Origin: a virus
Direction: 5' to 3' (one strand)
Virus record (IMG/VR): IMGVR_UViG_3300036770_006434
Location: 126,672 to 190,671 of that record
DNA: 64,000 nucleotides
In this document: positions 1 through 64,000 of the stretch, one piece after another
Layout of the letters: each line of letters starts with the position of its first letter
Position numbering within the stretch: position 1 is the stretch's first letter
Made by a program: the position numbers and the translations under genes
The notes under the pieces: model-generated
Databases searched by the model: none
What the model was told of the DNA's origin: nothing
The model's input: only the letters and a program-made list of their open reading frames with translations

Positions 1-1
1 C

Positions 2-172
2 GTGGGGTGGTTCAGTCACGGTGCCGATAGCCCCGAGGCGTTCAAGGCGATTGACGAGGAGATGGCCAAGCAGCTGAATGCGGACAAGGTCAAGGAAGAC
101 GACGTGAAAGGTGAGCCCCTCGCCACGGAAGCCGAAGAGCCTGCCAAGCAGCCGGAAGCCCCGGCGGCTTAA
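2..172 (+). CDS. 3' end of hypothetical protein (partial; tail assembly chaperone position)
   Basis: Open frame from the window edge, VGWFSHGADSPEAF...EPAKQPEAPAA, TAA at 170-172; two genes upstream of the tape measure gene. Confidence 0.55.
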   Translation: MGWFSHGADSPEAFKAIDEEMAKQLNADKVKEDDVKGEPLATEAEEPAKQPEAPAA

Positions 173-1138
173 TTGCCCCGTGTGGACTCGCTGCGAAGAG
201 CATTCCGCGACATATCCGCTGGCTACACTCGCGGGACCATACTGGGCCGCCCGGCAGTCATAAAACACCTCTCGCACTCGGACCAGATTGATCTGGACGA
301 CAAGCGAGAGGAGTTCTATGAATTTGCGCGCTCTAACGGAGCAAAAACCGACGAAGAGCGGTTGAAGGAGGCTATCAAATCCGGCCAATGGTCCGGTGAA
401 AAAGAGCGGGAACTTGCCCGCGCCAAGACGTATATAGAGGAGCTGTATGAGGGTAAGAAAAAGAATGTGAACAACCCGTCCATGGTCAAGGCGTATATGG
501 ACAAAATTGAACAGGCCAAAAAGGAGTATGAACAGAAACAGATGGATAAGCGCATGGTTTTGGGTCGGACCTGCGAGGTATACGCGGAAGAAGAGATAAA
601 CGACTACTATATTCTATACAATCTGTTTAAGGATATAGACTTACGGATTCCACTATTCAGGGTGGAGGACTTGGATTACGTGCCGGAAAAGGACATGTCC
701 CAAATCTCCAACGACTACCGGAAAGCTATGGAACCGTGTTCCGACAAGGGGGTCAAAAAGCTGGCGATGCAGGGCTTTTTCCAACGTTATTTCCAGATTT
801 GCCAAGACGATTTTACCTCCTTTTTTGGTGTTCCAATCTGCCGGCTGACCTTCAATCAGGTAGACCTTATCCGTTGGGGCTCCCATTTTAAGGGACTCTA
901 CTCCAAGCACGACGTATCGAAGTGGCCGAAAAACGTATTGGATGATCCGGATTTGATGATAGAATACGCTTCTTCCGTGGATGAAAAAAGGCGGGAACTG
1001 GAGGAAAAGGGCGCAAATGACGCGGACACAATGGTAATTGGCATGAAAGATGAGGACGCCAAAGTAACGGGAGTAAAGTCCCATAACCCTATCCAGAAGA
1101 TAGCCAATATGGGAATGGACTTCTTTGGCAAGAAATAG
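173..1138 (+). CDS. Hypothetical protein, probable tail assembly chaperone
   Basis: 321-aa charged helical ORF immediately upstream of the tape measure gene; function inferred from synteny only; TTG start uncertain. Confidence 0.5.
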   Translation: MPRVDSLRRAFRDISAGYTRGTILGRPAVIKHLSHSDQIDLDDKREEFYEFARSNGAKTDEERLKEAIKSGQWSGEKERELARAKTYIEELYEGKKKNVNNPSMVKAYMDKIEQAKKEYEQKQMDKRMVLGRTCEVYAEEEINDYYILYNLFKDIDLRIPLFRVEDLDYVPEKDMSQISNDYRKAMEPCSDKGVKKLAMQGFFQRYFQICQDDFTSFFGVPICRLTFNQVDLIRWGSHFKGLYSKHDVSKWPKNVLDDPDLMIEYASSVDEKRRELEEKGANDADTMVIGMKDEDAKVTGVKSHNPIQKIANMGMDFFGKK

Positions 1139-1215
1139 TCCCTGATTCCGTGTAACAATACGGGAGAGAACTCTGTCACCGGAGTTCCCAAGGAATCCAA
1201 AGACCTTTTACCGGA

Positions 1216-4200
1216 ATGGCCGACCAAACCTCAGTCACGTTCAACTACGATCTCGCCCCGTCGGCGCAGGTGCAGTCCAAGCTGCAACGGCAGTTCAACG
1301 AGTTTGAGAAACGGCTGATCTTTAAGGGGCCGTTCGGTCAAATGAACCGAGAGGTGCGGACGTTCCAGTCCGAAATGGAACGCGCGAATCAGCGAGTAAT
1401 CACGCTGGGGGCCTCTTTTGCCGTCCTGTCTTCTTCGATCAGAATCCTGAAGGACATTGTTAGGTCCACGATTGAGGTAGAAAAGTCCCTCACCGATATC
1501 AATGCCGTTTTCGGGCTTTCCGCCCAGAATCTGGACAAATTCTCCAAAGACCTGTTCAATGTGGCGCGGAACACCAGCCAATCCTTTGACAAGGCCGCAG
1601 AAGCCGCAAAAGAGTTCTCCCGCCAAGGTCTGTCGGCAGAAGAGACGTTAAAGAGAACGAGGGACGCCCTGATTCTCACGCGTCTCGCCAATCTGGACGT
1701 GTCCAAGTCCGTAGACGTTCTTACGGCCTCCATCAACGGGTTCCAGAAGAGCGCGCTGAACTCCACGGAGATCATTAACAAGCTGGCCACGGTTGACGCC
1801 AAATTCGCGGTGTCATCCTCGGACCTTGCGGAAGCCCTCTCGCGTGCAGGTGCCGCCGCCTCGGACGCTGGCGTGTCCTTTGACCAATTGCTCGGTATCG
1901 TTACATCGGTCCAACAGACTACGGCGCGAGGCGGTTCCGTCATCGGTAACGCGCTGAAAACGATCTTCACCCGTGTCGAGCGCCGGGATACGATTGAGGC
2001 TTTTCGGTCTCTCGGCGTTGCAGTGGAAGACTCCAGCGGCCAAATCCTCGGGGCCATCCCGCTTTTGCAGAATTTCGCTAGGTCCTATGACAAACTGTCG
2101 GACTCAACCAAAAAGCAGGCGGCGGAACTGGTCGGCGGCGTTTACCAGATCAACATCCTGAAAGCGGCTTTGGGCGACTTGGCCCGCGCCAACGGTATCG
2201 CGGCTCAGGCCACCAGAACGGCGGCAGGAGCCACGGACGAGGCCATCGAACGTAACGAGGTCCTGAACAAGACTCTGGACGCGACTCTGACCCGCTTGGG
2301 AACGAGTTTCAAACAGATCGGCTCCAATATCGGCAGCCTGTCCTTTGCGAATCCGCTCAAAGACTTGTTGAACACCATTCAGGGTGGCGGCATCATGAAG
2401 GCTCTGGAAGACGCTTCCGGCGGGGCTGAGACTGCCGGTGGAAAAGTCGCGCAAATGTTTCTGTCCGGATTTGGTGCGGCCATAACCTACGGACTTGCGC
2501 CCCTTCTGGCTTTTGGCGTCGGCAGAATCGTAACGGGAACATTCAAAAATCTATTCAAGGACGCAAAAGAAATCACGTTTCTAAACAAGGAGGCGTCCAC
2601 TCAGGCCCAGATACAAAACCAGCTGGTCGGTCTTTATCGCGCTGGCGGAGCAGCACTACAGCAACAGCTCTCCACCATGTCTACCATGACGGAGAAGGCC
2701 GCTTACCTGAACACGCTCATGCGGAGCAGTTCTGCGGCGGTAGTTTCCCCAAGGAGAATGGCGCAGTTCATGGCTAAGGGCGTCCCGCGCTCGGCTGGCG
2801 GCTACATTCCCATGGGAGAAGAATCCGCCGCCATTGCTGCGGGGGTCGGCGGTGCGCCGGCAGGAGCCAGACCCGTTTATCTGCCGTCCTTCAATCGCGG
2901 CGGCGGTCAACGCGGGATTGTAGCGAATACCAGTGAGTTTATCGTGCCCGGTGCGGCGGGCGGTGCAATTTTCAATCGGGAAATGATCCAGAAATATGGG
3001 CTTCCGCCCGGCAGCACTCCGGTGGCGGCGGGTGGGTATATTCCGAATGCCGCAGAAGGAGTTATCAAAACACATGTCGATTACTCTAGCTTTAGATCAT
3101 CGCGTGGAACATTTGTTAGCAAAGAATCAATCGCCCAAATTGATGATTTGCTCAAGGCAATAACCAAAGCGGGTAGCGGACAAGAAGCTCGCCAACTTGG
3201 CAAAGGCGTAATTGATCTAGCGGAAGGTCTGAACAGAATGTCAAAAGGAAAAGTTTGGGAAGAACTTGGGCGTATTTACACTTTGTTTGATCGAGGATAC
3301 TATGGCGGAACTCCTGCCGGTCCCGGCCAGTTGCCCGACATGCCAAGCTCGCCAAGAGGAACCGGGGTGGGAGCACCGTTTACAGCCATTCCATATATGC
3401 CTCAAGTATATGCAGAAAAATATTTTAAGAAAAATTTTTCATCTCTTCGATTAAAGGATTTGTCTTATGCTTCTGGACTATTTGATCTTACTTCCGATTC
3501 TGGAGATAGGTTTCTGGCCGAGCAGATCGGAAGACGATCTTCCAATTTTAACGCATTAAATAAAAATGGAAATATTCAAGGTCTAGCCTTGGCGGACGCC
3601 ATTACGGCATCCCGTGGCTTGGCATATGGAACCACGTTAACGGATCAATTCAATCAGACGGTTCAAGCATCAATCCAATCTGGAAAAGGAATTTTAACCG
3701 CCTATAGAGAAGCGATTCAACAACTAACCACCGAAACAACGAATCGAAAACAAATAAATTCAATTATTCGCAAATCAATTCCGACAAATGTCGCTTTTGA
3801 AAAGGAGCGCGGAGAATCGTTGGCACTTGCAAGGCTTGAAAACAAATCCATAAAAGGTTCTATTTCTAGGCAGGCCATTTTGAACGCAGCGGTCCAAAGA
3901 GTCGAAGGCGGCGCAAGGCTTTCCGATTTGACCCCTCAGCAAAGAGGGCTATTTATTTCCGGCCTGCGCCAAAAGGCCGCGAATGACCTCGGGTTTGGCG
4001 GCCAAGACATTTCCACCGTTTTAAGAGACAAAGACGCCAGATCGCAGATCAACCAAATTGTTTCAAGGGAAATGGCGGTCATAAACTCACAGCCAAGAGA
4101 GATTCCGCCCCTTCTTTCTGGTCGTGGCAAGACCTCGTCTTTCCTTCAAAGAGCCATGGGCAGACTCAATTCTCCCTCGGGTTCTCTGGCCTTGGCTCTT

Positions 4201-7200
4201 GGGCCGTCATTTGCGGCGGGACTAATACCCGAAGGCAGTGGTGGAACCACGTCTGGAATGGGATTTGGTGCCCTTAAAGGTGGTCTGAGTGGAGCGGGAG
4301 TCGGTGCCGGTATAGGCTCTTTCATCCCCGGAATCGGAACCGCCGCTGGCGCTGGTATCGGTGGTGCCATCGGCTCTGCTTATGGCTTCCTGTCTAAATT
4401 CAGAGAATCTTTTGAAGAACTGTCCACAAGACTGGAAGAGTCTACGAAAGAAGTGACGCAGGAATTTGACAATACCGCCAAAATCATCAGGCTGAGAGGG
4501 GAGGCTAGCCGCGCCCGCGCCGAAGGAAGAGAAAGAGACGCTTATGCAGCGGAAAACGAGGCTGCCGATCTTGTCCGAGGGACTAGAAACCAGAAATACA
4601 TGGACTTTTTGGGGAAGAATCGTTTTAACCCCAATTTGGAATCTGATTTTGCAGAGTTTGGCGGCGCAGAAGTTGAATCCAATTTCTTGCGCAAACAGAT
4701 GCTTTATGCGGGAAAACTGGGGGAAAAGCCCCTAATACCTTTTGAATCTATGCTTTCAAAAGGCGGCCTTGGAATGGCGTTAGGCTCTATTATCCCCGGA
4801 ATAGGACCGTCTCTTGGTGCTGGAATAGGCGGTATGGTTGGATCGGGTTATATTGATAAGTTTCTGCCAAAAGAATATACAAAACAGCCATTTGAGGAGT
4901 CTGCCGCAGAAGAAGCGTCCAAAGGATTGCGACAAATCGTAAAACAGCTACCCAACATTGTTTTGGCGAATCTTCAGACCAAAGCGGCATCTGACCCGTT
5001 AGGCGCTATGGCCCTCATCGCTGGGATGAGCGGCATGCAGGGTTCGGAGGTCAAAGCACTGATGTCAAATGTGAACCCCGATTTCGCCAGAAGCGCGGTA
5101 ATTGGAGCCACATCTCAGGCCATCCGTGGTAACCTGAACGTCCAACAAAATGCCACCCCCAATCAGGCATATAGAGATTTGAACCAAGCTCAGATTACCG
5201 AAATGGTGATATCCCGCAAAATGAGGGCTTCACTATCCGATCTTTCGTTCTCTTCTGGCAACCAAATCGAGCAAAACAGACAGAGACTTTTGCTTGGCAA
5301 AGAATACCTCTCCGATTCGGACAGATTGACGATGGAGAGAAATTACGGTCAAGCCAACATAGAGAGAGAAACCGCGCAAAAACGCAAGACTCTTGTCACG
5401 GGTGGAATTGCGGACCTATTTTCGCAACTTGGACAACAAAACGTTCTTGATCCAAAGGTTTTTTCAAGAATTGGGTCAATAGAGAGGTCAAGAGACCCGT
5501 TGAATGAATTGCTGAAACTACAGTCGGTTCTTTCAAATTCTCAAAAACCGTCTGATTTAGCTGGGGTATACACCAAAGAATTCATGAACCAACTCGGCGA
5601 AATGATTCAAAGCATCAAAGTTTTGAATGAAACCGAAAAACTGAACATCAAAGTCAATAACGAAACCAACGCTTTGATGCAGAAAGATTTGGCGGAGAAA
5701 AAGACGTTTGAATACGCGGTTCAAATGGGCAGAAAGCGCGGCGATGACGCTAGGGAAGCAGTTGCCTTGGCGATGAGGCAGGGAGAGCTTAGCTCCGTTA
5801 TTGAAAACAATATATTGAATGAGGACGAGACAGAATACCGCAACTCTCTAAGGGAGGGCAAATCTGGCTTTAGCGAATCTGGGCTATTCTCTTTGTTGGC
5901 GTCCAACTCGAAAAGGAGAAGCATTCTGTCGTCAAGAGAGTCCGATAGCGCCATAATCAATGCGTATAAAGAAAACCCAAGTCTTTTCTCTGGGTCCGAA
6001 ATCGGTTCGTCCATTTTTGGCGACGCAAAGGAAAGGGGCAGACTTGGCAAAACTCAAGGCTCCTTCCTCGGCGGCTTCCGTTCCGTCATAGAAGGTGCCA
6101 AACGCGACCTTCTGGACTTCTCGGAAATCGGTGCCCAAGTCGCGAATTCCCTGCAATCCAATCTGACCAGTTTTTGGACCGATTTCGCGACCGGCGCTAT
6201 CAGCGGAAAAAACGCCTTCCGCAGTTTCGCGGCTTCAGTTCTGACGGACGCCTCCCGGATGCTGGCCTCCAAAGCGTTTTCGGCGGTTCTGTCATCTATC
6301 CCCGGGTTCGGTCTCTCTTCCGGCGGTCGCGTCGGCTTTGCGGCTGGCGGCATGGTCCCGGCAATGCTGACCGGCGGCGAATACGTGTTCGGCCCCAAAG
6401 CGGTTCAACAGATTGGGCCGGAAACCCTCCGCCGCCTGAATGGCTACGCGAACGGCGGCATGGTGCGCGGCGGTTCCGGCGTGCGTGATGACGTGCCGGC
6501 GGACTTGCCGACGGGTTCTTTTGTCATCAAAAAGAGTTCGGCCCAACGCCTTGGCAGCGGTTACCTGAACGCTTTGGCGGAGGGTAAGGTCCAAAACAGG
6601 TTCTTGGGCGGCCTCATGAGCACGGCTCTTGGCGGTGCCTTGACTGGCGGCGTCCTTGGCGGCGGTCTCGGCTATCTGGTCGGCGGCAAGAAGGGGGCAA
6701 TCGGCGGCGCTCTACTTGGCGCAATCGGCGGCGGCTTATATGGGTATAACAGCGGCCAAATGTCAGCCGGAATGCAGGCGTATGGGCTGCAAAACGAAGT
6801 GGCTGGACTCAGCGTAGGGACTAAGGCGATGCTGGGTATCGGCGCTTCCGCAGGTCTCGGTCTCCTTGCCGGCGGTATCTCGTCAAAGGGACTAAAGAAG
6901 GAGTCCTCTTACATTTCCGAAGATCAGGTCCCGGCCCTTCGCGCGCAACTGGAGCAGAACCAGCTGGCGGGGCGGAAAGCTGGCCAACAAGTTTTCCTGC
7001 AAATCAACCCGCAGGGCGGCTACTCTCTGGCCGGATTTGACAGTGCCCCCGCTACCCGGCGCTGGGCAAATGGCGGGGGAGTCGATCTCCCGATGTCATC
7101 CGGCCCAAGTTCCCCGATGTTCCAAGGTTTTTCCGAGGGTGGCGAGGTCGGCATTCCGATGTCCGTCGGATCATCTTCCCCCTCTGTTTCCAGCTCCCCT

Positions 7201-7404
7201 TCCGTAGACCAGCAAGTCTACGTCAAAATCGAGATCAACAACCAAGGCGGCGTGTCTTCTTCTTCCAAGTCCGGCGGCGGCGGCATGGACTCCCAAGCGG
7301 CGGGCAGACTGGAGAAGTTGGTCCGTGGATGGACACAGGACGAGCTGGTCCGCCAGAGCCGCTCGGACGGGTTCTTTACCCAACGCTCCAGATATATACA
7401 GTAA
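1216..7404 (+). CDS. Tail tape measure protein (TP901-family core)
   Basis: 2062 aa; N-terminal Ala-rich helical core (VEKSLTDINAVFG...AAEAAKEFSRQG...GNALKTIFTR); Gly-rich TM-like segments; C-terminal GGxV/GGEYV motifs; followed by tail-tip genes. Confidence 0.95.
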   Translation: MADQTSVTFNYDLAPSAQVQSKLQRQFNEFEKRLIFKGPFGQMNREVRTFQSEMERANQRVITLGASFAVLSSSIRILKDIVRSTIEVEKSLTDINAVFGLSAQNLDKFSKDLFNVARNTSQSFDKAAEAAKEFSRQGLSAEETLKRTRDALILTRLANLDVSKSVDVLTASINGFQKSALNSTEIINKLATVDAKFAVSSSDLAEALSRAGAAASDAGVSFDQLLGIVTSVQQTTARGGSVIGNALKTIFTRVERRDTIEAFRSLGVAVEDSSGQILGAIPLLQNFARSYDKLSDSTKKQAAELVGGVYQINILKAALGDLARANGIAAQATRTAAGATDEAIERNEVLNKTLDATLTRLGTSFKQIGSNIGSLSFANPLKDLLNTIQGGGIMKALEDASGGAETAGGKVAQMFLSGFGAAITYGLAPLLAFGVGRIVTGTFKNLFKDAKEITFLNKEASTQAQIQNQLVGLYRAGGAALQQQLSTMSTMTEKAAYLNTLMRSSSAAVVSPRRMAQFMAKGVPRSAGGYIPMGEESAAIAAGVGGAPAGARPVYLPSFNRGGGQRGIVANTSEFIVPGAAGGAIFNREMIQKYGLPPGSTPVAAGGYIPNAAEGVIKTHVDYSSFRSSRGTFVSKESIAQIDDLLKAITKAGSGQEARQLGKGVIDLAEGLNRMSKGKVWEELGRIYTLFDRGYYGGTPAGPGQLPDMPSSPRGTGVGAPFTAIPYMPQVYAEKYFKKNFSSLRLKDLSYASGLFDLTSDSGDRFLAEQIGRRSSNFNALNKNGNIQGLALADAITASRGLAYGTTLTDQFNQTVQASIQSGKGILTAYREAIQQLTTETTNRKQINSIIRKSIPTNVAFEKERGESLALARLENKSIKGSISRQAILNAAVQRVEGGARLSDLTPQQRGLFISGLRQKAANDLGFGGQDISTVLRDKDARSQINQIVSREMAVINSQPREIPPLLSGRGKTSSFLQRAMGRLNSPSGSLALALGPSFAAGLIPEGSGGTTSGMGFGALKGGLSGAGVGAGIGSFIPGIGTAAGAGIGGAIGSAYGFLSKFRESFEELSTRLEESTKEVTQEFDNTAKIIRLRGEASRARAEGRERDAYAAENEAADLVRGTRNQKYMDFLGKNRFNPNLESDFAEFGGAEVESNFLRKQMLYAGKLGEKPLIPFESMLSKGGLGMALGSIIPGIGPSLGAGIGGMVGSGYIDKFLPKEYTKQPFEESAAEEASKGLRQIVKQLPNIVLANLQTKAASDPLGAMALIAGMSGMQGSEVKALMSNVNPDFARSAVIGATSQAIRGNLNVQQNATPNQAYRDLNQAQITEMVISRKMRASLSDLSFSSGNQIEQNRQRLLLGKEYLSDSDRLTMERNYGQANIERETAQKRKTLVTGGIADLFSQLGQQNVLDPKVFSRIGSIERSRDPLNELLKLQSVLSNSQKPSDLAGVYTKEFMNQLGEMIQSIKVLNETEKLNIKVNNETNALMQKDLAEKKTFEYAVQMGRKRGDDAREAVALAMRQGELSSVIENNILNEDETEYRNSLREGKSGFSESGLFSLLASNSKRRSILSSRESDSAIINAYKENPSLFSGSEIGSSIFGDAKERGRLGKTQGSFLGGFRSVIEGAKRDLLDFSEIGAQVANSLQSNLTSFWTDFATGAISGKNAFRSFAASVLTDASRMLASKAFSAVLSSIPGFGLSSGGRVGFAAGGMVPAMLTGGEYVFGPKAVQQIGPETLRRLNGYANGGMVRGGSGVRDDVPADLPTGSFVIKKSSAQRLGSGYLNALAEGKVQNRFLGGLMSTALGGALTGGVLGGGLGYLVGGKKGAIGGALLGAIGGGLYGYNSGQMSAGMQAYGLQNEVAGLSVGTKAMLGIGASAGLGLLAGGISSKGLKKESSYISEDQVPALRAQLEQNQLAGRKAGQQVFLQINPQGGYSLAGFDSAPATRRWANGGGVDLPMSSGPSSPMFQGFSEGGEVGIPMSVGSSSPSVSSSPSVDQQVYVKIEINNQGGVSSSSKSGGGGMDSQAAGRLEKLVRGWTQDELVRQSRSDGFFTQRSRYIQ

Positions 7405-7410
7405 ATCCAC

Positions 7411-8163
7411 ATGTCTGTTCAATATTCCATCGCCCCTTTCAACTCTACCCTGACGTATAAGAAATACGACGTGGTGTATGGCATATACATAGGGTCCACC
7501 ATCCATTCTTCGCCTTATTTCTATGCCACATCCGACGTGGCGGCAGGCTACAGCCCGTCCGGCGTATACAACTACCCGATCACGCAATTCTCGCGCTCAG
7601 AGGATGTTACAACTCTGACATACTCCCACACCGGCGGCCCGGCCTTCGGGGTGGGTTCCATCATCAAGGTGACCGGCATGGCGAATACCACCGTCAATTT
7701 TACCGGTATGGTGATGCAGGGCGGTTCCGGCACCATTTCCTTTGTAAATCCCGGATGGCCGGAAACGACAGCTACCAGTATCGGGGCCATCAACTGCCTG
7801 TCGCCCGCTTGGACGACTGGGTTCATGCATATCCCGGACTACACAACAAATGTAGACACCGAAAATCCCACGATTGTGTCGCAAATGGGAGGAGGCTACT
7901 CCCAACGAATTTCGCAGGGAATCAACACCTTCAATCAAGGCATCAATCTGGTTTTCCGCAATATCGGACCCCAGCAGACGAAGGCCATCAATAACTTCAT
8001 CCAAGACAAACAGGGGGTCTACCCCTTTGATATCCTATTAAACGACCAGTTTCTGAATAATCAACCGAACCAGAAGTATGTGGGCTCCAATGTGAAGATT
8101 GAGCCAGCGTCCTTCAAGTTATACAACGTGTCGGTTCAGGTGAACCGCGTGTTTGACCTCTAA
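7411..8163 (+). CDS. Minor tail protein (lambda gpM-like C-terminal half)
   Basis: Between tape measure and gpL; C-terminal VSQMGGGYSQRISQGIN...INNFIQDKQGVYPF resembles gpM/distal-tail proteins. Confidence 0.7.
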   Translation: MSVQYSIAPFNSTLTYKKYDVVYGIYIGSTIHSSPYFYATSDVAAGYSPSGVYNYPITQFSRSEDVTTLTYSHTGGPAFGVGSIIKVTGMANTTVNFTGMVMQGGSGTISFVNPGWPETTATSIGAINCLSPAWTTGFMHIPDYTTNVDTENPTIVSQMGGGYSQRISQGINTFNQGINLVFRNIGPQQTKAINNFIQDKQGVYPFDILLNDQFLNNQPNQKYVGSNVKIEPASFKLYNVSVQVNRVFDL

Positions 8164-8168
8164 TCTAT

Positions 8169-9095
8169 ATGCTGTCAATAGGACAAAAGTTTTCAGAAGA
8201 AAATAAACCAAATTCAACACACAAAAGCCCCGCTATTTACATAGCAACAAACTCTGTAAATGGTAAAATATACGTTGGTAGCACAAAGAGTTTCGAGAGA
8301 AGATTCGCGGGTCATAGATGCATAATGAGAAGGCCGCATGACGCGTCCACCGCTTTTGAATATGCGATTGTAAAATATGGGTTTTCTGCTTTTGTTTTTG
8401 AGATAGTCGAAATTCCGGTTGAGGAAAAAAGGTTTGAAAGAGAGCAGTTTTGGATTGATAAAATGCAGCCTTTTAGAGAAAAAGGATACAATTTATTAAA
8501 AACTACAAAATACATACCCAATAATTGCAAAAAACCAATGTCAGAAGAGGCCCGTAAAAAAATGATAGAAACGAGCAGAAGGACTGGCCTAAAATATGCC
8601 GAAGAAACCAGAAAAAGAACAAGCAAGCCAGTTTATCAAATAGACCCCGAAACCAAGTTGATAATTAGCGAATACCCTTCAGCAATAGCGGCAGACATTG
8701 CAATCGGATCACCCACTTCTTCCGTTAACAACGCGTGTAGAAAGGGACGTAAAGTAAAGGGTTTTTTTTGGGTTTACAAAAAAGATTACGACTCAGGAAA
8801 CTATTCAATCCGACCAAAAAGAAAGATAAATCTTTGCGCCTCTTTTTACAAAAGCATAAAACCAATTGTAATGATGGACATGGATGGTAATGAAATAGCC
8901 TATTGGGATTCAGCCCAAGACATTTTGGAGGTAATGGGATTTGTTCAAAGCCCTATTTTAAAATGTTGCCGTGGAGAGAGGAATAAAAGCTATGGATATA
9001 CATGGAAATTTGTCCAAGATCAAGCGGCTATAGATTCGATAAAAAAGAAAAGAAAAACGGTATACGAAAGAAACAAGTTTGAAATTTTAGAATAA
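8169..9095 (+). CDS. Free-standing GIY-YIG homing endonuclease with NUMOD3 and two NUMOD1-like repeats
   Basis: AIYIATNSVNGKIYVGSTKSFERRFAGH motif; KPMSEEARKKM; two KPV/I...W repeats; much more AT-rich than flanking genes. Confidence 0.9.
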   Translation: MLSIGQKFSEENKPNSTHKSPAIYIATNSVNGKIYVGSTKSFERRFAGHRCIMRRPHDASTAFEYAIVKYGFSAFVFEIVEIPVEEKRFEREQFWIDKMQPFREKGYNLLKTTKYIPNNCKKPMSEEARKKMIETSRRTGLKYAEETRKRTSKPVYQIDPETKLIISEYPSAIAADIAIGSPTSSVNNACRKGRKVKGFFWVYKKDYDSGNYSIRPKRKINLCASFYKSIKPIVMMDMDGNEIAYWDSAQDILEVMGFVQSPILKCCRGERNKSYGYTWKFVQDQAAIDSIKKKRKTVYERNKFEILE

Positions 9096-9096
9096 A

Positions 9097-10017
9097 ATGC
9101 CACAAGAAAAAATATTAGCAGAGTCATATTCTTTTACGCCAAGCGCTCTGATTGAGCTGTTTGAGTTAAATGGCACAAGCGTCGGGCTATCAACTATTTA
9201 TAGATTTGTAAATTCAAGTTCCAGCAGTTTTCAATCTGTTGTTTTTGATGGCGAAACATATATGCCTTTTCCCATAATGATGGAAAATGTCGATAGCGAT
9301 TCCAAGGGAAGTCTGCCACGTCCGCGTCTCTCGGTATCCAACATCAACGGATTCGTTTCCAATCTCCTTTTACTGAATACCAATTCCTTGGACGGCGCGA
9401 CGGTTACCAGAAGGCGAGTCTTCGCCCGTTTTCTGGATGCGTCCAACTACCCGACACCAACCCCGATCTGGGTCACACCCGATACGACCGCCGCCTTCCC
9501 GGACGAACCGTTTATCATCAACCGAAAGGTCCTTGAAAACCCGCAGGTAGTCCAGTGGGAGTTGGCCAGTCCGTTGGAGGCGAATAATGCGAGATTGCCC
9601 AGACGCCAACTGATTGCAAATGTCTGCACTTGGAAATACCGCCAAAGCGGGACCTGTAACTACTCTGGTGCTCCGGTGTCGGATGTCGCAAATAGAGCGT
9701 TTGAAGGAACGTTTTACAATATGACGTTTGCTCCGACAAATGATAAAGGGGAATATGATTCCGCAACCACTTACGACCGAGGCGATTACGTGTATACGAC
9801 ATCCAATTTGCCGCAATTCAGCGGCATCCAAGTCTATTGGGTCTGTCTAGTGGACGGAACCAACGGCGTAGCCCCCGCCACGAATAGCCCCAACTGGCAG
9901 GCGGACCAGTGCTCCAAGTCCTCGGCGGCCTGTAAGCTGAGGTTCACCGATACCCCTCTCAGGACCTCGGCCATGCCCGGCGTCTCGCGCGCGGATTGGA
10001 TTTTGCAGCGTCGGTAA
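9097..10017 (+). CDS. Minor tail protein L (lambda gpL-like)
   Basis: IELFELNG, PRPRLSVSN, VTRRRVFARFLDASN, C-terminal Cys set (NVCTWKYR...C...DQCSKSSAACKLRF). Confidence 0.9.
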   Translation: MPQEKILAESYSFTPSALIELFELNGTSVGLSTIYRFVNSSSSSFQSVVFDGETYMPFPIMMENVDSDSKGSLPRPRLSVSNINGFVSNLLLLNTNSLDGATVTRRRVFARFLDASNYPTPTPIWVTPDTTAAFPDEPFIINRKVLENPQVVQWELASPLEANNARLPRRQLIANVCTWKYRQSGTCNYSGAPVSDVANRAFEGTFYNMTFAPTNDKGEYDSATTYDRGDYVYTTSNLPQFSGIQVYWVCLVDGTNGVAPATNSPNWQADQCSKSSAACKLRFTDTPLRTSAMPGVSRADWILQRR

Positions 10018-10018
10018 T

Positions 10019-10717
10019 ATGCACCCCAAGATAAAGGCGGACATCATTGGGTTGGCCAAGGCGGAGCCAGACCGCGAGGTGTGCGGATTCATATATGTGG
10101 ACGCTCAAAACGAGGCGGCCATTCTGCCGTGCGCCAATATTGCCGCGAATCCGACAGAAGAGTTCCTTATATCTGACGAAGACCACATGCGGGCGATGGG
10201 ATACAAAAGAATCCTCGGCGTTTACCACTCTCACCCCAATTCCCCGGGGTTCTCGCCGGAAGATTTGGGGTGTGCCGAAGCCATGGGCGTGCCTTTCTAC
10301 CTGTATTGCGTCAAATCAGAGACTTGGCAATCGTATCTGCCGGAATCCTACGATCCCCCGCTGGCCGGAAGACAATTTGTCGTGGGATTCGAGGACTGCT
10401 ACGAGTTGGTTCGGTTGTATTTCCGGCAAAAAGGCCACCACATGAACGATTATGACAGGGACCGGACCTTAAACCTGAAGGACCTGATACTGGACAGGTT
10501 TCAGGTAGAGGGATTTACGGAAATCCCTGTGAATCAAGCCACTTATGGAGACGTATTCATGTTCAAGTCAGATCGGGTTTTGTCCAATCACTTCGGCATT
10601 CTGATAGGTCCGTCCAAGATGTTGCACCACCCTATTGGCGGCCTATCCTGCGAAGAAATGGTGACGGACCGCTGGCTTTCCAGACTTACCCACGTTTTCC
10701 GACTAAAACAGGGCTGA
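10019..10717 (+). CDS. Tail assembly protein K (JAB/MPN plus NlpC/P60)
   Basis: EVCGFI...YHSHPNSPGFSPED JAMM motif; GFEDCYELVR...NHFGI...MLHH NlpC/P60 Cys-His motif. Confidence 0.9.
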   Translation: MHPKIKADIIGLAKAEPDREVCGFIYVDAQNEAAILPCANIAANPTEEFLISDEDHMRAMGYKRILGVYHSHPNSPGFSPEDLGCAEAMGVPFYLYCVKSETWQSYLPESYDPPLAGRQFVVGFEDCYELVRLYFRQKGHHMNDYDRDRTLNLKDLILDRFQVEGFTEIPVNQATYGDVFMFKSDRVLSNHFGILIGPSKMLHHPIGGLSCEEMVTDRWLSRLTHVFRLKQG

Positions 10718-10768
10718 TTTTTGTGTAACCCCAAGGGTCGGCACCAAATCGGTTCCGACGGAGCGGAA

Positions 10769-11491
10769 ATGCAAAAGGAAGCGCAAATTGTCAAAATCAT
10801 TCTGGGTGGGGCTCTTGGCCGGAAATTCGGCAAAGAGTGGAATCTGCGCGTGGGGTCTGTGGCGGAAGCCGTTCAAGCGATTGATGTGAATACGGGCGGC
10901 AAATTCAGGGGACACCTCTACAAAGAGGGTAACAAAAAATTCTACAAAATCGCGCTTGGCAGGAAGGATAATCTATTGGACAAAGAGGAGCTGTGCAATC
11001 CCAGCGGCAAGAACGATATATACATTTTGCCGGTAATCAAGGGTAGGGAAAAGGGGCTGACCAAGATACTGGCGGCAGTAGCGATTGCGGCAGTTACATA
11101 TTTTACTTTTGGTGCTGGTGGATTTTTCGCAAACGCGGCGCTTGCAACAGCGGGATATAGCGCAGCCGCTTCATTGGCTATCGGTGGCATCGTCCAGCTC
11201 CTCACCCCAGTCCCGAACTTCAACCAGTCCCCGAGCCAAGACAGTTCCAGAGGTTCCAATATTTTTGCCGGCAACGCCGCTTCCGCCTCCCAAGGGGAAG
11301 GTGTGGCGCTGGTATATGGCCGCGCTTTGGTGGCCCCGACCCCAGTCTGTTTGTCGTTCTCTGCCGTGGATCAGCTAAACGTCGGCTCAGACAGTTACGC
11401 CACTCAGGAATACGATATAGAATACGGTGACGGCGGAGTGGTCAACTACATCCCGCGCGCCCCGAATCCGGACGATAACGTTCCAAGCTAA
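10769..11491 (+). CDS. Tail assembly protein I (lambda gpI-like)
   Basis: Ubiquitin-like N-terminus (GALGRKFG...SVAEAVQAI), hydrophobic Gly/Ala segment, QGEGVALVYGR; ATG 10769 preceded by GGAG. Confidence 0.85.
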   Translation: MQKEAQIVKIILGGALGRKFGKEWNLRVGSVAEAVQAIDVNTGGKFRGHLYKEGNKKFYKIALGRKDNLLDKEELCNPSGKNDIYILPVIKGREKGLTKILAAVAIAAVTYFTFGAGGFFANAALATAGYSAAASLAIGGIVQLLTPVPNFNQSPSQDSSRGSNIFAGNAASASQGEGVALVYGRALVAPTPVCLSFSAVDQLNVGSDSYATQEYDIEYGDGGVVNYIPRAPNPDDNVPS

Positions 11492-14400
11492 TGGCCAACC
11501 AAGAAGCCCCGAATACCCTTCTGTCCAATGGGACCCTGAAGATACTGGACCTTATCTGTGAAGGGCCTATTTCCGGCTTTGTCACCAAAAACGGTGTCTA
11601 CGGATCGGACCCGTTGGTATCCACGTATTACGATGATGTTCAGGTCAGGAATCTTGACGGCTCTTACAACTATAACGTCACAGGCGCAGGGTATTCCTTC
11701 AATTATACCCGTGGATACAGTTCCCAGACCGGAATAGAAGGCTTCCAAAAGGTGGAGGCCGTCCTCCCGCTTTCTTCCAATACCCGTATTGCCAACCCGC
11801 CGGATGGAGCGGGTCCCTTTAAGCCCGTCATCGTAGCGTTCAATTCCAATATGTTCCCGGATTCTGACTCTATTCGAGTTACGGTCCGGGTCCCGGCACT
11901 CATGGCGCAGGACGACGACAACAACACGAATCCATTCGAGATTTTCTACGCTGTCGATATCTCCATAAATAACGGGGCTTTTGTCACGGTTGGAAACGAG
12001 TTCGTGCGCGGAAAATGCACGTCCGCATACCAGAAGAGCACGCAATACCAGCTGCCTAAGACCACTCCGCCAAGCACTTTCTACGATTGGAAAGTCCGAG
12101 TTCGCCGCGTTTCCCAGAATATTCTGTCCATCAGGACGCAAAACGAGATTTTCGTAGACTCAATCTCCGTAATCTCCACCAGTTTATACGCTTACCCGAA
12201 CAGCGCGCTGGTCGGGACAGAAATCAACGCGGACCAGTTTTCTTCCATCCCCAGCCGCGCCTACGAGATAGCTGGCCTTCTGGTTAGCGTCCCTTCCGGA
12301 TATACGCCGACCCAATATGGATACGACACAACTCCATTCGAGCGAATCTGTGAATTTGACCAAAACAATCCCAATATAGGTTTGACGACGCAGTCCGAGT
12401 CTGAAATGGCCGGAATAGTCGATGGCATAACGATTACAGGTTCCGGTATCCCCCCAAACACCACAGTCATAGATGTCAGCCAAGAGGCACCATGGGCCTT
12501 TGCCATAGACACACTTCCGCTAGAAACGGGACGGGAAATTCCCATCACTTTCTTCCCCACGGAAACCGTCCAGACAATAACCCCGGCCAGTTACCCGGCG
12601 GTTTGGGACGGAACCTTTGTGACCGGGGTATGGACCGATAACCCAGCTTGGATTTACTACGACATTCTGACGAACCCCGTCCACGGGCTGGGAGACTATA
12701 TCCAGTCTTCATATGTTGACAAATGGTCTCTCTACAAGATCGCCCAATACTGCGATGCCATGGTGGATGACGGAGCCGGTGGCCTCGAACCACGGTTTAC
12801 CTGCAACACGGTAATCAAAGACCCGCAGGACGCTTATACGGTCCTTCTCAATCTGGCCTCCACCTTCCGGGGAATGTTGTATTACACGAATGGTGGCATT
12901 CATGCATCCCAGAATCAGGACGAGCCGCCGGTTTACGCGTTCAACAACGCGAACGTGATAGACGGCGTGTTCAGCTACTCGGATACCGCGCGCGACGCCC
13001 GCGCGACCGTGGCCAAGGTCAAGTGGGTCGATCCCGACAACGGATACCGCGAAAACATCGAATACATCGAAGACATAGACGGAATCCTGCGTTACGGCTA
13101 TCAGGAGAAGGAAATGACTGCCTTTGCCTGCACCAGCCGTGGACAGGCTTACAGACTTGGGTCTTGGACCCTTCAAACCGAGAGACTTCTCACCGAAACG
13201 GTCACATTCCAGACCAGCCTTGAAGGCGTGGCAGTGCGACCCGGCGACAATTTCGCGGTCTACGATAACTTCCGCAACAATCGGGCGCAGGCCGGTCGTA
13301 TCACATCCTTCTCTCCCTCTCGCTCTTTGGTCTATCTGGACAGGTCCGTGGCCATAGAGCCCGACCAAGTGTATAGCCTGTCCTGTATTGTGCCGAAATA
13401 CCAGCTGGACGGGTCAGGAGATGTCACGGGCTCCAGCCAAATCCAGTTTATCCGCCAGAGTCAGGTCGAGTCCTTCGCGGTTACCACGTCCGCTACCTCC
13501 GGCACCGATTTTCTGGTCATTGCCGGTTCATTCTCGACCGGACTCTATCCCGGTAGCCCGTTCATTCTGGCTGCCTCCGGGACCGGTGCCAGTATCCTGA
13601 ATCGGGCTACATTCTACACCTGTCTGGCCACCGCCGAGGTGGAAGCAGGCAAGATAGAAGTCCTTGGCCTAAAGGCGGATACCGGAATCCAGTTCTCCAT
13701 CCAAACGGGTTATACTGTGGTCGATTGGCCGGAAAACCCCGGCGACATTGATACGTCCATCCTTCCGCCGAGCAACCTTTTTGTAACCGGCGTCACTGGC
13801 GCAGACCTTAACAACGTCTTTTACTCCGCAATTCAGCTGACTTGGGTGAATACGCCCAGTGCGAATCTCGGCTACTACATAGTGTCCGGCAAGGAGTGGG
13901 ACACGTCTTACGAAAGGTTCACGGTATCAAATACGGGATTCAATTTTACCCGTGGAGATTCTGGTTTTTACAACTTTAGAGTGGCAGCAGTCAGTTTTGG
14001 AGGCGTGGAATCTGATTTTATTACGGGCGGTTTTCTGGTATCTTCCCAAAACCCCATCGGCACTCTTCGCGCGCTTTCGGGGGTTAGGATACAGGACAAT
14101 CCCGACCCGCTTTATGTCAATTCTGTCACGGGATACACCGGTTACATCGGAATCAATCCCGGATTCCAGTGGGCTTCCGAAGAAGCGTCCAACGGACTGC
14201 CGATAGTCGATTACCAGTTTATCTCCGGTTATCGGGTTTCCGCCAAGAGTTTTGACGGTGCCACAACATATTACACGACCGATGTAAGCGGAAGGAGCAA
14301 CACCTCTTTCCAGTTTACCGGAAACCTGTTGCGCGAATTTGCCGGTTCTCCCCGTGGCTTTGACTTCAGAGTCCAAACGATTGATTTATACGGCAATGTG

Positions 14401-16395
14401 GCGGACGGAGCCAACATCAAGGTAGACAACCCGCCGATGAAGCCGCCGGTAGCCTCGGGCTTTGTCGGATACAATGGCGGCGTCATATACAGTATAACCC
14501 CAAGCGTTCAGTATGACACTTCCGGCGTATATCTTTGGGTCGATACAAGCCCGTCTTTCACGCCGTCTTTCTCGAATTTCGATTACGTTTCCACCAATCT
14601 GGCGGGCAACGCGGAGATAGCGCCACAACAGGGAACGTTTTACACATGGTTCTCTCTGGTGGACACGTTTTCCACGGCCGGCAATGCGATTTATGGACCG
14701 ATTTCCGGTAATGCCGAGGGGATGTTTCCCACGACATTTAGGGATATATCAACGGAAATCGCGGCAGCAGACGCTGCTGTATCGGGTGCCTTCAATCTGA
14801 TTACGGGACAGATTACGGATTATATCAGAATCATTTCCGGGGATGCCTTGCTCGCCATTGATTCGGTAAACGCCCTTAGCGGCCAAGTCACAGGACTTCC
14901 GGGTGTCGTAAATACCGCCCTCAACGTTCGGGTTGACAGTATCGTGGTTACGGCCAGCGGCTCTCTGTCCGAACAAATTGATGCGGTCCGCGCTATTACG
15001 GAGCTGACCGGACAACAGTTGACGGCGCAGGTTTCGACCGTTTCTACGGCCCTAACAAATAGCGGCGTTGCCCTTGGAACCAGAGTGGACACCGTTCAGG
15101 CGAACGTGAACAGTCTTTCGGGATACACCAACGCGAGAGTGGATACAGTCACAACCGCCCTCGCCACGACGGGCGGGTCTCTTGCATCTCAAATCACAGA
15201 GCTAAGCGCTTATACTACCGGTCAGAGTGCCTCTATCAAAATAGCCGCCGAAGCCTTTGTGACAGGAGACGTAAACGGTCTCGGCGGCGCGGCCAAAGCG
15301 TCTTGGGGTTTTGAGCTGAACGCCAACGGCAAGGTCACGAGCATGGTTGCGACCTCGTCCGATACCTATGGTCAACCGTCCAGCTTCGGCACCATCGCTT
15401 TTGGTAACGCGGACCTTGAGTCAAACGATTATGATCCGGGCGTTACCGGGTGGCAGATCAGATATGATGGCTCAACTGAATTTAACGATATCCAAGCTCG
15501 CGGGACATTACAGTCCTATTCGTTTACCGCTGGGTCTGCCGGGTGGAGAGTTCAGTCCAATGGCAACGCGGAATTCAATGATATATCGGCCCGAGGAGCG
15601 TTTACGGGAGGAGCTAGCGCAAATCAAACCGCTATTGACGGAAGAGGTTTGACGGTAGGAACGTCAAGCTATTTTACACAATTGGGTGGAGGAGATGGAT
15701 TTTTGCGTTTGGCGACACCAATTGCAAATACGATTACATTAAGCACCATCAATAATGGAGGGGTATACGCAGGAGATATATCCCTTTACAGTGAGTCAAG
15801 TCCATCAACACCAACAATAAACCTAAACGGCTTTAACGGAACAATATTTGGCCAAAAGTTGACAATTGAATCAGGTTCCAACAACGGTTCAATTCCACAA
15901 AACTACTTAGCCAAGATAATCCACAAAAGCAATTCCACTAACCGTTACGGTCTTGCTGTAGCCACCAATTGGCAGGCTGCTGAAAATAAAATCTTTGTCG
16001 CTGGATCGTGCGATGCGTCGGCTGGCAATTTCCTAGAACGTTTCACCATCTACGGTGAAGGCACCGTTACCAACTCCGGCACCATCAACGCCGCCTCATT
16101 CAATACCACCTCCTCAATCCGATACAAGGAAAATGTTCAAGATTTCGATAACGCTTTGGGCGTTGTGGAATCCCTCCGCGGCGTCACCTTCGATTGGAAA
16201 ACTGGACACGTCACAACCGGCCACGACTTCGGGCTAATCGCCGAAGAGGTCGCCGCAGTGCTGCCAACCGCCGTTAGCCGCGACCCCGGCGGTCTAATCC
16301 GAGGCGTAGACTATGGCAGACTCAGCGCGGTTTTGATCGAGGCAGTTAAAGAACTCCATCATGAAGTGAAAGAACTTAGAAAAATAAAGGGGTAG
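11491..16395 (+). CDS. Tail tip / host specificity protein J with C-terminal S74 intramolecular chaperone
   Basis: DLICEGPI, WTDNPAWIYYDILTNPVHGLG, DKWSLYKIAQYCD...EPRFTCN, ACTSRGQAYRLG; C-terminal TSSIRYKENVQ...LRGVTFDWK...GLIAEEV...VDYGRL. Confidence 0.92.
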   Translation: MANQEAPNTLLSNGTLKILDLICEGPISGFVTKNGVYGSDPLVSTYYDDVQVRNLDGSYNYNVTGAGYSFNYTRGYSSQTGIEGFQKVEAVLPLSSNTRIANPPDGAGPFKPVIVAFNSNMFPDSDSIRVTVRVPALMAQDDDNNTNPFEIFYAVDISINNGAFVTVGNEFVRGKCTSAYQKSTQYQLPKTTPPSTFYDWKVRVRRVSQNILSIRTQNEIFVDSISVISTSLYAYPNSALVGTEINADQFSSIPSRAYEIAGLLVSVPSGYTPTQYGYDTTPFERICEFDQNNPNIGLTTQSESEMAGIVDGITITGSGIPPNTTVIDVSQEAPWAFAIDTLPLETGREIPITFFPTETVQTITPASYPAVWDGTFVTGVWTDNPAWIYYDILTNPVHGLGDYIQSSYVDKWSLYKIAQYCDAMVDDGAGGLEPRFTCNTVIKDPQDAYTVLLNLASTFRGMLYYTNGGIHASQNQDEPPVYAFNNANVIDGVFSYSDTARDARATVAKVKWVDPDNGYRENIEYIEDIDGILRYGYQEKEMTAFACTSRGQAYRLGSWTLQTERLLTETVTFQTSLEGVAVRPGDNFAVYDNFRNNRAQAGRITSFSPSRSLVYLDRSVAIEPDQVYSLSCIVPKYQLDGSGDVTGSSQIQFIRQSQVESFAVTTSATSGTDFLVIAGSFSTGLYPGSPFILAASGTGASILNRATFYTCLATAEVEAGKIEVLGLKADTGIQFSIQTGYTVVDWPENPGDIDTSILPPSNLFVTGVTGADLNNVFYSAIQLTWVNTPSANLGYYIVSGKEWDTSYERFTVSNTGFNFTRGDSGFYNFRVAAVSFGGVESDFITGGFLVSSQNPIGTLRALSGVRIQDNPDPLYVNSVTGYTGYIGINPGFQWASEEASNGLPIVDYQFISGYRVSAKSFDGATTYYTTDVSGRSNTSFQFTGNLLREFAGSPRGFDFRVQTIDLYGNVADGANIKVDNPPMKPPVASGFVGYNGGVIYSITPSVQYDTSGVYLWVDTSPSFTPSFSNFDYVSTNLAGNAEIAPQQGTFYTWFSLVDTFSTAGNAIYGPISGNAEGMFPTTFRDISTEIAAADAAVSGAFNLITGQITDYIRIISGDALLAIDSVNALSGQVTGLPGVVNTALNVRVDSIVVTASGSLSEQIDAVRAITELTGQQLTAQVSTVSTALTNSGVALGTRVDTVQANVNSLSGYTNARVDTVTTALATTGGSLASQITELSAYTTGQSASIKIAAEAFVTGDVNGLGGAAKASWGFELNANGKVTSMVATSSDTYGQPSSFGTIAFGNADLESNDYDPGVTGWQIRYDGSTEFNDIQARGTLQSYSFTAGSAGWRVQSNGNAEFNDISARGAFTGGASANQTAIDGRGLTVGTSSYFTQLGGGDGFLRLATPIANTITLSTINNGGVYAGDISLYSESSPSTPTINLNGFNGTIFGQKLTIESGSNNGSIPQNYLAKIIHKSNSTNRYGLAVATNWQAAENKIFVAGSCDASAGNFLERFTIYGEGTVTNSGTINAASFNTTSSIRYKENVQDFDNALGVVESLRGVTFDWKTGHVTTGHDFGLIAEEVAAVLPTAVSRDPGGLIRGVDYGRLSAVLIEAVKELHHEVKELRKIKG

Positions 16396-16401
16396 CAAGC
16401 C

Positions 16402-16920
16402 ATGGCGTCAAACCTAAAATACAACGGGACAGACCTTGACGACCTTTTTAAGCCAATCGGGGACTTTCCCGAAAGTTCGGATACCAATTACAAGGTCGGT
16501 GGAACGGACATATTGAGTCGATACGCCCCGAGCCAAGTCGATAATGACAGGCTTCTTTACAATGTAGGTTTCAAGGTAAACGGAACCGATTTGTCGGACC
16601 TGTTTCGGGATTTCAACTGTCCAAACGTTACCTTGGTCGGCCCCGATAGCGTCACAGCCGGCTCTTTCAACGGAGAATTTTGGTATTTTACAGGAGGGTC
16701 TCCGACCACGATTACGGGAGTTCGTTTTTACATTGAAAATCATGGTCTAGGAAACTGGACATCCGTTTCGACCAACAGTTATTCCGGCGACGTTTTTTGG
16801 GTTGACCCTCTGGGCAATCCCTCCATCTCTAATACGCCGGGAAGTTATACCTATATTTTTGAAGCAATGGATTCAAACCATTTGGTCGGACACGACGAGA
16901 TACAAGTATCCGTTTCTTAG
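16402..16920 (+). CDS. Putative tail-tip accessory protein
   Basis: Repeated GTDLxDLF motifs (NGTDLDDLF, GGTDILSRY, NGTDLSDLF), a pattern seen in genes downstream of gpJ. Confidence 0.55.
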   Translation: MASNLKYNGTDLDDLFKPIGDFPESSDTNYKVGGTDILSRYAPSQVDNDRLLYNVGFKVNGTDLSDLFRDFNCPNVTLVGPDSVTAGSFNGEFWYFTGGSPTTITGVRFYIENHGLGNWTSVSTNSYSGDVFWVDPLGNPSISNTPGSYTYIFEAMDSNHLVGHDEIQVSVS

Positions 16921-16930
16921 CTAAAATTTT

Positions 16931-17158
16931 ATGAATCTAGACAAAAACACTCTTCAATCCAATCTCGACCGCCTTTCCCAAGACTTCGCATCCCTCCAAG
17001 CCGCAGTAAACGACCGCCAGAAGGAATTGGAGCAAATAGAAAAGCGCAAATCCCAGCTGATCGAAGAGATTATGCGGAACCAAGGCGCAATGGCCTATAA
17101 CCGCGTTTTCGCGGAAAGCCTCGCCAAGGAGATGGACAAGGCGGTGCCAGCCCTTTGA
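16931..17158 (+). CDS. Small coiled-coil hypothetical protein
   Basis: 75-aa heptad-rich ORF; last gene of the + strand operon. Confidence 0.6.
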   Translation: MNLDKNTLQSNLDRLSQDFASLQAAVNDRQKELEQIEKRKSQLIEEIMRNQGAMAYNRVFAESLAKEMDKAVPAL

Positions 17159-18436
17159 TCAGGCGATTGTCACTGTCAGGTCCTGAGTGTCGGAACCGTC
17201 TGCGGCGATAATTCTGACCACCACGGTGCCAGCCGCATCCGTAACATAGACGTTATTGGCCGCCAAGAATGCGGGGCCGCTCAGAATTACCAGATAGCAC
17301 GCTTGGTTCAGATCAAAGGTCAGCGGCGAAGAGCCGGATACATAGTCTACCTGCGGGAAAACGATAGAGGTATAGGACACCTGCTCCGAGAGAATGTAGA
17401 AATTCGGGTCAGCCACGCCCACTCGCGCAATATCATTTATTTTCAACGACCAGCTGAATGACGCTTGAGCCACGCCTCCGCCGACGCCAATTCTGAACGA
17501 GGAACTGTCCAATTTGGCACCCCTGAATAGGAACGCGAAATCGTCCAGTCCGGCGCACCCGGATTTGAATCCCAACCTGAATGCATACCCGCTGTCCGGG
17601 CAATTCACACGGGTCAAAGCATCGTATTGAAACTGGGTTAACCGTCCCTCCGCCCGTATATTCACGTTTACGGGCCACTGGATCGGCCTTTCGTCGGGAT
17701 AGGCCCACCCCAAATCCTTAACCTCGGCTCTCGGCAAATCCACCGTAAAGCCAAATGACTCTATGGGGCACGAGTTATTGCCGCTCAAAAGAGCGCCTAC
17801 CGCGCTACCGGTGTCAAAAGTGAGCTGAATAGCAGAGGGCGCGGCCTCAAAGTAGTTTGTGACAGATTGAGATGGAACCGGCAATGCGTATACCCCTGTT
17901 ACGCCTATGCCGCTCTGTTTGTAGACAGCGGGAAGCACTTGGCCGCTCCCGCTGGGTTGTATAAGCAGGTTTAGACCGTCCAACGAGACGGATATAGCGC
18001 TGGGCTGCCCGACTGCGGCGCTAAAGTCGTAACGCGTAATCACCGCATTGCCGACCGCCATTACGCGGCAATCCGGGTCTATGTAACCCGCCGAATCCCG
18101 GCCATTCTGGTTTATCAGCAGGTAGTAGTTTCTCTCCTGATTAAGTCCTGCAATAGCGGAAACGGTGCCGGACGGAGACGATACAAAGCCTATGCTTGTT
18201 TCATTTACCCCTGACCCGAATATCCAAGACAAATCCACGGTGGCCCGGGGTCTTTGGATCATCTGGCGGTCCCCGCCGCCGTCCCAGTAAAAATTATCCT
18301 CCCTAGGATAGATCAGAGCCACATCCGCGTTGGTCACCCCCTGCAACGTCTGCGTCGCCAACTCCTCAAATGCGGGCGAGTAAGGGCTGGTCGAACCGAC
18401 CAAAGCGGAAACGACGTTGAATTGGAAGGCGCTCAC
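17159..18436 (-). CDS. Virion structural protein, tail-tube-like
   Basis: 425-aa beta-rich ORF at the end of the head operon; two similar halves suggest a duplicated tube-like fold; function inferred. Confidence 0.5.
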   Translation of the reverse strand: MSAFQFNVVSALVGSTSPYSPAFEELATQTLQGVTNADVALIYPREDNFYWDGGGDRQMIQRPRATVDLSWIFGSGVNETSIGFVSSPSGTVSAIAGLNQERNYYLLINQNGRDSAGYIDPDCRVMAVGNAVITRYDFSAAVGQPSAISVSLDGLNLLIQPSGSGQVLPAVYKQSGIGVTGVYALPVPSQSVTNYFEAAPSAIQLTFDTGSAVGALLSGNNSCPIESFGFTVDLPRAEVKDLGWAYPDERPIQWPVNVNIRAEGRLTQFQYDALTRVNCPDSGYAFRLGFKSGCAGLDDFAFLFRGAKLDSSSFRIGVGGGVAQASFSWSLKINDIARVGVADPNFYILSEQVSYTSIVFPQVDYVSGSSPLTFDLNQACYLVILSGPAFLAANNVYVTDAAGTVVVRIIAADGSDTQDLTVTIA

Positions 18437-18439
18437 GAA

Positions 18440-18910
18440 TTAGGGGCTGGGCCAAGCGGGGAGGCTGGCGGCGTCCACCGAAACAGTGAGAGTGTGTCCC
18501 AGCTTCCAATTCGCGATGGCGATGTGCATCTCTTCCTCGGCCCCTTTGTGAAGATTCATATAAGCCTTGGAAATATCGGCTGGATTGGCGCGAGTAACCT
18601 TACTGTCCCCTTCACTCATAGAAACCCAGAGTAACCCGCCACCAGCCAATACCTGCTGCGCTTGCTTTCGATAGTATTCTTTTTGATACAGGAGCCCGTA
18701 AATAGCAGCCTCAGAATCCCCGAAGCCACCGCTGATACACCCGCCGCTGTAAAAGAAGTCTGTGGTCAACTTGTTGTTTAAGTCTCCCAAAGAAGTGCTA
18801 GATGTAATCCACCCAGAGATGAACGCCACCGAAAGACTGGTCGGAGAATTGATGTCGTCATATATCCCGGAAGCCAGCGCGAGAATGTCGTTTGTGCAGT
18901 AAGCGGACAT
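18440..18910 (-). CDS. Putative head-tail connector / neck protein
   Basis: 156 aa downstream of the capsid gene; C-terminal SMSEGDSKVTRANP resembles adaptor proteins. Confidence 0.5.
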   Translation of the reverse strand: MSAYCTNDILALASGIYDDINSPTSLSVAFISGWITSSTSLGDLNNKLTTDFFYSGGCISGGFGDSEAAIYGLLYQKEYYRKQAQQVLAGGGLLWVSMSEGDSKVTRANPADISKAYMNLHKGAEEEMHIAIANWKLGHTLTVSVDAASLPAWPSP

Positions 18911-19006
18911 GGTAAGAATATGAAATAAAAGGTTTTGGGTATCTGGCCCGAAAGGCAGACTATACCCTGTAAGTTACACTGGATTCGCGGCTGGTTAGCC
19001 GCAAAA

Positions 19007-19378
19007 TCACCGGCCCCTCTGCATAATCAGAGCCGCGCGCTCCTCTACCGAGAGGTCTCCCTCGTCCTTTTTGCCTTCATCCCGAGCTTTGAGATAGGCG
19101 TCCCGTTCATGGGGATTCTCTTGCAGGAACTTTCTCTCAAGCCGATCAATCATGATATCCTTGGTCGCGCCGGCCGGCACGCCGATTGTAAATCCATGGT
19201 CATGAAGTTCCAACAGATTCATGGACCTGATCTTGCTCTGGTAGGCGGCGAATGTTTTTTCCCAGTAGGATACATTCTTGATTCCGGCCAACTCGTAAAC
19301 CGAGCGAAACGGTTTCAAGGACCCGTCAGCCACAGTGGCGGACCCAATGTCGATAGTTTTCTTAGATTTCCGTGCCAT
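19007..19378 (-). CDS. Hypothetical protein
   Basis: 123-aa ORF (MARKSKK start) in the head operon. Confidence 0.6.
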   Translation of the reverse strand: MARKSKKTIDIGSATVADGSLKPFRSVYELAGIKNVSYWEKTFAAYQSKIRSMNLLELHDHGFTIGVPAGATKDIMIDRLERKFLQENPHERDAYLKARDEGKKDEGDLSVEERAALIMQRGR

Positions 19379-19465
19379 ATTGTAATGCTTGTTTTCCGCC
19401 GGACGATTTGTGCCGGCAAAGGGCATTACACAGGAAATGGGAGAAGTTTTGGATAAATATGAAAT

Positions 19466-20413
19466 TTATGCCGCCTTTAACCTGTAGCATCTTGGAGAAA
19501 GGTCTCTTTCTGGATGGATAATGTTGCCATTTTGGTCAAATTTAAGCAAAAACTCATCCTTGAACACTTCTGGCCTGATATCTTTTTTGCGCTTTACGTT
19601 TTTCAGTATCTCTTCATTTTCCCATTTTCTCTTGAACTTTGGGGTTGGAAGCGACTTGAAGAAGTCGAACATATGGACGCAACGATTGCCCGTTACCATA
19701 TAAGACCAACATTCCTTGTCTTTTATCTTTACAACATTGGCCTTAAATGGATTTTTTTCTGATCCAAAATGCGCGTCAACAAACGATTTGATCCACTCTA
19801 AAATTTCTTTAGACGCAGAAGATATGCTTATAGACGAACTTTTTTCGGTAAAAGATATAGAGCCATCTCCATCAAGATAGCCCAAGATAAAACACGCCTT
19901 CAACAAATCTCTATCAAGATTTGGTGGCGCAATCCTGTAGGTTTTTTGAGGAAACAGATTGAAGTTTTTATACATATCCTGATTCCATTTTTCAGCTGAA
20001 TTTATCTGCAACTGGACGATGTCTCCGCCACCAAATAGACTATGTTGTTTGTATATTCTTGTTTCACCTGTAAATTCACAATGTTTTATAAAATTATCAA
20101 TTTCTTTTTTATCTTTATGATTAAGCGTTATTGCGATAAAATTGTTTTCCCAATTAACCGTTCCATCAGCGGCCCAAAGACCCGCATAGTAGCTGTTGAT
20201 AGGATTTGGAACTGCCCAAAAATCTTCGTTTTTGGAGTATTTCCTTAGTTCAAATTGCGATTTCAAACCTAGTCTACCAGCCTGAAGGCAAACGGAGTCC
20301 CTGCTTCGCCCCAAAATCATTCCAATAATAGCGAAAGTTGCAAAGCCCTCTTTGAGCAATGCTTCTAGCGTGATAATCTCTTCAATAGTCCACTTTTTTC
20401 TTTTGTGTCCCAT
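19466..20413 (-). CDS. Free-standing double-motif LAGLIDADG homing endonuclease
   Basis: YYAGLWAADGTV and FILGYLDGDGSISF motifs, N-terminal HTH-like segment, AT-rich. Confidence 0.9.
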   Translation of the reverse strand: MGHKRKKWTIEEIITLEALLKEGFATFAIIGMILGRSRDSVCLQAGRLGLKSQFELRKYSKNEDFWAVPNPINSYYAGLWAADGTVNWENNFIAITLNHKDKKEIDNFIKHCEFTGETRIYKQHSLFGGGDIVQLQINSAEKWNQDMYKNFNLFPQKTYRIAPPNLDRDLLKACFILGYLDGDGSISFTEKSSSISISSASKEILEWIKSFVDAHFGSEKNPFKANVVKIKDKECWSYMVTGNRCVHMFDFFKSLPTPKFKRKWENEEILKNVKRKKDIRPEVFKDEFLLKFDQNGNIIHPERDLSPRCYRLKAA

Positions 20414-20443
20414 AGTGTATATAATAGTAATGTGTTAAATCAT

Positions 20444-20472
20444 AAAATAAAAGCCACCCCGAAGGGTGGCTT
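20444..20472 (-). terminator. Intrinsic terminator after the major capsid gene
   Basis: Minus strand AAGCCACCC-TTCG-GGGTGGCTT followed by TTATTTT. Confidence 0.9.
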
Positions 20473-20490
20473 GAACTTGTTTAAGTGGAC

Positions 20491-21609
20491 TTACCAGACT
20501 AGGGCGCAAAGACCCTTGCCATCAATGCCCACGCGACCTTCGCGCTTTTTAGCGTAGAAGCCGATTTCCTCGGCGCGGTTGCTGAACTGGTTATCTGCAA
20601 GGACGCGCATTTGTGAGCCATCGTCCGGATTGCTCTCGGACAGAACGGCCAGACTCTTGACGCGCTTGTTGACCGCATACACGACCTGCTCGGAGCCGGG
20701 CGAGAAAGCGACCGCAGTGCCGTTATTGTAACCGGCATACGTGCGGGCACCAGCCGCGCTGGCGAACAGGATGTTATACGTTTCGTTGATACCCATGTTA
20801 TACACGGTGACCAACTCCATGCCGTAGATCGAGGGGTTCGGAGCGGCGTAGATGTCGTCACGGAACTTGTCCGAACCCGGGATGCGGGTAACGGTGTTGC
20901 CAACCGTATTCAGGGGCTCGAACGCCATGTTGCGGATTTGCTCACCGAACTCCGGCGAACCGACCAGCGTGGTGATCGAACGCGAGGCACCGGCAGGCGT
21001 GCCGCCAACCCACGAGGAGTTGATGCGAGCCATGATGCGCTCAAGAGCGCTGATGTCCTGAGGGACAACCGTGCCCTGCGTTTTCGAGCGATACACCTGA
21101 TAGGTGTCCGTGCCACGCAGCTTGTAGGTCGTCTGGGCGGTCATGGTCGAGAGGATCGCGGCAGAGTTGACTTCCGTCTTGACGAGGAAGTTCTGGGCGA
21201 GATGCTCAAGATAGGCGGCCAGAACGTCCACGCGAGCGGCGCGGATGAAGTTCAGGGGCAGAGCGACGGCACCTTCGATGCCATAGGTCATGACCGGCAT
21301 CTCGGACACGTCAACGTTCGTGGAGGTCGCGAGACCACCCGGACGGGACTGCGCCCAAGTGCGGACGAAACCGGCGTCTTTGATGTCAAACAGCGGGGCC
21401 AGCGGGATCGTGCTCGGCGTGCCGTAGTCGTAGGTATAAGGGGTGAAGAGCTGCTGGAGAACCGGCGCGCTTTCAATCACCTGAAGGATGGGCTCGGTGA
21501 TGTAGGCCGCGAAAGCGTTGCGCGCTTTGATGGCTTCCATGATGTCATCCGACGCCATGGCGCGGAGAAGCGCCGCATTCTTTTTGGTCTTCTGGATTTC
21601 GATATTCAT
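20491..21609 (-). CDS. Major capsid protein (HK97 fold)
   Basis: 372 aa; AAAGGA Shine-Dalgarno; strongly biased codons; lies after protease/scaffold and decoration genes and before a strong terminator. Confidence 0.85.
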   Translation of the reverse strand: MNIEIQKTKKNAALLRAMASDDIMEAIKARNAFAAYITEPILQVIESAPVLQQLFTPYTYDYGTPSTIPLAPLFDIKDAGFVRTWAQSRPGGLATSTNVDVSEMPVMTYGIEGAVALPLNFIRAARVDVLAAYLEHLAQNFLVKTEVNSAAILSTMTAQTTYKLRGTDTYQVYRSKTQGTVVPQDISALERIMARINSSWVGGTPAGASRSITTLVGSPEFGEQIRNMAFEPLNTVGNTVTRIPGSDKFRDDIYAAPNPSIYGMELVTVYNMGINETYNILFASAAGARTYAGYNNGTAVAFSPGSEQVVYAVNKRVKSLAVLSESNPDDGSQMRVLADNQFSNRAEEIGFYAKKREGRVGIDGKGLCALVW

Positions 21610-21645
21610 TGTAGAGTATTTCCTTTCTTAGGGTAGAGGTTAGAG

Positions 21646-22323
21646 TTAGGCTTGGGGGCTGAACTCGAAGAACGCGTAACCGCCCTGAGCCGAGAACTCG
21701 TTAGCAACACCCGTGTTGGTGGAAGTCGGGAGGGACGACAGCCACTTGCCAACCACGCTGTTAGGCGTGTAGATGGACGTGAGAGTCGGGACTCCGGAAG
21801 CGCTGAAGAGCGTGCTGGTCGGTGCGATAGCGCCGAGCGTGCCGTTACCCGAGCGCGAGATAACCACGAGGTGGCCGGGCTGAGGAGCACCGAGCGACGT
21901 GTCGATGTAGTTACCCCAAACGCCGAGGATGGTGGCCTTGTTGATGATCGGCACGGTCTCGCCGGAAACCACGGCACCAATCTGCTTGGCGCGTTCCGGC
22001 ATATACTTCAGGGGCATGCCGTTTTCGTCGTATTCCAGCGTCGAGAGTTTCGTGATACCGAGAGCGTTGAAGCGGGTATCGCCCGAAGCGGTCGGGGTAA
22101 CCTTCCAAAGGGTCTCGTAGCGGAAGCTCTGGGCACCGTTGTAGTTGACACCAACCGGCGAAGAGCCGAACGCGTCAGTCTGGGTAGACTGCGGATTGGC
22201 CGTGCCGGTAACGATTTTGACGAGCTGGCCGGCGAGACCGGTGCCGTCCAACGAATAGAGCGACACTTGATCGTGCTCGCTGTAATCGTGGTAGGGGTGG
22301 AGGCGATTGCGAATAGTAGGCAT
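21646..22323 (-). CDS. Putative capsid decoration/stabilising protein
   Basis: 225-aa beta-rich ORF between protease and capsid genes; CAGGAG Shine-Dalgarno; highly expressed codon style. Confidence 0.55.
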   Translation of the reverse strand: MPTIRNRLHPYHDYSEHDQVSLYSLDGTGLAGQLVKIVTGTANPQSTQTDAFGSSPVGVNYNGAQSFRYETLWKVTPTASGDTRFNALGITKLSTLEYDENGMPLKYMPERAKQIGAVVSGETVPIINKATILGVWGNYIDTSLGAPQPGHLVVISRSGNGTLGAIAPTSTLFSASGVPTLTSIYTPNSVVGKWLSSLPTSTNTGVANEFSAQGGYAFFEFSPQA

Positions 22324-22367
22324 GTTTTATTTCTCCTGAAGAGATGGTTGTTCTTTGTTAAGAGGGA

Positions 22368-23048
22368 TTATTCTTGGGGTTCTTTGGCGGCCTTATCAGC
22401 GCGGCGGTCCTTGACGGAACGCCCACCAACCTTAATCGTGCCGTCAAACGCTTCGGCGAGGGCGGTCTTCAAATCGACCGCGACCTGAGCTTGACCGACC
22501 GGAATCTGGGTCTGGCCCGGGATTTCCGTGACGGAGGCGATGGCCTCGGCGACCGGGACTTCCTGCTTGGCGGCCATAGCGGGCTTGACCGGGGCTACGG
22601 GAGCCATGGCTTTGCCCTTTTTCTTGCCGCACATGAGTTTGCCCATTTTCTTCTGATAAGCGGCGAACGCTTCATCATCGGGCAGGCTCTGGAGGTCGGA
22701 AGCCAGCATTTGGCGGTCTTCGTCATCCAGATCGAACTCTTCGTCAAAAGCGGCCATGCGCTCTTGGAATTTTTGGGTGGCTTCGGCGGCGGCCTGAGAC
22801 GACTTCAGGTCCTCAACCTCTTTCTTGACGCCGTCAAGCGAGGCTTGCAGTTCGCTCGCGCGCTGCTCGGCTTCGGCCTTGGCTTTTTCGAGATTTTGGA
22901 CGATGTTCTTTTCGGCCGCGAGTTTTTGCTCCCAATCGGAAGTGCCTTTTTGAATGGCGTTGACAAAGTCTTCCACAGCGGCGACGGATTCCATTTTGCG
23001 GAGTTCCGGCCAGAGGGACTTGAGTTGATCCAGTGATTCGATCTTCAT
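22368..23048 (-). CDS. Nested in-frame scaffold protein (internal start MKIESLDQL)
   Basis: In-frame ATG at 23048 begins the coiled-coil domain, 16 nt downstream of a GTGTAAC motif like those before other late genes. Confidence 0.55.
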   Translation of the reverse strand: MKIESLDQLKSLWPELRKMESVAAVEDFVNAIQKGTSDWEQKLAAEKNIVQNLEKAKAEAEQRASELQASLDGVKKEVEDLKSSQAAAEATQKFQERMAAFDEEFDLDDEDRQMLASDLQSLPDDEAFAAYQKKMGKLMCGKKKGKAMAPVAPVKPAMAAKQEVPVAEAIASVTEIPGQTQIPVGQAQVAVDLKTALAEAFDGTIKVGGRSVKDRRADKAAKEPQE

Positions 23049-24089
23049 AGTGGCGGTATTGAGGGTTACACAGGTTTTCTGTTCGGTTATGATTTTTTCT
23101 TCTACTTTTTCAGCAGAGGCATTTGACTCTTGACTGTTTTTTGGCGCGATTTGTGCGTTTGATTCGGATGCAGCGGCAGCGGTTTCAGAGGGGGTTGAGG
23201 CATCGGATTTTTCCTTGATTTCTTCGTTTTCATCGTCTTCTTCATCCTCCATTTCTTCCTCGTGATTTTTGTCTTTGCACTGACAATTTTCGCACTTGCA
23301 ATCGGGGCAGCATTTTTCCGTTTCTTCTTCCGCCTTAACGAGTTGGGTAACTGGCAAAATTCCTTTGACGGGAGCGGCGGGATTTTGCACAATGGAATAA
23401 CCCAAAATAATTGCGTCTCCTTCGATGATGCGGAAAACTTCTTCGCCCTCTGTCGTCTTGCCGTTGCCGCCATTGCAGCGGAGTCTCTTCTCGTAATCAC
23501 GGAACTCGGCGTCAGATTCCGTGTAAATCTTTGCGTCCCAAAGATTTTTGGAGCCAACTCCAATGGAATATTCATTGAAGGCGATCTCCCAAGACATGGA
23601 CAACGCATCTGTATCCAGAGAGTCGCCGGTTTTCGTAATATACTTGGCGAGCAGCGGTTGAACCGCTTTCCACAGGACTCCCGCGAAAGACATATTGAAG
23701 GGCTCCTGTAGATTGGCCGCCTCTTCATTGGTCAGTATCCGATGATCATCCAAGGTTGTCAGGGCCGGGAAAAGGACTACGCCCACGACCTTGGCTTTGT
23801 CATGGTCCGTCGAGATATACTTGTGCTTGGCTGTAGCATGAATCTCTATCGCCTTCTTGGCGGTAATACCGTCGCCGTTCTTGTTGATAAGGCCGCCGAC
23901 CGCGCCGTCTGACGAGATGTAGAGGAGGTCCGGGTCATTCTCCGGGTTCACGTCCGGCGGCAAAATCCCCTTGAGAGGAGCTAGCGACGCTTTGGCCACG
24001 AATCTGTCGGTATCCGTGATGGCCGCGACCTTCGCGGTAGACGTAAAAACAGACGTGTAACGGTAAGAATTGGTCTTGGAACTTGGCAT
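22368..24089 (-). CDS. Prohead protease fused to scaffold
   Basis: N-terminal NKNGDGI...TDHD...SMSWEI...GYSIVQNPAAPVKG protease-like motifs; acidic linker; C-terminal coiled coil. Confidence 0.8.
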   Translation of the reverse strand: MPSSKTNSYRYTSVFTSTAKVAAITDTDRFVAKASLAPLKGILPPDVNPENDPDLLYISSDGAVGGLINKNGDGITAKKAIEIHATAKHKYISTDHDKAKVVGVVLFPALTTLDDHRILTNEEAANLQEPFNMSFAGVLWKAVQPLLAKYITKTGDSLDTDALSMSWEIAFNEYSIGVGSKNLWDAKIYTESDAEFRDYEKRLRCNGGNGKTTEGEEVFRIIEGDAIILGYSIVQNPAAPVKGILPVTQLVKAEEETEKCCPDCKCENCQCKDKNHEEEMEDEEDDENEEIKEKSDASTPSETAAAASESNAQIAPKNSQESNASAEKVEEKIITEQKTCVTLNTATMKIESLDQLKSLWPELRKMESVAAVEDFVNAIQKGTSDWEQKLAAEKNIVQNLEKAKAEAEQRASELQASLDGVKKEVEDLKSSQAAAEATQKFQERMAAFDEEFDLDDEDRQMLASDLQSLPDDEAFAAYQKKMGKLMCGKKKGKAMAPVAPVKPAMAAKQEVPVAEAIASVTEIPGQTQIPVGQAQVAVDLKTALAEAFDGTIKVGGRSVKDRRADKAAKEPQE

Positions 24090-24123
24090 GCCTAATCGGG
24101 TTACACGTAAAATAGACCTGATT

Positions 24124-24411
24124 TCACAGGAGTCTGAGAACTTCCTGATAGTTGAAAGCGGTCAGTTTTGCGCTGTTGGTCCCGGCTATTTCAACGGTTA
24201 ACACACCCATTTCCTCTGGGGTAACTATATCGTCCACAAAATCCCAGATACCGTAGCGGCGGAACCAGACCGAGTAATGGTCCCGCATATCCTCCGGGCT
24301 TATCGCCAAAACATCGTATTTCCTAAACGTCTTGGAGAATAGGCAGACATCCCGAAATATAGTCGGGCTGGACGGAGGGGCCGACAATTCGGCGGCGATG
24401 CCGAGGATCAT
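24124..24411 (-). CDS. Hypothetical protein
   Basis: 95-aa ORF filling the gap in the head operon. Confidence 0.55.
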   Translation of the reverse strand: MILGIAAELSAPPSSPTIFRDVCLFSKTFRKYDVLAISPEDMRDHYSVWFRRYGIWDFVDDIVTPEEMGVLTVEIAGTNSAKLTAFNYQEVLRLL

Positions 24412-24425
24412 GTTTTGTCCAGATT

Positions 24426-26546
24426 TTACTGGTCTTCTCGGGTGTTGAGAGAAATGGAAACGAAGTTAGCGGTAGAGGAGGCCGTTCTTGCGGCGGCCGT
24501 TACCCATTCTCCGGGCTGTAAATCAAACCCCAGCTCGTTGATGTCGATAGACTCTTGGCCCAATTCGGCAATGGATATGGAGAACAAGAGCTGAGAATTG
24601 TCCCTGATAGTCGCCGTGGTCGCAGAGTTGTCGTATAAAGCACAGGAGTTTGTCGAGTATTGCGAAAAATTGGGGTTTCCCGCAAGATCGGCGTTTTTAA
24701 GCAGATAAATTGTAACCGGCTGAGTATGTTTGACGCTGGCGTTAAGGTTGATCAGATTGATGACGCACTGATTTGTTTTACCCTTGAAAGTGAGGGAGTT
24801 TTTGATTGTAAACAGCGCCCTAAAGGCGGACGCAGTGACCGCCGAAGATGATTCTTGATATGTGAATGGGGGTCCATTCAGCTTTTTCTGCCCTTCGATA
24901 AATCCGGCGAAAGACGCTGTGGATAACTCCAGATTGGTCGTGCTTCCGTAGGAATAGGCAGATGCCGTAAAGGGGAACGACGGATTCCTGAAGTTTGGAG
25001 CCGTATTATTGTTGGGATACCTTACCGTGTGGACGCTGACCCAATCGGCGTTGTTCCCATTTGCGGCAGACTCAATCTGAAAATTCAAGATACCGTAACC
25101 CAGAAACTGATAGCCGATTTGATATACGTTACCCTTTGTGGTATCGAGGGTTACGGCACTATACCCGGTGCCGTTCATGGTGTCGCCATTCCATTGCGAT
25201 TGAGGCGTCCAGTTTTCTATGGCCAAAACTCCCGAGCGCGTTTCCGAGAAAGTGCCGGCGGCATTTGTAGATAGACCGCTGAACAGGAACGGGGCATTTT
25301 GGGGACCTGCGGCACCAGCCAAAAACACCACGCCGGACCCAACGGACTGCGCGGTCCAACCAGTGTAGATTCCGGTCGAAATCTCGTATGCAGTTCTGAG
25401 GGTATTGGCAGAATTGCTGAGTTGAATCGTGTGCGGGACGTTGTTCAACACAATCGTGGCGTTGCCGGCCACCGTTGCAGAAGCCGAAAGAGTGAGGGTT
25501 TGGACTTCCCGCACACCCGCTCGGGCATGAAGAATACCGAAGTTTTGACCGCTATATCCGAAATAGATTCCATCTTCCGCGTGACCTATGCCGGCGACTT
25601 GGAACGAGTTAGCCACACCCGATGTGAATTTCGCTGTAAACCGCGCGACTGCACCCTGACCGGGTCGGTAACGAAGTCTCTTTCTGGACTGAAGGGTAGC
25701 GTTGCCGCCAACGGACGTGTTTGTCCTCATGACAAACTGTGCGTTTTCCTCGACTATCACGCCGCCAAGTCCGGTGGTTGCCCTGACCAAAATATCGTTT
25801 ATTCCATAAACCGCATCGACTTGGAATATGGGCAAAAGATTCTCTGTATGGACCGAGCCAAAGGGGTTGATAGGACCATGGATGGCCGCCTCCAAATGCC
25901 CCTCATTTGTAACGGGCACATTCACGTATGAACCGTTTTCCACGCTACCCATCAGAACGCTTCTGGTAACCGTGGCGTCTGCGTCGGGCTGGACGCGGCT
26001 ATTCAGCGTAGATGTAAGGATATTTTGAGAGCCAAAAAGAGTGGTAAGTCTCAGATAACCTTGATCATTTGAACCATTTGTATACACGGTTCGGTAGTAT
26101 GGACGCGTGATAGACAGGCGATGGACCTCGTTGACGCCCGATTCTACTGTAAAACTCAGGGAACTGTCCCAGTTCACAGCATCCGGCGAGAACTGCATGT
26201 GCAATGTCCCGTCCGCATCCGATTTCGCCGCCACAATGACAGAAGAGTATTTCGATATGCTCTCGGATTCCCCGGTCCAAGCCTGATTGGACAAAAGCGC
26301 TCCGGTCGTATTGTTGAAAGACGAAACTGTGTTTACAGGAACTCCGGCCCCGCTTATCGCGAGGCTTAGCCCCTCCACGCCGACATCGCTGATTCTAAGC
26401 GGTCGAAACGCTCCGGTAGACGTGTTGCCGGCGGCGTTCTCCCAGACCAGACCGGTGTCATGAACATATTGTATTCCCGGCGCGATTCGCTGGAATCCTA
26501 TAACGCTCTGGAAAAAGGGGAGTTCAGGGCTGGATATATTGGACAT
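24426..26546 (-). CDS. Virion structural protein with lectin/ConA-like beta domains
   Basis: 706 aa, Ser/Thr/Gly/Asn-rich; SRKRLRYRPGQG...GIYFG...QSQWNGD...GNVYQIGYQFLGYG segment typical of large-phage virion proteins. Confidence 0.65.
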   Translation of the reverse strand: MSNISSPELPFFQSVIGFQRIAPGIQYVHDTGLVWENAAGNTSTGAFRPLRISDVGVEGLSLAISGAGVPVNTVSSFNNTTGALLSNQAWTGESESISKYSSVIVAAKSDADGTLHMQFSPDAVNWDSSLSFTVESGVNEVHRLSITRPYYRTVYTNGSNDQGYLRLTTLFGSQNILTSTLNSRVQPDADATVTRSVLMGSVENGSYVNVPVTNEGHLEAAIHGPINPFGSVHTENLLPIFQVDAVYGINDILVRATTGLGGVIVEENAQFVMRTNTSVGGNATLQSRKRLRYRPGQGAVARFTAKFTSGVANSFQVAGIGHAEDGIYFGYSGQNFGILHARAGVREVQTLTLSASATVAGNATIVLNNVPHTIQLSNSANTLRTAYEISTGIYTGWTAQSVGSGVVFLAGAAGPQNAPFLFSGLSTNAAGTFSETRSGVLAIENWTPQSQWNGDTMNGTGYSAVTLDTTKGNVYQIGYQFLGYGILNFQIESAANGNNADWVSVHTVRYPNNNTAPNFRNPSFPFTASAYSYGSTTNLELSTASFAGFIEGQKKLNGPPFTYQESSSAVTASAFRALFTIKNSLTFKGKTNQCVINLINLNASVKHTQPVTIYLLKNADLAGNPNFSQYSTNSCALYDNSATTATIRDNSQLLFSISIAELGQESIDINELGFDLQPGEWVTAAARTASSTANFVSISLNTREDQ

Positions 26547-26560
26547 AAAATGAAAGCCTC

Positions 26561-28576
26561 TTACTTAGGCGCTTCCGTCCTACAGTGCCGCAGGATAGCG
26601 GCGTCCACGAAATCCACCTGATAAGACTCGGCGATCTCATCAATCTCCCGACCGATTTCCAACGAGATGGCGGGCGGATTTTCTACGGCAGACGCTACGG
26701 ATTCTCTCCATTTCGCCGGAGGAACGGTAGCTATGATATTGTTGACCAATAACTTGCAGGCGTTGCTCTGGACTTCGTTCAATCCACCCTTGACCTTGAA
26801 ACGCTTTTTCAAAGCACCGGCAACCGACTCGGATAAATTGCCGTATTCCTTGAGAAATACGGTATAGTTTTTGAGCGAGAAAGCATCCGAAGCCCGGCTT
26901 GTCCCGATGGGTGACGCCTTTCTGGTGCCGGACTGCTTGATTCCGCTCGTGCCAGCGGGGCGACCATTCGCGGCAGGACCGCCGCCGCCCTCTTCGTCGT
27001 CTTGTTTCCCGCCAATCAAAGGATTGTAATACCCGTCTTCGCGCGCTTTTTTGTATTCCTTCTGGCCATTGCGCATTTCATTTACGTTCGGAAGGACCTG
27101 AGTTTGAATGGCTTCAACCACCTGTTCGGCGGTAAGGATGCCGAGCTGACCGAGCTGTGTATAAATCCGGGACATCACCGCTTCATCCTGCAAGTCAATG
27201 GGTTGGAACCCGATTTCTGGAACTGTCCTAAAATTCATAGTCTCGCAGATTTTCTTGATTTCCGGCATGAGGAAATCGTTCAGGAATCTGTTCTGCCCCT
27301 CCTCCAGTCGTTGGATGAAGATTTTAGCCTTCATCTGGGCATTGGCGAATTTATCGTTACCAGAGAGGATGGATTGCAGCCCTTCTCGGATATCATTGTC
27401 CACGACCTGATACTTTTCAGGTCCAAGAATCTCTTGGATCGGGGGGACCAGCCACTGGCCCTTGACCGTATAGTCAGCTACCAGCACACGGCCAACCGTC
27501 TGGTTATTCATCAGCGACTGGACGCGCGCGATATTGTTCTGATTGATGCCGTTGCCGCCGTTATACTGATTCGGCGCTTCACCCATCGTGATCAGAAGGA
27601 TGGCGTGCTCAATGGTCCGCGCCAGAGCCTTGTCCATCTTGGTTAAAGTCAGTTTCCACTCCACATCCGGGAGAACCGGCCAGACCATTGGAACTGCCAG
27701 CGGCTCATAGTCCTGTTTTTTGTAGAAAAAGAACCGCAGTCTCTTGGGGTCCATTTGCAGGTATACGCCCATAGGATTGGTGGCACCGTATTTGATCTGT
27801 TCTTTGGCTTCGGGCGGCAAATCCTTGTAAACCTGCTTGTCCTGCTCCGTCACAGGATTGCGCAGGCGCTCGCATTCATACGTGGAAAGGAGCCGCACAT
27901 AGGTATACGGGAAACTCAGACCGGATGGAACGAAGACGTTTGACGGGTTTAGCAGTTCATATCGGATTGGAACCCGATTCGCTTTTGCGCCATACGTGGC
28001 CCTAAAATTGTCGTAATAAGCAGGGCCGAATTGACCGTCAAAACGGTAAAGGAACACGTTCCCGGAGCGGTAATATTCGCGCAGAGCCTGTTCCGTTAAC
28101 TTGTTCATCTGCACGGCCTTAAACCACTCTTGGAAGAAGGTTTTGACCGTCTGGTTCTCGGACTTGACGAAAAGCGGCTGGGTGCTGAACTCCACTGCCA
28201 CCTCTATGGCGTTCCTGATGATCGCGATGCCTGCCCAAGCCTTGGCACAAAGGTTGATAGCGTCCGTGGCCCCGGCATATTCCCTGCCGCCCGTGAACCC
28301 GATATACGGAGACGGCATGGCGTTGATGTTTTGGAATGCCCCCGCGTCGGAAATGGAGCTGTTAAGCTGGCGGCCACGATAGACCGTCTGAGAAGCGCCC
28401 CCAGAGGAGTCTGCGGCAAGCGCCACTTCACCGCCGTAGTTGATTTCAGGAAAAGGCGTGGGATTCACCGAAGCACTGGACTGGGCAACGGGATGGTTGA
28501 TATTGAAAACCGGCGGCTGAGCGGCGATTTTCCGAGCATCCCAATACGAAGAGGACTTGGTGTATTTTCTTGGCAT
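26561..28576 (-). CDS. Portal protein
   Basis: 671 aa directly after the terminase; IIRNAIEVAVEF...REYYRSGNVFLY...LAVPMVWPVL portal-like pattern. Confidence 0.8.
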   Translation of the reverse strand: MPRKYTKSSSYWDARKIAAQPPVFNINHPVAQSSASVNPTPFPEINYGGEVALAADSSGGASQTVYRGRQLNSSISDAGAFQNINAMPSPYIGFTGGREYAGATDAINLCAKAWAGIAIIRNAIEVAVEFSTQPLFVKSENQTVKTFFQEWFKAVQMNKLTEQALREYYRSGNVFLYRFDGQFGPAYYDNFRATYGAKANRVPIRYELLNPSNVFVPSGLSFPYTYVRLLSTYECERLRNPVTEQDKQVYKDLPPEAKEQIKYGATNPMGVYLQMDPKRLRFFFYKKQDYEPLAVPMVWPVLPDVEWKLTLTKMDKALARTIEHAILLITMGEAPNQYNGGNGINQNNIARVQSLMNNQTVGRVLVADYTVKGQWLVPPIQEILGPEKYQVVDNDIREGLQSILSGNDKFANAQMKAKIFIQRLEEGQNRFLNDFLMPEIKKICETMNFRTVPEIGFQPIDLQDEAVMSRIYTQLGQLGILTAEQVVEAIQTQVLPNVNEMRNGQKEYKKAREDGYYNPLIGGKQDDEEGGGGPAANGRPAGTSGIKQSGTRKASPIGTSRASDAFSLKNYTVFLKEYGNLSESVAGALKKRFKVKGGLNEVQSNACKLLVNNIIATVPPAKWRESVASAVENPPAISLEIGREIDEIAESYQVDFVDAAILRHCRTEAPK

Positions 28577-28639
28577 TCTACTTTGGTGGGTTACACGAAA
28601 TACAGAGGTGTTTTCCGGTAAAAGTGGAATATTTGACTT

Positions 28640-30535
28640 TTACCCGACGAAAGCGTATGGGAACTCTACCGGGCCGGTTTTGATCTCCATGGCCATGGCT
28701 TCGGTATACATTTTGACACACCAGTTGGCGATCAGCAAAGCGCTGTAACTGTCTTTGCGGACGCGAGTTGGGCCAGTGGTCCGGCGCAGGTTTTGCGGCA
28801 GCTCAAACCCCATGGTGCCAAGGGTCGATATCTTCACCTGAATCAGAGCGCACTCCTTCTTTGTCAAATCCACGAGAAAGTCCTGATTCGATATAAACTC
28901 CGATGCAGTAGTTTCCTTAAAGTCTTCATGACCAGATAGGATGGACAAGTCCAGACTCATAGCCCGACTGACGGACGAGCCATGGGCAGCTATCTTGCCG
29001 CCGAACAGGATGTTTTTGTGGTCAAAACAGGACTGGAGGTATTCATTGGAGGACCTCTGCCACTCAGAAGAGAACGGCTGCTTTTGGACTATCTTGCCGG
29101 CGGTCTTGTTGTAGCCCCGGCGAATCTCGGTAACCACCTCATTGAAGGTGTGCTTCTTGAAATCGGCTCCTATGTCCAATAGCTTTATATCACTGTCCTG
29201 AAACAGTTTAGACTGGTTGCAGGAATTGATAAACTCCAACTCATCGCCGCCCGACGCGTCTACCCCAATATACACGATATTGAAATTTTTCATCAGGTAA
29301 AAGAGATACAGCATGTGGTCCTTCAGATTGCCGCCGGCCACCGCGTAAGAGTGGACGACCATGCCGATTTTTTTGCCATCCGTCGCGCGCGTGACCACTT
29401 TCATCAGGCACATGGCGAAATGGTCTGAAGACTCTGATCCAGAAAGACTTTGGTCAATGCCAAGGACGTATTCAGCCTTCTCTTCTCCGGTCAATTCCAG
29501 ACACGGCGCTTCCCCATCCGGTATAGTGCATTCTTGCATCTTTGAAGCGCGGTAAAACCCGTCCGAGTCATTGGTAAATTGAGCGCCATACTCACGATTG
29601 AACATGGACTCGGAAGTCTCGCGCTTGGCAGCCATGATTTCCTCCATGTCCAGAAGTCCGGCAGGCGCGGCCTCCCAAGATAGTCGCGAAACGAAGTAGC
29701 CGCGACCGGCGGCCTTGAATTCATCGTATTTCACCTTGTCTCTGACCGGGTCCAGCATGAGGATGTCGGTCCAGCTCTTGTATTGGCGGTATAGATGCTC
29801 AAACTGGTAAGACGCGGAGGACAGGAAGATGACCTTTTTGCGGTCATCCACGATGGTCCTATCCTTCTCGCTCATAAGTCCTTGCGCGATCATCTCGCTT
29901 TCCCTTTCGTCCACCTGTCTCTGTTCCGTGATCTTGTTTTTGGACGCAAGGAACGGCCTTAGAATCTCGGCGATGATGTTTTCCGGCAGGAACGCGAACT
30001 CGTCCACGATCAGAACGTCAGCGCGAACGCCACGGATGGACCGACCGTCGCCAAGGGGCAGACATCGGATGACCGCGCCGTTGGGGACCTGCAAAATGTA
30101 TTCATCCGTCTTGGTCCTGAGATCGTCCGGGAAGCAGGCTCGCAAAAGCCCGGCGCTTTCCTGCTTGATCAGTTTGGCGCACAATTCCAGAATCGCGCGG
30201 CTTTGGCGAAACGAGTAAGAGGCTATTACTATACGGGCGTTTGGATTGAATATGGCCCAATACAGGGCGAAGGTGCTGACGGAATAGCTTTTTGAAAGTC
30301 CGCGTCCCCAAACCCCGAGATTATAATCATTTCTGGCCCAGCCTTTTATGATGATTTCTTGGAACGGGAAGAGTTTGATTCCGCCCAGAATGTCCATCAA
30401 AAACGCGGGGTTGTGATACAGGAACTCCGCCAATGTTGCCTTAGCTTCCTCGTCACTAAGGTCGCCTTCCAGAGCAGAAAATTCAGCAAAGACATTTTTT
30501 ATAGGACGAACGTTATTGATGCCAAGTTCTATCAT
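28640..30535 (-). CDS. terL: Terminase large subunit
   Basis: Walker A GRGLSKS, GDGRSIRGVRADVLIVDEFAF Walker B, FLSSA motif III, FNREYGAQF, nuclease VLGIDQS and KDSYSAL. Confidence 0.93.
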   Translation of the reverse strand: MIELGINNVRPIKNVFAEFSALEGDLSDEEAKATLAEFLYHNPAFLMDILGGIKLFPFQEIIIKGWARNDYNLGVWGRGLSKSYSVSTFALYWAIFNPNARIVIASYSFRQSRAILELCAKLIKQESAGLLRACFPDDLRTKTDEYILQVPNGAVIRCLPLGDGRSIRGVRADVLIVDEFAFLPENIIAEILRPFLASKNKITEQRQVDERESEMIAQGLMSEKDRTIVDDRKKVIFLSSASYQFEHLYRQYKSWTDILMLDPVRDKVKYDEFKAAGRGYFVSRLSWEAAPAGLLDMEEIMAAKRETSESMFNREYGAQFTNDSDGFYRASKMQECTIPDGEAPCLELTGEEKAEYVLGIDQSLSGSESSDHFAMCLMKVVTRATDGKKIGMVVHSYAVAGGNLKDHMLYLFYLMKNFNIVYIGVDASGGDELEFINSCNQSKLFQDSDIKLLDIGADFKKHTFNEVVTEIRRGYNKTAGKIVQKQPFSSEWQRSSNEYLQSCFDHKNILFGGKIAAHGSSVSRAMSLDLSILSGHEDFKETTASEFISNQDFLVDLTKKECALIQVKISTLGTMGFELPQNLRRTTGPTRVRKDSYSALLIANWCVKMYTEAMAMEIKTGPVEFPYAFVG

Positions 30536-31518
30536 AGGGAAACTGGGTCAGGTCTTTCAAAGGACAGTCTCTTCAAATCGTATTCACCCTGCAAATCCAC
30601 GGACTTCACTGCGTCTCCTGCCGCGAGCAGTTTGACCACAGCCATAGATGATTCATCCCTGTTTTTCACGAACAGCGCCTGAAAGGAGGTCGGGAAACGG
30701 TGGAGCAAATCGCGCAGATTGTGAAAGATGTGTTCTGGCGTGACACGGATGTGTCCGAATTGCCGCTTCAGGTATGGGATAGAGTTGTAGGCGAGCGCGT
30801 CGGACAGCGGTTGTTCTACCAACATGATTATGTAGGCACCGGTTTCCTGCGCCCGCTCCAGCTCGCGAACGAAGCGGGACAGATTGGAGTCGCCGGCCCG
30901 GGTCTCTCTGTCCGACAAGGTGCCTAAAAAATCCGACAGGTTCTTTCTTTCGATGTAGATGCCGATATCACGGTCCGGGGGCAGCCCGTAGTCGCCGCAG
31001 ACCAGTCTTTCCGATACAGTGGGGACTGGCAAATCCAGCGGTTTCTGTTCCCGCGTGTCCATAATGACCTTGGCGGGCATAGCACCGCTTTCCGGCAAGC
31101 CACCGCCAAACAGCGGGGTATATCCAAGAGACTTGCAGATGGCACCGTATCCTTCCGGGAAGGCGGCCTCATAATAGGCGAGGCTGGGACACAGAAGGGA
31201 ACGTAGCTCGACTTGGGTAGGCGAATAAACCAACCCCTTCTCCTCTTTTCTTTTACGCAACCAGTCCAAAGCCCATTTTTTGCCCTCTTCCGGGCACGTT
31301 TTCAACCACTTCTTCAGCCCGTTTTTATTCAGGAACTCCCGCTTCACATACTCGGCGGCGGGAGCCTTGAACGGGATTTTCTCACCTGTCCCCTTGTCAA
31401 AAACCGGCGCGTGTTCCGTATAGTAGACCTCCTGAGTGATCTTGAGTTTCCTCAGATGCTTGTGAAGGGTATCCAGATTCTCGTGCTCTGTTCCGTCTAT
31501 GGCGCAAATGATGGGCAT
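30532..31518 (-). CDS. ERCC4 (XPF/Mus81-type) nuclease with N-terminal zinc-finger-like domain
   Basis: IMDTREQKP...GDYG...IYIERKNLSDFLGTL ERCC4 motif; N-terminal CAIDG...LHKHLRK; ATGA overlap with terL. Confidence 0.8.
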   Translation of the reverse strand: MPIICAIDGTEHENLDTLHKHLRKLKITQEVYYTEHAPVFDKGTGEKIPFKAPAAEYVKREFLNKNGLKKWLKTCPEEGKKWALDWLRKRKEEKGLVYSPTQVELRSLLCPSLAYYEAAFPEGYGAICKSLGYTPLFGGGLPESGAMPAKVIMDTREQKPLDLPVPTVSERLVCGDYGLPPDRDIGIYIERKNLSDFLGTLSDRETRAGDSNLSRFVRELERAQETGAYIIMLVEQPLSDALAYNSIPYLKRQFGHIRVTPEHIFHNLRDLLHRFPTSFQALFVKNRDESSMAVVKLLAAGDAVKSVDLQGEYDLKRLSFERPDPVSL

Positions 31519-32609
31519 CAGTGAATGATGGTATTCGGGTCAATTCCCCACAGCTCGCCGCGAAGACTGTCCATGGTGCTAAAACGCTCAACCTCCTGTT
31601 TAAGGGCGGTCTGCTGCTTTTTCTCGACCAGTTTGATGATTCGGTTCCTGTCCTCTTTCCTCTTCCAAGCCTGCACCAACGGATGCATGGACGAGGAGCC
31701 GGCAATTCTTTCATTGATCATCTTGAATCGCTCCCCGGTCAGGGTCTTGATAAGGGAGTTGATCTGCTTCAAGTGTTCAGTGGCCTTCTCCTTGGTGGCG
31801 TTAAGGGCATCCACTTCCGGCTTGCTCAGTTTCTTCGTATCATCTTCCAGACTGATGGTGAAACGCTCGTCCAGTTTTCTCACGAGTCTGTCGGCAATGT
31901 TTCTTTGCGAGGTAAGACTGGCCAATTGGATGTATTGGATCACATGCTCGGCCGAAAGGTCCGGCTTGTCCCAACAGGTGGAGATAAAGACCGACTCAAA
32001 CACTTCTCGGTCCAGCCTTTTCACGAACTTGTCCGCTTCCACCTTGAATACAGGCAGCTGCATATAGGACATGAGAGCGTCAAGTCCCTTCTTTTCTTCG
32101 GCCGACAATTCTCCGTCATGGAACAACTTCTTCCCATCCGCTCGCGCCTGAATCTTGTATTCGTTCAACCTGCCGGCCAGAGCCACGATGCTGCGAGGCG
32201 GCGCATACTCTTCGGCCAAATCATCTTCCTTGCGATACCCCGGCTCTATCTGGCGGATATGCGACAAAACGAGCTGGGACTCAAAGCTGGCACCGTTCAG
32301 GCGCGGGTTTGAAAACAGAATTCTCGCTATTTCCGTAGGGTTGGAACTCTTATACGCGTTTCCGATAAACTCCTTCTGCTCATCGGTCAAGCTGGCGGTT
32401 TCCGGCAGCGGCGGAGGTGCCTTCTGTTTGCCGTTCATTTCAGCTATATACAGGCGGATGGCCTTCCATTCAACGGACCGCTGGTCAAGCGACTCTTTAT
32501 CGGGGAAGACCATGCCCAAAAGGGTGTTGGGGTCCAGTCGGAAATTCTGTTCTATCAGTTCCTTCTGGGCTTCGTCCAGTTTTGGGAGGGGTTTCGCTAC
32601 TTTTGGCAT
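31518..32609 (-). CDS. Hypothetical DNA-binding protein, terminase small subunit candidate
   Basis: Two tandem HTH-like repeats (EAQKELIEQN..., DEQKEFIGNA...) then coiled coil; upstream of terL. Confidence 0.5.
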   Translation of the reverse strand: MPKVAKPLPKLDEAQKELIEQNFRLDPNTLLGMVFPDKESLDQRSVEWKAIRLYIAEMNGKQKAPPPLPETASLTDEQKEFIGNAYKSSNPTEIARILFSNPRLNGASFESQLVLSHIRQIEPGYRKEDDLAEEYAPPRSIVALAGRLNEYKIQARADGKKLFHDGELSAEEKKGLDALMSYMQLPVFKVEADKFVKRLDREVFESVFISTCWDKPDLSAEHVIQYIQLASLTSQRNIADRLVRKLDERFTISLEDDTKKLSKPEVDALNATKEKATEHLKQINSLIKTLTGERFKMINERIAGSSSMHPLVQAWKRKEDRNRIIKLVEKKQQTALKQEVERFSTMDSLRGELWGIDPNTIIH

Positions 32610-32615
32610 ATTGTG

Positions 32616-33383
32616 TTACAGTTCTTGGACCAGACCCTCTTCTTCTATAATCTCTTTGGCCATAAGCACAAACTTTTTCTTGGCCGTCAGGATAATCTGA
32701 TATCCGGGGTAGAGGTTCTTTTTGCCGGTCTTCTTCTTTTTGAAGCCCATAGCCTTGGCCACTTCCCGCTCGGACAATCCCTTTATGATAAGCAGTTTAT
32801 ACATCTTCCATTCTGCGCGACCCAGCTTACCCTTCATCTTTTTGTCTATCACGCTCTTTTTCTCCTCTATATTCACGAAATCGCCCTGCATATTCTGGGC
32901 TTCCGCCGCGTGCTTGGGCGTATCCAAGGACAGAGTCATTTTGATGGCGTGCAAATCCTTCTTCTTCTCTTCCCAGTTCTTGTATGCCGGGCATTCCGAG
33001 CACTGAAAGCCAGAAGGGGTCTTGCTGCACTGGTCATTGCCCATGTTGAAAACGCAGCCGCCGTTACCCGTGATGCAGGGGCGGGAAAAACTGCTGAGAT
33101 TGTCACGCCAGATATTGCGAAGAGCGTAAGTGATGACCTTATTCACCCACCTGCGGAACTCGACGGGTTTGCCGCCGATCACTTTGAGCGGGTCAAACAT
33201 GTGATACTTGTTGTTTACGTGGATAACCACTTTTTGGCGGATATCCTCCCACTCCAAAGTGGCCAGATCGAAGTTCCTGCGTCTCTTATCTATCCAGTAA
33301 ACGATTTCTTCGTATCTTTGCTCAAAGGAGAGGGCGGACCTCGCGGTTTCGGCGTAGACTGCTTCCAGCTGTTTGTTGGCCAT
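32616..33383 (-). CDS. Phage sigma70-family (ECF-like) factor with Cys-rich insertion
   Basis: Region-2-like WEDIRQKV...YHMFDP...FRRWVNKVITYALRNIWRD; five-Cys segment; region-4 HTH GLSEREVAKAMGF. Confidence 0.75.
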   Translation of the reverse strand: MANKQLEAVYAETARSALSFEQRYEEIVYWIDKRRRNFDLATLEWEDIRQKVVIHVNNKYHMFDPLKVIGGKPVEFRRWVNKVITYALRNIWRDNLSSFSRPCITGNGGCVFNMGNDQCSKTPSGFQCSECPAYKNWEEKKKDLHAIKMTLSLDTPKHAAEAQNMQGDFVNIEEKKSVIDKKMKGKLGRAEWKMYKLLIIKGLSEREVAKAMGFKKKKTGKKNLYPGYQIILTAKKKFVLMAKEIIEEEGLVQEL

Positions 33384-33387
33384 GTTT

Positions 33388-33777
33388 TTAGGAGCCCTGT
33401 TTAAGCATCTCTTGCACAAGGGACGCGGCGGATATTGGAGTGTTCCGGCCGCCGGGCGAATTTGAAGAGCGCAGATCGACCCCGCCGATAGCCCCGTTCT
33501 CGCGCACATCCTTGATAGTCGGGATTTTGCCGTCAAACTGGTCGCGGTTCAGGACAATATCCATGCCGCCGAAGGAGCCCTCTTCAATGGCGTGAACCAC
33601 CTCTTGGGACTCGGATTCCCAGCTGTAGACACCGGGTTTTGCGGCGGTTTTGACGGGGCCGGCGGCCGGAATATGGATAGGCTTGACTTCCATGGGTCCG
33701 TTACAGGACGGGCACTTGGCGGGTTTTGAGCTGCTATACGTGACCTTGTGGCCGGAGGGGCAATAAGAGGTGGGCAT
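33388..33777 (-). CDS. Zinc-ribbon hypothetical protein
   Basis: N-terminal CPSGH...CPSCNG; C-terminal CxxC. Confidence 0.65.
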   Translation of the reverse strand: MPTSYCPSGHKVTYSSSKPAKCPSCNGPMEVKPIHIPAAGPVKTAAKPGVYSWESESQEVVHAIEEGSFGGMDIVLNRDQFDGKIPTIKDVRENGAIGGVDLRSSNSPGGRNTPISAASLVQEMLKQGS

Positions 33778-33809
33778 GATGTCAGATAACGAGGTTGGTG
33801 TTGAAAGTG

Positions 33810-34904
33810 TTATGGATTCGGCTTGCCGGGAAGCATATCGTATGCGGCAAGTTTGCTGTCTATGTGTTTTTCTATCGACGGGTCCCGGGCGGTAGTCAGT
33901 TTGCCGCCGGCCGTCTTGCGATACTTGGACAGGCGGTCGGTCACAGCGGGTTTAATCTGGTTTTCCCAGACTTCCGGGGCGGACTCCTTCACGTCCTGTG
34001 TGGCCAAGACCAAGGCGTCCGCGACCTTCTCTTCTTTTCTGTATTTGATGGCGACCCAGACCACGATTCCGGCCAAGATTGCGCCGACAGCGGCCATAAT
34101 CATCCAGCCTTCAATGAACGGCAGACTAGCGGCGACCCCACCAAATACTACAGCGGCGATTCCCAGTTCTTGCTTGAAGACCGGCGAGAATATGGCCCCG
34201 GCCACGCAGAGAGCGGCTATAATCCCGGCTCCCCATGACAGTTTGGCAATCTGCGCGTCCCGGCGGGCGATAGAGGCGGACTTGTCCTCTGCCGCCGCCA
34301 CGATTTCGTTCTGCAACGCGATAATCTCGGACTGTTTCTCGTCCAGTTTCGCTGCAAACTCCCGTTCCTGTGACTTCCTGCGTTCCTCTAGCGCGCTCAA
34401 CTCCCGCTGGAACTGTTCCGTGGCCTCGGCAAGCGCCTCATTTTGCGCCAGAGCCGCGATATGATTCTTCTGTAACTGTTCAAGCGACGTTCTGGTCTCA
34501 TCCAGTTCGGCTGCTACCCTATCGTTCATAGCCTTCATCGCTTCATAGGTCGGCTGGACCCCAAGAGCGGCCCAACCCTCCAAAGCGAGGTTATGGGTGA
34601 TCAAATCCGTTCTGGTCGGCGTCACAATAGACTTGAACACAAGGTCCTGCCCGGCAAACGCCGCTGCTGCCGCCTGTTTTTGCGCCAGATTACTGGACAG
34701 TAACTGCGCCGTTTTGGTTTCTGCCTCCTGACGAAGGGCGGCCATCTTGGTGTCATGCTCCACCCGAAGAGCCGCCACTTCCCGCTCCTTTTGACCCTTG
34801 GTCACAAGTAGACCGGACAAGGGGTTGGTATTACACCCCGTCCAGCCGGACCCCACGAATAGAGTCGCGACCAGAAGGAACAGGATGCGGCAGTGGCGGC
34901 GCAT
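33810..34904 (-). CDS. Lipoprotein with periplasmic coiled coil and three C-terminal TM helices (unimolecular spanin candidate)
   Basis: Basic n-region, hydrophobic h-region, WTG-C24 lipobox-like site; about 200-aa heptad region; TMs at about aa 222-243, 247-264, 267-286; basic C-tail. Confidence 0.6.
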   Translation of the reverse strand: MRRHCRILFLLVATLFVGSGWTGCNTNPLSGLLVTKGQKEREVAALRVEHDTKMAALRQEAETKTAQLLSSNLAQKQAAAAAFAGQDLVFKSIVTPTRTDLITHNLALEGWAALGVQPTYEAMKAMNDRVAAELDETRTSLEQLQKNHIAALAQNEALAEATEQFQRELSALEERRKSQEREFAAKLDEKQSEIIALQNEIVAAAEDKSASIARRDAQIAKLSWGAGIIAALCVAGAIFSPVFKQELGIAAVVFGGVAASLPFIEGWMIMAAVGAILAGIVVWVAIKYRKEEKVADALVLATQDVKESAPEVWENQIKPAVTDRLSKYRKTAGGKLTTARDPSIEKHIDSKLAAYDMLPGKPNP

Positions 34905-34913
34905 AAACCCGGA

Positions 34914-35354
34914 TTATTCCTCCCGAATCAGCGGCGACAGAATGGCCAGAATCGTGGTAGGGATTTGATTCTCTTCCAGATTCAGGTCCTTCAGGTCAAC
35001 CGTGAGCAGGCCGGTAACCTCGACCTTCTGATCAAGGGCTTCCGTCAGTTCCTTGTTCAGGCGGGCAATGGCCTCGGTATCATCCGGTTTGATTGAGCCC
35101 TTGCCGCCGGAAATTTCATTGATAATAGCGTCACGGGCCTTGGTGAAGTCCTCCTGATGCTGACGGAGCTTGGACGTGATCTTGGTCAGATTCCAGCGGG
35201 CCTTGCCACCAAATTTGTAGGGCACGGTCACGGCCTTTTGGGATTCGCCCTGACCGACCACGACGGTTTGACCGTCCAGATTAGTGACAGCGGTGAAGAG
35301 TTCGTTCAGTTCGCGGACGGTGAAGGTCCGGATGTTGGTATTGGTATCAGGCAT
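34914..35354 (-). CDS. Hypothetical protein of the type found downstream of tail fibres
   Basis: 146-aa helical ORF (YKFGGKARWNLTK...ARDAIINE...VEV...DL). Confidence 0.6.
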   Translation of the reverse strand: MPDTNTNIRTFTVRELNELFTAVTNLDGQTVVVGQGESQKAVTVPYKFGGKARWNLTKITSKLRQHQEDFTKARDAIINEISGGKGSIKPDDTEAIARLNKELTEALDQKVEVTGLLTVDLKDLNLEENQIPTTILAILSPLIREE

Positions 35355-35551
35355 GTTCTCTAGGTGTGTTTATAGGTTGTTGAAACGGGTCTATTCCCGT
35401 CTCATATATCCCATTATAGGAGTCTTATGGATATGGTCAAGCAGGTTTTTGAGACTTATTCTCAGTTATTTTTACAACAGGTTTGCCCGGCTACCTTGCG
35501 GCGGCCGGGCGCGGTGGGTAAAACCCACGGAACAGATTGACAGACAGGGGG

Positions 35552-35803
35552 TTAGGGAATAATCGGAGTGAGTCCGATGTTTTCCGCCACACACTGCGCG
35601 ACGAACTCGTCATCACCTGTCCACGCTTCATATTGCTCTGTGGTCAGAGTGTTGCGGGCGGGGACGGAAACGAGGTTGCCGTCAGCGTCCAGCAGGGCAT
35701 ACTGGAAATTGGCGGACTGACCAAGGGTAACGTGGCCGTCGTCTACCCGGAGTTGGGTAGCGGGGGATGGGAATGCTTCACGGGGTTCGATTTGGATGAT
35801 CAT
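35552..35803 (-). CDS. Putative tail fibre assembly protein
   Basis: 83-aa ORF directly after the fibre gene, ending QYEAWTGDDEFVAQCVAENIGLT. Confidence 0.55.
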   Translation of the reverse strand: MIIQIEPREAFPSPATQLRVDDGHVTLGQSANFQYALLDADGNLVSVPARNTLTTEQYEAWTGDDEFVAQCVAENIGLTPIIP

Positions 35804-35844
35804 AAGGTTGGGTTTGGTTGAGTTGAGGGATGCTAAACGAGGGG

Positions 35845-37611
35845 TTACGTAGCCGAAGTGAAGTTCGTCCAAGTCGTCGCGCCGTCCGTATTCACATACA
35901 GGCGGCTAGTGGTGCCGGCACCGTCAGAGCGGAGATAAATCGAGCCTTGTGCCGCCGAGACCGAGGGTGCACCGGAGCCGTAGTATATCCCGAAGCCGGC
36001 GGTTGTGCCGAAGAGGAGGCGGGCGGAGGTGGAGCCGCCGGCAGGGGTGGCGGTGGCGGATGCTAATGTCGCGACGCCTGTCAAATTGAATCCACCCGCG
36101 TAAGAAAACGTAGCGAGTGTCGTAGGAGTGGAGCTGTCATTTAACGCATAAGCAATCGTAAGGGGGAGGCCGCCGTTACCGTCGCCGAGGAGAATCATCT
36201 GTCTTCCGCTTGGGCCAGCGACTAGCCGCAGCACAGCGGCATTGGAAGTAGCACCGTATAGGGAATTACCCGACGAGTTGGCCCGCAGGGAGGCTTCGTT
36301 ATTTCCGTATGCGGCGCCGTTAGCCAGCGCACGGATATTGGAAGAAGTAGATTGGTTATCCTGCGTGAATATACCAGACACATTCATCGCGCCCCCCGCA
36401 TACACCGCCCCCGCGATACCCACGCCTCCAGAAACTTGGAAAGCACCAGTCGTTGTGCTCGTGCTCGCCGTGGTGCCGAACACCTTGAGCCCGCCGCTGC
36501 CGCTGATATCATTATTGCCACCCCAGAGAAAATTCCCGGTTGTGGTCATCACTCCTTTTTCAGTGCTATTGAAAAAATAAAGGTTGTTCCGTATCTGCGA
36601 GGTCCCGGAAGTGGAGCCACCGATGGCGACATACCAGCTGGTCCCGGCTGCATTAGTCAGCTGAAGATTCGCCGATTTGACGTTATCGCCAGTAGTCGCG
36701 ACTTTGAAAAGGGCATCTTGGCCGGTGGGGGCGTTGAACGTGCCGATTCCTCCGGTGCCTTGACCGAGGACCAGACTCGCGCCCGATGACCCGCCGGCCA
36801 GAGTCAGGTTGGTCGCGGAGGCGGCGGTGATGGAGGAGGCGGAACCGAGGGTGATGGCTCCGGCTGACGAGGTGGTGATGGAATTCACCCCGTTGACTTG
36901 GATATTTACTGCGTTCGCGCCGTTGCTGGTAAGGGTAAGAGTGCTCTGTCCGATTACGCGGCCATTCACTTGAACGTTCGTGCCTTGGAACGTAGCGTTG
37001 CCTACGACATCGAGAAGCCCCCCAATATAAGCCGCCCCCGCAATCCCAACCCCACCGCTGACGACTAGGGCGCCGGTGGTGGTGTTGGTCGCGGCGGTGG
37101 TGGAGGCGATACTGACCGCGCCGTTAGACCCGGCAATACGCATAGCTTCCGTGCCACTATTGCGGCGGAAGATCATGTTGCCGTTGGCGTTTTGGTCTAC
37201 GGCAATGAACACATCACCGCCAAAGGCAGAAAATGAGCCTATGGATGTGCCGGCTGTTAAAACCCGGAGAATCGGAAGACTGGCGTGGTCGGCTGCGATG
37301 GTCCCGCCCGACGCCGTAACAGTGCCCGCAAACGTCGCGGCCAACGTGCTGTTCGCCAACGTCAGAGCCGTGCCCCCGGTCCCCAAGGCCAGCACCAGAT
37401 TCTGCCCCGCTACAGAGGTAACGGAATTGATGGAGGTCAGCGTCGAAGACAGCGACAAAGTCCCGGCCGAAAGCGAGAGGTTGGACTGTAGAGTGGTAGT
37501 AGAAACGACGCCGGACGCATCCAGCCGCGCCAATGAGGAGGTCGTGGCACTAAGAGTGGTGGTGCCCGCGACACTTAACGCGGTCGGTATGGAAAAATTT
37601 ATCGTAGCCAT
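35845..37611 (-). CDS. Tail fibre protein
   Basis: 588 aa Ser/Thr/Gly/Ala-rich; repeated TTTGALVVSGGVGIAGA / TTTGAFQVSGGVGIAGA; C-terminal GSGAPSVSAAQGSIYLRSDG. Confidence 0.8.
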   Translation of the reverse strand: MATINFSIPTALSVAGTTTLSATTSSLARLDASGVVSTTTLQSNLSLSAGTLSLSSTLTSINSVTSVAGQNLVLALGTGGTALTLANSTLAATFAGTVTASGGTIAADHASLPILRVLTAGTSIGSFSAFGGDVFIAVDQNANGNMIFRRNSGTEAMRIAGSNGAVSIASTTAATNTTTGALVVSGGVGIAGAAYIGGLLDVVGNATFQGTNVQVNGRVIGQSTLTLTSNGANAVNIQVNGVNSITTSSAGAITLGSASSITAASATNLTLAGGSSGASLVLGQGTGGIGTFNAPTGQDALFKVATTGDNVKSANLQLTNAAGTSWYVAIGGSTSGTSQIRNNLYFFNSTEKGVMTTTGNFLWGGNNDISGSGGLKVFGTTASTSTTTGAFQVSGGVGIAGAVYAGGAMNVSGIFTQDNQSTSSNIRALANGAAYGNNEASLRANSSGNSLYGATSNAAVLRLVAGPSGRQMILLGDGNGGLPLTIAYALNDSSTPTTLATFSYAGGFNLTGVATLASATATPAGGSTSARLLFGTTAGFGIYYGSGAPSVSAAQGSIYLRSDGAGTTSRLYVNTDGATTWTNFTSAT

Positions 37612-37725
37612 GGGATTCGTGTAAAATGAATTGACCTTACCTGCGGCCAGACCTTGCGATGTGGTCGCCTATGTAGTTACACGTATTCCAGCTGGGGTTT
37701 GACCGCTATTTTGGGGAGACGGGCT

Positions 37726-37965
37726 TTACTTCTGGTAAAACACGACTACATTGCTCCCGGTCGCGCCGACATTCAAAAGGACCGGAGTCCCAATATGGCT
37801 CTCGATCTGTGTGGGAGCCCAAATCGGCGCGGACCCATTCACCACAGCTGCCCCTGAAACCACTGTGACAGAGAAGGTTACGGCACCAGCCGGAATCTGG
37901 GTCTGCCCGGCGGTTACGACGGCAAAATAAGGAGTAACAGGGTTGTAATCGGATGCAAAGGGCAT
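37726..37965 (-). CDS. Small beta-rich hypothetical protein
   Basis: 79-aa ORF preceded by a GTGTAAC motif. Confidence 0.6.
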   Translation of the reverse strand: MPFASDYNPVTPYFAVVTAGQTQIPAGAVTFSVTVVSGAAVVNGSAPIWAPTQIESHIGTPVLLNVGATGSNVVVFYQK

Positions 37966-38042
37966 GGGTGTAAAATGGAAGAGGTGGAAAAGACTGTATT
38001 CTCACCACTGGTTACACCTATATCCGATGGATTTTTATGTCA

Positions 38043-38843
38043 TTATTTGGGTGGAAACATGGGCTCGTTTTTGACGGAGGCCATTTCTTTCCGTTCAAAT
38101 CTTTCCACGATATATTTCACGATCTTGGACCGGACAATGTCGTCTTTTGTGAAGGAGAAGCAGTGGATTCCATTCTCCCGGCTCTCTTCATCATTGAACA
38201 TGTCAAAAGTCTTTTGGAAAGCGGACTTGGAACCGATATCGGACTGGCTAGGATCGCCGCAAATCACGATTTTTGAGAACTGGCCGACACGGGTGAGAAT
38301 TGTCAATAATTCCTCGCGAGTTTCGTTCTGGCTTTCGTCTGAAATTATGAACTTAGCGTTAAACGAAGCGCCTCTCAGGAAATTAACGGGAATACCCTCA
38401 ATCCTGTTCTCCTTAACCAGTCTATCTACCTCACATTTCGGCAGCATTTCCTCCATTTTATCGTGAAGTGGTCGAGTGTAAGGCTCCATCTTCATGCCAG
38501 CCTCTCCGGGTAGGTAGCCAAGAGACCTAGACGCGCTTTCTACGACAGAGCGGATATACAGGATATCGGAAACCGCACGTTTCTGCATCAGCATAAGACC
38601 AGCTAATACCGAGACATAGGTTTTGGACGTGCCGGCGGGACCCGAAAGGAAGACTACCTTTGTATTTTTATCCAGAATCAGGTGTATCAACTCCTTCTGC
38701 TTGTCCGTTAAATCCGCTCTTTGGGATATGGAGAGGTCAAATCCGATTTTGTCCCTCTGCGGGACTTTGGTGGATTTATCCGTTGCTGCGCCGCTATTCC
38801 CGCTTGCCTGCGGGACCGCCTTACGAGCCTTTTTCTTGGACAT
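38043..38843 (-). CDS. phoH: PhoH-family ATPase
   Basis: GPAGTSKT P-loop, RSVVESASRSLGYLPG, PVNFLRGASF, DESQN, KIVICGDPSQSD, DIVRS. Confidence 0.95.
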   Translation of the reverse strand: MSKKKARKAVPQASGNSGAATDKSTKVPQRDKIGFDLSISQRADLTDKQKELIHLILDKNTKVVFLSGPAGTSKTYVSVLAGLMLMQKRAVSDILYIRSVVESASRSLGYLPGEAGMKMEPYTRPLHDKMEEMLPKCEVDRLVKENRIEGIPVNFLRGASFNAKFIISDESQNETREELLTILTRVGQFSKIVICGDPSQSDIGSKSAFQKTFDMFNDEESRENGIHCFSFTKDDIVRSKIVKYIVERFERKEMASVKNEPMFPPK

Positions 38844-39030
38844 AGAGGATTGGTATATGATTTGCGGCGCTTTTTTCTACAGACCGGAGGTCTGCAAAGA
38901 CTTCGCCACGCCCAAGGTTACACTTGATTCCTGACCCTTCTTGGAAAAACATGTGACAGTATGGAAAACGCTTGACTCCTGTCCCAATTGGGGTAAAAAG
39001 GGTAATCACACTGTTTTTCAACCCTATTAC

Positions 39031-39474
39031 ATGAGTTCTATCTCCTCCGGTTCTCCCGGTTTCGTCTATATCGCGACTTCCTCTACCCTTTCGGCGGCCG
39101 GTCTCCTGAAAATCGGGGCTACCACCCATGACCCGGACCTGAGAATGAAACAGTTGTCGGCCTCCACATCCTCTCCCACTCCCTTTTTTGTGGCCTACTC
39201 CCGGCGGGTGCCAGACGTGAATCTGGCGGAGCGGGAGTTGCATGAATTCTTTGAGGATCGCCGCGTCAATGAAGGGCGCGAATTCTTTCAGGTCACATTA
39301 TACGAGGCGGCCATAACTTTGGACCGCTTGGTGGGCGGAATGCCGGAATTGGTGGACCAGCCGGAAACACCTTTTTCAGAGCTGTTTGCATCTTTCCCCG
39401 ATGACGGGACCGGTCGCGAGCTGACGGAATTCGAGGCGGCTCAATGTCGCGAACTGGCCGCAAAAACGCGCTAA
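39031..39474 (+). CDS. T5orf172 / GIY-YIG-like domain protein
   Basis: GFVYIA...LKIGATT...RMKQL...AERELH...RVNEGREFF; start at 39031 is chosen, ORF extends upstream to 38941. Confidence 0.85.
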   Translation: MSSISSGSPGFVYIATSSTLSAAGLLKIGATTHDPDLRMKQLSASTSSPTPFFVAYSRRVPDVNLAERELHEFFEDRRVNEGREFFQVTLYEAAITLDRLVGGMPELVDQPETPFSELFASFPDDGTGRELTEFEAAQCRELAAKTR

Positions 39475-39528
39475 CCCGGCGGAATCCGCTGAATTAGCGC
39501 GAAAATGGGCGAAATCTTTTTGCCCGTC

Positions 39529-39900
39529 TTACTTGATTTCAATCCTCTTGGGTAGCGCTGTTTCCGGCTGGAACGCGGTAACAGTCAGGATGCCATCCTC
39601 CAGTTTGGCCTCAATCCTTCCGGTGTCAATCTCCGGCACATAAAATGTCTTGGACGCCTTGCCGCGCTTCTGGTTTTCGGCAGTCACCGTGATCTGGCTA
39701 TCCGCAGCCTCCACGGAAATGTCCTCTTTCCGGTAACCGGCGACATTGATGTCAATCTGATAGACGCCCTCCTTCTCGTTATAGGTCAGCCCCGTTTGGC
39801 TGCCGGCCAGCTCGCCGAACAGGTCGGAGAAAAAGCTGTCATAGCCGCGAGTAGTCTGCGGGCGGGAGAAGAGACTGAGCGGGTAGTTCTTGATAATCAT
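39529..39900 (-). CDS. Small heat shock protein (Hsp20 / alpha-crystallin)
   Basis: YQIDINVAGYRKEDISV...ITVTAE...FYVPEIDTGRIEAKLEDGILTV. Confidence 0.9.
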   Translation of the reverse strand: MIIKNYPLSLFSRPQTTRGYDSFFSDLFGELAGSQTGLTYNEKEGVYQIDINVAGYRKEDISVEAADSQITVTAENQKRGKASKTFYVPEIDTGRIEAKLEDGILTVTAFQPETALPKRIEIK

Positions 39901-40108
39901 AGCGATATGTTTTTTCTATTATTGGTTACACCGCCCGGAATTGAGCGGCTAGAAGTGTATAGGCATGGACTGTGCCAGATGGGAAATACATCTGATACGA
40001 GGGGAAAGCGAGAAAACTCTAGTCCCGAGTGTGTCATTATGTCCCCATCCCCTTGACACATTCTTTTAACCTTGACTCAGCCCCCATAACGTGTAACATC
40101 CCTTTACT

Positions 40109-40333
40109 ATGACCCGGTTACCAAACCCTAAATTCGATTTCGGGACCACTGTCTATCCGGTCCTTTGCCCGTCCAAGGAAAACGCCGGTATGGTGACAGG
40201 CTACATCCTTCGGCCCGGCGGCCACATCCTGTATCTGGTCTCCGACGAATCCGGCACGGAATCCGAGCGGGAAGCCATCGAGCTGACGGACGAAGTGGAT
40301 TACACCGCCTCTTCCGATAAAGACGACAAGTAA
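40109..40333 (+). CDS. Small SH3-like hypothetical protein
   Basis: 74 aa, KFDFGTTVY...GMVTGY...YLV; GTGTAAC 11 nt upstream. Confidence 0.65.
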   Translation: MTRLPNPKFDFGTTVYPVLCPSKENAGMVTGYILRPGGHILYLVSDESGTESEREAIELTDEVDYTASSDKDDK

Positions 40334-40340
40334 TCGGACA

Positions 40341-40667
40341 ATGAGCGAAGAAATGAGTCTGGCCGCTTTCTGGGACGCGGCCCCAGCGGCAGACAGGAAG
40401 GAAAAGAAGTGGTTGAAAGGTCCGACCATAACCCAAGAAAACCTGAAGAACGGGACCGGCGCGATTGAAAAGGTGACCCCGGCGGTATGGTTCTCCAAGA
40501 CTTCCGGCAAACCGGCGACCAGTTCAAAAGGTCCACTCAAAATGTCTTTCGGCAAATACAAGGGCCGGCTAGCCATTGAAGTCCGAGAAGACGACCCCCA
40601 TTACTGGAACTGGGCGCTGGACAATGTTGATTGGTTCGCGAAACAGGTGAAAGACGCTGGGCTTTAA
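40341..40667 (+). CDS. Hypothetical protein with FGKYKG domain
   Basis: MSFGKYKGRLAIEVREDDPHYWNWALDN motif (DUF3820 / exonuclease-X C-terminal-like). Confidence 0.7.
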   Translation: MSEEMSLAAFWDAAPAADRKEKKWLKGPTITQENLKNGTGAIEKVTPAVWFSKTSGKPATSSKGPLKMSFGKYKGRLAIEVREDDPHYWNWALDNVDWFAKQVKDAGL

Positions 40668-40673
40668 TCGGTT

Positions 40674-40946
40674 ATGGCACATCCCAGAGTGGTGAAGAAA
40701 GGTGAGGCCGGCTACGACACCTACGTGGGACGCGGGTCTGTCTGGGGTAACCCATTTGTGATCGGTATCCACGGGGACAGAGCGGAAGTAATCGCGCAAT
40801 ACGAGGAATGGATTCGCGGCAGGCCAGAATTATTGGCCAGACTCCCGGAGCTAAAGGGCAAGACCTTGGGTTGCTTCTGTGCCCCTAAGCCCTGCCACGG
40901 GGAAGTATTGCTGAAGTTGCTGAAAGAAAACGGGATAGAGGAATAG
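40674..40946 (+). CDS. DUF4326-like protein
   Basis: YVGRGSVWGNPF...RAEVIAQYEEW...LKGKTLGCFCAPKPCHGEVL. Confidence 0.85.
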   Translation: MAHPRVVKKGEAGYDTYVGRGSVWGNPFVIGIHGDRAEVIAQYEEWIRGRPELLARLPELKGKTLGCFCAPKPCHGEVLLKLLKENGIEE

Positions 40947-40986
40947 CCTCTGCTCTATCAGCTCCCCCCCGTTTACAGATCAGTTT

Positions 40987-41334
40987 CTAGCAGCATTTCC
41001 CGGCAAAGCGCGACCCGCCACGGAGCCCGCCATTTTTGCGAACAGCCGCGCCCCGAGCCGTTTTTTGCGGCAGGGACTGGGGCACAGGAGCCGAGCCCAC
41101 GATATCCGACATTTTGGAAAGGTCCAAAGGAGGACGGTCCAATTCCCGGATTTGCCGATTGGCTTCTTCCGCAATCTGATACCACCCCATATTACTGGCG
41201 TGACGCGCCTTGGACTTGAGCCTTACCTTTTTGCGGTATTTCTCGGAGCCGAAGTCGTAACAGAGACACTTAATGATGTGGGTCACGAACTTGCCGGTTA
41301 CGACTAAGACGAAGATGAAGAATAAGGCTAGCAT
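40987..41334 (-). CDS. Hypothetical protein with N-terminal TM segment
   Basis: MLALFFIFVLVVTG; upstream TTGACA-17-CATAGT (41421-41393). Confidence 0.55.
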   Translation of the reverse strand: MLALFFIFVLVVTGKFVTHIIKCLCYDFGSEKYRKKVRLKSKARHASNMGWYQIAEEANRQIRELDRPPLDLSKMSDIVGSAPVPQSLPQKTARGAAVRKNGGLRGGSRFAGKCC

Positions 41335-41628
41335 GATGGGATGGATGGATTTTGGTGAAGTTTTTGGAACAGTTTTTTCTGATTTCTCCGAGACTATGGA
41401 CTAATTTCTGCCAAATGTCAAGCCCCGAAAGGGGGTAATTTTTGCAAGTAATTGGTCCCGCCTATTTTTTGGGATTTTATCCCAAACGGATGGACCCCTT
41501 TCTGCCCGGTTTTTGAAAACAGGGGGTCACCTGATGCGAATACCACCGTCCACAGTGAAAAGGTGTCCAAACAGACATAGGCGGTGGGAGAGGACAAGAT
41601 ACATTGCCATAGGGACCGGAACACCGGG

Positions 41629-41824
41629 ATACAACTGGATTTTTGAAGTGGTGCCGAGGCGAGGGTAGCGGTGAACCACAAAGGATAGGAAGGAATAAGA
41701 CTATCGGCAAAGGAGACAGTGACTCTGGGTATAACTTGGATTTTTGGGGGACCGGCGAGGCTTCTTACAATGGATATGGAAACACTGACATACAACTGGA
41801 TTTTGGAATGGGCTACGAGGCGAG
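41629..41824 (+). repeat. Three bipartite direct repeats ATACAACTGGATTTT-N11-CGAGGC
   Basis: Copies at 41629, 41730 (degenerate) and 41790; CGAGGC starts exactly 26 nt after each copy start. Confidence 0.8.
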
Positions 41825-42165
41825 AATGATAGCCACCCGGCGCTCGCGCCGCTTGTAAAAAACTTGTAAAAATCGAAAAACACCCCTCGTTCTTTCGGAT
41901 TAGGGGGAACCCCTCGGTCTGACTAGGGTGTTTCCCCTAGTTTTGACAACTTTTTTACGTATGTAAAAATCGCGCCTAGTATGCTTTCCCTTCGATCCTA
42001 GGCCATCGGGCCGGAGTGCATACCTAGGTATACCACAAAAAGGGAGCGGCCCTAATGCGGCGCAATGGCCGTTTCCGGGCATCCCCCCCCTTTGGCTCGA
42101 TCCCCTGTTTTCGGCCTAGTCTATTGCAAGGGATTAGCGAAAGGGAGGTGGCGGGAATGGGCACG

Positions 42166-42193
42166 AAAAAACCCGGACCGTTTCCGGCCCGGG
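42166..42193 (-). terminator. Intrinsic terminator closing the leftward small-gene region
   Basis: Minus strand CCCGGGCCG-GAAA-CGGTCCGGG then TTTTTT. Confidence 0.85.
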
Positions 42194-42219
42194 GCGAGGG
42201 GATGCGGCGCGCCGTGCGG

Positions 42220-42435
42220 TTAGACGCCCACGGGTTCGCGCTGCGTCACAGTTGCGTGCGTCACATCCGACACGCTTTCAACCGTCATAGACTTGCGCGC
42301 GTGCCATTGAACCAACGTGTCGAGTGCCATAAAGCTCGCGCGCGAACGGGAAAGGAAAGCCGAATCCGTGACAAGTTGCGTGCGTTGACCCTTGGGTGTG
42401 TTCACGATAACGGTGCGGGAATAGAGGGAGGACAT
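42220..42435 (-). CDS. Hypothetical protein
   Basis: 71-aa ORF between a TTGACT promoter-like site (42524) and the terminator. Confidence 0.55.
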   Translation of the reverse strand: MSSLYSRTVIVNTPKGQRTQLVTDSAFLSRSRASFMALDTLVQWHARKSMTVESVSDVTHATVTQREPVGV

Positions 42436-42779
42436 TTGAGGGAGGCTTAAGCGAATCAGTTAATCGGCCCGGCGGAGCGCCGAACCTATGCGCAAAGGAA
42501 AAGACCCCGCACAAGCGGAGTCAATCCCTTTTTCTCGCCTACGTGTTACTACTTAGGCCGCGCGCCGGCCCGTTTGCGAGGGGTGGAGACCCATTGCGCG
42601 CAATTGTTTGGCTTCCCTTTCCTCTGCGTTCCATTGCGCGGCCTGCTCCGCTTGCGCATGGCTTTCCCGCGCATCGTCCAGTAATTCCCGCGCAAGGGAA
42701 AGCAGGTTTTGGCGCCCATAGGACAGGCACGAAGCGCCCCAAAAACCGCGGTGATCCTGATCGAAATCCGCGCTTTGCG

Positions 42780-43235
42780 TTACTCGTTTTCCGCAATCTC
42801 CAGTTTGATTCCAAGGGAGGCAAGCAATTCCGGAGTCAATGCGTCAAGCCTGTCTCCGTTCAAATCCTTTGCGTAAATGCTCGAAAGCGTGCCGTCGGGC
42901 ATCCTGCGGGAATTCCCGCGGAATCCGTAGGCATCATTCCAGCAACGCCGCAAATGGTCGCGCTCTTCGCCTTCGGGCATCGCTTCGATTTCAGCGTGCT
43001 CTTTTCCGGCCTCTTCATCGCCAGCGGGAAAGAATTCGTCTTCACAAATGGAATAGGCGTCTTCCCACGTTTGCGCCCGGACAATTCCACCAACCATGCC
43101 GAAGTTGCCAAGCGTAGTTTGCCAGACGAACAGAGGGCCGAATCCATCATCATACGTGGGGATTTTATGGCCGGATTCCGTTTGAGCGGAAACAAGCGAT
43201 TGCGAGTCAGTAATCAGGGAGTTGTTTGTTTTCAC
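42780..43235 (-). CDS. Hypothetical protein
   Basis: 151 aa, GTG start MKTNN, acidic globular composition. Confidence 0.75.
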   Translation of the reverse strand: MKTNNSLITDSQSLVSAQTESGHKIPTYDDGFGPLFVWQTTLGNFGMVGGIVRAQTWEDAYSICEDEFFPAGDEEAGKEHAEIEAMPEGEERDHLRRCWNDAYGFRGNSRRMPDGTLSSIYAKDLNGDRLDALTPELLASLGIKLEIAENE

Positions 43236-43316
43236 GTTACGAGGTAAACGGTTTGTGCGGCGCGCCGCAAGCTTTATTTTGCGGGAAAATGCACGGTGTT
43301 TTGTAACGCGTTACAA

Positions 43317-43613
43317 TCAAACCGTTTCCCGCACGGGATAAAGGTCAGCAGACGAAAGCAGGCCGGCGGCCTTTTTCATCCGGAATTCCCGGACATATTG
43401 GCGGTCAATTTCCCGGAGTTCGGCATAAACTTCGGGCTTCACAACCGCCAACGTTGGCCAATCCCATCCCGTGCAAATGTCTCCGCGGCAACGGTCTGCG
43501 CGCGCTTCACGGTCAAGTTTCCGCAAAATTGCGTCATACCGGCGGCGGAGTGCTGCGCGCGCTTTGTCGAAAGGAGTAGGAGAAAGGACAGGGGAAACGG
43601 TGTTTGATTTCAT
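43317..43613 (-). CDS. Hypothetical protein
   Basis: 98 aa, MKSNT start. Confidence 0.7.
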   Translation of the reverse strand: MKSNTVSPVLSPTPFDKARAALRRRYDAILRKLDREARADRCRGDICTGWDWPTLAVVKPEVYAELREIDRQYVREFRMKKAAGLLSSADLYPVRETV

Positions 43614-43801
43614 GCGAGGAAATGAGAAGCGGGGACGGGTTTAATGGGGCGAATCGCGTTAACGTCTTGGACGAAAAACGTGCCATTGTATCCGACGCGC
43701 ATAACTTTGTAAAGCGCATGTTTAGAGAGACCGTTTTCGTTGGAAGGCGATTCCAAAGTTTTGCCAAGGTAATGGGCGAGGGATTCGTTTTTCGTTTTCA
43801 C
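43610..43801 (-). CDS. Hypothetical protein
   Basis: 63 aa, GTG start (MKTKNES) under TTGCGC-17-TTCTCT; 4-nt overlap with next gene. Confidence 0.6.
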   Translation of the reverse strand: MKTKNESLAHYLGKTLESPSNENGLSKHALYKVMRVGYNGTFFVQDVNAIRPIKPVPASHFLA

Positions 43802-43846
43802 AGAAAAGAGAGAAAGGGGATTTGCGGCCGGGCGCAAGGTTTATTT

Positions 43847-44206
43847 TCAGTAATTTTCGCTTTCCCGCTCTTCTTTTTCCCTCAATTCTTTCGCAAATCC
43901 TTCGTGCGCGGGCACATAGACGCCCCATGCCGTGCGCGGTTCATCCTCCTTTTTCCACGCCGTCAATCCGAACACTTTCAAGCAAGCGGACGCCACTGGA
44001 CCGGTAAAACCGGCGCAAATCGCCTTGCGAGGTTCCGCGCCGCGGGAAATGTCCTCAGCTACGTTTTCGGCCCGCTCGAAATAGATTCCAAGTGCATAAG
44101 GGTTGTAACCTTTGGTGCGGTTTCCTCCGGTCCGTTCACGGTGTGCGGAGTCGAAACGCGTCAATGCGGTTTGCAGTAAGGCAAGGGATTCGGTTTTCGT
44201 TTTCAT
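43847..44206 (-). CDS. Hypothetical protein
   Basis: 119 aa, MKTKTES start under TTGCGC-17-TTCTCT-8-ATG. Confidence 0.7.
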   Translation of the reverse strand: MKTKTESLALLQTALTRFDSAHRERTGGNRTKGYNPYALGIYFERAENVAEDISRGAEPRKAICAGFTGPVASACLKVFGLTAWKKEDEPRTAWGVYVPAHEGFAKELREKEERESENY

Positions 44207-44315
44207 CGGAAGGGAGAGAAAAGGGTTTTTGCCGGGGGCGCAAGGGAAAAGAAAAAGAATTTTCGCAAGGGGTTTACAGTTTCACCCCGTAAACCCGCGC
44301 AAGGTTTGTTTTCAT

Positions 44316-44803
44316 CGGTTGAAAGGTAAAGCGAGGGACAAACCTATTGTCAAGCGGTTTTCCGGAAAAACCCACTAAGTAGTTTCCACACCTAGGCAAG
44401 CTCCCGTTTTTGCGCTATACTGTCCGCACGTTAGAAAACGCCCGGCAAGGCTCCTTTTCTAATTCAAACCCCGGGGGTTGGGGAGAACCGGACGGCGTGT
44501 AAAAAAAGTGTAAAACAGTATTTTGGGCTTGCATGTCTCCCGGGCTTCGACTAGGGGCGGCAGCACTACGTAATACTACTACCTAGACAGGGAATCTTTT
44601 TTCGCGTAGGATAGGCGGCGAAGGCTATGGGGCTCCGCCCCGCAGTGAGGGTGGACAGGCTACGCGGATTCCTAGGGCCGCCGCGCAGCAAGGCCCATTT
44701 GGAAAATTTTACCACATCCCGGAAACTGTGTCAAGCATTTATTTTTCGGCTCTTTTTTGTGTGTGTTTGGAAACATTCTAACACGAAAGCCGCGCGGAGT
44801 CAA
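44316..44803. promoter_or_regulatory. Cluster of divergent and convergent sigma70-type promoters in a gene-free region
   Basis: Leftward: TTGACA (44353), TTGACA-17-TAAAAT (44734-44706), TTGACT-17-TAGAAT (44803-44775). Rightward: TAGGCA-17-TATACT (44393-44421), TAGACA-17-TAGGAT (44584-44612). Confidence 0.75.
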
Positions 44804-45428
44804 TAGCTAAAATGGTGAGGTGCGGAAACTACGTAGAAACCGGATTTGCGCAATTTTCCCGTTGACTTCCCGCTGCGCGCCGTTATTAGGCCGCCGCCTC
44901 GCGCTTCTGTAAGTAGTTGGAACACGTCAATGACTTACAAAAGTGTGGGCGATTTTTTACCTCTAATTCGCCCGAAAATTGACTTGAATTTATATCGTTG
45001 CGCCGCAATTACTTACAAAAGCGGAAAATGCCGGAAATGAGGTTTTCATCGGGGTCTGACACTCGCGGCGAATAATTAAATAAATAACGTAAGTCACTCC
45101 GACACTTGCTTGGCACGTTTCCTGCGCGTGACGCAAGTAGTTAGTCCCGCAAAGACTTACGCACTTCCCGAAGGGGCGCGCAATTCCGGCGGCGCGTTTG
45201 GAAAAGTGTTGACTTTTCCCCGGGGTTAGATAGAAGCGCGAAAATAATTGTTTTTCGGTCTTGACTTCCCGCCGGGAGTCGATAAAAGCGCCGCGCCTAC
45301 GTGTTTTTACCCCTTGACTACCGGCCGGAATCAGTTAGTGGCGCAAATTTTCCCGGATTTTCCCGCGTTTTCCCGGATTTTGCCGTTGACTTACGGGCGG
45401 GAGCAGGTAGGGGAGCGGGTCCGTGGTA

Positions 45429-45468
45429 GATTTTGGAAGATTTTGGAAGAAAATGGAAGATTTTGGAA
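45429..45468 (+). repeat. Tandem 10-bp repeat GATTTTGGAA, four copies
   Basis: gattttggaa gattttggaa gaaaatggaa gattttggaa. Confidence 0.85.
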
Positions 45469-45797
45469 CGTTCGTTTCAAACGGTCGTTTAGAGGCGAGA
45501 ACCAAAGGCTAACCCGCCCCAACCCATTTCGACACATTTCCCCCCAAAAAGCTCCTTTTGCCTGTCCTGTCTACTGTCCTTTCCTCCTATGGCGGGAGTC
45601 TTTTCCTCTAAGGTCTTTCCCCTTTGTTTCCTTTCCTCCCTTTTGCGGCCTTTCCCTTGCCGATCTAAGGTCTAAAGACTCCGGGACAGGTGAACCCCGG
45701 GACAAGGCGGCGGGAAGGGGGCGGGAAGGGTTTGCACATCCCCCCGGGGGGACAGTTTGCCGGCCGTTTCCATGCAGCGGGGGCGGGGGCGGGACGC

Positions 45798-45834
45798 AAA
45801 AAGCCCCGGAAACCGTGTGACAGGCTCCCGGGGC
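45798..45834 (-). terminator. Putative intrinsic terminator separating the gene array from the non-coding hub
   Basis: Minus strand GCCCCGG-(18 nt)-CCGGGGC-TTTTT, about 20 nt after the stop of 45857..46240. Confidence 0.65.
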
Positions 45835-45856
45835 GTAAAACTAGCGGACAGGCGGG

Positions 45857-46240
45857 TTAAACCAACCCCGCGCGCCTAGCCGCCGCCAAGGCTTCCGGCT
45901 GAGTTTCCAAGTCCCAACCGTTCCGCAAATATTCCCGCGCCCGGGCAAGGTCCGCAAACTCTTCAACCTCTGCAACCGTCGCGCGGATTTCCGCCAAGGG
46001 GGCCGGCTCCCGGTAATTCTTTTGACGCCGGAACGTTTCACCCCAACCAACCGCCAACCCGCCAACCCCGGGCAGGCTTTCCACTGTATAGCCGGCCAAT
46101 CGAAACGCAGATTCCGCGGACGCAAGGCACGTTTGCGGGGAGTCCGGAAACCATGCGGCAACCCCTTCCCATTTCCGGGATTTTGTCCGGCGGGCTAGGA
46201 GGTAGGGCGCAAGGGCGGCGGGGGAGGTGTTCGGATTCAT
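45857..46240 (-). CDS. Hypothetical protein (leaderless)
   Basis: MNPNTSPAA start; TTGACA-18-TACCTT-7-ATG. Confidence 0.75.
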   Translation of the reverse strand: MNPNTSPAALAPYLLARRTKSRKWEGVAAWFPDSPQTCLASAESAFRLAGYTVESLPGVGGLAVGWGETFRRQKNYREPAPLAEIRATVAEVEEFADLARAREYLRNGWDLETQPEALAAARRAGLV

Positions 46241-46273
46241 CGGCGGCAAGGTAAGGGCCAATTTTCCCCCGTG

Positions 46274-46750
46274 TCAAACGCTTTTTGCGTAAAACTGCAA
46301 CGCCCAAAGCGGGCGCGGCTTCGTGTCGTCCGTTTTCGTGATCCGGGCTAGGGAAACGGGCGGGCATCCCGGGAACGCAACCAGCGCGGCGGTTTTCCCA
46401 TTTTCGGGAATTTCACACGTTACCCCATGAAGGGCGCCCCATTGCGTTACCTGCTCCCGGGTCAAAAGGTGCGGAGACCCGGCCGGGCGCATCCCCGGCA
46501 CTTCGTCCGGGGTTTCGGGAGGATAGGGGAGCCAACCGGCAACCGGCGAGCGTTCATCGGTCCGGCCGGTCAAGTCAACCCGTTTGCCCGAAGGCGTCGC
46601 GCAATAATGGCAACCCGTTTCCGGGTCAACTGCAACCCGGGCGAGCTGGCGGGAACCGTCGGCGCGGACTAGGACTAGGAGAAGCCCGGCCGCGTTCGGA
46701 ATGTCCGCGCGGGCGCGAAGGGCGGGAGCGGGGGAAGTGTTTTTATTCAT
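46274..46750 (-). CDS. Hypothetical protein (leaderless)
   Basis: MNKNTSPAP start; TTGTGC-17-CAACCT-8-ATG; palindrome at 46799. Confidence 0.75.
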   Translation of the reverse strand: MNKNTSPAPALRARADIPNAAGLLLVLVRADGSRQLARVAVDPETGCHYCATPSGKRVDLTGRTDERSPVAGWLPYPPETPDEVPGMRPAGSPHLLTREQVTQWGALHGVTCEIPENGKTAALVAFPGCPPVSLARITKTDDTKPRPLWALQFYAKSV

Positions 46751-46814
46751 CGGGGCCAAGGTTGCGCCCTTTCCATCCCGGGCACAAGTTTTTTCTCCTA
46801 CGTAGTTCTACGTA

Positions 46815-46985
46815 TTACCCAAGGGCCAACCCGGAGCCGATAATGGCGAACCCAAGCGCCAACCCAAGCAGGGCCGCGCAGACATAGGCCGCACCCCGGG
46901 ACCGGCGCCAGACAGGGGGCCGGCGGGGCGGGACCGTCACCGGGACATAACAGAGGACGCGGGCAGGGCGTGGAAAGTGTGTCAT
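46815..46985 (-). CDS. Small membrane protein
   Basis: 56 aa, C-terminal TM AAYVCAALLGLALGFAIIGSGLALG. Confidence 0.6.
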   Translation of the reverse strand: MTHFPRPARVLCYVPVTVPPRRPPVWRRSRGAAYVCAALLGLALGFAIIGSGLALG

Positions 46986-46989
46986 GGCG

Positions 46990-47205
46990 CTAGGAAAGTT
47001 CAGCACGACGGCGGGCAATGGCTTCGTTGAACGTTTCCCCCGGGCGCGCCCAAATTAGGCCGGTTCCGCGTTGCTCACGGCAACCCCATGAACGTGCGTA
47101 AGCCGTATCGCGCCCGAAACTCTCGAAAAAGTGGTAATGCCAGCAAATTGCGCCGCGTTTGGTTTCGCGGATGACGGCTTGGCGGTGATAATATATCGAA
47201 GACAT
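46990..47205 (-). CDS. Hypothetical protein
   Basis: 71 aa MSSIYYHRQ..., tightly packed between neighbours. Confidence 0.65.
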   Translation of the reverse strand: MSSIYYHRQAVIRETKRGAICWHYHFFESFGRDTAYARSWGCREQRGTGLIWARPGETFNEAIARRRAELS

Positions 47206-47236
47206 TTTTACAAGTTTAGAGGTTGCGGGGTGCGAC

Positions 47237-47569
47237 TCAGGCCGTAAGGAGCAGGCATTGCACCGGGTCGCCGCCGTTGGCGCGGTCACAATCGGCGAGA
47301 AACGCGGACAGACCGGCGCGGAAATCGGCAGGCACTTCCTCAATGCTCGACACGAAGGGCGCCACCGGGGCCGGGACGAAATCGGCGGGGAGCAGGTCCG
47401 CCGGGTCAAGCGGAGCCGGGGCCGGGGACTGTTTGGCAACCCAAACGCGCGGCATGACGGGAGCGGACGGGGCGGGGAAAATCCCGGCGGCGGCAAGGGC
47501 GGCACAAGACGCGGCGCGGCGGGAGAGAACACGGGAGCGAATCAGGGCGAGACGGGTGGCGGATTTCAT
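47237..47569 (-). CDS. Hypothetical protein
   Basis: 110 aa MKSAT..., Ala/Pro-rich. Confidence 0.6.
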   Translation of the reverse strand: MKSATRLALIRSRVLSRRAASCAALAAAGIFPAPSAPVMPRVWVAKQSPAPAPLDPADLLPADFVPAPVAPFVSSIEEVPADFRAGLSAFLADCDRANGGDPVQCLLLTA

Positions 47570-47710
47570 CGTATAACGGGAACAGACTAGCGGTTTTCGG
47601 TTTTTGGCGTCCGGGGTGACGTTGTGCCTTCCCAGACTTGAACGGGGCAGAGGTTGTGGGCGGGTTGGCGGGAAGTCAAGCGGTTTTCCTGACTATTTTC
47701 CTACGTAGTT

Positions 47711-47995
47711 TTACGTAGTCGGCGAACTCTTTTTGATCCACTTCCGCACCGTCATATCCCAAAGGAAGCCGGCCGCAAGGCGCTCCGCTTCCCGGACACT
47801 TTGGCAGTGCGGGTTGCCGTTCCCGCCGCGTTTCGCTAGGTATTCCGCCCCGCGTTTCGTGCGGAACGGGCCAACCGCACAAGTGAATTGCGGGCATGTT
47901 TCGGCGGTAGGTTCGCCAGTGTGACGGAATACGGTGCGGGCGTTGCCTTTTACGCCTACCCAAAGGCGGCGCGTTTGTTTCGTTTCTTTTTTCAT
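47711..47995 (-). CDS. Hypothetical protein (leaderless)
   Basis: GTGACA-17-GATACT-8-ATG; palindrome at 48044; 94 aa basic. Confidence 0.75.
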   Translation of the reverse strand: MKKETKQTRRLWVGVKGNARTVFRHTGEPTAETCPQFTCAVGPFRTKRGAEYLAKRGGNGNPHCQSVREAERLAAGFLWDMTVRKWIKKSSPTT

Positions 47996-48056
47996 CGGAG
48001 CACAGTATCGGAAAAATTCCCGCGCTTGTCACGCTTTTTCTCCTAGGGTCTATTCC

Positions 48057-48134
48057 CTAGTCATCCCGCAAATCGTTTTCAGTAGCCAAAAGGATGCCCA
48101 AAACAAGGCAAATCAGGAGAACGGCGGCAGCCAT
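48057..48134 (-). CDS. 25-aa hydrophobic peptide
   Basis: MAAAVLLICLVLGILLATENDLRDD; TAG stop is the distal arm of palindrome 48044. Confidence 0.5.
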   Translation of the reverse strand: MAAAVLLICLVLGILLATENDLRDD

Positions 48135-48155
48135 AAATTGCGAGGGTTTAAGGGT

Positions 48156-48830
48156 TTACGCGTTAGCATAGGCGGGGGACTTTAGGAAAGCAATCAGCGC
48201 GAGAGCTTGCGCCCGGGTTGCATCAACCTCGATCCGCACGCTGTCCCCGCCGCGAACGTCAAGCGACGCAAGGGCATAGCGCCCGCCCTCTTCCCCGTGC
48301 TTCGGATTCAACAGGCAAAAGGATTTGCGCGTGCCGCCCCGATGGTGATCCTTTTCAATCTCGCGCCCGCAGGCGGCGGCAATCTCCCCGGCGGTCTTTT
48401 CGTGAGCGTTCGCCGCGTTTGTGTCGCGCTCAATTTGCGCGTTCGCCATAGCAAACACCGTTTCCGCTTCCGGGAGCAGGCGCCGGGCAATGTCCGCGGC
48501 AATAATGGCGGGCGCTTTTGTTTCCGCTGCGGTGATTTCCGGGTCTTTCACACCGCCATAGTTCGGGCTCTCAGAGTAGAGCCGCACATAGTTCCCGGCG
48601 TTGCGCGGGCGATTGAACTGAACCCGGACCCGGCCCTTGGCTGCCCATCCCCCGGAAGAACCGGCGAGGAACAGTTGCAGACCGTCGGAACGGGTCAAAT
48701 ACTGGTTGCCGTTGCGTTCGGTGGCGTCGGGGTGAACCGGGCGGGCGTTCCAAGTGCCGGGCAGAGCGGCGGCGATTTCAGCGGCGAGAGCCGCAAGGGA
48801 AACGGGGGCGGGTGTGTTTGTGTTATTCAT
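48156..48830 (-). CDS. Hypothetical protein (leaderless)
   Basis: 224 aa; TTGACA (48867) with CATACT-8-ATG. Confidence 0.8.
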   Translation of the reverse strand: MNNTNTPAPVSLAALAAEIAAALPGTWNARPVHPDATERNGNQYLTRSDGLQLFLAGSSGGWAAKGRVRVQFNRPRNAGNYVRLYSESPNYGGVKDPEITAAETKAPAIIAADIARRLLPEAETVFAMANAQIERDTNAANAHEKTAGEIAAACGREIEKDHHRGGTRKSFCLLNPKHGEEGGRYALASLDVRGGDSVRIEVDATRAQALALIAFLKSPAYANA

Positions 48831-48909
48831 CGGCGGACAGTATGCGCGCGGGTTGCGGGTATGTCAACAGGAGAAATGGGTTTTGCGTCAATATGAGGAA
48901 AACACCCTA

Positions 48910-49299
48910 TCAAAAACGCAATTCCTTCATTAAAGCAATTTCCTTTACGGTAAAAAACGCCTTAGCGGCGCGGTTTAAGGGAACCGTTTTACCGGCCTCT
49001 TCAATCAGTTTTTCGTCAACCGTTTCCCCCTCGTCCTCCATTTTTGCGACATATTGCGGCACAGATTGTGCCCCGGTGCAATGGCAACACATTTGCCCCA
49101 TAAAATCGGCGGCGGATCGGCAGGACCGCATAAACCCGGAGAACTCCGCGCCGTTTTGGCGGCGAAACACTCCGCGCCATGTGGCGGACTTGCCCGGTTC
49201 AATTGTCAAAACTAGGGAAAGCCCGGTCTCGGCGAGAAAATATGCAACGTCCGACTCAGGGTGCGGGGTGACAGTGTCTAATATGTTGGAATTTTTCAT
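48910..49299 (-). CDS. Hypothetical protein (leaderless)
   Basis: 129 aa; TTCCCT-17-CATACT-8-ATG; palindrome at 49348. Confidence 0.75.
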   Translation of the reverse strand: MKNSNILDTVTPHPESDVAYFLAETGLSLVLTIEPGKSATWRGVFRRQNGAEFSGFMRSCRSAADFMGQMCCHCTGAQSVPQYVAKMEDEGETVDEKLIEEAGKTVPLNRAAKAFFTVKEIALMKELRF

Positions 49300-49365
49300 C
49301 GGCGGACAGTATGGGCAAAAGCCGGGGGAAAGGGAAGAAAAATGTGCTAGGGTGTATTCCCTAGG

Positions 49366-49728
49366 TCAAACCGTTTTGCGTAGCCCTACGCCGAAGAATT
49401 GCACGAATTTGCGCAACTCCTCACCATAAAGGGAGCTGGCGGGCGATACCTGAAACCCCGGGCCGGTTTTCCGCGCGCAACAGATGCAACCGAATTTTCC
49501 GTTGTCCGCGTCGTTTTCCAATTCCATGCCGCGCAACAGTTTATGCGCAACCGATGCGGGGAACGTCTCACGGGCGGCAACGGGCAAACCGTTTTTGCCA
49601 ATCCATCCGGCGTCAACTACCCACTCGGCGGGCGCTCCGGGTTCATCGGCAATCATGCCGGAAAAACAGATGCGGACAGGCACGCGGGAAGTCGCGAAAC
49701 GGGCGGCGGTTTTGTGTTTTGATTTCAT
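49366..49728 (-). CDS. Hypothetical protein (leaderless)
   Basis: 120 aa; TTGTTT-17-CATAAT-8-ATG; palindrome at 49777. Confidence 0.75.
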   Translation of the reverse strand: MKSKHKTAARFATSRVPVRICFSGMIADEPGAPAEWVVDAGWIGKNGLPVAARETFPASVAHKLLRGMELENDADNGKFGCICCARKTGPGFQVSPASSLYGEELRKFVQFFGVGLRKTV

Positions 49729-49789
49729 CGGGCGGCATTATGCGAGCGCGCGAACGGAAAAACAAGGTTTATTTTCTAGGGTCTTTCCC

Positions 49790-50080
49790 CTATCCGGTAA
49801 CGGGCAGAGCGTGAAACGTCATGCCTACCCGCTCACAATCCCGGCGGAAACGGCGCTGCCAGTAAACGGAAAGGGGTTTTGCCGCATCCAACGCCCGCAT
49901 GGCGTCAATCTGCGCGTCATAGCGCAAAACGCCTTCCGGTTTCGTCGTATACCCCCAATCCTTCCCCATTTCGCCGGGCAATTGCGACACATAAAGCGGC
50001 GCGCGGTGCGGCTGTTTGGGGTGCGTGCAATAGCAGATTGCGGAGCCGGGAGCGGGGGAGGTGACAGGTTTTGATTTCAT
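49790..50080 (-). CDS. Hypothetical protein (leaderless)
   Basis: 96 aa; TAAACT-8-ATG; TAG stop inside palindrome 49777. Confidence 0.75.
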   Translation of the reverse strand: MKSKPVTSPAPGSAICYCTHPKQPHRAPLYVSQLPGEMGKDWGYTTKPEGVLRYDAQIDAMRALDAAKPLSVYWQRRFRRDCERVGMTFHALPVTG

Positions 50081-50275
50081 CGGCGGACAGTTTACGCGCT
50101 TTCAGGACCTTTTCCTAGTCGGGAAAACTACCCATTTTCCGTCTAGGGTGTTCCCCCTAGTTGCCCGGCCGCGCGGGGTTGAAGTCCGGCGGCCGGGCCT
50201 AGGATGAAAACCCCGGGGGATTTATGGAAAAGGGCTCCCCGGGTTGGCCCAAGTGTAAAAAGGGACGCGGGCCGG

Positions 50276-50749
50276 TTAGCTGATTTCCGACAGTTCCGCG
50301 CGCTCCGTCTCTGTGAAGAACGCCCGCAGGCGCTTTCCGAAGGCGGCGCACCGCTTGAAAGTCGCCAACGCTTTGCGGCTGTCCTCTTCGTAACCGAACT
50401 CCCCGCAGAAGTCGGCGAACGTGTCCGGGCAATTCACATCCCCGGAGATGCACGCTAGCGCATCGTAAGACGTGGGGGTTTCACCCTTTTCCTTCGCGCT
50501 GATACTGTCCCAAAAGGAGAACGAAAGGGCGCGGACGTTTACCGGATTCACGCCGCCCGGGCGGACCTTGCGGGAGAGCTTGACCCGGTATTTGATCCCG
50601 TGCGCACCGTCTTTTGCCCAAGCCGGGGGCGTTTGCGCTTTCGCGGGCTTCGCGGCGAACGTGATTCCGTTCCGGGCGAGGAAGTCAAGCGCCGTTTGCT
50701 CATAGGAGGAAACCGGCGCGGGGGAGGTGTTTTGCGTGTTTGTTTTCAT
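50276..50749 (-). CDS. Conserved phage hypothetical protein (leaderless)
   Basis: YDALACI...TFADFCGEFGYEEDSRKA motif, a pattern common in phage small proteins; TATCTT-7-ATG. Confidence 0.8.
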   Translation of the reverse strand: MKTNTQNTSPAPVSSYEQTALDFLARNGITFAAKPAKAQTPPAWAKDGAHGIKYRVKLSRKVRPGGVNPVNVRALSFSFWDSISAKEKGETPTSYDALACISGDVNCPDTFADFCGEFGYEEDSRKALATFKRCAAFGKRLRAFFTETERAELSEIS

Positions 50750-50803
50750 CGGCTAAAAGATAGCAGAGGACCGGGAAGGAAAGCAATACGTAGTTATACG
50801 TAG

Positions 50804-51028
50804 TCAGAGGACCGGCGCGCTAACCGTCACACGCTTGTAACGCGTCCCGTTCGGCATCCGGGAGAGCGGCGGCAATCCGTCATGCGCGCGGGCGCTGTTG
50901 TAGTCGGCAAGGGCGTTTTGCCGGTAGGTTTCACCGTAGGAGGCGGAACAGTTGCCGGAATAGCTACCAACGTGCCGAGTAGGCGGGACGGTGAAGCGGT
51001 AGGAGGCGCGGGGGGTGTTGTTTTTCAT
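50804..51028 (-). CDS. Hypothetical protein (leaderless)
   Basis: 74 aa; GTGACA-17-CATACT-8-ATG; palindrome at 51078. Confidence 0.75.
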   Translation of the reverse strand: MKNNTPRASYRFTVPPTRHVGSYSGNCSASYGETYRQNALADYNSARAHDGLPPLSRMPNGTRYKRVTVSAPVL

Positions 51029-51090
51029 CGTCGGACAGTATGCCGGAGGGTTTTCCGTTTGTCACGCTTTTTCCGTCTAGGGTCTATTCC

Positions 51091-51474
51091 CTAGACCCGG
51101 ACCCGCAATGCCCTTTCCGCGCGGGCATAGTCGTATACCGTTGGCACGCCTTCCCGGCCGTCAAGCCGGGCGGATGTGAGTCTAGCGGGGATTTCCCGGA
51201 CGATGGCGGACAGTTCGGCGACCTGTTCCAAAAGGGCGGCGTTTTGGCGGCGAAGTTCCTCAATGTGCGCGAGGTGAACGGATTCCGGGTCATAACAGCC
51301 GCCCTTTTCCCGGCTCCGCGCGTCCTCTGCCGCGAGTCCGGCGAGGTGTTCGGCGATTTCCGTTGGCATTTGCAGGGAGTGCAACCCCGACGGGCCTTTC
51401 CCGTCCTGCCACTGGAACAGGGAGTGCCCGGGCATTGAGGTTGGGGCGACGGCGAAAATGGGCGGGTTCTTCAT
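51091..51474 (-). CDS. Hypothetical protein (leaderless)
   Basis: 127 aa; GTGACA-17-CATCCT-9-ATG; stop inside palindrome 51078. Confidence 0.75.
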   Translation of the reverse strand: MKNPPIFAVAPTSMPGHSLFQWQDGKGPSGLHSLQMPTEIAEHLAGLAAEDARSREKGGCYDPESVHLAHIEELRRQNAALLEQVAELSAIVREIPARLTSARLDGREGVPTVYDYARAERALRVRV

Positions 51475-51529
51475 AATGTGTAAAGGATGCCAAAACGCGG
51501 CTTGCTTGTCACGTCTTTTCGCCTAGGGT

Positions 51530-51703
51530 CTATTCCCTACCTTTCCGGTTAAAGTGTTCCCGTGCATCCCGGCGGGCGGTCCGCAGGTTGGCGGCATCGG
51601 TTGTAAACTGTCCTAGCCCACGGGAATAGCAGGTGAACACGGCCATGCCGTAGGCGTTGCGCCCGTGATAGGTGATTTCAGAGTGTTTGACTTTGGTTTT
51701 CAT
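51530..51703 (-). CDS. Small hypothetical protein (not in the ORF track)
   Basis: 57 aa MKTKVKHSEITYHGRNAYGMAVFTCYSRGLGQFTTDAANLRTARRDAREHFNRKGRE; stop inside palindrome 51524. Confidence 0.65.
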   Translation of the reverse strand: MKTKVKHSEITYHGRNAYGMAVFTCYSRGLGQFTTDAANLRTARRDAREHFNRKGRE

Positions 51704-51716
51704 CGGTCAAAACGTT

Positions 51717-52070
51717 TCAGGATTGCGCTCGGTTTTTCAACCAAAAACCCGCTTGCAGGGCAATTTCGCCGGCATCCATTTTGCGCAATTGCCGCAGGAA
51801 AAGGACGGCGGAACGTATTTGCCGGTAGCGCCAAGCGGCCCGCGCCGCGTGTTCCGTGTCGAATCGGCTCCCGTAATAGGTCCCGCTTTTCGTGTCATAG
51901 TAAACGAATCCGCGCTCCTCAATGCGCGACGGCCAAGGGATTGAACCATAAGGGGAAAACTCGAATCCGTCAGACAGGCGGACGGCAACCCGTGCCGGGG
52001 AGATTTCCGGGCAAGGGCGCACAGTGGCGAGCGCAATCATCTTTTCAAGTGTGGGCGTTTTCGTTTTCAT
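51717..52070 (-). CDS. Hypothetical protein (leaderless)
   Basis: 117 aa; TTGACA-17-CATAAT-8-ATG; palindrome at 52109. Confidence 0.8.
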   Translation of the reverse strand: MKTKTPTLEKMIALATVRPCPEISPARVAVRLSDGFEFSPYGSIPWPSRIEERGFVYYDTKSGTYYGSRFDTEHAARAAWRYRQIRSAVLFLRQLRKMDAGEIALQAGFWLKNRAQS

Positions 52071-52131
52071 CGTCGCACATTATGCACCCTTCCCCGGGTT
52101 CTGTCAACTAGGGGATTCCCCTCATTTTCCC

Positions 52132-53385
52132 TTATTTTGCGGCAAATCCGGCAAGCACGGATTCAACCGCTGCCAGCCCGGCAACCTTATTCCCGCGAAA
52201 GGGTTGAGAGGCGGAAATCGCGGCGTGCGCTTGGGCGCGGGTCAACCCCCGGGCGCGGAAATCCTTTCCAGTTGCGCAATAGAGAGCGAACGTCTGGCGA
52301 GGGCTTGCCGGCTCCTCCCCGTTCTCCGGGGCCGGGACGGTGACGGGCGCGGAAACAGCGCGGACAGGGGCGGCGGCAGCCTTCACGGGCTCCCCGAAAA
52401 CGCGCCCCGCCTTCGCTTGCTCCTCGAATTTCGCGACGCGTGCGGGCTCCAGACGCTTGAATTGCCCGCCGTCAACGTTGTAACAGAGGGAGCCGCCGCG
52501 TTTCTTCACGGTGATTTTGCGGGGCTTAAACGTGCCCGGAGCCGTCTCCGTTTCCATGCTGCAAAGGTAAAGCGTGAATTCCCCTCCATCCCGTAACGGA
52601 GCCGTTTCCAACCGTTGCGCGGCCGGGAGGGTCGCCAGAAAAGCGGCGAAACGCACCTTGCGCGCCTCTTCCTCTGCGGCGTTTTTGATCCGGCGCTCCT
52701 CGCATTCCGCGCGCCAAGCGTCGTCTTTCCGGTCCTGTTCCTCTTTCGCGGCCCGCTCCAAGGTCGCCAGCGTTTCGGGGCTTCCCACGTCGGGGAACAC
52801 GGTTGCGATGAACGCCCAAAGGTCCGCCGCAGGGATCGCGCCAATATGCATGGATACCCCGTAGCCTAGCCCATACGCGAGGGCAAACGCCCCGGCGGAC
52901 CCATAGAACAGGGACACGGGAAGGGCGCGGAGCGTGTCAATGGTTTTCTGTTTTTGCGCCGCGCGGTCCTCCTCCTTGTAAACGGTGAAGTAGCGGACAA
53001 GCTCGAAGCCGGAAGAGTTTTTGTGCGCAACCCATCCCGCCGCCGACACTTTGGCAATACGGGAAAGCAGAGCCTTTTTCTCCGCGTCAATGGCCGAAAA
53101 CTTGACTCCCACGGAGCCGTTGCCGTTCTGGAAAACGGCTTTGTAACCTCCGGGGCGCGCGGCGGGATTGAAAGCGGGGAGCTTCCCGTGTATCGTTACC
53201 TGCGTGCTATACAGAAGGGCCGGGACGTTGAGGGTTTCGAGCCGTTCAAGCGTCACCCCGTTTTCCAGTTCTTCGGCCGTGATTTCGGCAACCGTGTTCG
53301 GCGCCACGTTGGAAACGCGCCGCGCTTTGTCGTCCCGGCGGCAATCCATCGTTTCCAGTTTTTCCGTCAAGGTGTATGTGTTCAT
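52132..53385 (-). CDS. Large hypothetical protein (leaderless)
   Basis: 417 aa from MNTYTL; TAGACA-17-CACACT-8-ATG. Confidence 0.8.
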   Translation of the reverse strand: MNTYTLTEKLETMDCRRDDKARRVSNVAPNTVAEITAEELENGVTLERLETLNVPALLYSTQVTIHGKLPAFNPAARPGGYKAVFQNGNGSVGVKFSAIDAEKKALLSRIAKVSAAGWVAHKNSSGFELVRYFTVYKEEDRAAQKQKTIDTLRALPVSLFYGSAGAFALAYGLGYGVSMHIGAIPAADLWAFIATVFPDVGSPETLATLERAAKEEQDRKDDAWRAECEERRIKNAAEEEARKVRFAAFLATLPAAQRLETAPLRDGGEFTLYLCSMETETAPGTFKPRKITVKKRGGSLCYNVDGGQFKRLEPARVAKFEEQAKAGRVFGEPVKAAAAPVRAVSAPVTVPAPENGEEPASPRQTFALYCATGKDFRARGLTRAQAHAAISASQPFRGNKVAGLAAVESVLAGFAAK

Positions 53386-53435
53386 CGGGGAACAGTGTGC
53401 CAGAACGCGCGGGCTTTGTCTATGGGGTGTTCCCC

Positions 53436-53672
53436 TTATTCGCAAACCGCCACAATGGAAACCCGGACGCCGGCCGCTTCACATCGGGCTTGTGCCCATA
53501 CGGCATCCGCTCCGCTGGCATACCGTTTCGCGTCCTTCCGGTCGGCAACGCCGCGCACGGCTTCAACCGTTGACGCATCGGAAACGATCCATGCCCGGAT
53601 CGGAAACCCCGGTTTCGCGGGCAGGGTGCGGAGATAGAAGGAAACAGGGGAAGAACAGGTATTTGATTTCAT
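53436..53672 (-). CDS. Hypothetical protein (leaderless)
   Basis: 78 aa from MKSNT; TATGAT-7-ATG; TAA stop inside palindrome 53423. Confidence 0.7.
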   Translation of the reverse strand: MKSNTCSSPVSFYLRTLPAKPGFPIRAWIVSDASTVEAVRGVADRKDAKRYASGADAVWAQARCEAAGVRVSIVAVCE

Positions 53673-53739
53673 CCCCGGCATCATAGCACATCGGGCCGGG
53701 AAGGGAAGAAAAATGTGAATAGGGTGTTTACCCTAGTCC

Positions 53740-53952
53740 CTATCCTACCCGCACCCAAACCCCGCCAAAGGACTCCCGCTCATAGCGAAAAGACTCCCCG
53801 GCATAATGGGCAACCGCCCAAAGGGAGCAAACCGTTTCGCCGCGCATCATGGAAATCCCGGGGGCGAAGTAGTCCGGGGGAAGGATGGAGCCGATGGGCG
53901 CGACGTGTGCCGGTTTCACGGGGTCAAAAGGCGTGATTTTCGCAGGCTTCAA
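53740..53952 (-). CDS. Hypothetical protein
   Basis: About 70 aa; TTG start overlaps the previous gene, so the start is uncertain. Confidence 0.45.
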   Translation of the reverse strand: MKPAKITPFDPVKPAHVAPIGSILPPDYFAPGISMMRGETVCSLWAVAHYAGESFRYERESFGGVWVRVG

Positions 53953-54397
53953 TCTCCGCTTCCAACCGCGCGATTTTGGCCGTCAACTCGGCGACGGTTT
54001 CAGGGGCGGACGCACCCTCCTCCTCCGCTTCAAGATTCTCCTCTTTTTCAAGCGCGGTTTCCGCGTCCGTCAATTCGCCGCGCAGGGAGTCAAGAAACTC
54101 CTCCCGCGCGTTTTCAACGTCCCTTTCATCGTAATAGTCCCCGCCAATCTCGTAAACATTTTCGTGGTCCGAAGAGTCCGCGACTCCGCAGCGAAATGCT
54201 ATGGGGTCCATCTCTTCTAGGACACGGGAGGGTGACATACCGGAGAACGGGCCGCCGATAGAGTCGAAAGAATAGAGTTCGTCAAGCGTATCGCGGAAAC
54301 GCTGTTCTATGTCAACCGCCGAACATTCGGCTACAACGTGAGCGGTCAGACGGTCAATGACGGATTTCAGGGCTTCGGGGGACAGGTTGGTTTTCAT
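53924..54397 (-). CDS. Conserved phage hypothetical protein, paralog A (leaderless)
   Basis: LDELY...MSPSRVLEEMDPIAFRCG motif shared with 61281..61703; TTCCAT-17-TACAGT-8-ATG. Confidence 0.8.
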   Translation of the reverse strand: MKTNLSPEALKSVIDRLTAHVVAECSAVDIEQRFRDTLDELYSFDSIGGPFSGMSPSRVLEEMDPIAFRCGVADSSDHENVYEIGGDYYDERDVENAREEFLDSLRGELTDAETALEKEENLEAEEEGASAPETVAELTAKIARLEAEIEACENHAF

Positions 54398-54461
54398 CGG
54401 CGGAAACTGTAACATTTTTTAGGACGCAATGGAATAGGGTGTTTTCCTTATTTTGCGGTTT

Positions 54462-54836
54462 TTATCCCTTTTTCAGTTCCCGCGCAAGTTCTTCCAAACG
54501 ATGCCGGTTGGATTCGTCGCCGGGCAAGGAGCGGGCAAGTCGCGCGTCAATCCATTCCGCAAGGGATTCGTCCGGGGCCGATTGAATCAGCGTAAACTTC
54601 TCCCGGGCAATGTCCGCGCAATTCGCCAGTTCCTCGGCGTCAAACGCGGCGGAGCCCCCGCTATTGACAAACGTGCATTGCCAGCGGACGAACTTGGCGA
54701 CCTGTTCCAAGGTGACAAAAACAGGTTTGAACCCGGGCAAACCGCAGCCAAACAACGCGGAATCGTCAACGTGCGCGAGGTCTTTCGAGTAGTCAAACGC
54801 CAGAGCGGCGGCGGAAGCGAATTCTGATTTTTTCAT
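54462..54836 (-). CDS. Hypothetical protein (leaderless)
   Basis: 124 aa from MKKSE; TTGAAA-16-TACACT-9-ATG. Confidence 0.75.
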   Translation of the reverse strand: MKKSEFASAAALAFDYSKDLAHVDDSALFGCGLPGFKPVFVTLEQVAKFVRWQCTFVNSGGSAAFDAEELANCADIAREKFTLIQSAPDESLAEWIDARLARSLPGDESNRHRLEELARELKKG

Positions 54837-54899
54837 CGGGAACACAGTGTAACAGGTTCCGGGCGGTTTTCAATAGGGTTTATTCCCTATACTACCCCG

Positions 54900-55487
54900 T
54901 CACCCAAACCGCCGGCCGTCCTCGGTAAAGGTGTATTCGTTGGCCTCAATGGATTCGTCAACCTGTTCGTCGGCGTTTTCCCATTCATAGGCGCTTTCCA
55001 GTTGACGGTAAATCCATCGCATCGCGTCTTTGGCGGCTTCCTCTAGGGCGCGTTCCGCCTCGTCCGCGTCATCCCCGTTTTGATCCGGGAAGGAGAACGA
55101 AAAATCCGTGCAATTCTCGTGCTGATAATACCCGGAATGCCGCACGGTGAAGGTCGCCAGCGGGAACAGCGCCGCCAGACGCTCAAACTCGGCGGCAATC
55201 CGGTGAAGCTCGGCGTCTTTCGGGGCGTATTCCCGCATAGCGCCCGGCGTCACGTCAGCGGCGCGCCAAGTGCCCTCGAAACACGCGCCGTCACCTTGGG
55301 AAGAGAACCCCGAGTAAAGCACGCGGTCAATGGTGATTCCGCAGGTGGCGAACGCCTGTTTGGCGTCCTCAATGGTGGAGTAGGCGTCAAAGGAGGAATC
55401 GCCATTGCGAAACCATTCCCGCGCCTTTTCCTTGGCGGCGGCAGACAGTTCGGAGAAGGAGTAGACTTGTGTTTGGATTGTTTTCAT
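54900..55487 (-). CDS. Conserved phage/plasmid protein, often annotated as antitoxin of TA stability system (function unverified)
   Basis: MKTIQTQVYSFSELSAAAKEKAREW...YSGFSSQGDGACF...ANEYTFTEDG signature; TTGAAA-17-TATTCT-8-ATG. Confidence 0.75.
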   Translation of the reverse strand: MKTIQTQVYSFSELSAAAKEKAREWFRNGDSSFDAYSTIEDAKQAFATCGITIDRVLYSGFSSQGDGACFEGTWRAADVTPGAMREYAPKDAELHRIAAEFERLAALFPLATFTVRHSGYYQHENCTDFSFSFPDQNGDDADEAERALEEAAKDAMRWIYRQLESAYEWENADEQVDESIEANEYTFTEDGRRFG

Positions 55488-55537
55488 CGGGGAAAAGAAT
55501 AGCAGAGAAGGGTCAGTATTTCAATAGGGTGTTTCCC

Positions 55538-56008
55538 TCATTCCGCAGTTTTCTGCGCGCTCCGATGGATTTTACCCACATTCCGGTCCCCCCAACGGGT
55601 AACGTCAGGGTTAAACGGCTCGTCATAGGTCTCTTGCGCTTCATCATACGTCAACCCAGAGGAAAGCACATCGGGAATCAAATTCCAGCGCAGTTCCCCG
55701 CCTTTGGTCGGCAAAATGGAAACGCCGCCGACTGCAATGCCCTTGCGTTTAGTGGCGTCCGATCCCCGGTCAATGGCCGGGACTTGGGCCGTGACGTGAC
55801 GTGCCCCTTTCAGGAGCGGGAGAAAAGCGTCGCCGTCATGGAAAACGATGCGGCCCTTGAACCCAAGGAAAGACCGTTCCGCGACGATCCGCTCGTAAAT
55901 TTCCACGTATTCGACACGCCCCGCTTCCCGGTCGATTTTGTCGTAGCAGGCAACGGCATGGCCGTCGGAATAAAGGTAAAGGCAAGTGCAGGTTTTACGG
56001 GAGTTCAT
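55538..56008 (-). CDS. Hypothetical protein (leaderless)
   Basis: 156 aa from MNSRKT; TGA stop inside palindrome 55525. Confidence 0.75.
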   Translation of the reverse strand: MNSRKTCTCLYLYSDGHAVACYDKIDREAGRVEYVEIYERIVAERSFLGFKGRIVFHDGDAFLPLLKGARHVTAQVPAIDRGSDATKRKGIAVGGVSILPTKGGELRWNLIPDVLSSGLTYDEAQETYDEPFNPDVTRWGDRNVGKIHRSAQKTAE

Positions 56009-56057
56009 GGGGAAGAGAGTAACAGATTCTCTGTATTTGTCCAGTAGGGTGTTTCCC

Positions 56058-56390
56058 TCAATTCGTGGTAATCTCAAATTCCCCGGCCATCCCCCGGTCA
56101 AATAGCCCCTGCAAAGCAGAGCACAATCGGCTAACGGTTAAACGGCTTTCAATTGCGGCCAAAACCGTGTAAGTGTCACCGTCTTTTTCCATGCTGCCCC
56201 AAGACAGGGACAAGCCGCGAAAGGCGGAACTTGAATCCCCTATCCCGTGCGTCGTGCAATCCTCAAATTCCGTGCGAAGCTGGGTGATAAACCGATGGCG
56301 GTTGGTAGGGCAAACGAGACGCGGGAGAGACGGCACGGCTTCCGCGTCTTCAGCAAGGGAACGGGTGAATTTGACGGTGTGAGTATTCAT
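56058..56390 (-). CDS. Hypothetical protein (leaderless)
   Basis: 110 aa; TAGACC-17-TATCCT-7-ATG; TGA stop inside palindrome 56045. Confidence 0.75.
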   Translation of the reverse strand: MNTHTVKFTRSLAEDAEAVPSLPRLVCPTNRHRFITQLRTEFEDCTTHGIGDSSSAFRGLSLSWGSMEKDGDTYTVLAAIESRLTVSRLCSALQGLFDRGMAGEFEITTN

Positions 56391-56447
56391 CGGGAACAGG
56401 ATAGCAGGTTGGAGTGCTTGGGTCTATAGGGAGTTCACCCCATTTCT

Positions 56448-56633
56448 TCACATAATAATATGCCCCGGATTCGCGGCCTTATACGCGGCAAGGTATTTCG
56501 TGCGGGCTTTATCCAAGTCGGATTTGACCCTCTTGTAATCAGCGGAAAAAACGCTGGTGTTCATCCATTTTGCGTGGTGGGCCTCATATTCGCGGACGGC
56601 GATTTCCAAGTTCTTTTTAACATTTGTATTCAT
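56448..56633 (-). CDS. Small helical hypothetical protein (leaderless)
   Basis: 61 aa; TTGAAA-17-TATACT-8-ATG. Confidence 0.75.
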   Translation of the reverse strand: MNTNVKKNLEIAVREYEAHHAKWMNTSVFSADYKRVKSDLDKARTKYLAAYKAANPGHIIM

Positions 56634-56843
56634 CGGCGGACAGTATACCTGAAATCGGATGGGATTTCAATAGGGAGTTCACCCTATTTTTCCTCAAATC
56701 ACGCGATACGCCGCGAAGGGATAACTTTTTCTCGGCGCTCGGAGCGGGTTTGGTGTTCGAGTGAGCGCGGCTCACTTCATTGGTGTTTTCATTGCGCTTG
56801 CAGTATGCCAGAGGTTGAGTCCAAAGTCTATAGGGTGAATCCC

Positions 56844-57149
56844 TTATTCCGTCTCTTCGCGCTCAGGACAAACCAGTTCCCCGGAGTCAATGAACTCCGC
56901 AACAAACCGTCGCATGGAAGCGCCGGAGAGGTGAAGGAACGCTGGATTTGGCCCCGTTTTCCACGGGAAGGGAGTCATCGGCTTACCTCTGAGGTTTTCG
57001 CAGTCGTCAAAACTCGGCGCGTCTTTTGCATAGGTATAAAGGGCAATCACCTTATTGTCAGAGTTTCGGTGATGCACCATAACCTCGCTCTCCCCGTCGG
57101 TATAGGTGTATTCGGTGAAGGCGCGGGCTTTGGTTGGTGTTTTCATCAT
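56844..57149 (-). CDS. Hypothetical protein (leaderless)
   Basis: About 101 aa from MMKTP; TAA stop inside palindrome 56831. Confidence 0.75.
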   Translation of the reverse strand: MMKTPTKARAFTEYTYTDGESEVMVHHRNSDNKVIALYTYAKDAPSFDDCENLRGKPMTPFPWKTGPNPAFLHLSGASMRRFVAEFIDSGELVCPEREETE

Positions 57150-57208
57150 GCCGAGAGGATAGCACAGAAAGGGGGTGCGGCGCAATAGGGTGTATTCCTC
57201 ATTACCCC

Positions 57209-57586
57209 TCAACCCCTACTCATGGCCCTATAATCCGCCCAAGTCTCGAATCTGTCATGCACGTGGTAAATCATCCCGCCACCCCGGGAATCCGTAGTCG
57301 CCGCCAGATTGCCGCCGGCCATCGGGCCGCACATGCCTTCGCGCTCCACATAAGGGACAAGCGCGTGATAGTTGCCGCCCCGGTGTTCGGGAAGAAAAAT
57401 AAGGTTCGCATCCACTTCCGAAACCTTGAAGTGTCCCCTTGGGTTGGGGACATAAAGCGTGTGGTTCTTAGCGGAAACCCCGCCGTTTGTGCAATCGCAT
57501 TCCGCACCGTCGTTCCAGTTGGCATAACGCGTGCGATAGACGTGAAACGGCAACAGCCGGGTGTCGGGGGAGAGAATGATTTTCAT
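57209..57586 (-). CDS. Conserved phage hypothetical protein (leaderless)
   Basis: DCTNGGVS...GPMAGGN...DSR...VHDRFET motif; TTGCGC-17-CATACT-9-ATG. Confidence 0.8.
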   Translation of the reverse strand: MKIILSPDTRLLPFHVYRTRYANWNDGAECDCTNGGVSAKNHTLYVPNPRGHFKVSEVDANLIFLPEHRGGNYHALVPYVEREGMCGPMAGGNLAATTDSRGGGMIYHVHDRFETWADYRAMSRG

Positions 57587-57651
57587 AGCGGCGACAGTAT
57601 GGCAGACCAAAGGGCGCTGCGCAATAGGGTCTTCACCCCATTTTCCCGCTC

Positions 57652-58137
57652 TTATAGCACAATCAGCGCGCCATTTATCACCGCGGCAAACCCGCGCGAA
57701 CCGGGGTAGCTGTGTCCGTAAACGGGAAACCAGTAGAGGGGCAGAGGTAAATTGCGCGCCTTTAACTCGGCAGTCATTTCCGCGATGCCTTCGCGATAGA
57801 TGGAGGATGACGAGGATAGCGCAGAAACACAGAACAGACACAGATCGTGCAGGGTATCAAACGCGTCACGGTCCCACCCCTCGACATACGAGGTGTCATC
57901 CGGGCGCATATAGGCGAATTCTAGCGGGCCGCGCTCACGATAGAGCCCTTCGCCATACAGGCCGCTACCCACGACCTTAAAGCACCGGGAGGGGGCATTA
58001 TAGCAGGTCATCCCCTCGCGGATAAGCGTTTTGTCAGGCGGGACATAGTTGGCGAGCTGGGTAAAGTCAAAGGTCCCGGCGTCAGACGCGGGAGGTAGAG
58101 AGGTGAGGGGAGAGTGGAGGATTGCGTGCGTTTGCAT
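57652..58137 (-). CDS. Hypothetical protein
   Basis: 161 aa; operonic with upstream genes. Confidence 0.7.
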   Translation of the reverse strand: MQTHAILHSPLTSLPPASDAGTFDFTQLANYVPPDKTLIREGMTCYNAPSRCFKVVGSGLYGEGLYRERGPLEFAYMRPDDTSYVEGWDRDAFDTLHDLCLFCVSALSSSSSIYREGIAEMTAELKARNLPLPLYWFPVYGHSYPGSRGFAAVINGALIVL

Positions 58138-58143
58138 AACGAA

Positions 58144-58425
58144 TCACCGCTTGGCTACCTCGGCGCCCGCAACAAGGGCACGCAGGATGTTGGCAGAGCT
58201 TGCCACGGCGTCACGATAGTCTGCATCTATCTTGCTGCCGGTAAGCGCGCGGGTGTTATCGGCTTGCGCTTTCACCTCTTTGGCAAGCTGAAACAGTTCG
58301 CTACTGACGTGCTCATTCCCCGTGCGCTCAAACGCGCGTGCCAAATCGGAGATTTGGAAGGCAATGCTTTTCAGCGCATCGGAATGGGCGAACATTGAGT
58401 CAAGCCAAGTGGTTTCGGTTTTCAT
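58144..58425 (-). CDS. Helical hypothetical protein
   Basis: 93 aa from MKTETT. Confidence 0.7.
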   Translation of the reverse strand: MKTETTWLDSMFAHSDALKSIAFQISDLARAFERTGNEHVSSELFQLAKEVKAQADNTRALTGSKIDADYRDAVASSANILRALVAGAEVAKR

Positions 58426-58430
58426 AGGGT

Positions 58431-58820
58431 TCACAGTTTCCAAATTTCCCGGTAGTCCTGCAAAACGAGCTTCCGGCAATCCGGCGGCAGGGACGCGAAC
58501 GGAATCCGACGGCCAAGGTGGCATTTGCGGCCCATCGCGGGGGCAAATCCCCAGTCATTCACATCTGCGTGACGGTTCGGGGTTTCACCCCACATTCCGA
58601 AGCCTTGCGGGCAAAACGGGTGAGTGCTCATGGCGCGGTATTGAGCAAAGGCGCGACGGTCGCCGGGAGTGCGGACAGTGCCCGCTTTGCCGGTGAAGCA
58701 GACGGTGTAACGGTCAACGGTTTCGCCGCCGTTATCATAACAGCGAACCCAACGCGGGATGCCGCCGGGCATCAGACGTTCGGCGCGAGAGGGGGAAGAG
58801 GAGGGTGTTTGGGCATTCAT
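58431..58820 (-). CDS. Conserved phage hypothetical protein
   Basis: YDNGGETVDRYTV...HPFCPQGFG...HLGRRIPFASLPPDC motif. Confidence 0.8.
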   Translation of the reverse strand: MNAQTPSSSPSRAERLMPGGIPRWVRCYDNGGETVDRYTVCFTGKAGTVRTPGDRRAFAQYRAMSTHPFCPQGFGMWGETPNRHADVNDWGFAPAMGRKCHLGRRIPFASLPPDCRKLVLQDYREIWKL

Positions 58821-58826
58821 AGGTGG

Positions 58827-59015
58827 TTAGGTCAAGCGGAACAGTCCATCGCGGGCAATGCGTTCGTGCTGCTCAATGTCGGCGGCACTCAGATCGTATG
58901 TGTGTCCATCCTTGGCAAAAATCCAGCCGCCGATTGCGTGCCAGCCGTGCGGTTCAAGGTGGTTGGCAGCCTTGAGCCAACGGGAGTATGATTGCTGTTC
59001 GGTTTCGGGTCTCAT
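58827..59015 (-). CDS. Small hypothetical protein
   Basis: 62 aa; TTGCCA promoter with palindrome 59056. Confidence 0.7.
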   Translation of the reverse strand: MRPETEQQSYSRWLKAANHLEPHGWHAIGGWIFAKDGHTYDLSAADIEQHERIARDGLFRLT

Positions 59016-59245
59016 GTTGGGCGCTACTCTAGCAGATCAAAGGGTGGGGTGGCAATAGGGTGTTTGCCCTATACTGGCGCGTCATACCCAGCCTCCCAAA
59101 ACCCAAAAGCCGCCCCCGCTCCCCGGCAAGGTGTTCAGTCTTGACAGGAGCGGAGACGGCTTAGGCGATGAAAACGTGACGCGTCCGGCGTCACTGCGGG
59201 CCACGGTTTGCGGGAAACTGCGGCGGAAATGGGTGAGCTAGGGCG

Positions 59246-59560
59246 TCACGCGACTACCTGCAAAGCCTCGGCGCGGGCGTGGAGAGTGGCGAGGTCAAGG
59301 CTGGTCTGCCCGTTGTCGTCCTGTTCTGCGGCGGCCAAATCGTCGTCATTCCACTCGGAAACGGTGGCGAGAGTGTCGCCGCGCAGGATGTTGCGGCCCC
59401 ATACCTCAACCTCCGCTTCCGTTTCCCCAGTAAGGAGTCCGCGATGACCGGCGTGATTTGCGACGTTGGAAAGGAGGTGGATCAATTCCTCTTCCGTCAC
59501 CCCATTCGGGATATACGTCACGGTGAGGGCGAGGGTCAGGGTGATGGGTTCGTTTTTCAT
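59246..59560 (-). CDS. Hypothetical protein (leaderless)
   Basis: 104 aa; TTGACA-17-TACCTT-10-ATG; no palindrome. Confidence 0.75.
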   Translation of the reverse strand: MKNEPITLTLALTVTYIPNGVTEEELIHLLSNVANHAGHRGLLTGETEAEVEVWGRNILRGDTLATVSEWNDDDLAAAEQDDNGQTSLDLATLHARAEALQVVA

Positions 59561-59607
59561 TGCGGGAGGGAAGGTAGCAGGTCGTTTCTATGGTGTCAAG
59601 AGCGTTT

Positions 59608-59808
59608 TCAGTATTTCGCCCGTATCTGAGACACACGGGTATCCGTGCCTCTCAAACGCGCGGTTGGCCTTGAATCGTCAATCGTGCCGTCGTTATTGAA
59701 TGAGGCGCGAATTTCCTCGGGATTCCCGCTAGCCGCAAACCGTTGGCCGTTCTTCAGGATAACCGTCCATAGGGGACGACCGAATTTATCGGCTTTCTGT
59801 GTTTTCAT
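59608..59808 (-). CDS. Small hypothetical protein (leaderless)
   Basis: 66 aa from MKTQK; TTGACA-18-TACCTT-8-ATG. Confidence 0.7.
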   Translation of the reverse strand: MKTQKADKFGRPLWTVILKNGQRFAASGNPEEIRASFNNDGTIDDSRPTARLRGTDTRVSQIRAKY

Positions 59809-59849
59809 GTGAGGGTAAGGTAGCGGGAGCCCCGCTTCTGTGTCAAGCC

Positions 59850-60137
59850 TCAAACCGTCCAGTTCATGCACCCAAGCAGGTAAATCTTGGCCTCGTTCCC
59901 ATCCGTGTTCATCAAATGGATCGCGCCGTCAATCAGTTTGGGCTCCATATTGTCGGCAACTGTGAAACGCTCTTCCCCGTAAGCGGTCTCAAACGAAAGG
60001 AGAGCGTCATCGTATTCCTCCCCTTCGGCGTAAATCTGAGGGAAAACAAGCGATGTTTCGTCCACGAAAAGGGCCGTTGCGCGTTCAATCTGTTTGATAA
60101 CGGACTCAAACGGGATGGTGGTAACGGAAGCATTCAT
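59850..60137 (-). CDS. Hypothetical protein
   Basis: 95 aa acidic; TTGACA/TACCTT promoter with short leader. Confidence 0.75.
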   Translation of the reverse strand: MNASVTTIPFESVIKQIERATALFVDETSLVFPQIYAEGEEYDDALLSFETAYGEERFTVADNMEPKLIDGAIHLMNTDGNEAKIYLLGCMNWTV

Positions 60138-60215
60138 GTGTTTTGGGTGTTATCGGTTTACGTTGGCTAAGGTAGCAGACGCCCCATCTATGTCAAGCCC
60201 GGAATCCGGCGCTCT

Positions 60216-60485
60216 TCAAGTGGCATCCGCGACAAACACCGTCAAATGCACATTGCGCCCGGTCGTTTCGTTGCGTCCAGTGCGGTAGCCCACGAAAGCG
60301 GAGAACTCCCCGGCGGTGCCGTCTTGGGTCCAAGACCCCAACGTGCAAGTGCGGCAGTAACCTCGGCGACCAAAGAGTTTGCGCGCTTCACGGGTGGCGA
60401 AGGTCTCGGCGGCTTCCTGCATGGAGTGGGCGCGGACAGAGCGGAAACCGGAACAGAGGTAGCGGGTGAGAGGATTAGTGTTCAT
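60216..60485 (-). CDS. Hypothetical protein (leaderless)
   Basis: 89 aa from MNTNP; CATACT-9-ATG; palindrome 60525. Confidence 0.75.
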   Translation of the reverse strand: MNTNPLTRYLCSGFRSVRAHSMQEAAETFATREARKLFGRRGYCRTCTLGSWTQDGTAGEFSAFVGYRTGRNETTGRNVHLTVFVADAT

Positions 60486-60537
60486 TGCGTCGCCAGTATG
60501 ACAGAGGATAGTGGGGAAATACAATAGGGTCTATCCC

Positions 60538-60810
60538 CTATTCGGCGACCCGCGCCGCCTTCATGGCCTCTTGCCACTCGTTTTCGCTCCCATAATAGCC
60601 ATCAAGCCGAGCATCCGCGCGAACGCCGCGCACGGTGCCCATACGCATGGGGTTCTCCATACGGACATGCCACCAGCACTTTATGCGCGCCAGAAGCCAC
60701 CAGCGGTAGACGCCAAGCAGGCGGACGCCGCCGTCCCAATAGACGCCGATATGGGTATGGACTGCCCAGCGCCGGGAGGGGGAGTAGGTGAGAGGAGGCA
60801 TGTTCTTCAT
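60538..60810 (-). CDS. Hypothetical protein (leaderless)
   Basis: 90 aa Trp-rich; TTGACG-17-TACGTT-9-ATG; TAG stop inside palindrome 60525. Confidence 0.7.
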   Translation of the reverse strand: MKNMPPLTYSPSRRWAVHTHIGVYWDGGVRLLGVYRWWLLARIKCWWHVRMENPMRMGTVRGVRADARLDGYYGSENEWQEAMKAARVAE

Positions 60811-60862
60811 GGCACCGGCAACGTAGCACGGTTTCGGGTTGCCGTCAAGTAGGGTCTATCCC

Positions 60863-61087
60863 CTATTTGCGCTTTTCCAGTGCCGCCCTCAGCCTCGCGT
60901 TCTCCGCTGCGAGTCCCGCGATGTATTCGGCCACCTCTGTTTCCAGCATAACGGATTGTGGATAGGGGGCGTAACCGTCTCTGCCGCCAAACCGGGTGGT
61001 TGTCCAGCACAAAAGGGTTCTGCCCCCTACGGTAGACGTTTCAAGGCGGAACGTTATGGGGTGGGGATGAACGAGCAGGGCACGCAT
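60863..61087 (-). CDS. Hypothetical protein
   Basis: 74 aa downstream of the tRNA; TAG stop inside palindrome 60850. Confidence 0.7.
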   Translation of the reverse strand: MRALLVHPHPITFRLETSTVGGRTLLCWTTTRFGGRDGYAPYPQSVMLETEVAEYIAGLAAENARLRAALEKRK

Positions 61088-61103
61088 GAGTAAAATTGTA
61101 AAA

Positions 61104-61206
61104 TGGTAGTCCCAACAGGATTTGAACCTGTAACGCCCTCAAATCTAGAGGCGACCTTTCGGCTGGAGGGTATAAGCCTCGTGTTTTACCGTTAAACTAT
61201 GGGACC
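61104..61206 (-). tRNA. tRNA-Ile (anticodon UAU), 103 nt, with oversized two-hairpin variable region
   Basis: Acceptor GGTCCCA/TGGGACT, D-arm GTTT-AACGGTA-AAAC, anticodon arm CGAGG-CTTATAC-CCTCC, 33-nt variable region, T-arm ACAGG-TTCAAAT-CCTGT, A73 plus encoded CCA. Confidence 0.85.
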
Positions 61207-61280
61207 AAAAGTGAAAGGGAAGACGGCGCGGCCAGTGTGTCAACTCCCCCGGCGCGCGCAATCTGCCCCGCTACCCCATC

Positions 61281-61703
61281 TCAGAACGTATAATCCCGGA
61301 TCGCCTCAATCTGCGCGAACAGGACGGCGATAGCCTCCTCGTCCTCCGCCCCGGCCCGCATCTTCATAAGTTCCTCGTCCATCTCGCTGACCAATTCGTC
61401 CCGTGCTTCCTCGGCGGCGGTGCAGCTGTAGTAGTTCCCGTCAATCCCAATCAGCGTATCTCCCAGACTATCCATATAATCATTCATCCCGCATCGGAAT
61501 GCGGTTGGATCACACTCGGCTAGAACGCGACTCGGGGACATATTGGCGAACAGACCGCCCGCGGCAAATGGATAGGTTTCGTCCAGCATTTCGGAGTAAA
61601 GCTGCTCGGCGTCAACTGACGGGACGTTGTCCTCAATGTGGTTCAACAAACGGTCAATCGCGGCGGCGCGTTGGTCGGGAGTGAGGGAGGTATCGGGATT
61701 CAT
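61281..61703 (-). CDS. Conserved phage hypothetical protein, paralog B
   Basis: MLDETY...MSPSRVLAECDPTAFRCG shared with 53924..54397. Confidence 0.8.
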   Translation of the reverse strand: MNPDTSLTPDQRAAAIDRLLNHIEDNVPSVDAEQLYSEMLDETYPFAAGGLFANMSPSRVLAECDPTAFRCGMNDYMDSLGDTLIGIDGNYYSCTAAEEARDELVSEMDEELMKMRAGAEDEEAIAVLFAQIEAIRDYTF

Positions 61704-61765
61704 GGGAATGGGTATCGTGCGTTTGGGTTGCGTCCTATCTCTAGGTTACGCCCATACTATACTGC

Positions 61766-62080
61766 CTAGCGCCGCCGCTTGTCAAGGATAGATTCCCAAA
61801 ACATGCGGTCCGCGATGGCGTCAACCCCATCAAAGAGCCGCGCCAGTTCGCCGTCCTTGGGGCCGTTCTCCCTGTTACCTGTCACTTCTGCGGCTACCCC
61901 ATCCAGCGCCGCCAACACTGCCTCGCGACACTTGTCGGTTAGCGCCTCGCGCTGTTCGTCAAACGTGGGCTGCCCGTCCTTGGCGTCAAACCCGAGGGAG
62001 CGCAGAAAAGCGGCGTCCCGGTCCATTGCTTCCCCGACCGTGAGGCCGTCGGCGCGGCGGGTGTTTCGTGTGATGTTCAT
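61766..62080 (-). CDS. Hypothetical protein
   Basis: 104 aa; TTGACA-17-GATACT promoter with about 25-nt leader. Confidence 0.75.
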   Translation of the reverse strand: MNITRNTRRADGLTVGEAMDRDAAFLRSLGFDAKDGQPTFDEQREALTDKCREAVLAALDGVAAEVTGNRENGPKDGELARLFDGVDAIADRMFWESILDKRRR

Positions 62081-62130
62081 GGCTTTGAATAGGTGTCAGC
62101 TTATCGGCGCAGAGTATCGGTTACAGTCGG

Positions 62131-62316
62131 TCACTTGTCAAGCTCCGATTCCCAGTCTTCCGCGATCCGCGCGCAAAGACGGATAAGCCGACGGGCACAT
62201 TTCTGTTCTTCATCCGAGAGGTGACCTAGATTGTTGACGCCGGACAGGTCGTCTTCGCACTCCCGGAGAGCGGCCAACGTGTTTTCAAACCGGCAGTAGG
62301 ACATATTCATAGGCAT
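62131..62316 (-). CDS. Conserved small phage protein
   Basis: NMSYCRFENTLAALREC motif. Confidence 0.75.
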   Translation of the reverse strand: MPMNMSYCRFENTLAALRECEDDLSGVNNLGHLSDEEQKCARRLIRLCARIAEDWESELDK

Positions 62317-62337
62317 GACGGTAAATGGGTAGGTCTG

Positions 62338-62679
62338 TCAGAACTGACTCGCCGCCTCCTTCTCGTCCTCCGCGCTCCAGTAAACCCCGTCCGCAGCGAC
62401 AAGGACGGGCGCATTGAACTCGATCATGCCCGGCTGGGCCTTGAAGAAGGCGAGGATTTGGGCGAGCTGCCAGTCAAGGTTCTGTGCCCGGGAGGATACG
62501 GCCCGAAATCCGATAGTAAAGGCTGTTTCAAGGCAAAAATCAAGAATGTCAAAGTCGCCACCCATCTTGCCGGCGTTTGCGTCCATAACGAAGACGCGGA
62601 AGGCGTGCATTGCTTGGATGGAATGGTCTTTGGTGTCGAAACGGACGGCGGCGCCGTCAGTGGTAGCGTAATTGGACAT
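62338..62679 (-). CDS. Hypothetical protein
   Basis: 113 aa; TTGACG-17-TACTGT promoter; palindrome 62744. Confidence 0.75.
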   Translation of the reverse strand: MSNYATTDGAAVRFDTKDHSIQAMHAFRVFVMDANAGKMGGDFDILDFCLETAFTIGFRAVSSRAQNLDWQLAQILAFFKAQPGMIEFNAPVLVAADGVYWSAEDEKEAASQF

Positions 62680-62763
62680 GGTAGGTTAGAATGGGTTGTT
62701 TCAGATCGCCGTTACAGTAGCATATCCCCGAGTATCCGTCAAGTAGGGTAAAAACCCTATCCG

Positions 62764-63102
62764 TCAGTCCCGCACTTTCTGCATCCGCGCCGCGAACGGG
62801 TCATACTCCTGTTGCGTTCCGAATTCATAGGTGCCGGGCGGAATCGTGATGGCGTCATGTCGATTTTCATGGACACAGCGGATTTTGGTCTCCACAGAAT
62901 TCTCCATGAAGAGCGTGCCAGCTTCGGTTTCGTAGAAATCGACGCCCTCCAGCGCGTCTACAACGTGATGGTTTCCAGTGGTTTCGCTGTTGGCCACGAC
63001 GACAAAAGAGTCGCGTTTGATTCGTTTCTTTTTCGCGGCAGTCGGGATGATTGAGGGGAAAACAGTAGCTTCCCCGTGCAGGATGATTTCATTTGATTTC
63101 AT
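62764..63102 (-). CDS. Small cupin-like partner of the DUF6745-type protein
   Basis: ILHGEATV...SETTGNHHVV...HENRHDAITIPPGTYEFGTQQEYDP; His-rich family usually adjacent to DUF6745 genes. Confidence 0.75.
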   Translation of the reverse strand: MKSNEIILHGEATVFPSIIPTAAKKKRIKRDSFVVVANSETTGNHHVVDALEGVDFYETEAGTLFMENSVETKIRCVHENRHDAITIPPGTYEFGTQQEYDPFAARMQKVRD

Positions 63103-63162
63103 TTGATTTCATGGTGAATTGCCTTATGGTATGCTGATTGGGTTCAAAAGTCAATGTTATTT

Positions 63163-64000
63163 TTAAGCAACCGCAACGATTTTCATATCCCGACCGCCAA
63201 ACCGCTCTTTTAGGGCGTCTTTCAGTGTGCGACAAGCCGGTGATACCGCCTCCATATGCCATATGTCAGTTGTCTGGTTCCTCATTTTTAGATACGGTTG
63301 GTATTCAAGTCCCGGAAACGCGGTTTTCATGTCAATAAGTTGATACTGGCTTTTCCACCACCAAGAATAGGCGTTTTGATCCGGGTAGTTCTCAAAAGTG
63401 TCCACGATTTGCCCCATATCAATCATGCGCTCGACTCCGAATTTGCGCACAAACTCGGCTTTTACATCAGCGTTTTTCTCCTGAGTAAAAAAATCAATGG
63501 ACAAATCTTCCGCCGGAGTCGTAACCAATTCTTTTGGAACGGTAACACCGTTAAGCGAGTAAATTTCCCAGCCATCGCGGCAGACCATTGCGGGACCGGT
63601 CTCACAATGAAGTTGACCACGCCCGTTGACGGATTGAATCAATGGGCGCTCGCACATAAAACAGATGTTTTCAAAAGGTTGCCACCATCCGGTAGATTCA
63701 GAAAGAGATAGCCAGAGGTGAAGTTTTTCTTTGTCACCCACGGAATACATGGGTTTTATGACTTCGTTTACGAAATTGTAGTATGCAGACCAAGAGGCTT
63801 CGTGTGAGCCCCAAAAATACCATGAAACATTAGTCCCCAGCTTATTCCGCAGATTAGTCTCCAGCTTATTCCCCAGATTAGCCTCCAGATTAGTCTCCAG
63901 ATTAGTCTCCAGCTTATTCCGCAGATTAGCCTCCAGATTAGTCTCCAGATTAATCCACAGATTAGTCCGCAGATTAGTCCGCAGATTAGTCTCCAGCTTA
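63163..64000 (-). CDS. DUF6745-like protein with N-terminal 4-aa repeats (5' end beyond the window)
   Basis: WYFWGSHEASWSAYYNF...ESTGWWQPFENICFMCERP...LHCETGPAM...DGWEIYSLNGVTVP; frame open to the window edge. Confidence 0.8.
   Translation of the reverse strand, partial: KLETNLRTNLRTNLWINLETNLEANLRNKLETNLETNLEANLGNKLETNLRNKLGTNVSWYFWGSHEASWSAYYNFVNEVIKPMYSVGDKEKLHLWLSLSESTGWWQPFENICFMCERPLIQSVNGRGQLHCETGPAMVCRDGWEIYSLNGVTVPKELVTTPAEDLSIDFFTQEKNADVKAEFVRKFGVERMIDMGQIVDTFENYPDQNAYSWWWKSQYQLIDMKTAFPGLEYQPYLKMRNQTTDIWHMEAVSPACRTLKDALKERFGGRDMKIVAVA
63829..64000 (-). repeat. Coding 12-bp tandem repeat (N/K-L-x-x), about 14 copies visible
   Basis: Minus-strand units such as AATCTGGAGACT and AAGCTGGAGACT translate KLETNLRTNLRTNLWINLETNLEANLRNKLETN... 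Confidence 0.9.

Follow-up and report, generated by a model that had tools for sequence, protein, structure and literature searches.

A row of small phage genes preceded by compact sigma70-type promoter cassettes

Location and content of the array

The window analyzed here, a 64,000-nucleotide stretch, belongs to the complete 190.7-kb genome of an uncultivated phage and carries a long row of small genes with individual host-type promoters. The core of this array (45857–60865, minus strand) contains 26 promoter-gene units, predicted to be leaderless, and a few promoter-less genes, as delimited by the unit survey, scans and intergenic distances. The first and last credible units in a looser architecture scan have their ATG at 60810 and 46240, and the gaps between core genes are typically 47–66 nt. 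The promoter-less genes (e.g. 58431–58820, 58144–58425 and 57652–58137, minus strand) are coupled to their upstream neighbors.

A first-pass annotation had described about 30 units between 42780 and 62759. The leftward array is real, but the count is nearer 26, and only the core (45.86–60.87 kb) is regular. The 42.8–45.8 kb segment is irregular: its units are weak, and the strong terminator is followed by 1.5 kb that is poor in genes. At 60.9–63.1 kb the leaders are 13–50 nt long. These leaders, SD-less (lacking a Shine-Dalgarno sequence) and A/C-rich, characterize an upstream segment (59850–63131, minus strand) with consensus TTGACA or TTGACT promoters and gene starts at 60137, 61703, 62080, 62679 and 63102; a palindrome (62744–62759, minus strand) precedes the 62679 promoter. 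An outlying copy (41924–41939, plus strand) marks the region border and is followed after 4 nt by a TTGACA-16-AAAAAT promoter on the plus strand. The array is also larger than first noted: it does not stop where the window ends but crosses the contig junction and occupies genome positions 0.4–8.6 kb, and putative leaderless promoters extend, more sparsely, to about 66 kb. Its sequence is 100% identical in three other assemblies and thus invariant at the strain level. Scans of genome contigs for the host returned no match.

None of 40 array proteins matched Pfam, and the ten PHROG families that were matched are all of unknown function. No function can thus be assigned to any array protein, and the host-takeover or anti-defence role suggested in the first-pass annotation is hypothetical. 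The proteins are not paralogous, with two matching pairs only. The 417-residue product of the unit at 53385 is the sole widely conserved array protein (48 homologues). For the product of the unit at 55487, the top hits among the matches listed are 36–38% homologues in jumbo phages of Caulobacter and Brevundimonas; further matches, below 60% identity, include Acinetobacter and Bacillus phages among others.

Architecture of the units

All units are on the minus strand and are named here by their ATG, with extent and protein length in brackets; promoters are written as -35 box, spacer, -10 box, distance and ATG, with (TGn) for an extended -10. As the first-pass annotation had claimed, most units have a palindrome ahead of them: a 16-bp inverted repeat is found in 20, separated from the -35 box by 0–1 nt in 14 and by 11–12 nt in six.

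The abutting class begins with 60810 (60538–60865, 90 aa), where TAGGGGATAGACCCTA is followed after 1 nt by TTGACG-17-(TGn)TACGTT-9-ATG. The same repeat, TAGGGGATAGACCCTA, abuts TTGTAT-18-(TGn)CATACT-9-ATG in 60485 (60216–60540, 89 aa), where the upstream gene ends on the TAG of the repeat. In 59015 (58827–59071, 62 aa), TAGGGCAAACACCCTA abuts TTGCCA-18-(TGn)TAGAGT-10-ATG; at 98% identity, the 57-nt cassette recurs in the relative L007, where the gene it drives is unrelated. Two successive units share the -35 box TTGCGC: 57586 (57209–57640, 125 aa), with TGGGGTGAAGACCCTA abutting TTGCGC-17-(TGn)CATACT-9-ATG, and 57149 (56844–57201, 101 aa), with TGAGGAATACACCCTA abutting TTGCGC-18-(TGn)TATCCT-6-ATG(ATG). 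They are followed by 56633 (56448–56686, 61 aa; TAGGGTGAACTCCCTA abutting TTGAAA-17-TATACT-8-ATG) and 56390 (56058–56442, 110 aa; TGGGGTGAACTCCCTA abutting TAGACC-17-(TGn)TATCCT-7-ATG). The repeat sequence TGAGGGAAACACCCTA occurs at both 56008 (55538–56060, 156 aa), 1 nt before TGGACA-16-(TGn)TACTCT-7-ATG, and 55487 (54900–55540, 195 aa), where it abuts TTGAAA-17-(TGn)TATTCT-8-ATG. Further downstream, TAGGGAATAAACCCTA abuts TTGAAA-16-(TGn)TACACT-9-ATG in 54836 (54462–54889, 124 aa), TAAGGAAAACACCCTA abuts TTCCAT-17-(TGn)TACAGT-8-ATG in 54397 (53924–54450, 157 aa) and a degenerate palindrome abuts TAGACA-17-(TGn)CACACT-8-ATG in 53385 (52132–53438, 417 aa). The class is completed by 52070 (51717–52124, 117 aa; TGAGGGGAATCCCCTA, gap 1, TTGACA-17-CATAAT-8-ATG) and 50749 (50276–50802, 157 aa; TACGTATAACTACGTA abutting TTGCTT-18-(TGn)TATCTT-7-ATG).

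The wider gap is seen in 53672 (53436–53735, 78 aa), with TAGGGTAAACACCCTA 12 nt before TTCCCT-16-(TGn)TATGAT-7-ATG, and in three units sharing TAGGGAATAGACCCTA and a GTGACA box: 51474 (51091–51539, 127 aa; gap 11, GTGACA-17-(TGn)CATCCT-9-ATG), 51028 (50804–51093, 74 aa; gap 12, GTGACA-17-CATACT-8-ATG) and 47995 (47711–48059, 94 aa; gap 11, GTGACA-17-GATACT-8-ATG). A gap of 11 nt also separates TAGGGGAAAGACCCTA from TTGTTT-17-CATAAT-8-ATG in 49728 (49366–49792, 120 aa) and TAGGGAATACACCCTA from TTCCCT-17-CATACT-8-ATG in 49299 (48910–49363, 129 aa).

No palindrome accompanies 59808 (59608–59846, 66 aa; TTGACA-18-TACCTT-8-ATG), 59560 (59246–59599, 104 aa; TTGACA-17-(TGn)TACCTT-10-ATG), 48830 (48156–48867, 224 aa; TTGACA-17-CATACT-8-ATG) or 51703 (51530–51740, 57 aa; TTGAAA-18-AACGTT-7-ATG, with a weak -10). 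The last unit, 46240 (45857–46277, 127 aa), has TTGACA-18-TACCTT-7-ATG. Finally, 50080 (49790–50117, 96 aa) has TAGGAA-17-TAAACT-8-ATG, in which TAGGAA is a poor -35, and a palindrome is present upstream of this box, 26 nt away. Boxes are thus weak in several units, namely 51703, 50080 and, at the -35, 49299, 53672 and 54397.

Promoter geometry and transcript ends

The distance k between the end of the -10 box and ATG is 6 nt in one of the 26 units, 7 in six, 8 in 12, 9 in five and 10 in two. This is the 6–10 nt range, with a mode of 8, given in the first-pass annotation, whose quoted examples (52070, 56633 and 51028) have exactly the boxes and spacings described. A -35-like box lies 16–18 bp from the -10 in 22 of 26 units, with at most two at any other spacing, and 16 have TGn before the -10. 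The 26-unit set derives from the looser scan. A stricter count used a sigma70 position weight matrix (PWM), and gene starts were chosen blind to promoters, from the codon score alone. Here, a strict PWM hit whose -10 box is 5–11 nt from the start was obtained for 12 of the 43 genes in the region, against a mean of 0.28 (maximum 2) in shuffles, and other offset classes hold 0–3 genes. A regular expression for a -10-like hexamer, k nucleotides and ATG gave 6, 11 and 7 minus-strand matches in the region at k = 7, 8 and 9 and ∼1–2 at other k, with no peak on its plus strand. An independent promoter tool predicted 19 promoters, compared to 6.9 ± 2.4 in shuffles. The generic E. coli sigma70 PWM gave 91 matches on the array strand versus ∼27, an enrichment of about threefold.

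At the sequence level, these data support an individual sigma70-type promoter for each gene, apparently set to start transcription at the AUG or 1–3 nt before it. Transcription usually starts after a 6-nt gap from the -10 box; thus, a spacing of 8 corresponds to a 2-nt leader, and the mRNA would not be leaderless in the strict sense. In E. coli, leaderless translation is lowered by even short 5′ extensions.

The units had been called self-contained, which holds for initiation but not for termination, since no enrichment of intrinsic terminators was found between them (31 terminator-like sites against 32.1 expected). As terminators are missing there, transcripts are likely nested, running to 45.8 kb. 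The sole strong terminator-like hairpin of the array (45803–45834, minus strand; 12-bp stem with 9 GC pairs, T-run) is located there, 23 nt past the stop codon of the last unit, and is their probable 3′ end. Read-through from upstream could account for much of the expression of downstream genes, and in such transcripts their ATGs are internal.

The inverted repeat

TAGGG-N6-CCCTA has 18 exact copies in the genome and none in shuffles; TACGT-N6-ACGTA has three. The left-arm variants TGAGG, TAAGG and TGGGG have no compensating change in the right arm, which is invariant. The core is A-rich, conserved and asymmetric, A-tracts recur around -44 to -41 and -56 to -52, and the upstream gene has its stop codon inside or beside the repeat. 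Most likely, a dimeric DNA-binding regulator uses the repeat as its operator and would gate most units together. Repeat-bearing promoters tend to have a weaker -35 (p = 0.03 in the window, p = 0.17 in relatives), a hint that the regulator may be an activator. No HTH_3, HTH_17 or Sigma70_r4_2 domain was found in the genome, and hence no candidate regulator emerged.

Alternatively, the repeat could work as RNA or DNA structure, as an attenuating or terminating hairpin or a processing site after the stop codon, with no protein operator. Its position at or just after the upstream stop is like that of the PeSL stem-loops of T4-type phages, and the two arm pairs, with the same 5-6-5 geometry here and in the relative L008, resemble covariation. 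However, the stem is only 5 bp and lacks a T-run, terminator-like sites are not enriched, the left-arm changes are uncompensated, and the arm sequence is kept across relatives of 47–59% GC. The fixed register to the -35 (0–1 or 11–12 nt) and the conserved, asymmetric core also make this reading unlikely. A stoperator-like roadblock, as in L5, would have a repeat-bound repressor block elongating polymerase, insulating or silencing units while adjacent initiation is unregulated. Many copies in short intergenic gaps, in a single orientation relative to transcription, and the absence of intrinsic terminators between units would fit, as would the precedent of Cluster O mycobacteriophages, which have >30 dyad repeats with predicted dimer binding (PMC4351075). 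The helical register with the -35 and the tendency to a weaker -35 instead point to contact with initiating polymerase, and repressor or integrase-type lysogeny genes were not seen in the parts examined; we regard a roadblock as quite improbable.

Translation signals

In the predicted mRNAs, the first 36 nt have almost no structure (-1.04 kcal/mol, whereas internal windows reach -7.58; p = 3e-13), codons 2–6 of array genes are 51% A and 7% G, and the CG-ATG-AAA context is very uniform. The array units have no SD, as the first-pass annotation had noted, and SD pairing is at the shuffled level in every class of phage genes, late genes included. That annotation also credited some head genes with clear SD sequences; one such, AGGAG before 22323, exists. 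Leadered genes carry SD-less leaders in which only A/C 5-mers are enriched. Because SD pairing is at the shuffled level in every class, the host is unlikely to depend on SD-led initiation; leaderless starts are more plausibly its ordinary habit. In Deinococcus-Thermus, the -10 box is adjacent to ORFs (PMC12340547), and leaderless promoters are predicted in Cluster O mycobacteriophages (PMC4351075).

These observations do not support the earlier proposal that the array escapes a shut-off of SD-led translation. In a broader form, a phage-specific leaderless design would keep mRNAs translated while canonical host translation is shut down, for example by an initiation-factor shift. The precedent is Thermus phage phiYS40, with mostly leaderless middle and late mRNAs and a reported rise in IF2 and fall in IF3 (review PMC3594737), and the unstructured, G-poor 5′ ends and uniform start context look optimized for a leaderless route. 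Yet this phage has no SD-led class to discriminate against, its leadered late genes would suffer from the switch, no translation-factor-like gene was recognized among 40 array proteins, and a design common to relatives of 47–66% GC fits a shared host-lineage habit. We judge such a take-over very unlikely, although a translational advantage like that reported for phiYS40 may exist. That the -10-like box is an SD-independent translation or RNA signal in long polycistronic transcripts, as a host seemingly without SD use and the missing terminators might allow, is scarcely credible given the -35 spacing, the TGn motifs and the PWM enrichment.

Comparison with relatives

Promoter-to-ATG arrangements at k = 6–10 number 22 in the window against a background of 0.4, taken as the expectation from other spacings; the corresponding values are 18 versus 0.6 in L007, 14 versus 2.1 in L008, and 6 versus 1.0 in both L009 and L013. 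The TAGGG-type palindrome occurs in L007, L008, L013, L014 and L015. Relatives with this design come from other metagenomes and span 47–66% GC. L007 is a colinear, 85%-identical relative, yet 20 of its 31 genes lack a homologue in this genome, as do 37 of 44 in L008. Shared genes are colinear and, in L007, 68–88% identical. Of 25 colinear HSP ends, 23 fall inside the cassette zone, which is 18.5% of the locus (p = 3e-15), and three HSPs comprise a cassette only, including the 57-nt match between unrelated genes noted above. Because homology with L007 breaks at cassettes, the comparison supports the earlier suggestion of gain and loss by unit, with whole genes apparently exchanged between cassette boundaries. 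Since the array is invariant at the strain level, recombination at cassettes is deduced from comparison with one close relative and several more distant ones.

Proposed mechanism

We consider it probable that the array is a cassette-built part of an early, hyper-variable accessory region, combining leaderless host-sigma70 transcripts, SD-less translation, a repeat operator and gene replacement at cassette joints. The proposed cassette (∼53 nt) would comprise, in transcription order, the upstream stop codon (often within the repeat), the 16-bp repeat (T(A/G)(A/G)GG-N6-CCCTA or TACGT-N6-ACGTA, with an A-rich core), the -35, 16–18 bp, an often TGn-extended -10, and a G+C-rich discriminator of 7–9 nt, mostly ending in CG, before ATG and A-rich, G-poor codons (M-K/N-T/N/S...). 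Judging from promoter geometry, host sigma70-type polymerase would start at the G before ATG or at its A, producing mRNAs with a 0–3-nt leader and an unstructured 5′ end. Translation would then be SD-less, presumably by the leaderless (70S-type) route, which is probably the host's general initiation mode, as the phage is SD-less elsewhere. A dimeric regulator would gate most units together from the repeat, which keeps register with the promoter and has its center near -43.5 or a helical turn farther upstream, and nested transcripts would run to the single strong terminator.

The plug-in concept is already published for the PeSL cassettes of T4-type phages (PMC2839356, PMC4122927), where whole genes are swapped at shared cassettes, apparently as here. 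Thus, the array is no new kind of system; its design, conserved in relatives, builds on known phage regulatory cassettes and known leaderless expression. As with PeSLs, the shared cassettes would act as evolutionary joints for whole-gene replacement.

Genome setting and gene content

The window is the final 64 kb of a single contig of 190,671 bp, which IMG/VR classes as a virus with direct terminal repeats and 100% completeness. The terminal repeat is an 88-bp assembly overlap, so the genome map closes on itself. GC content is 53%. The large terminase (28640-30535, minus strand) has only distant relatives among the terminases of cultured phages (Bacillus and Clostridium phages), and a megablast search of the array region against 50,697 records of cultured phages returned no match. 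Genes were called with a codon log-odds model trained on 51 long ORFs of the genome, since antisense frames confuse raw longest-ORF calling, and 303 genes were obtained. Almost all of those between 42.8 and 63.8 kb are small and leftward.

Nine tRNA genes (Arg, Leu x2, Met, Gln, Val, Trp, Tyr, Gly) were identified by ARAGORN on the minus strand at 45.9-51.7 kb of the genome, outside the window. A further tRNA gene lies within the array at 61107-61206 (minus strand), immediately upstream of the gene starting at 61087. It is missed by ARAGORN at default settings and matches Rfam with 58.5 bits (E = 5e-10); the Rfam alignment gives the anticodon UAU (Ile) with a 29-nt insertion in the variable region, whereas the intron mode of ARAGORN gives His(atg) with a 16-nt intron. 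The heptamer GTGTAAC occurs 35 times in the whole genome against about 12 expected. Twenty-one copies are located within 80 nt upstream of a same-strand start, mostly in the structural module (genome 112-167 kb); examples in the window precede the starts at 24089, 28576 and 39900 (minus strand). It is a candidate late-promoter element.

Architecture of the promoter array

The first-pass annotation described an array of small leftward genes, each with its own sigma70-like promoter placed directly before the start codon. This observation is confirmed and extends further than was claimed; the three promoters quoted as examples are exact in the sequence. A scan for the architecture identified 26 credible units within 15 kb, the first and last ATGs being at 46240 and 60810. 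The spacing between the -10 box and the ATG is 8 nt in 12 units, 7 nt in six, 9 nt in five, 10 nt in two and 6 nt in one. A -35-like box lies 16-18 bp from the -10 box in 22 of the 26 units, compared to at most two at any other spacing from 8 to 29, and TGn precedes the -10 box in 16. The positioned -35 box and the TGn indicate a genuine promoter architecture rather than stray hexamers. Thus, a sigma70-like promoter is repeated many times in a variable region, mostly before ORFans, and its TANNNT-like -10 box stands a few nucleotides from the start codon with no Shine-Dalgarno (SD) sequence between them, as in leaderless genes.

Several counts gave the enrichment of -10 boxes close to the ATG that the annotation had predicted. 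When starts were set from codon scores alone, 12 of the 43 genes of the region had a strict promoter with its -10 box 5-11 nt from the start (shuffles: mean 0.28, maximum 2), while other 7-nt offset classes gave 0-3 genes. The same arrangement is present in 15 of 130 genes at 1-67 kb of the genome and in 2 of 119 genes of the middle and late part. A blind regular expression for a -10-like hexamer followed by a fixed gap and ATG matched the minus strand of the region 6, 11 and 7 times at gaps of 7, 8 and 9 nt, against a background of about 1-2 at other gaps and nothing on the plus strand. A promoter prediction tool reported 19 sites in the region where 6.9 ± 2.4 were expected. Genome-wide, a generic E. 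coli sigma70 matrix gave 91 minus-strand matches, compared to about 27 in Markov shuffles, and these cluster at 0-60 kb and 170-190 kb of the genome.

The discriminator ends in CG directly before the ATG in 16 of the 26 units. This context would fit a pyrimidine(-1)/purine(+1) transcription start on either that G or the A of the ATG, and the promoter geometry predicts leaders of 0-3 nt. A start exactly on the A of the ATG is expected to follow the -10 box by 6 nt, slightly less than the modal spacing here of 8 nt. A textbook precedent is E. coli rrnB P1, which has a C-rich 8-nt discriminator and starts 9 nt from its -10 box.

A conserved inverted repeat in promoter register

The inverted repeat TAGGG-N6-CCCTA has 18 exact copies in the genome and none in shuffled sequences; 14 are located at 41.9-62.7 kb of the window and four at 0.4-8.1 kb of the genome. 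The variant TACGT-N6-ACGTA has three genomic copies. As the annotation had proposed, a repeat lies upstream of most units: 20 of 26, when the left arm is allowed to be T(A/G)(A/G)GG. In 14 of these it abuts the -35 box (gap of 0-1 nt), and in the other six it is set back upstream by one helical turn (11-12 nt). The right arm CCCTA is almost invariant. The left arm begins with TAG-, TGA- or TAA-GG, and these variants are not compensated in the right arm. The upstream gene often ends at the stop triplet of the left arm, or at another that is inside or adjoins the repeat. All copies face the same way with respect to transcription, their 6-nt core is asymmetric and rich in A, and A-tracts recur near -44 to -41 and -56 to -52.

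The repeat is therefore conserved and held at a fixed distance and helical phase from the promoter, as is characteristic of the operator of a dimeric transcription factor, and it is kept in five related loci. Four of the six promoters without a repeat have a perfect TTGACA, and the -35 boxes of repeat-bearing promoters are weaker (p = 0.03 in the window; same direction, p = 0.17, in relatives). No HTH_3, HTH_17 or Sigma70_r4_2 domain was found in the genome. The protein that binds the putative operator could be of host origin or one of the unannotated small proteins. In the ORF at 32616-33536, which had been proposed to encode the late sigma factor, Pfam finds no sigma domain.

Three cassettes share the 17-mer TAGGGAATAGACCCTAG (47988-48059, 51021-51093 and 51506-51539, minus strand). 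It contains TAG in all three frames and would thus stop translation of any upstream insert. A universal three-frame stop as the function of the cassette was rejected, as only this family and one other unit have the property (4 of 26; 8% in shuffles). Full-length, MITE-like repeats were rejected as well: within the genome, the cassettes have in common only identical blocks of 14-33 nt, corresponding to the palindrome or to the -10/discriminator/ATG segment. They are thus motif-constrained elements rather than the copies that a mobile repeat would leave.

Translation signals

Pairing with the anti-SD upstream of starts has the same duplex energies as in shuffled controls for the leaderless units, for the other genes of the end region and for the middle and late genes, and no leaderless unit has a duplex of -6 kcal/mol or below. 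The leaders of leadered genes are enriched in A/C-rich 5-mers only. The whole phage, and not the array alone, so does without SD sequences. Clear SD sequences had been ascribed to head genes; one head-module gene does have AGGAG, but SD sequences are at the shuffled level in middle and late genes. The proposal that leaderless units would remain translated once SD-led host translation is shut off is undercut, given that SD sequences are absent throughout the phage. This absence suggests instead a host that initiates translation largely without SD. An effect on translation like that of Thermus phage phiYS40 may operate in this phage.

The predicted leaderless mRNAs are almost unstructured over their first 36 nt, with a mean minimum free energy of -1.04 kcal/mol compared to -7.58 kcal/mol for internal windows (p = 3e-13), which would leave the AUG accessible at the 5′ terminus, as in leaderless mRNAs. 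In codons 2-6, A makes up 51% and G 7% of the nucleotides, and all the proteins begin with M-K/N/R/M. In phages of this kind, gene callers that depend on SD motifs will set starts wrongly; here, the promoter-to-ATG rule corrected the starts at 54397, 54836, 57149, 57586 and 60485, among others.

Transcript ends and extent of the array

The description of the units as self-contained holds for initiation, as each has its own promoter, but not for termination. Terminator-like sites number 31, against 32.1 expected, and with no such enrichment the transcripts should be nested. The dyad has 5-bp arms and no T-run, in contrast to a terminating or attenuating stem-loop. The sole strong terminator-like site, a 12-bp stem with a T-run at 45834-45803 (minus strand), lies 23 nt after the last unit.

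The annotated borders (42780-62759) stand for the core (45857-60865, minus strand) but not for the flanks: the units at 42.8-45.8 kb are all weak and are accompanied by a gene-poor stretch of 1.5 kb, and 60.9-63.1 kb carries consensus promoters with SD-less leaders of 13-50 nt. Palindrome-bearing leaderless units continue across the contig junction to 0.4-8.6 kb of the genome, and sparser leaderless promoters follow on the same strand to about 66 kb.

The segment 44274-45850, downstream of the array terminator, comprises about 1.5 kb without a convincing gene. It contains two near-consensus leftward promoters with TGn, TTGACA-17-TAAAAT (ending at 44706) and TTGACT-17-TAGAAT (ending at 44775), and could be the site of a non-coding RNA or of an origin region.

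Proteins of the array

None of 40 array proteins matched Pfam. Ten PHROG families were matched, all of unknown function, and only two paralogous pairs were found among the proteins. The 195-aa protein (ATG 55487) has its top matches, at 36-38% identity, in Caulobacter and Brevundimonas jumbo phages, and also matches Acinetobacter, Bacillus and other phages, below 60% identity. The Caulobacter-phage copies are located in the terminal repeats of those phages. The only widely conserved gene of the array encodes a 417-aa protein (52132-53385, minus strand) with 48 metagenomic homologues at 39-85% identity and more than 40 invariant residues in its N-terminal half. Its AlphaFold model is confident (pLDDT 81) and has no match in the PDB at E ≤ 0.001. 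The annotation is partly supported in its interpretation as a whole. With no informative Pfam or PHROG match, a role of these genes in host takeover or anti-defence is plausible by position only.

Unrelated proteins starting at 46240, 46750, 48830, 50080 and 50749 (46211-50749, minus strand) have in common an N-terminal stretch resembling M-(K/N)-x-N-T-S-P-A-P, which suggests that about 10 codons of the gene can belong to the conserved joint of the cassette.

Conservation and gene turnover in related loci

Relatives were taken as contigs carrying homologues of the 417-aa protein. The cassette is kept in the related loci L007 (85% identity) and L008 (56%, 49% GC). Repeats in L008 are mostly TACGTA-N4-TACGTA, and its start context is ...CCCCG-ATG-AAA-AC. 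Full promoters with the -10 box 6-10 nt from the ATG number 22 in the window against a background of 0.4 from other spacings, 18 against 0.6 in L007, 14 against 2.1 in L008, and 6 against 1.0 in each of L009 and L013. The TAGGG-type repeat is present in L007, L008, L013, L014 and L015, and absent from L009, which has 66% GC. The relatives have GC contents of 47-66%, and at least six independent metagenomes or assemblies contributed them. Since the design is kept in relatives, it is a trait of the phage clade.

The distant relative L009 (a contig of GCA_040384045.1) has leaderless-type promoters, for example at 9380-9420 and 12040-12076. Its putative operator is different, a perfect inverted repeat of the type TGACAGACG-N5-CGTCTGTCA that overlaps the -35 box, and its promoters also have a conserved upstream motif, GTCTAATAC...CCGTCTATCA.

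Comparison of related contigs agrees with the proposal that genes are gained and lost as units. L007 is colinear with the window from 61.1 to 50.3 kb, with identities of 68-88% between shared genes. Nevertheless, this genome has no homologue of 20 of the 31 L007 genes, nor of 37 of the 44 genes of L008. Of 25 ends of colinear high-scoring segment pairs (HSPs), 23 fall in the cassette zone, which makes up 18.5% of the locus (p = 3e-15), and 18 lie within -4 to +12 of an ATG or at most 12 nt from a stop codon. Three HSPs consist of a cassette only, among them a 57-nt cassette with 98% identity and unrelated genes on both sides. Insertion, deletion and replacement junctions thus coincide with cassettes.

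No strain-level variation was found among the copies of the array in four other assemblies (L017, L018, L019 and L020). Identity is 100% for JGI samples 3300034073 and 3300034072 and for SRR10854513, and 99.4% for ERZ4201046. The phage is met again, unchanged, in several samples.

Comparison with known systems

The closest published system is the promoter-early stem-loop (PeSL) cassette of T4-type phages. A genome has about 50 PeSLs, in each of which a stem-loop and an A/T-rich tract accompany a sigma70-like promoter. They precede ORFans in hyperplastic regions and mediate modular shuffling (Arbiol et al. 2010, PMC2839356; Comeau et al. 2014, PMC4122927); encapsidated mini-circles form by recombination between them. 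In both systems, dozens of short cassettes recur, each with the stop codon of the preceding gene, an A-rich tract, a small dyad and an early promoter of the sigma70-like type. Each cassette immediately precedes a small gene without known function in a variable region, and in both systems, insertions, deletions and replacements between related phages have their junctions at the cassettes. However, PeSLs end in an SD sequence and a leader, whereas here the -10 box is 6-10 nt from the ATG with no SD. The PeSL stem-loop is a stable G/C hairpin that terminates transcription and has a variable place in the promoter; the dyad here is a sequence-conserved 5-6-5 repeat upstream of the -35 box, in fixed register and with no terminator signature. 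In addition, this phage is not T4-like, as its terminase is only distantly related to those of Bacillus and Clostridium phages. Lacking both the SD and a terminator-grade hairpin, the array is PeSL-like in its working but outside the PeSL family.

Leaderless genes with a -10 box adjoining the ORF are established in Deinococcus-Thermus, where they account for about 30% of ORFs (PMC12340547), and also in M. tuberculosis (PMC3898074). The units here are similar in having a TANNNT-type -10 box a few nucleotides before the start and no SD; a -35 box at 17 bp, which strengthens expression in those organisms, is present here too. Those are, however, host chromosomal genes with mapped starts, whereas this is a phage array with predicted starts. 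Thermus phage phiYS40 (Sevostyanova et al. 2007, as summarized in PMC3594737 and PMC12340547) produces leaderless transcripts, which a review links to changed levels of IF2 and IF3 (PMC3594737). It is likewise a large phage in which, according to these summaries, most transcripts of one temporal class have no leaders (the starts being predicted here). As summarized there, the leaderless class of phiYS40 is middle/late, whereas the present units are in a variable accessory region, with no known initiation-factor link; carrying full host-type -35/-10 promoters, they are probably early.

Cluster O mycobacteriophages have a few SigA-like promoters predicted to be leaderless, and more than 30 short dyad repeats per genome that are predicted to bind a dimeric protein (PMC4351075). 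These and the L5-type stoperators resemble the array in their many short dyad repeats and some predicted leaderless promoters. Most Cluster O repeats, however, are away from promoters and not at rearrangement junctions, whereas here the repeat is in promoter register in 20 of 26 units and the cassettes coincide with junctions. Integron attC sites are far longer than these 16-bp repeats. The parts are already known, and what is new is their combination: a dense, uniform array of leaderless cassettes with putative operators, kept across a clade.

Host and implications

Scans of genome contigs with the 417-aa family and a TnpB-like protein gave no match to a host. In an Atlas search, the nearest cluster to the RfaE-II-like gene is labelled Verrucomicrobiota from two members only, a weak hint that the host may belong to that phylum.

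Tentatively, we propose that a clade of large uncultivated phages uses a single conserved module of 16-bp operator, promoter and leaderless start as both a co-regulated switch and the homologous-recombination joint of a gene-swapping array. It would be the leaderless, operator-gated counterpart of the PeSL in a non-SD host lineage, with an operator-binding factor timing some 30 accessory genes at once. This reading is possible, though we would not yet call it probable.

With 26 units in 15 kb and about 45 in the whole genome, all built on one template and kept across a clade, the array would be among the most regular natural examples of leaderless expression. Its natural variants in -35 strength, in spacing (6-10 nt) and in the presence or absence of the operator form a test set for what makes a leaderless mRNA work, and the cassette could find use as a compact expression part in hosts with efficient translation of leaderless mRNAs. 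The idea that shared regulatory cassettes drive modular gene shuffling, introduced with the PeSL, is extended beyond T4-type phages and SD-dependent translation.
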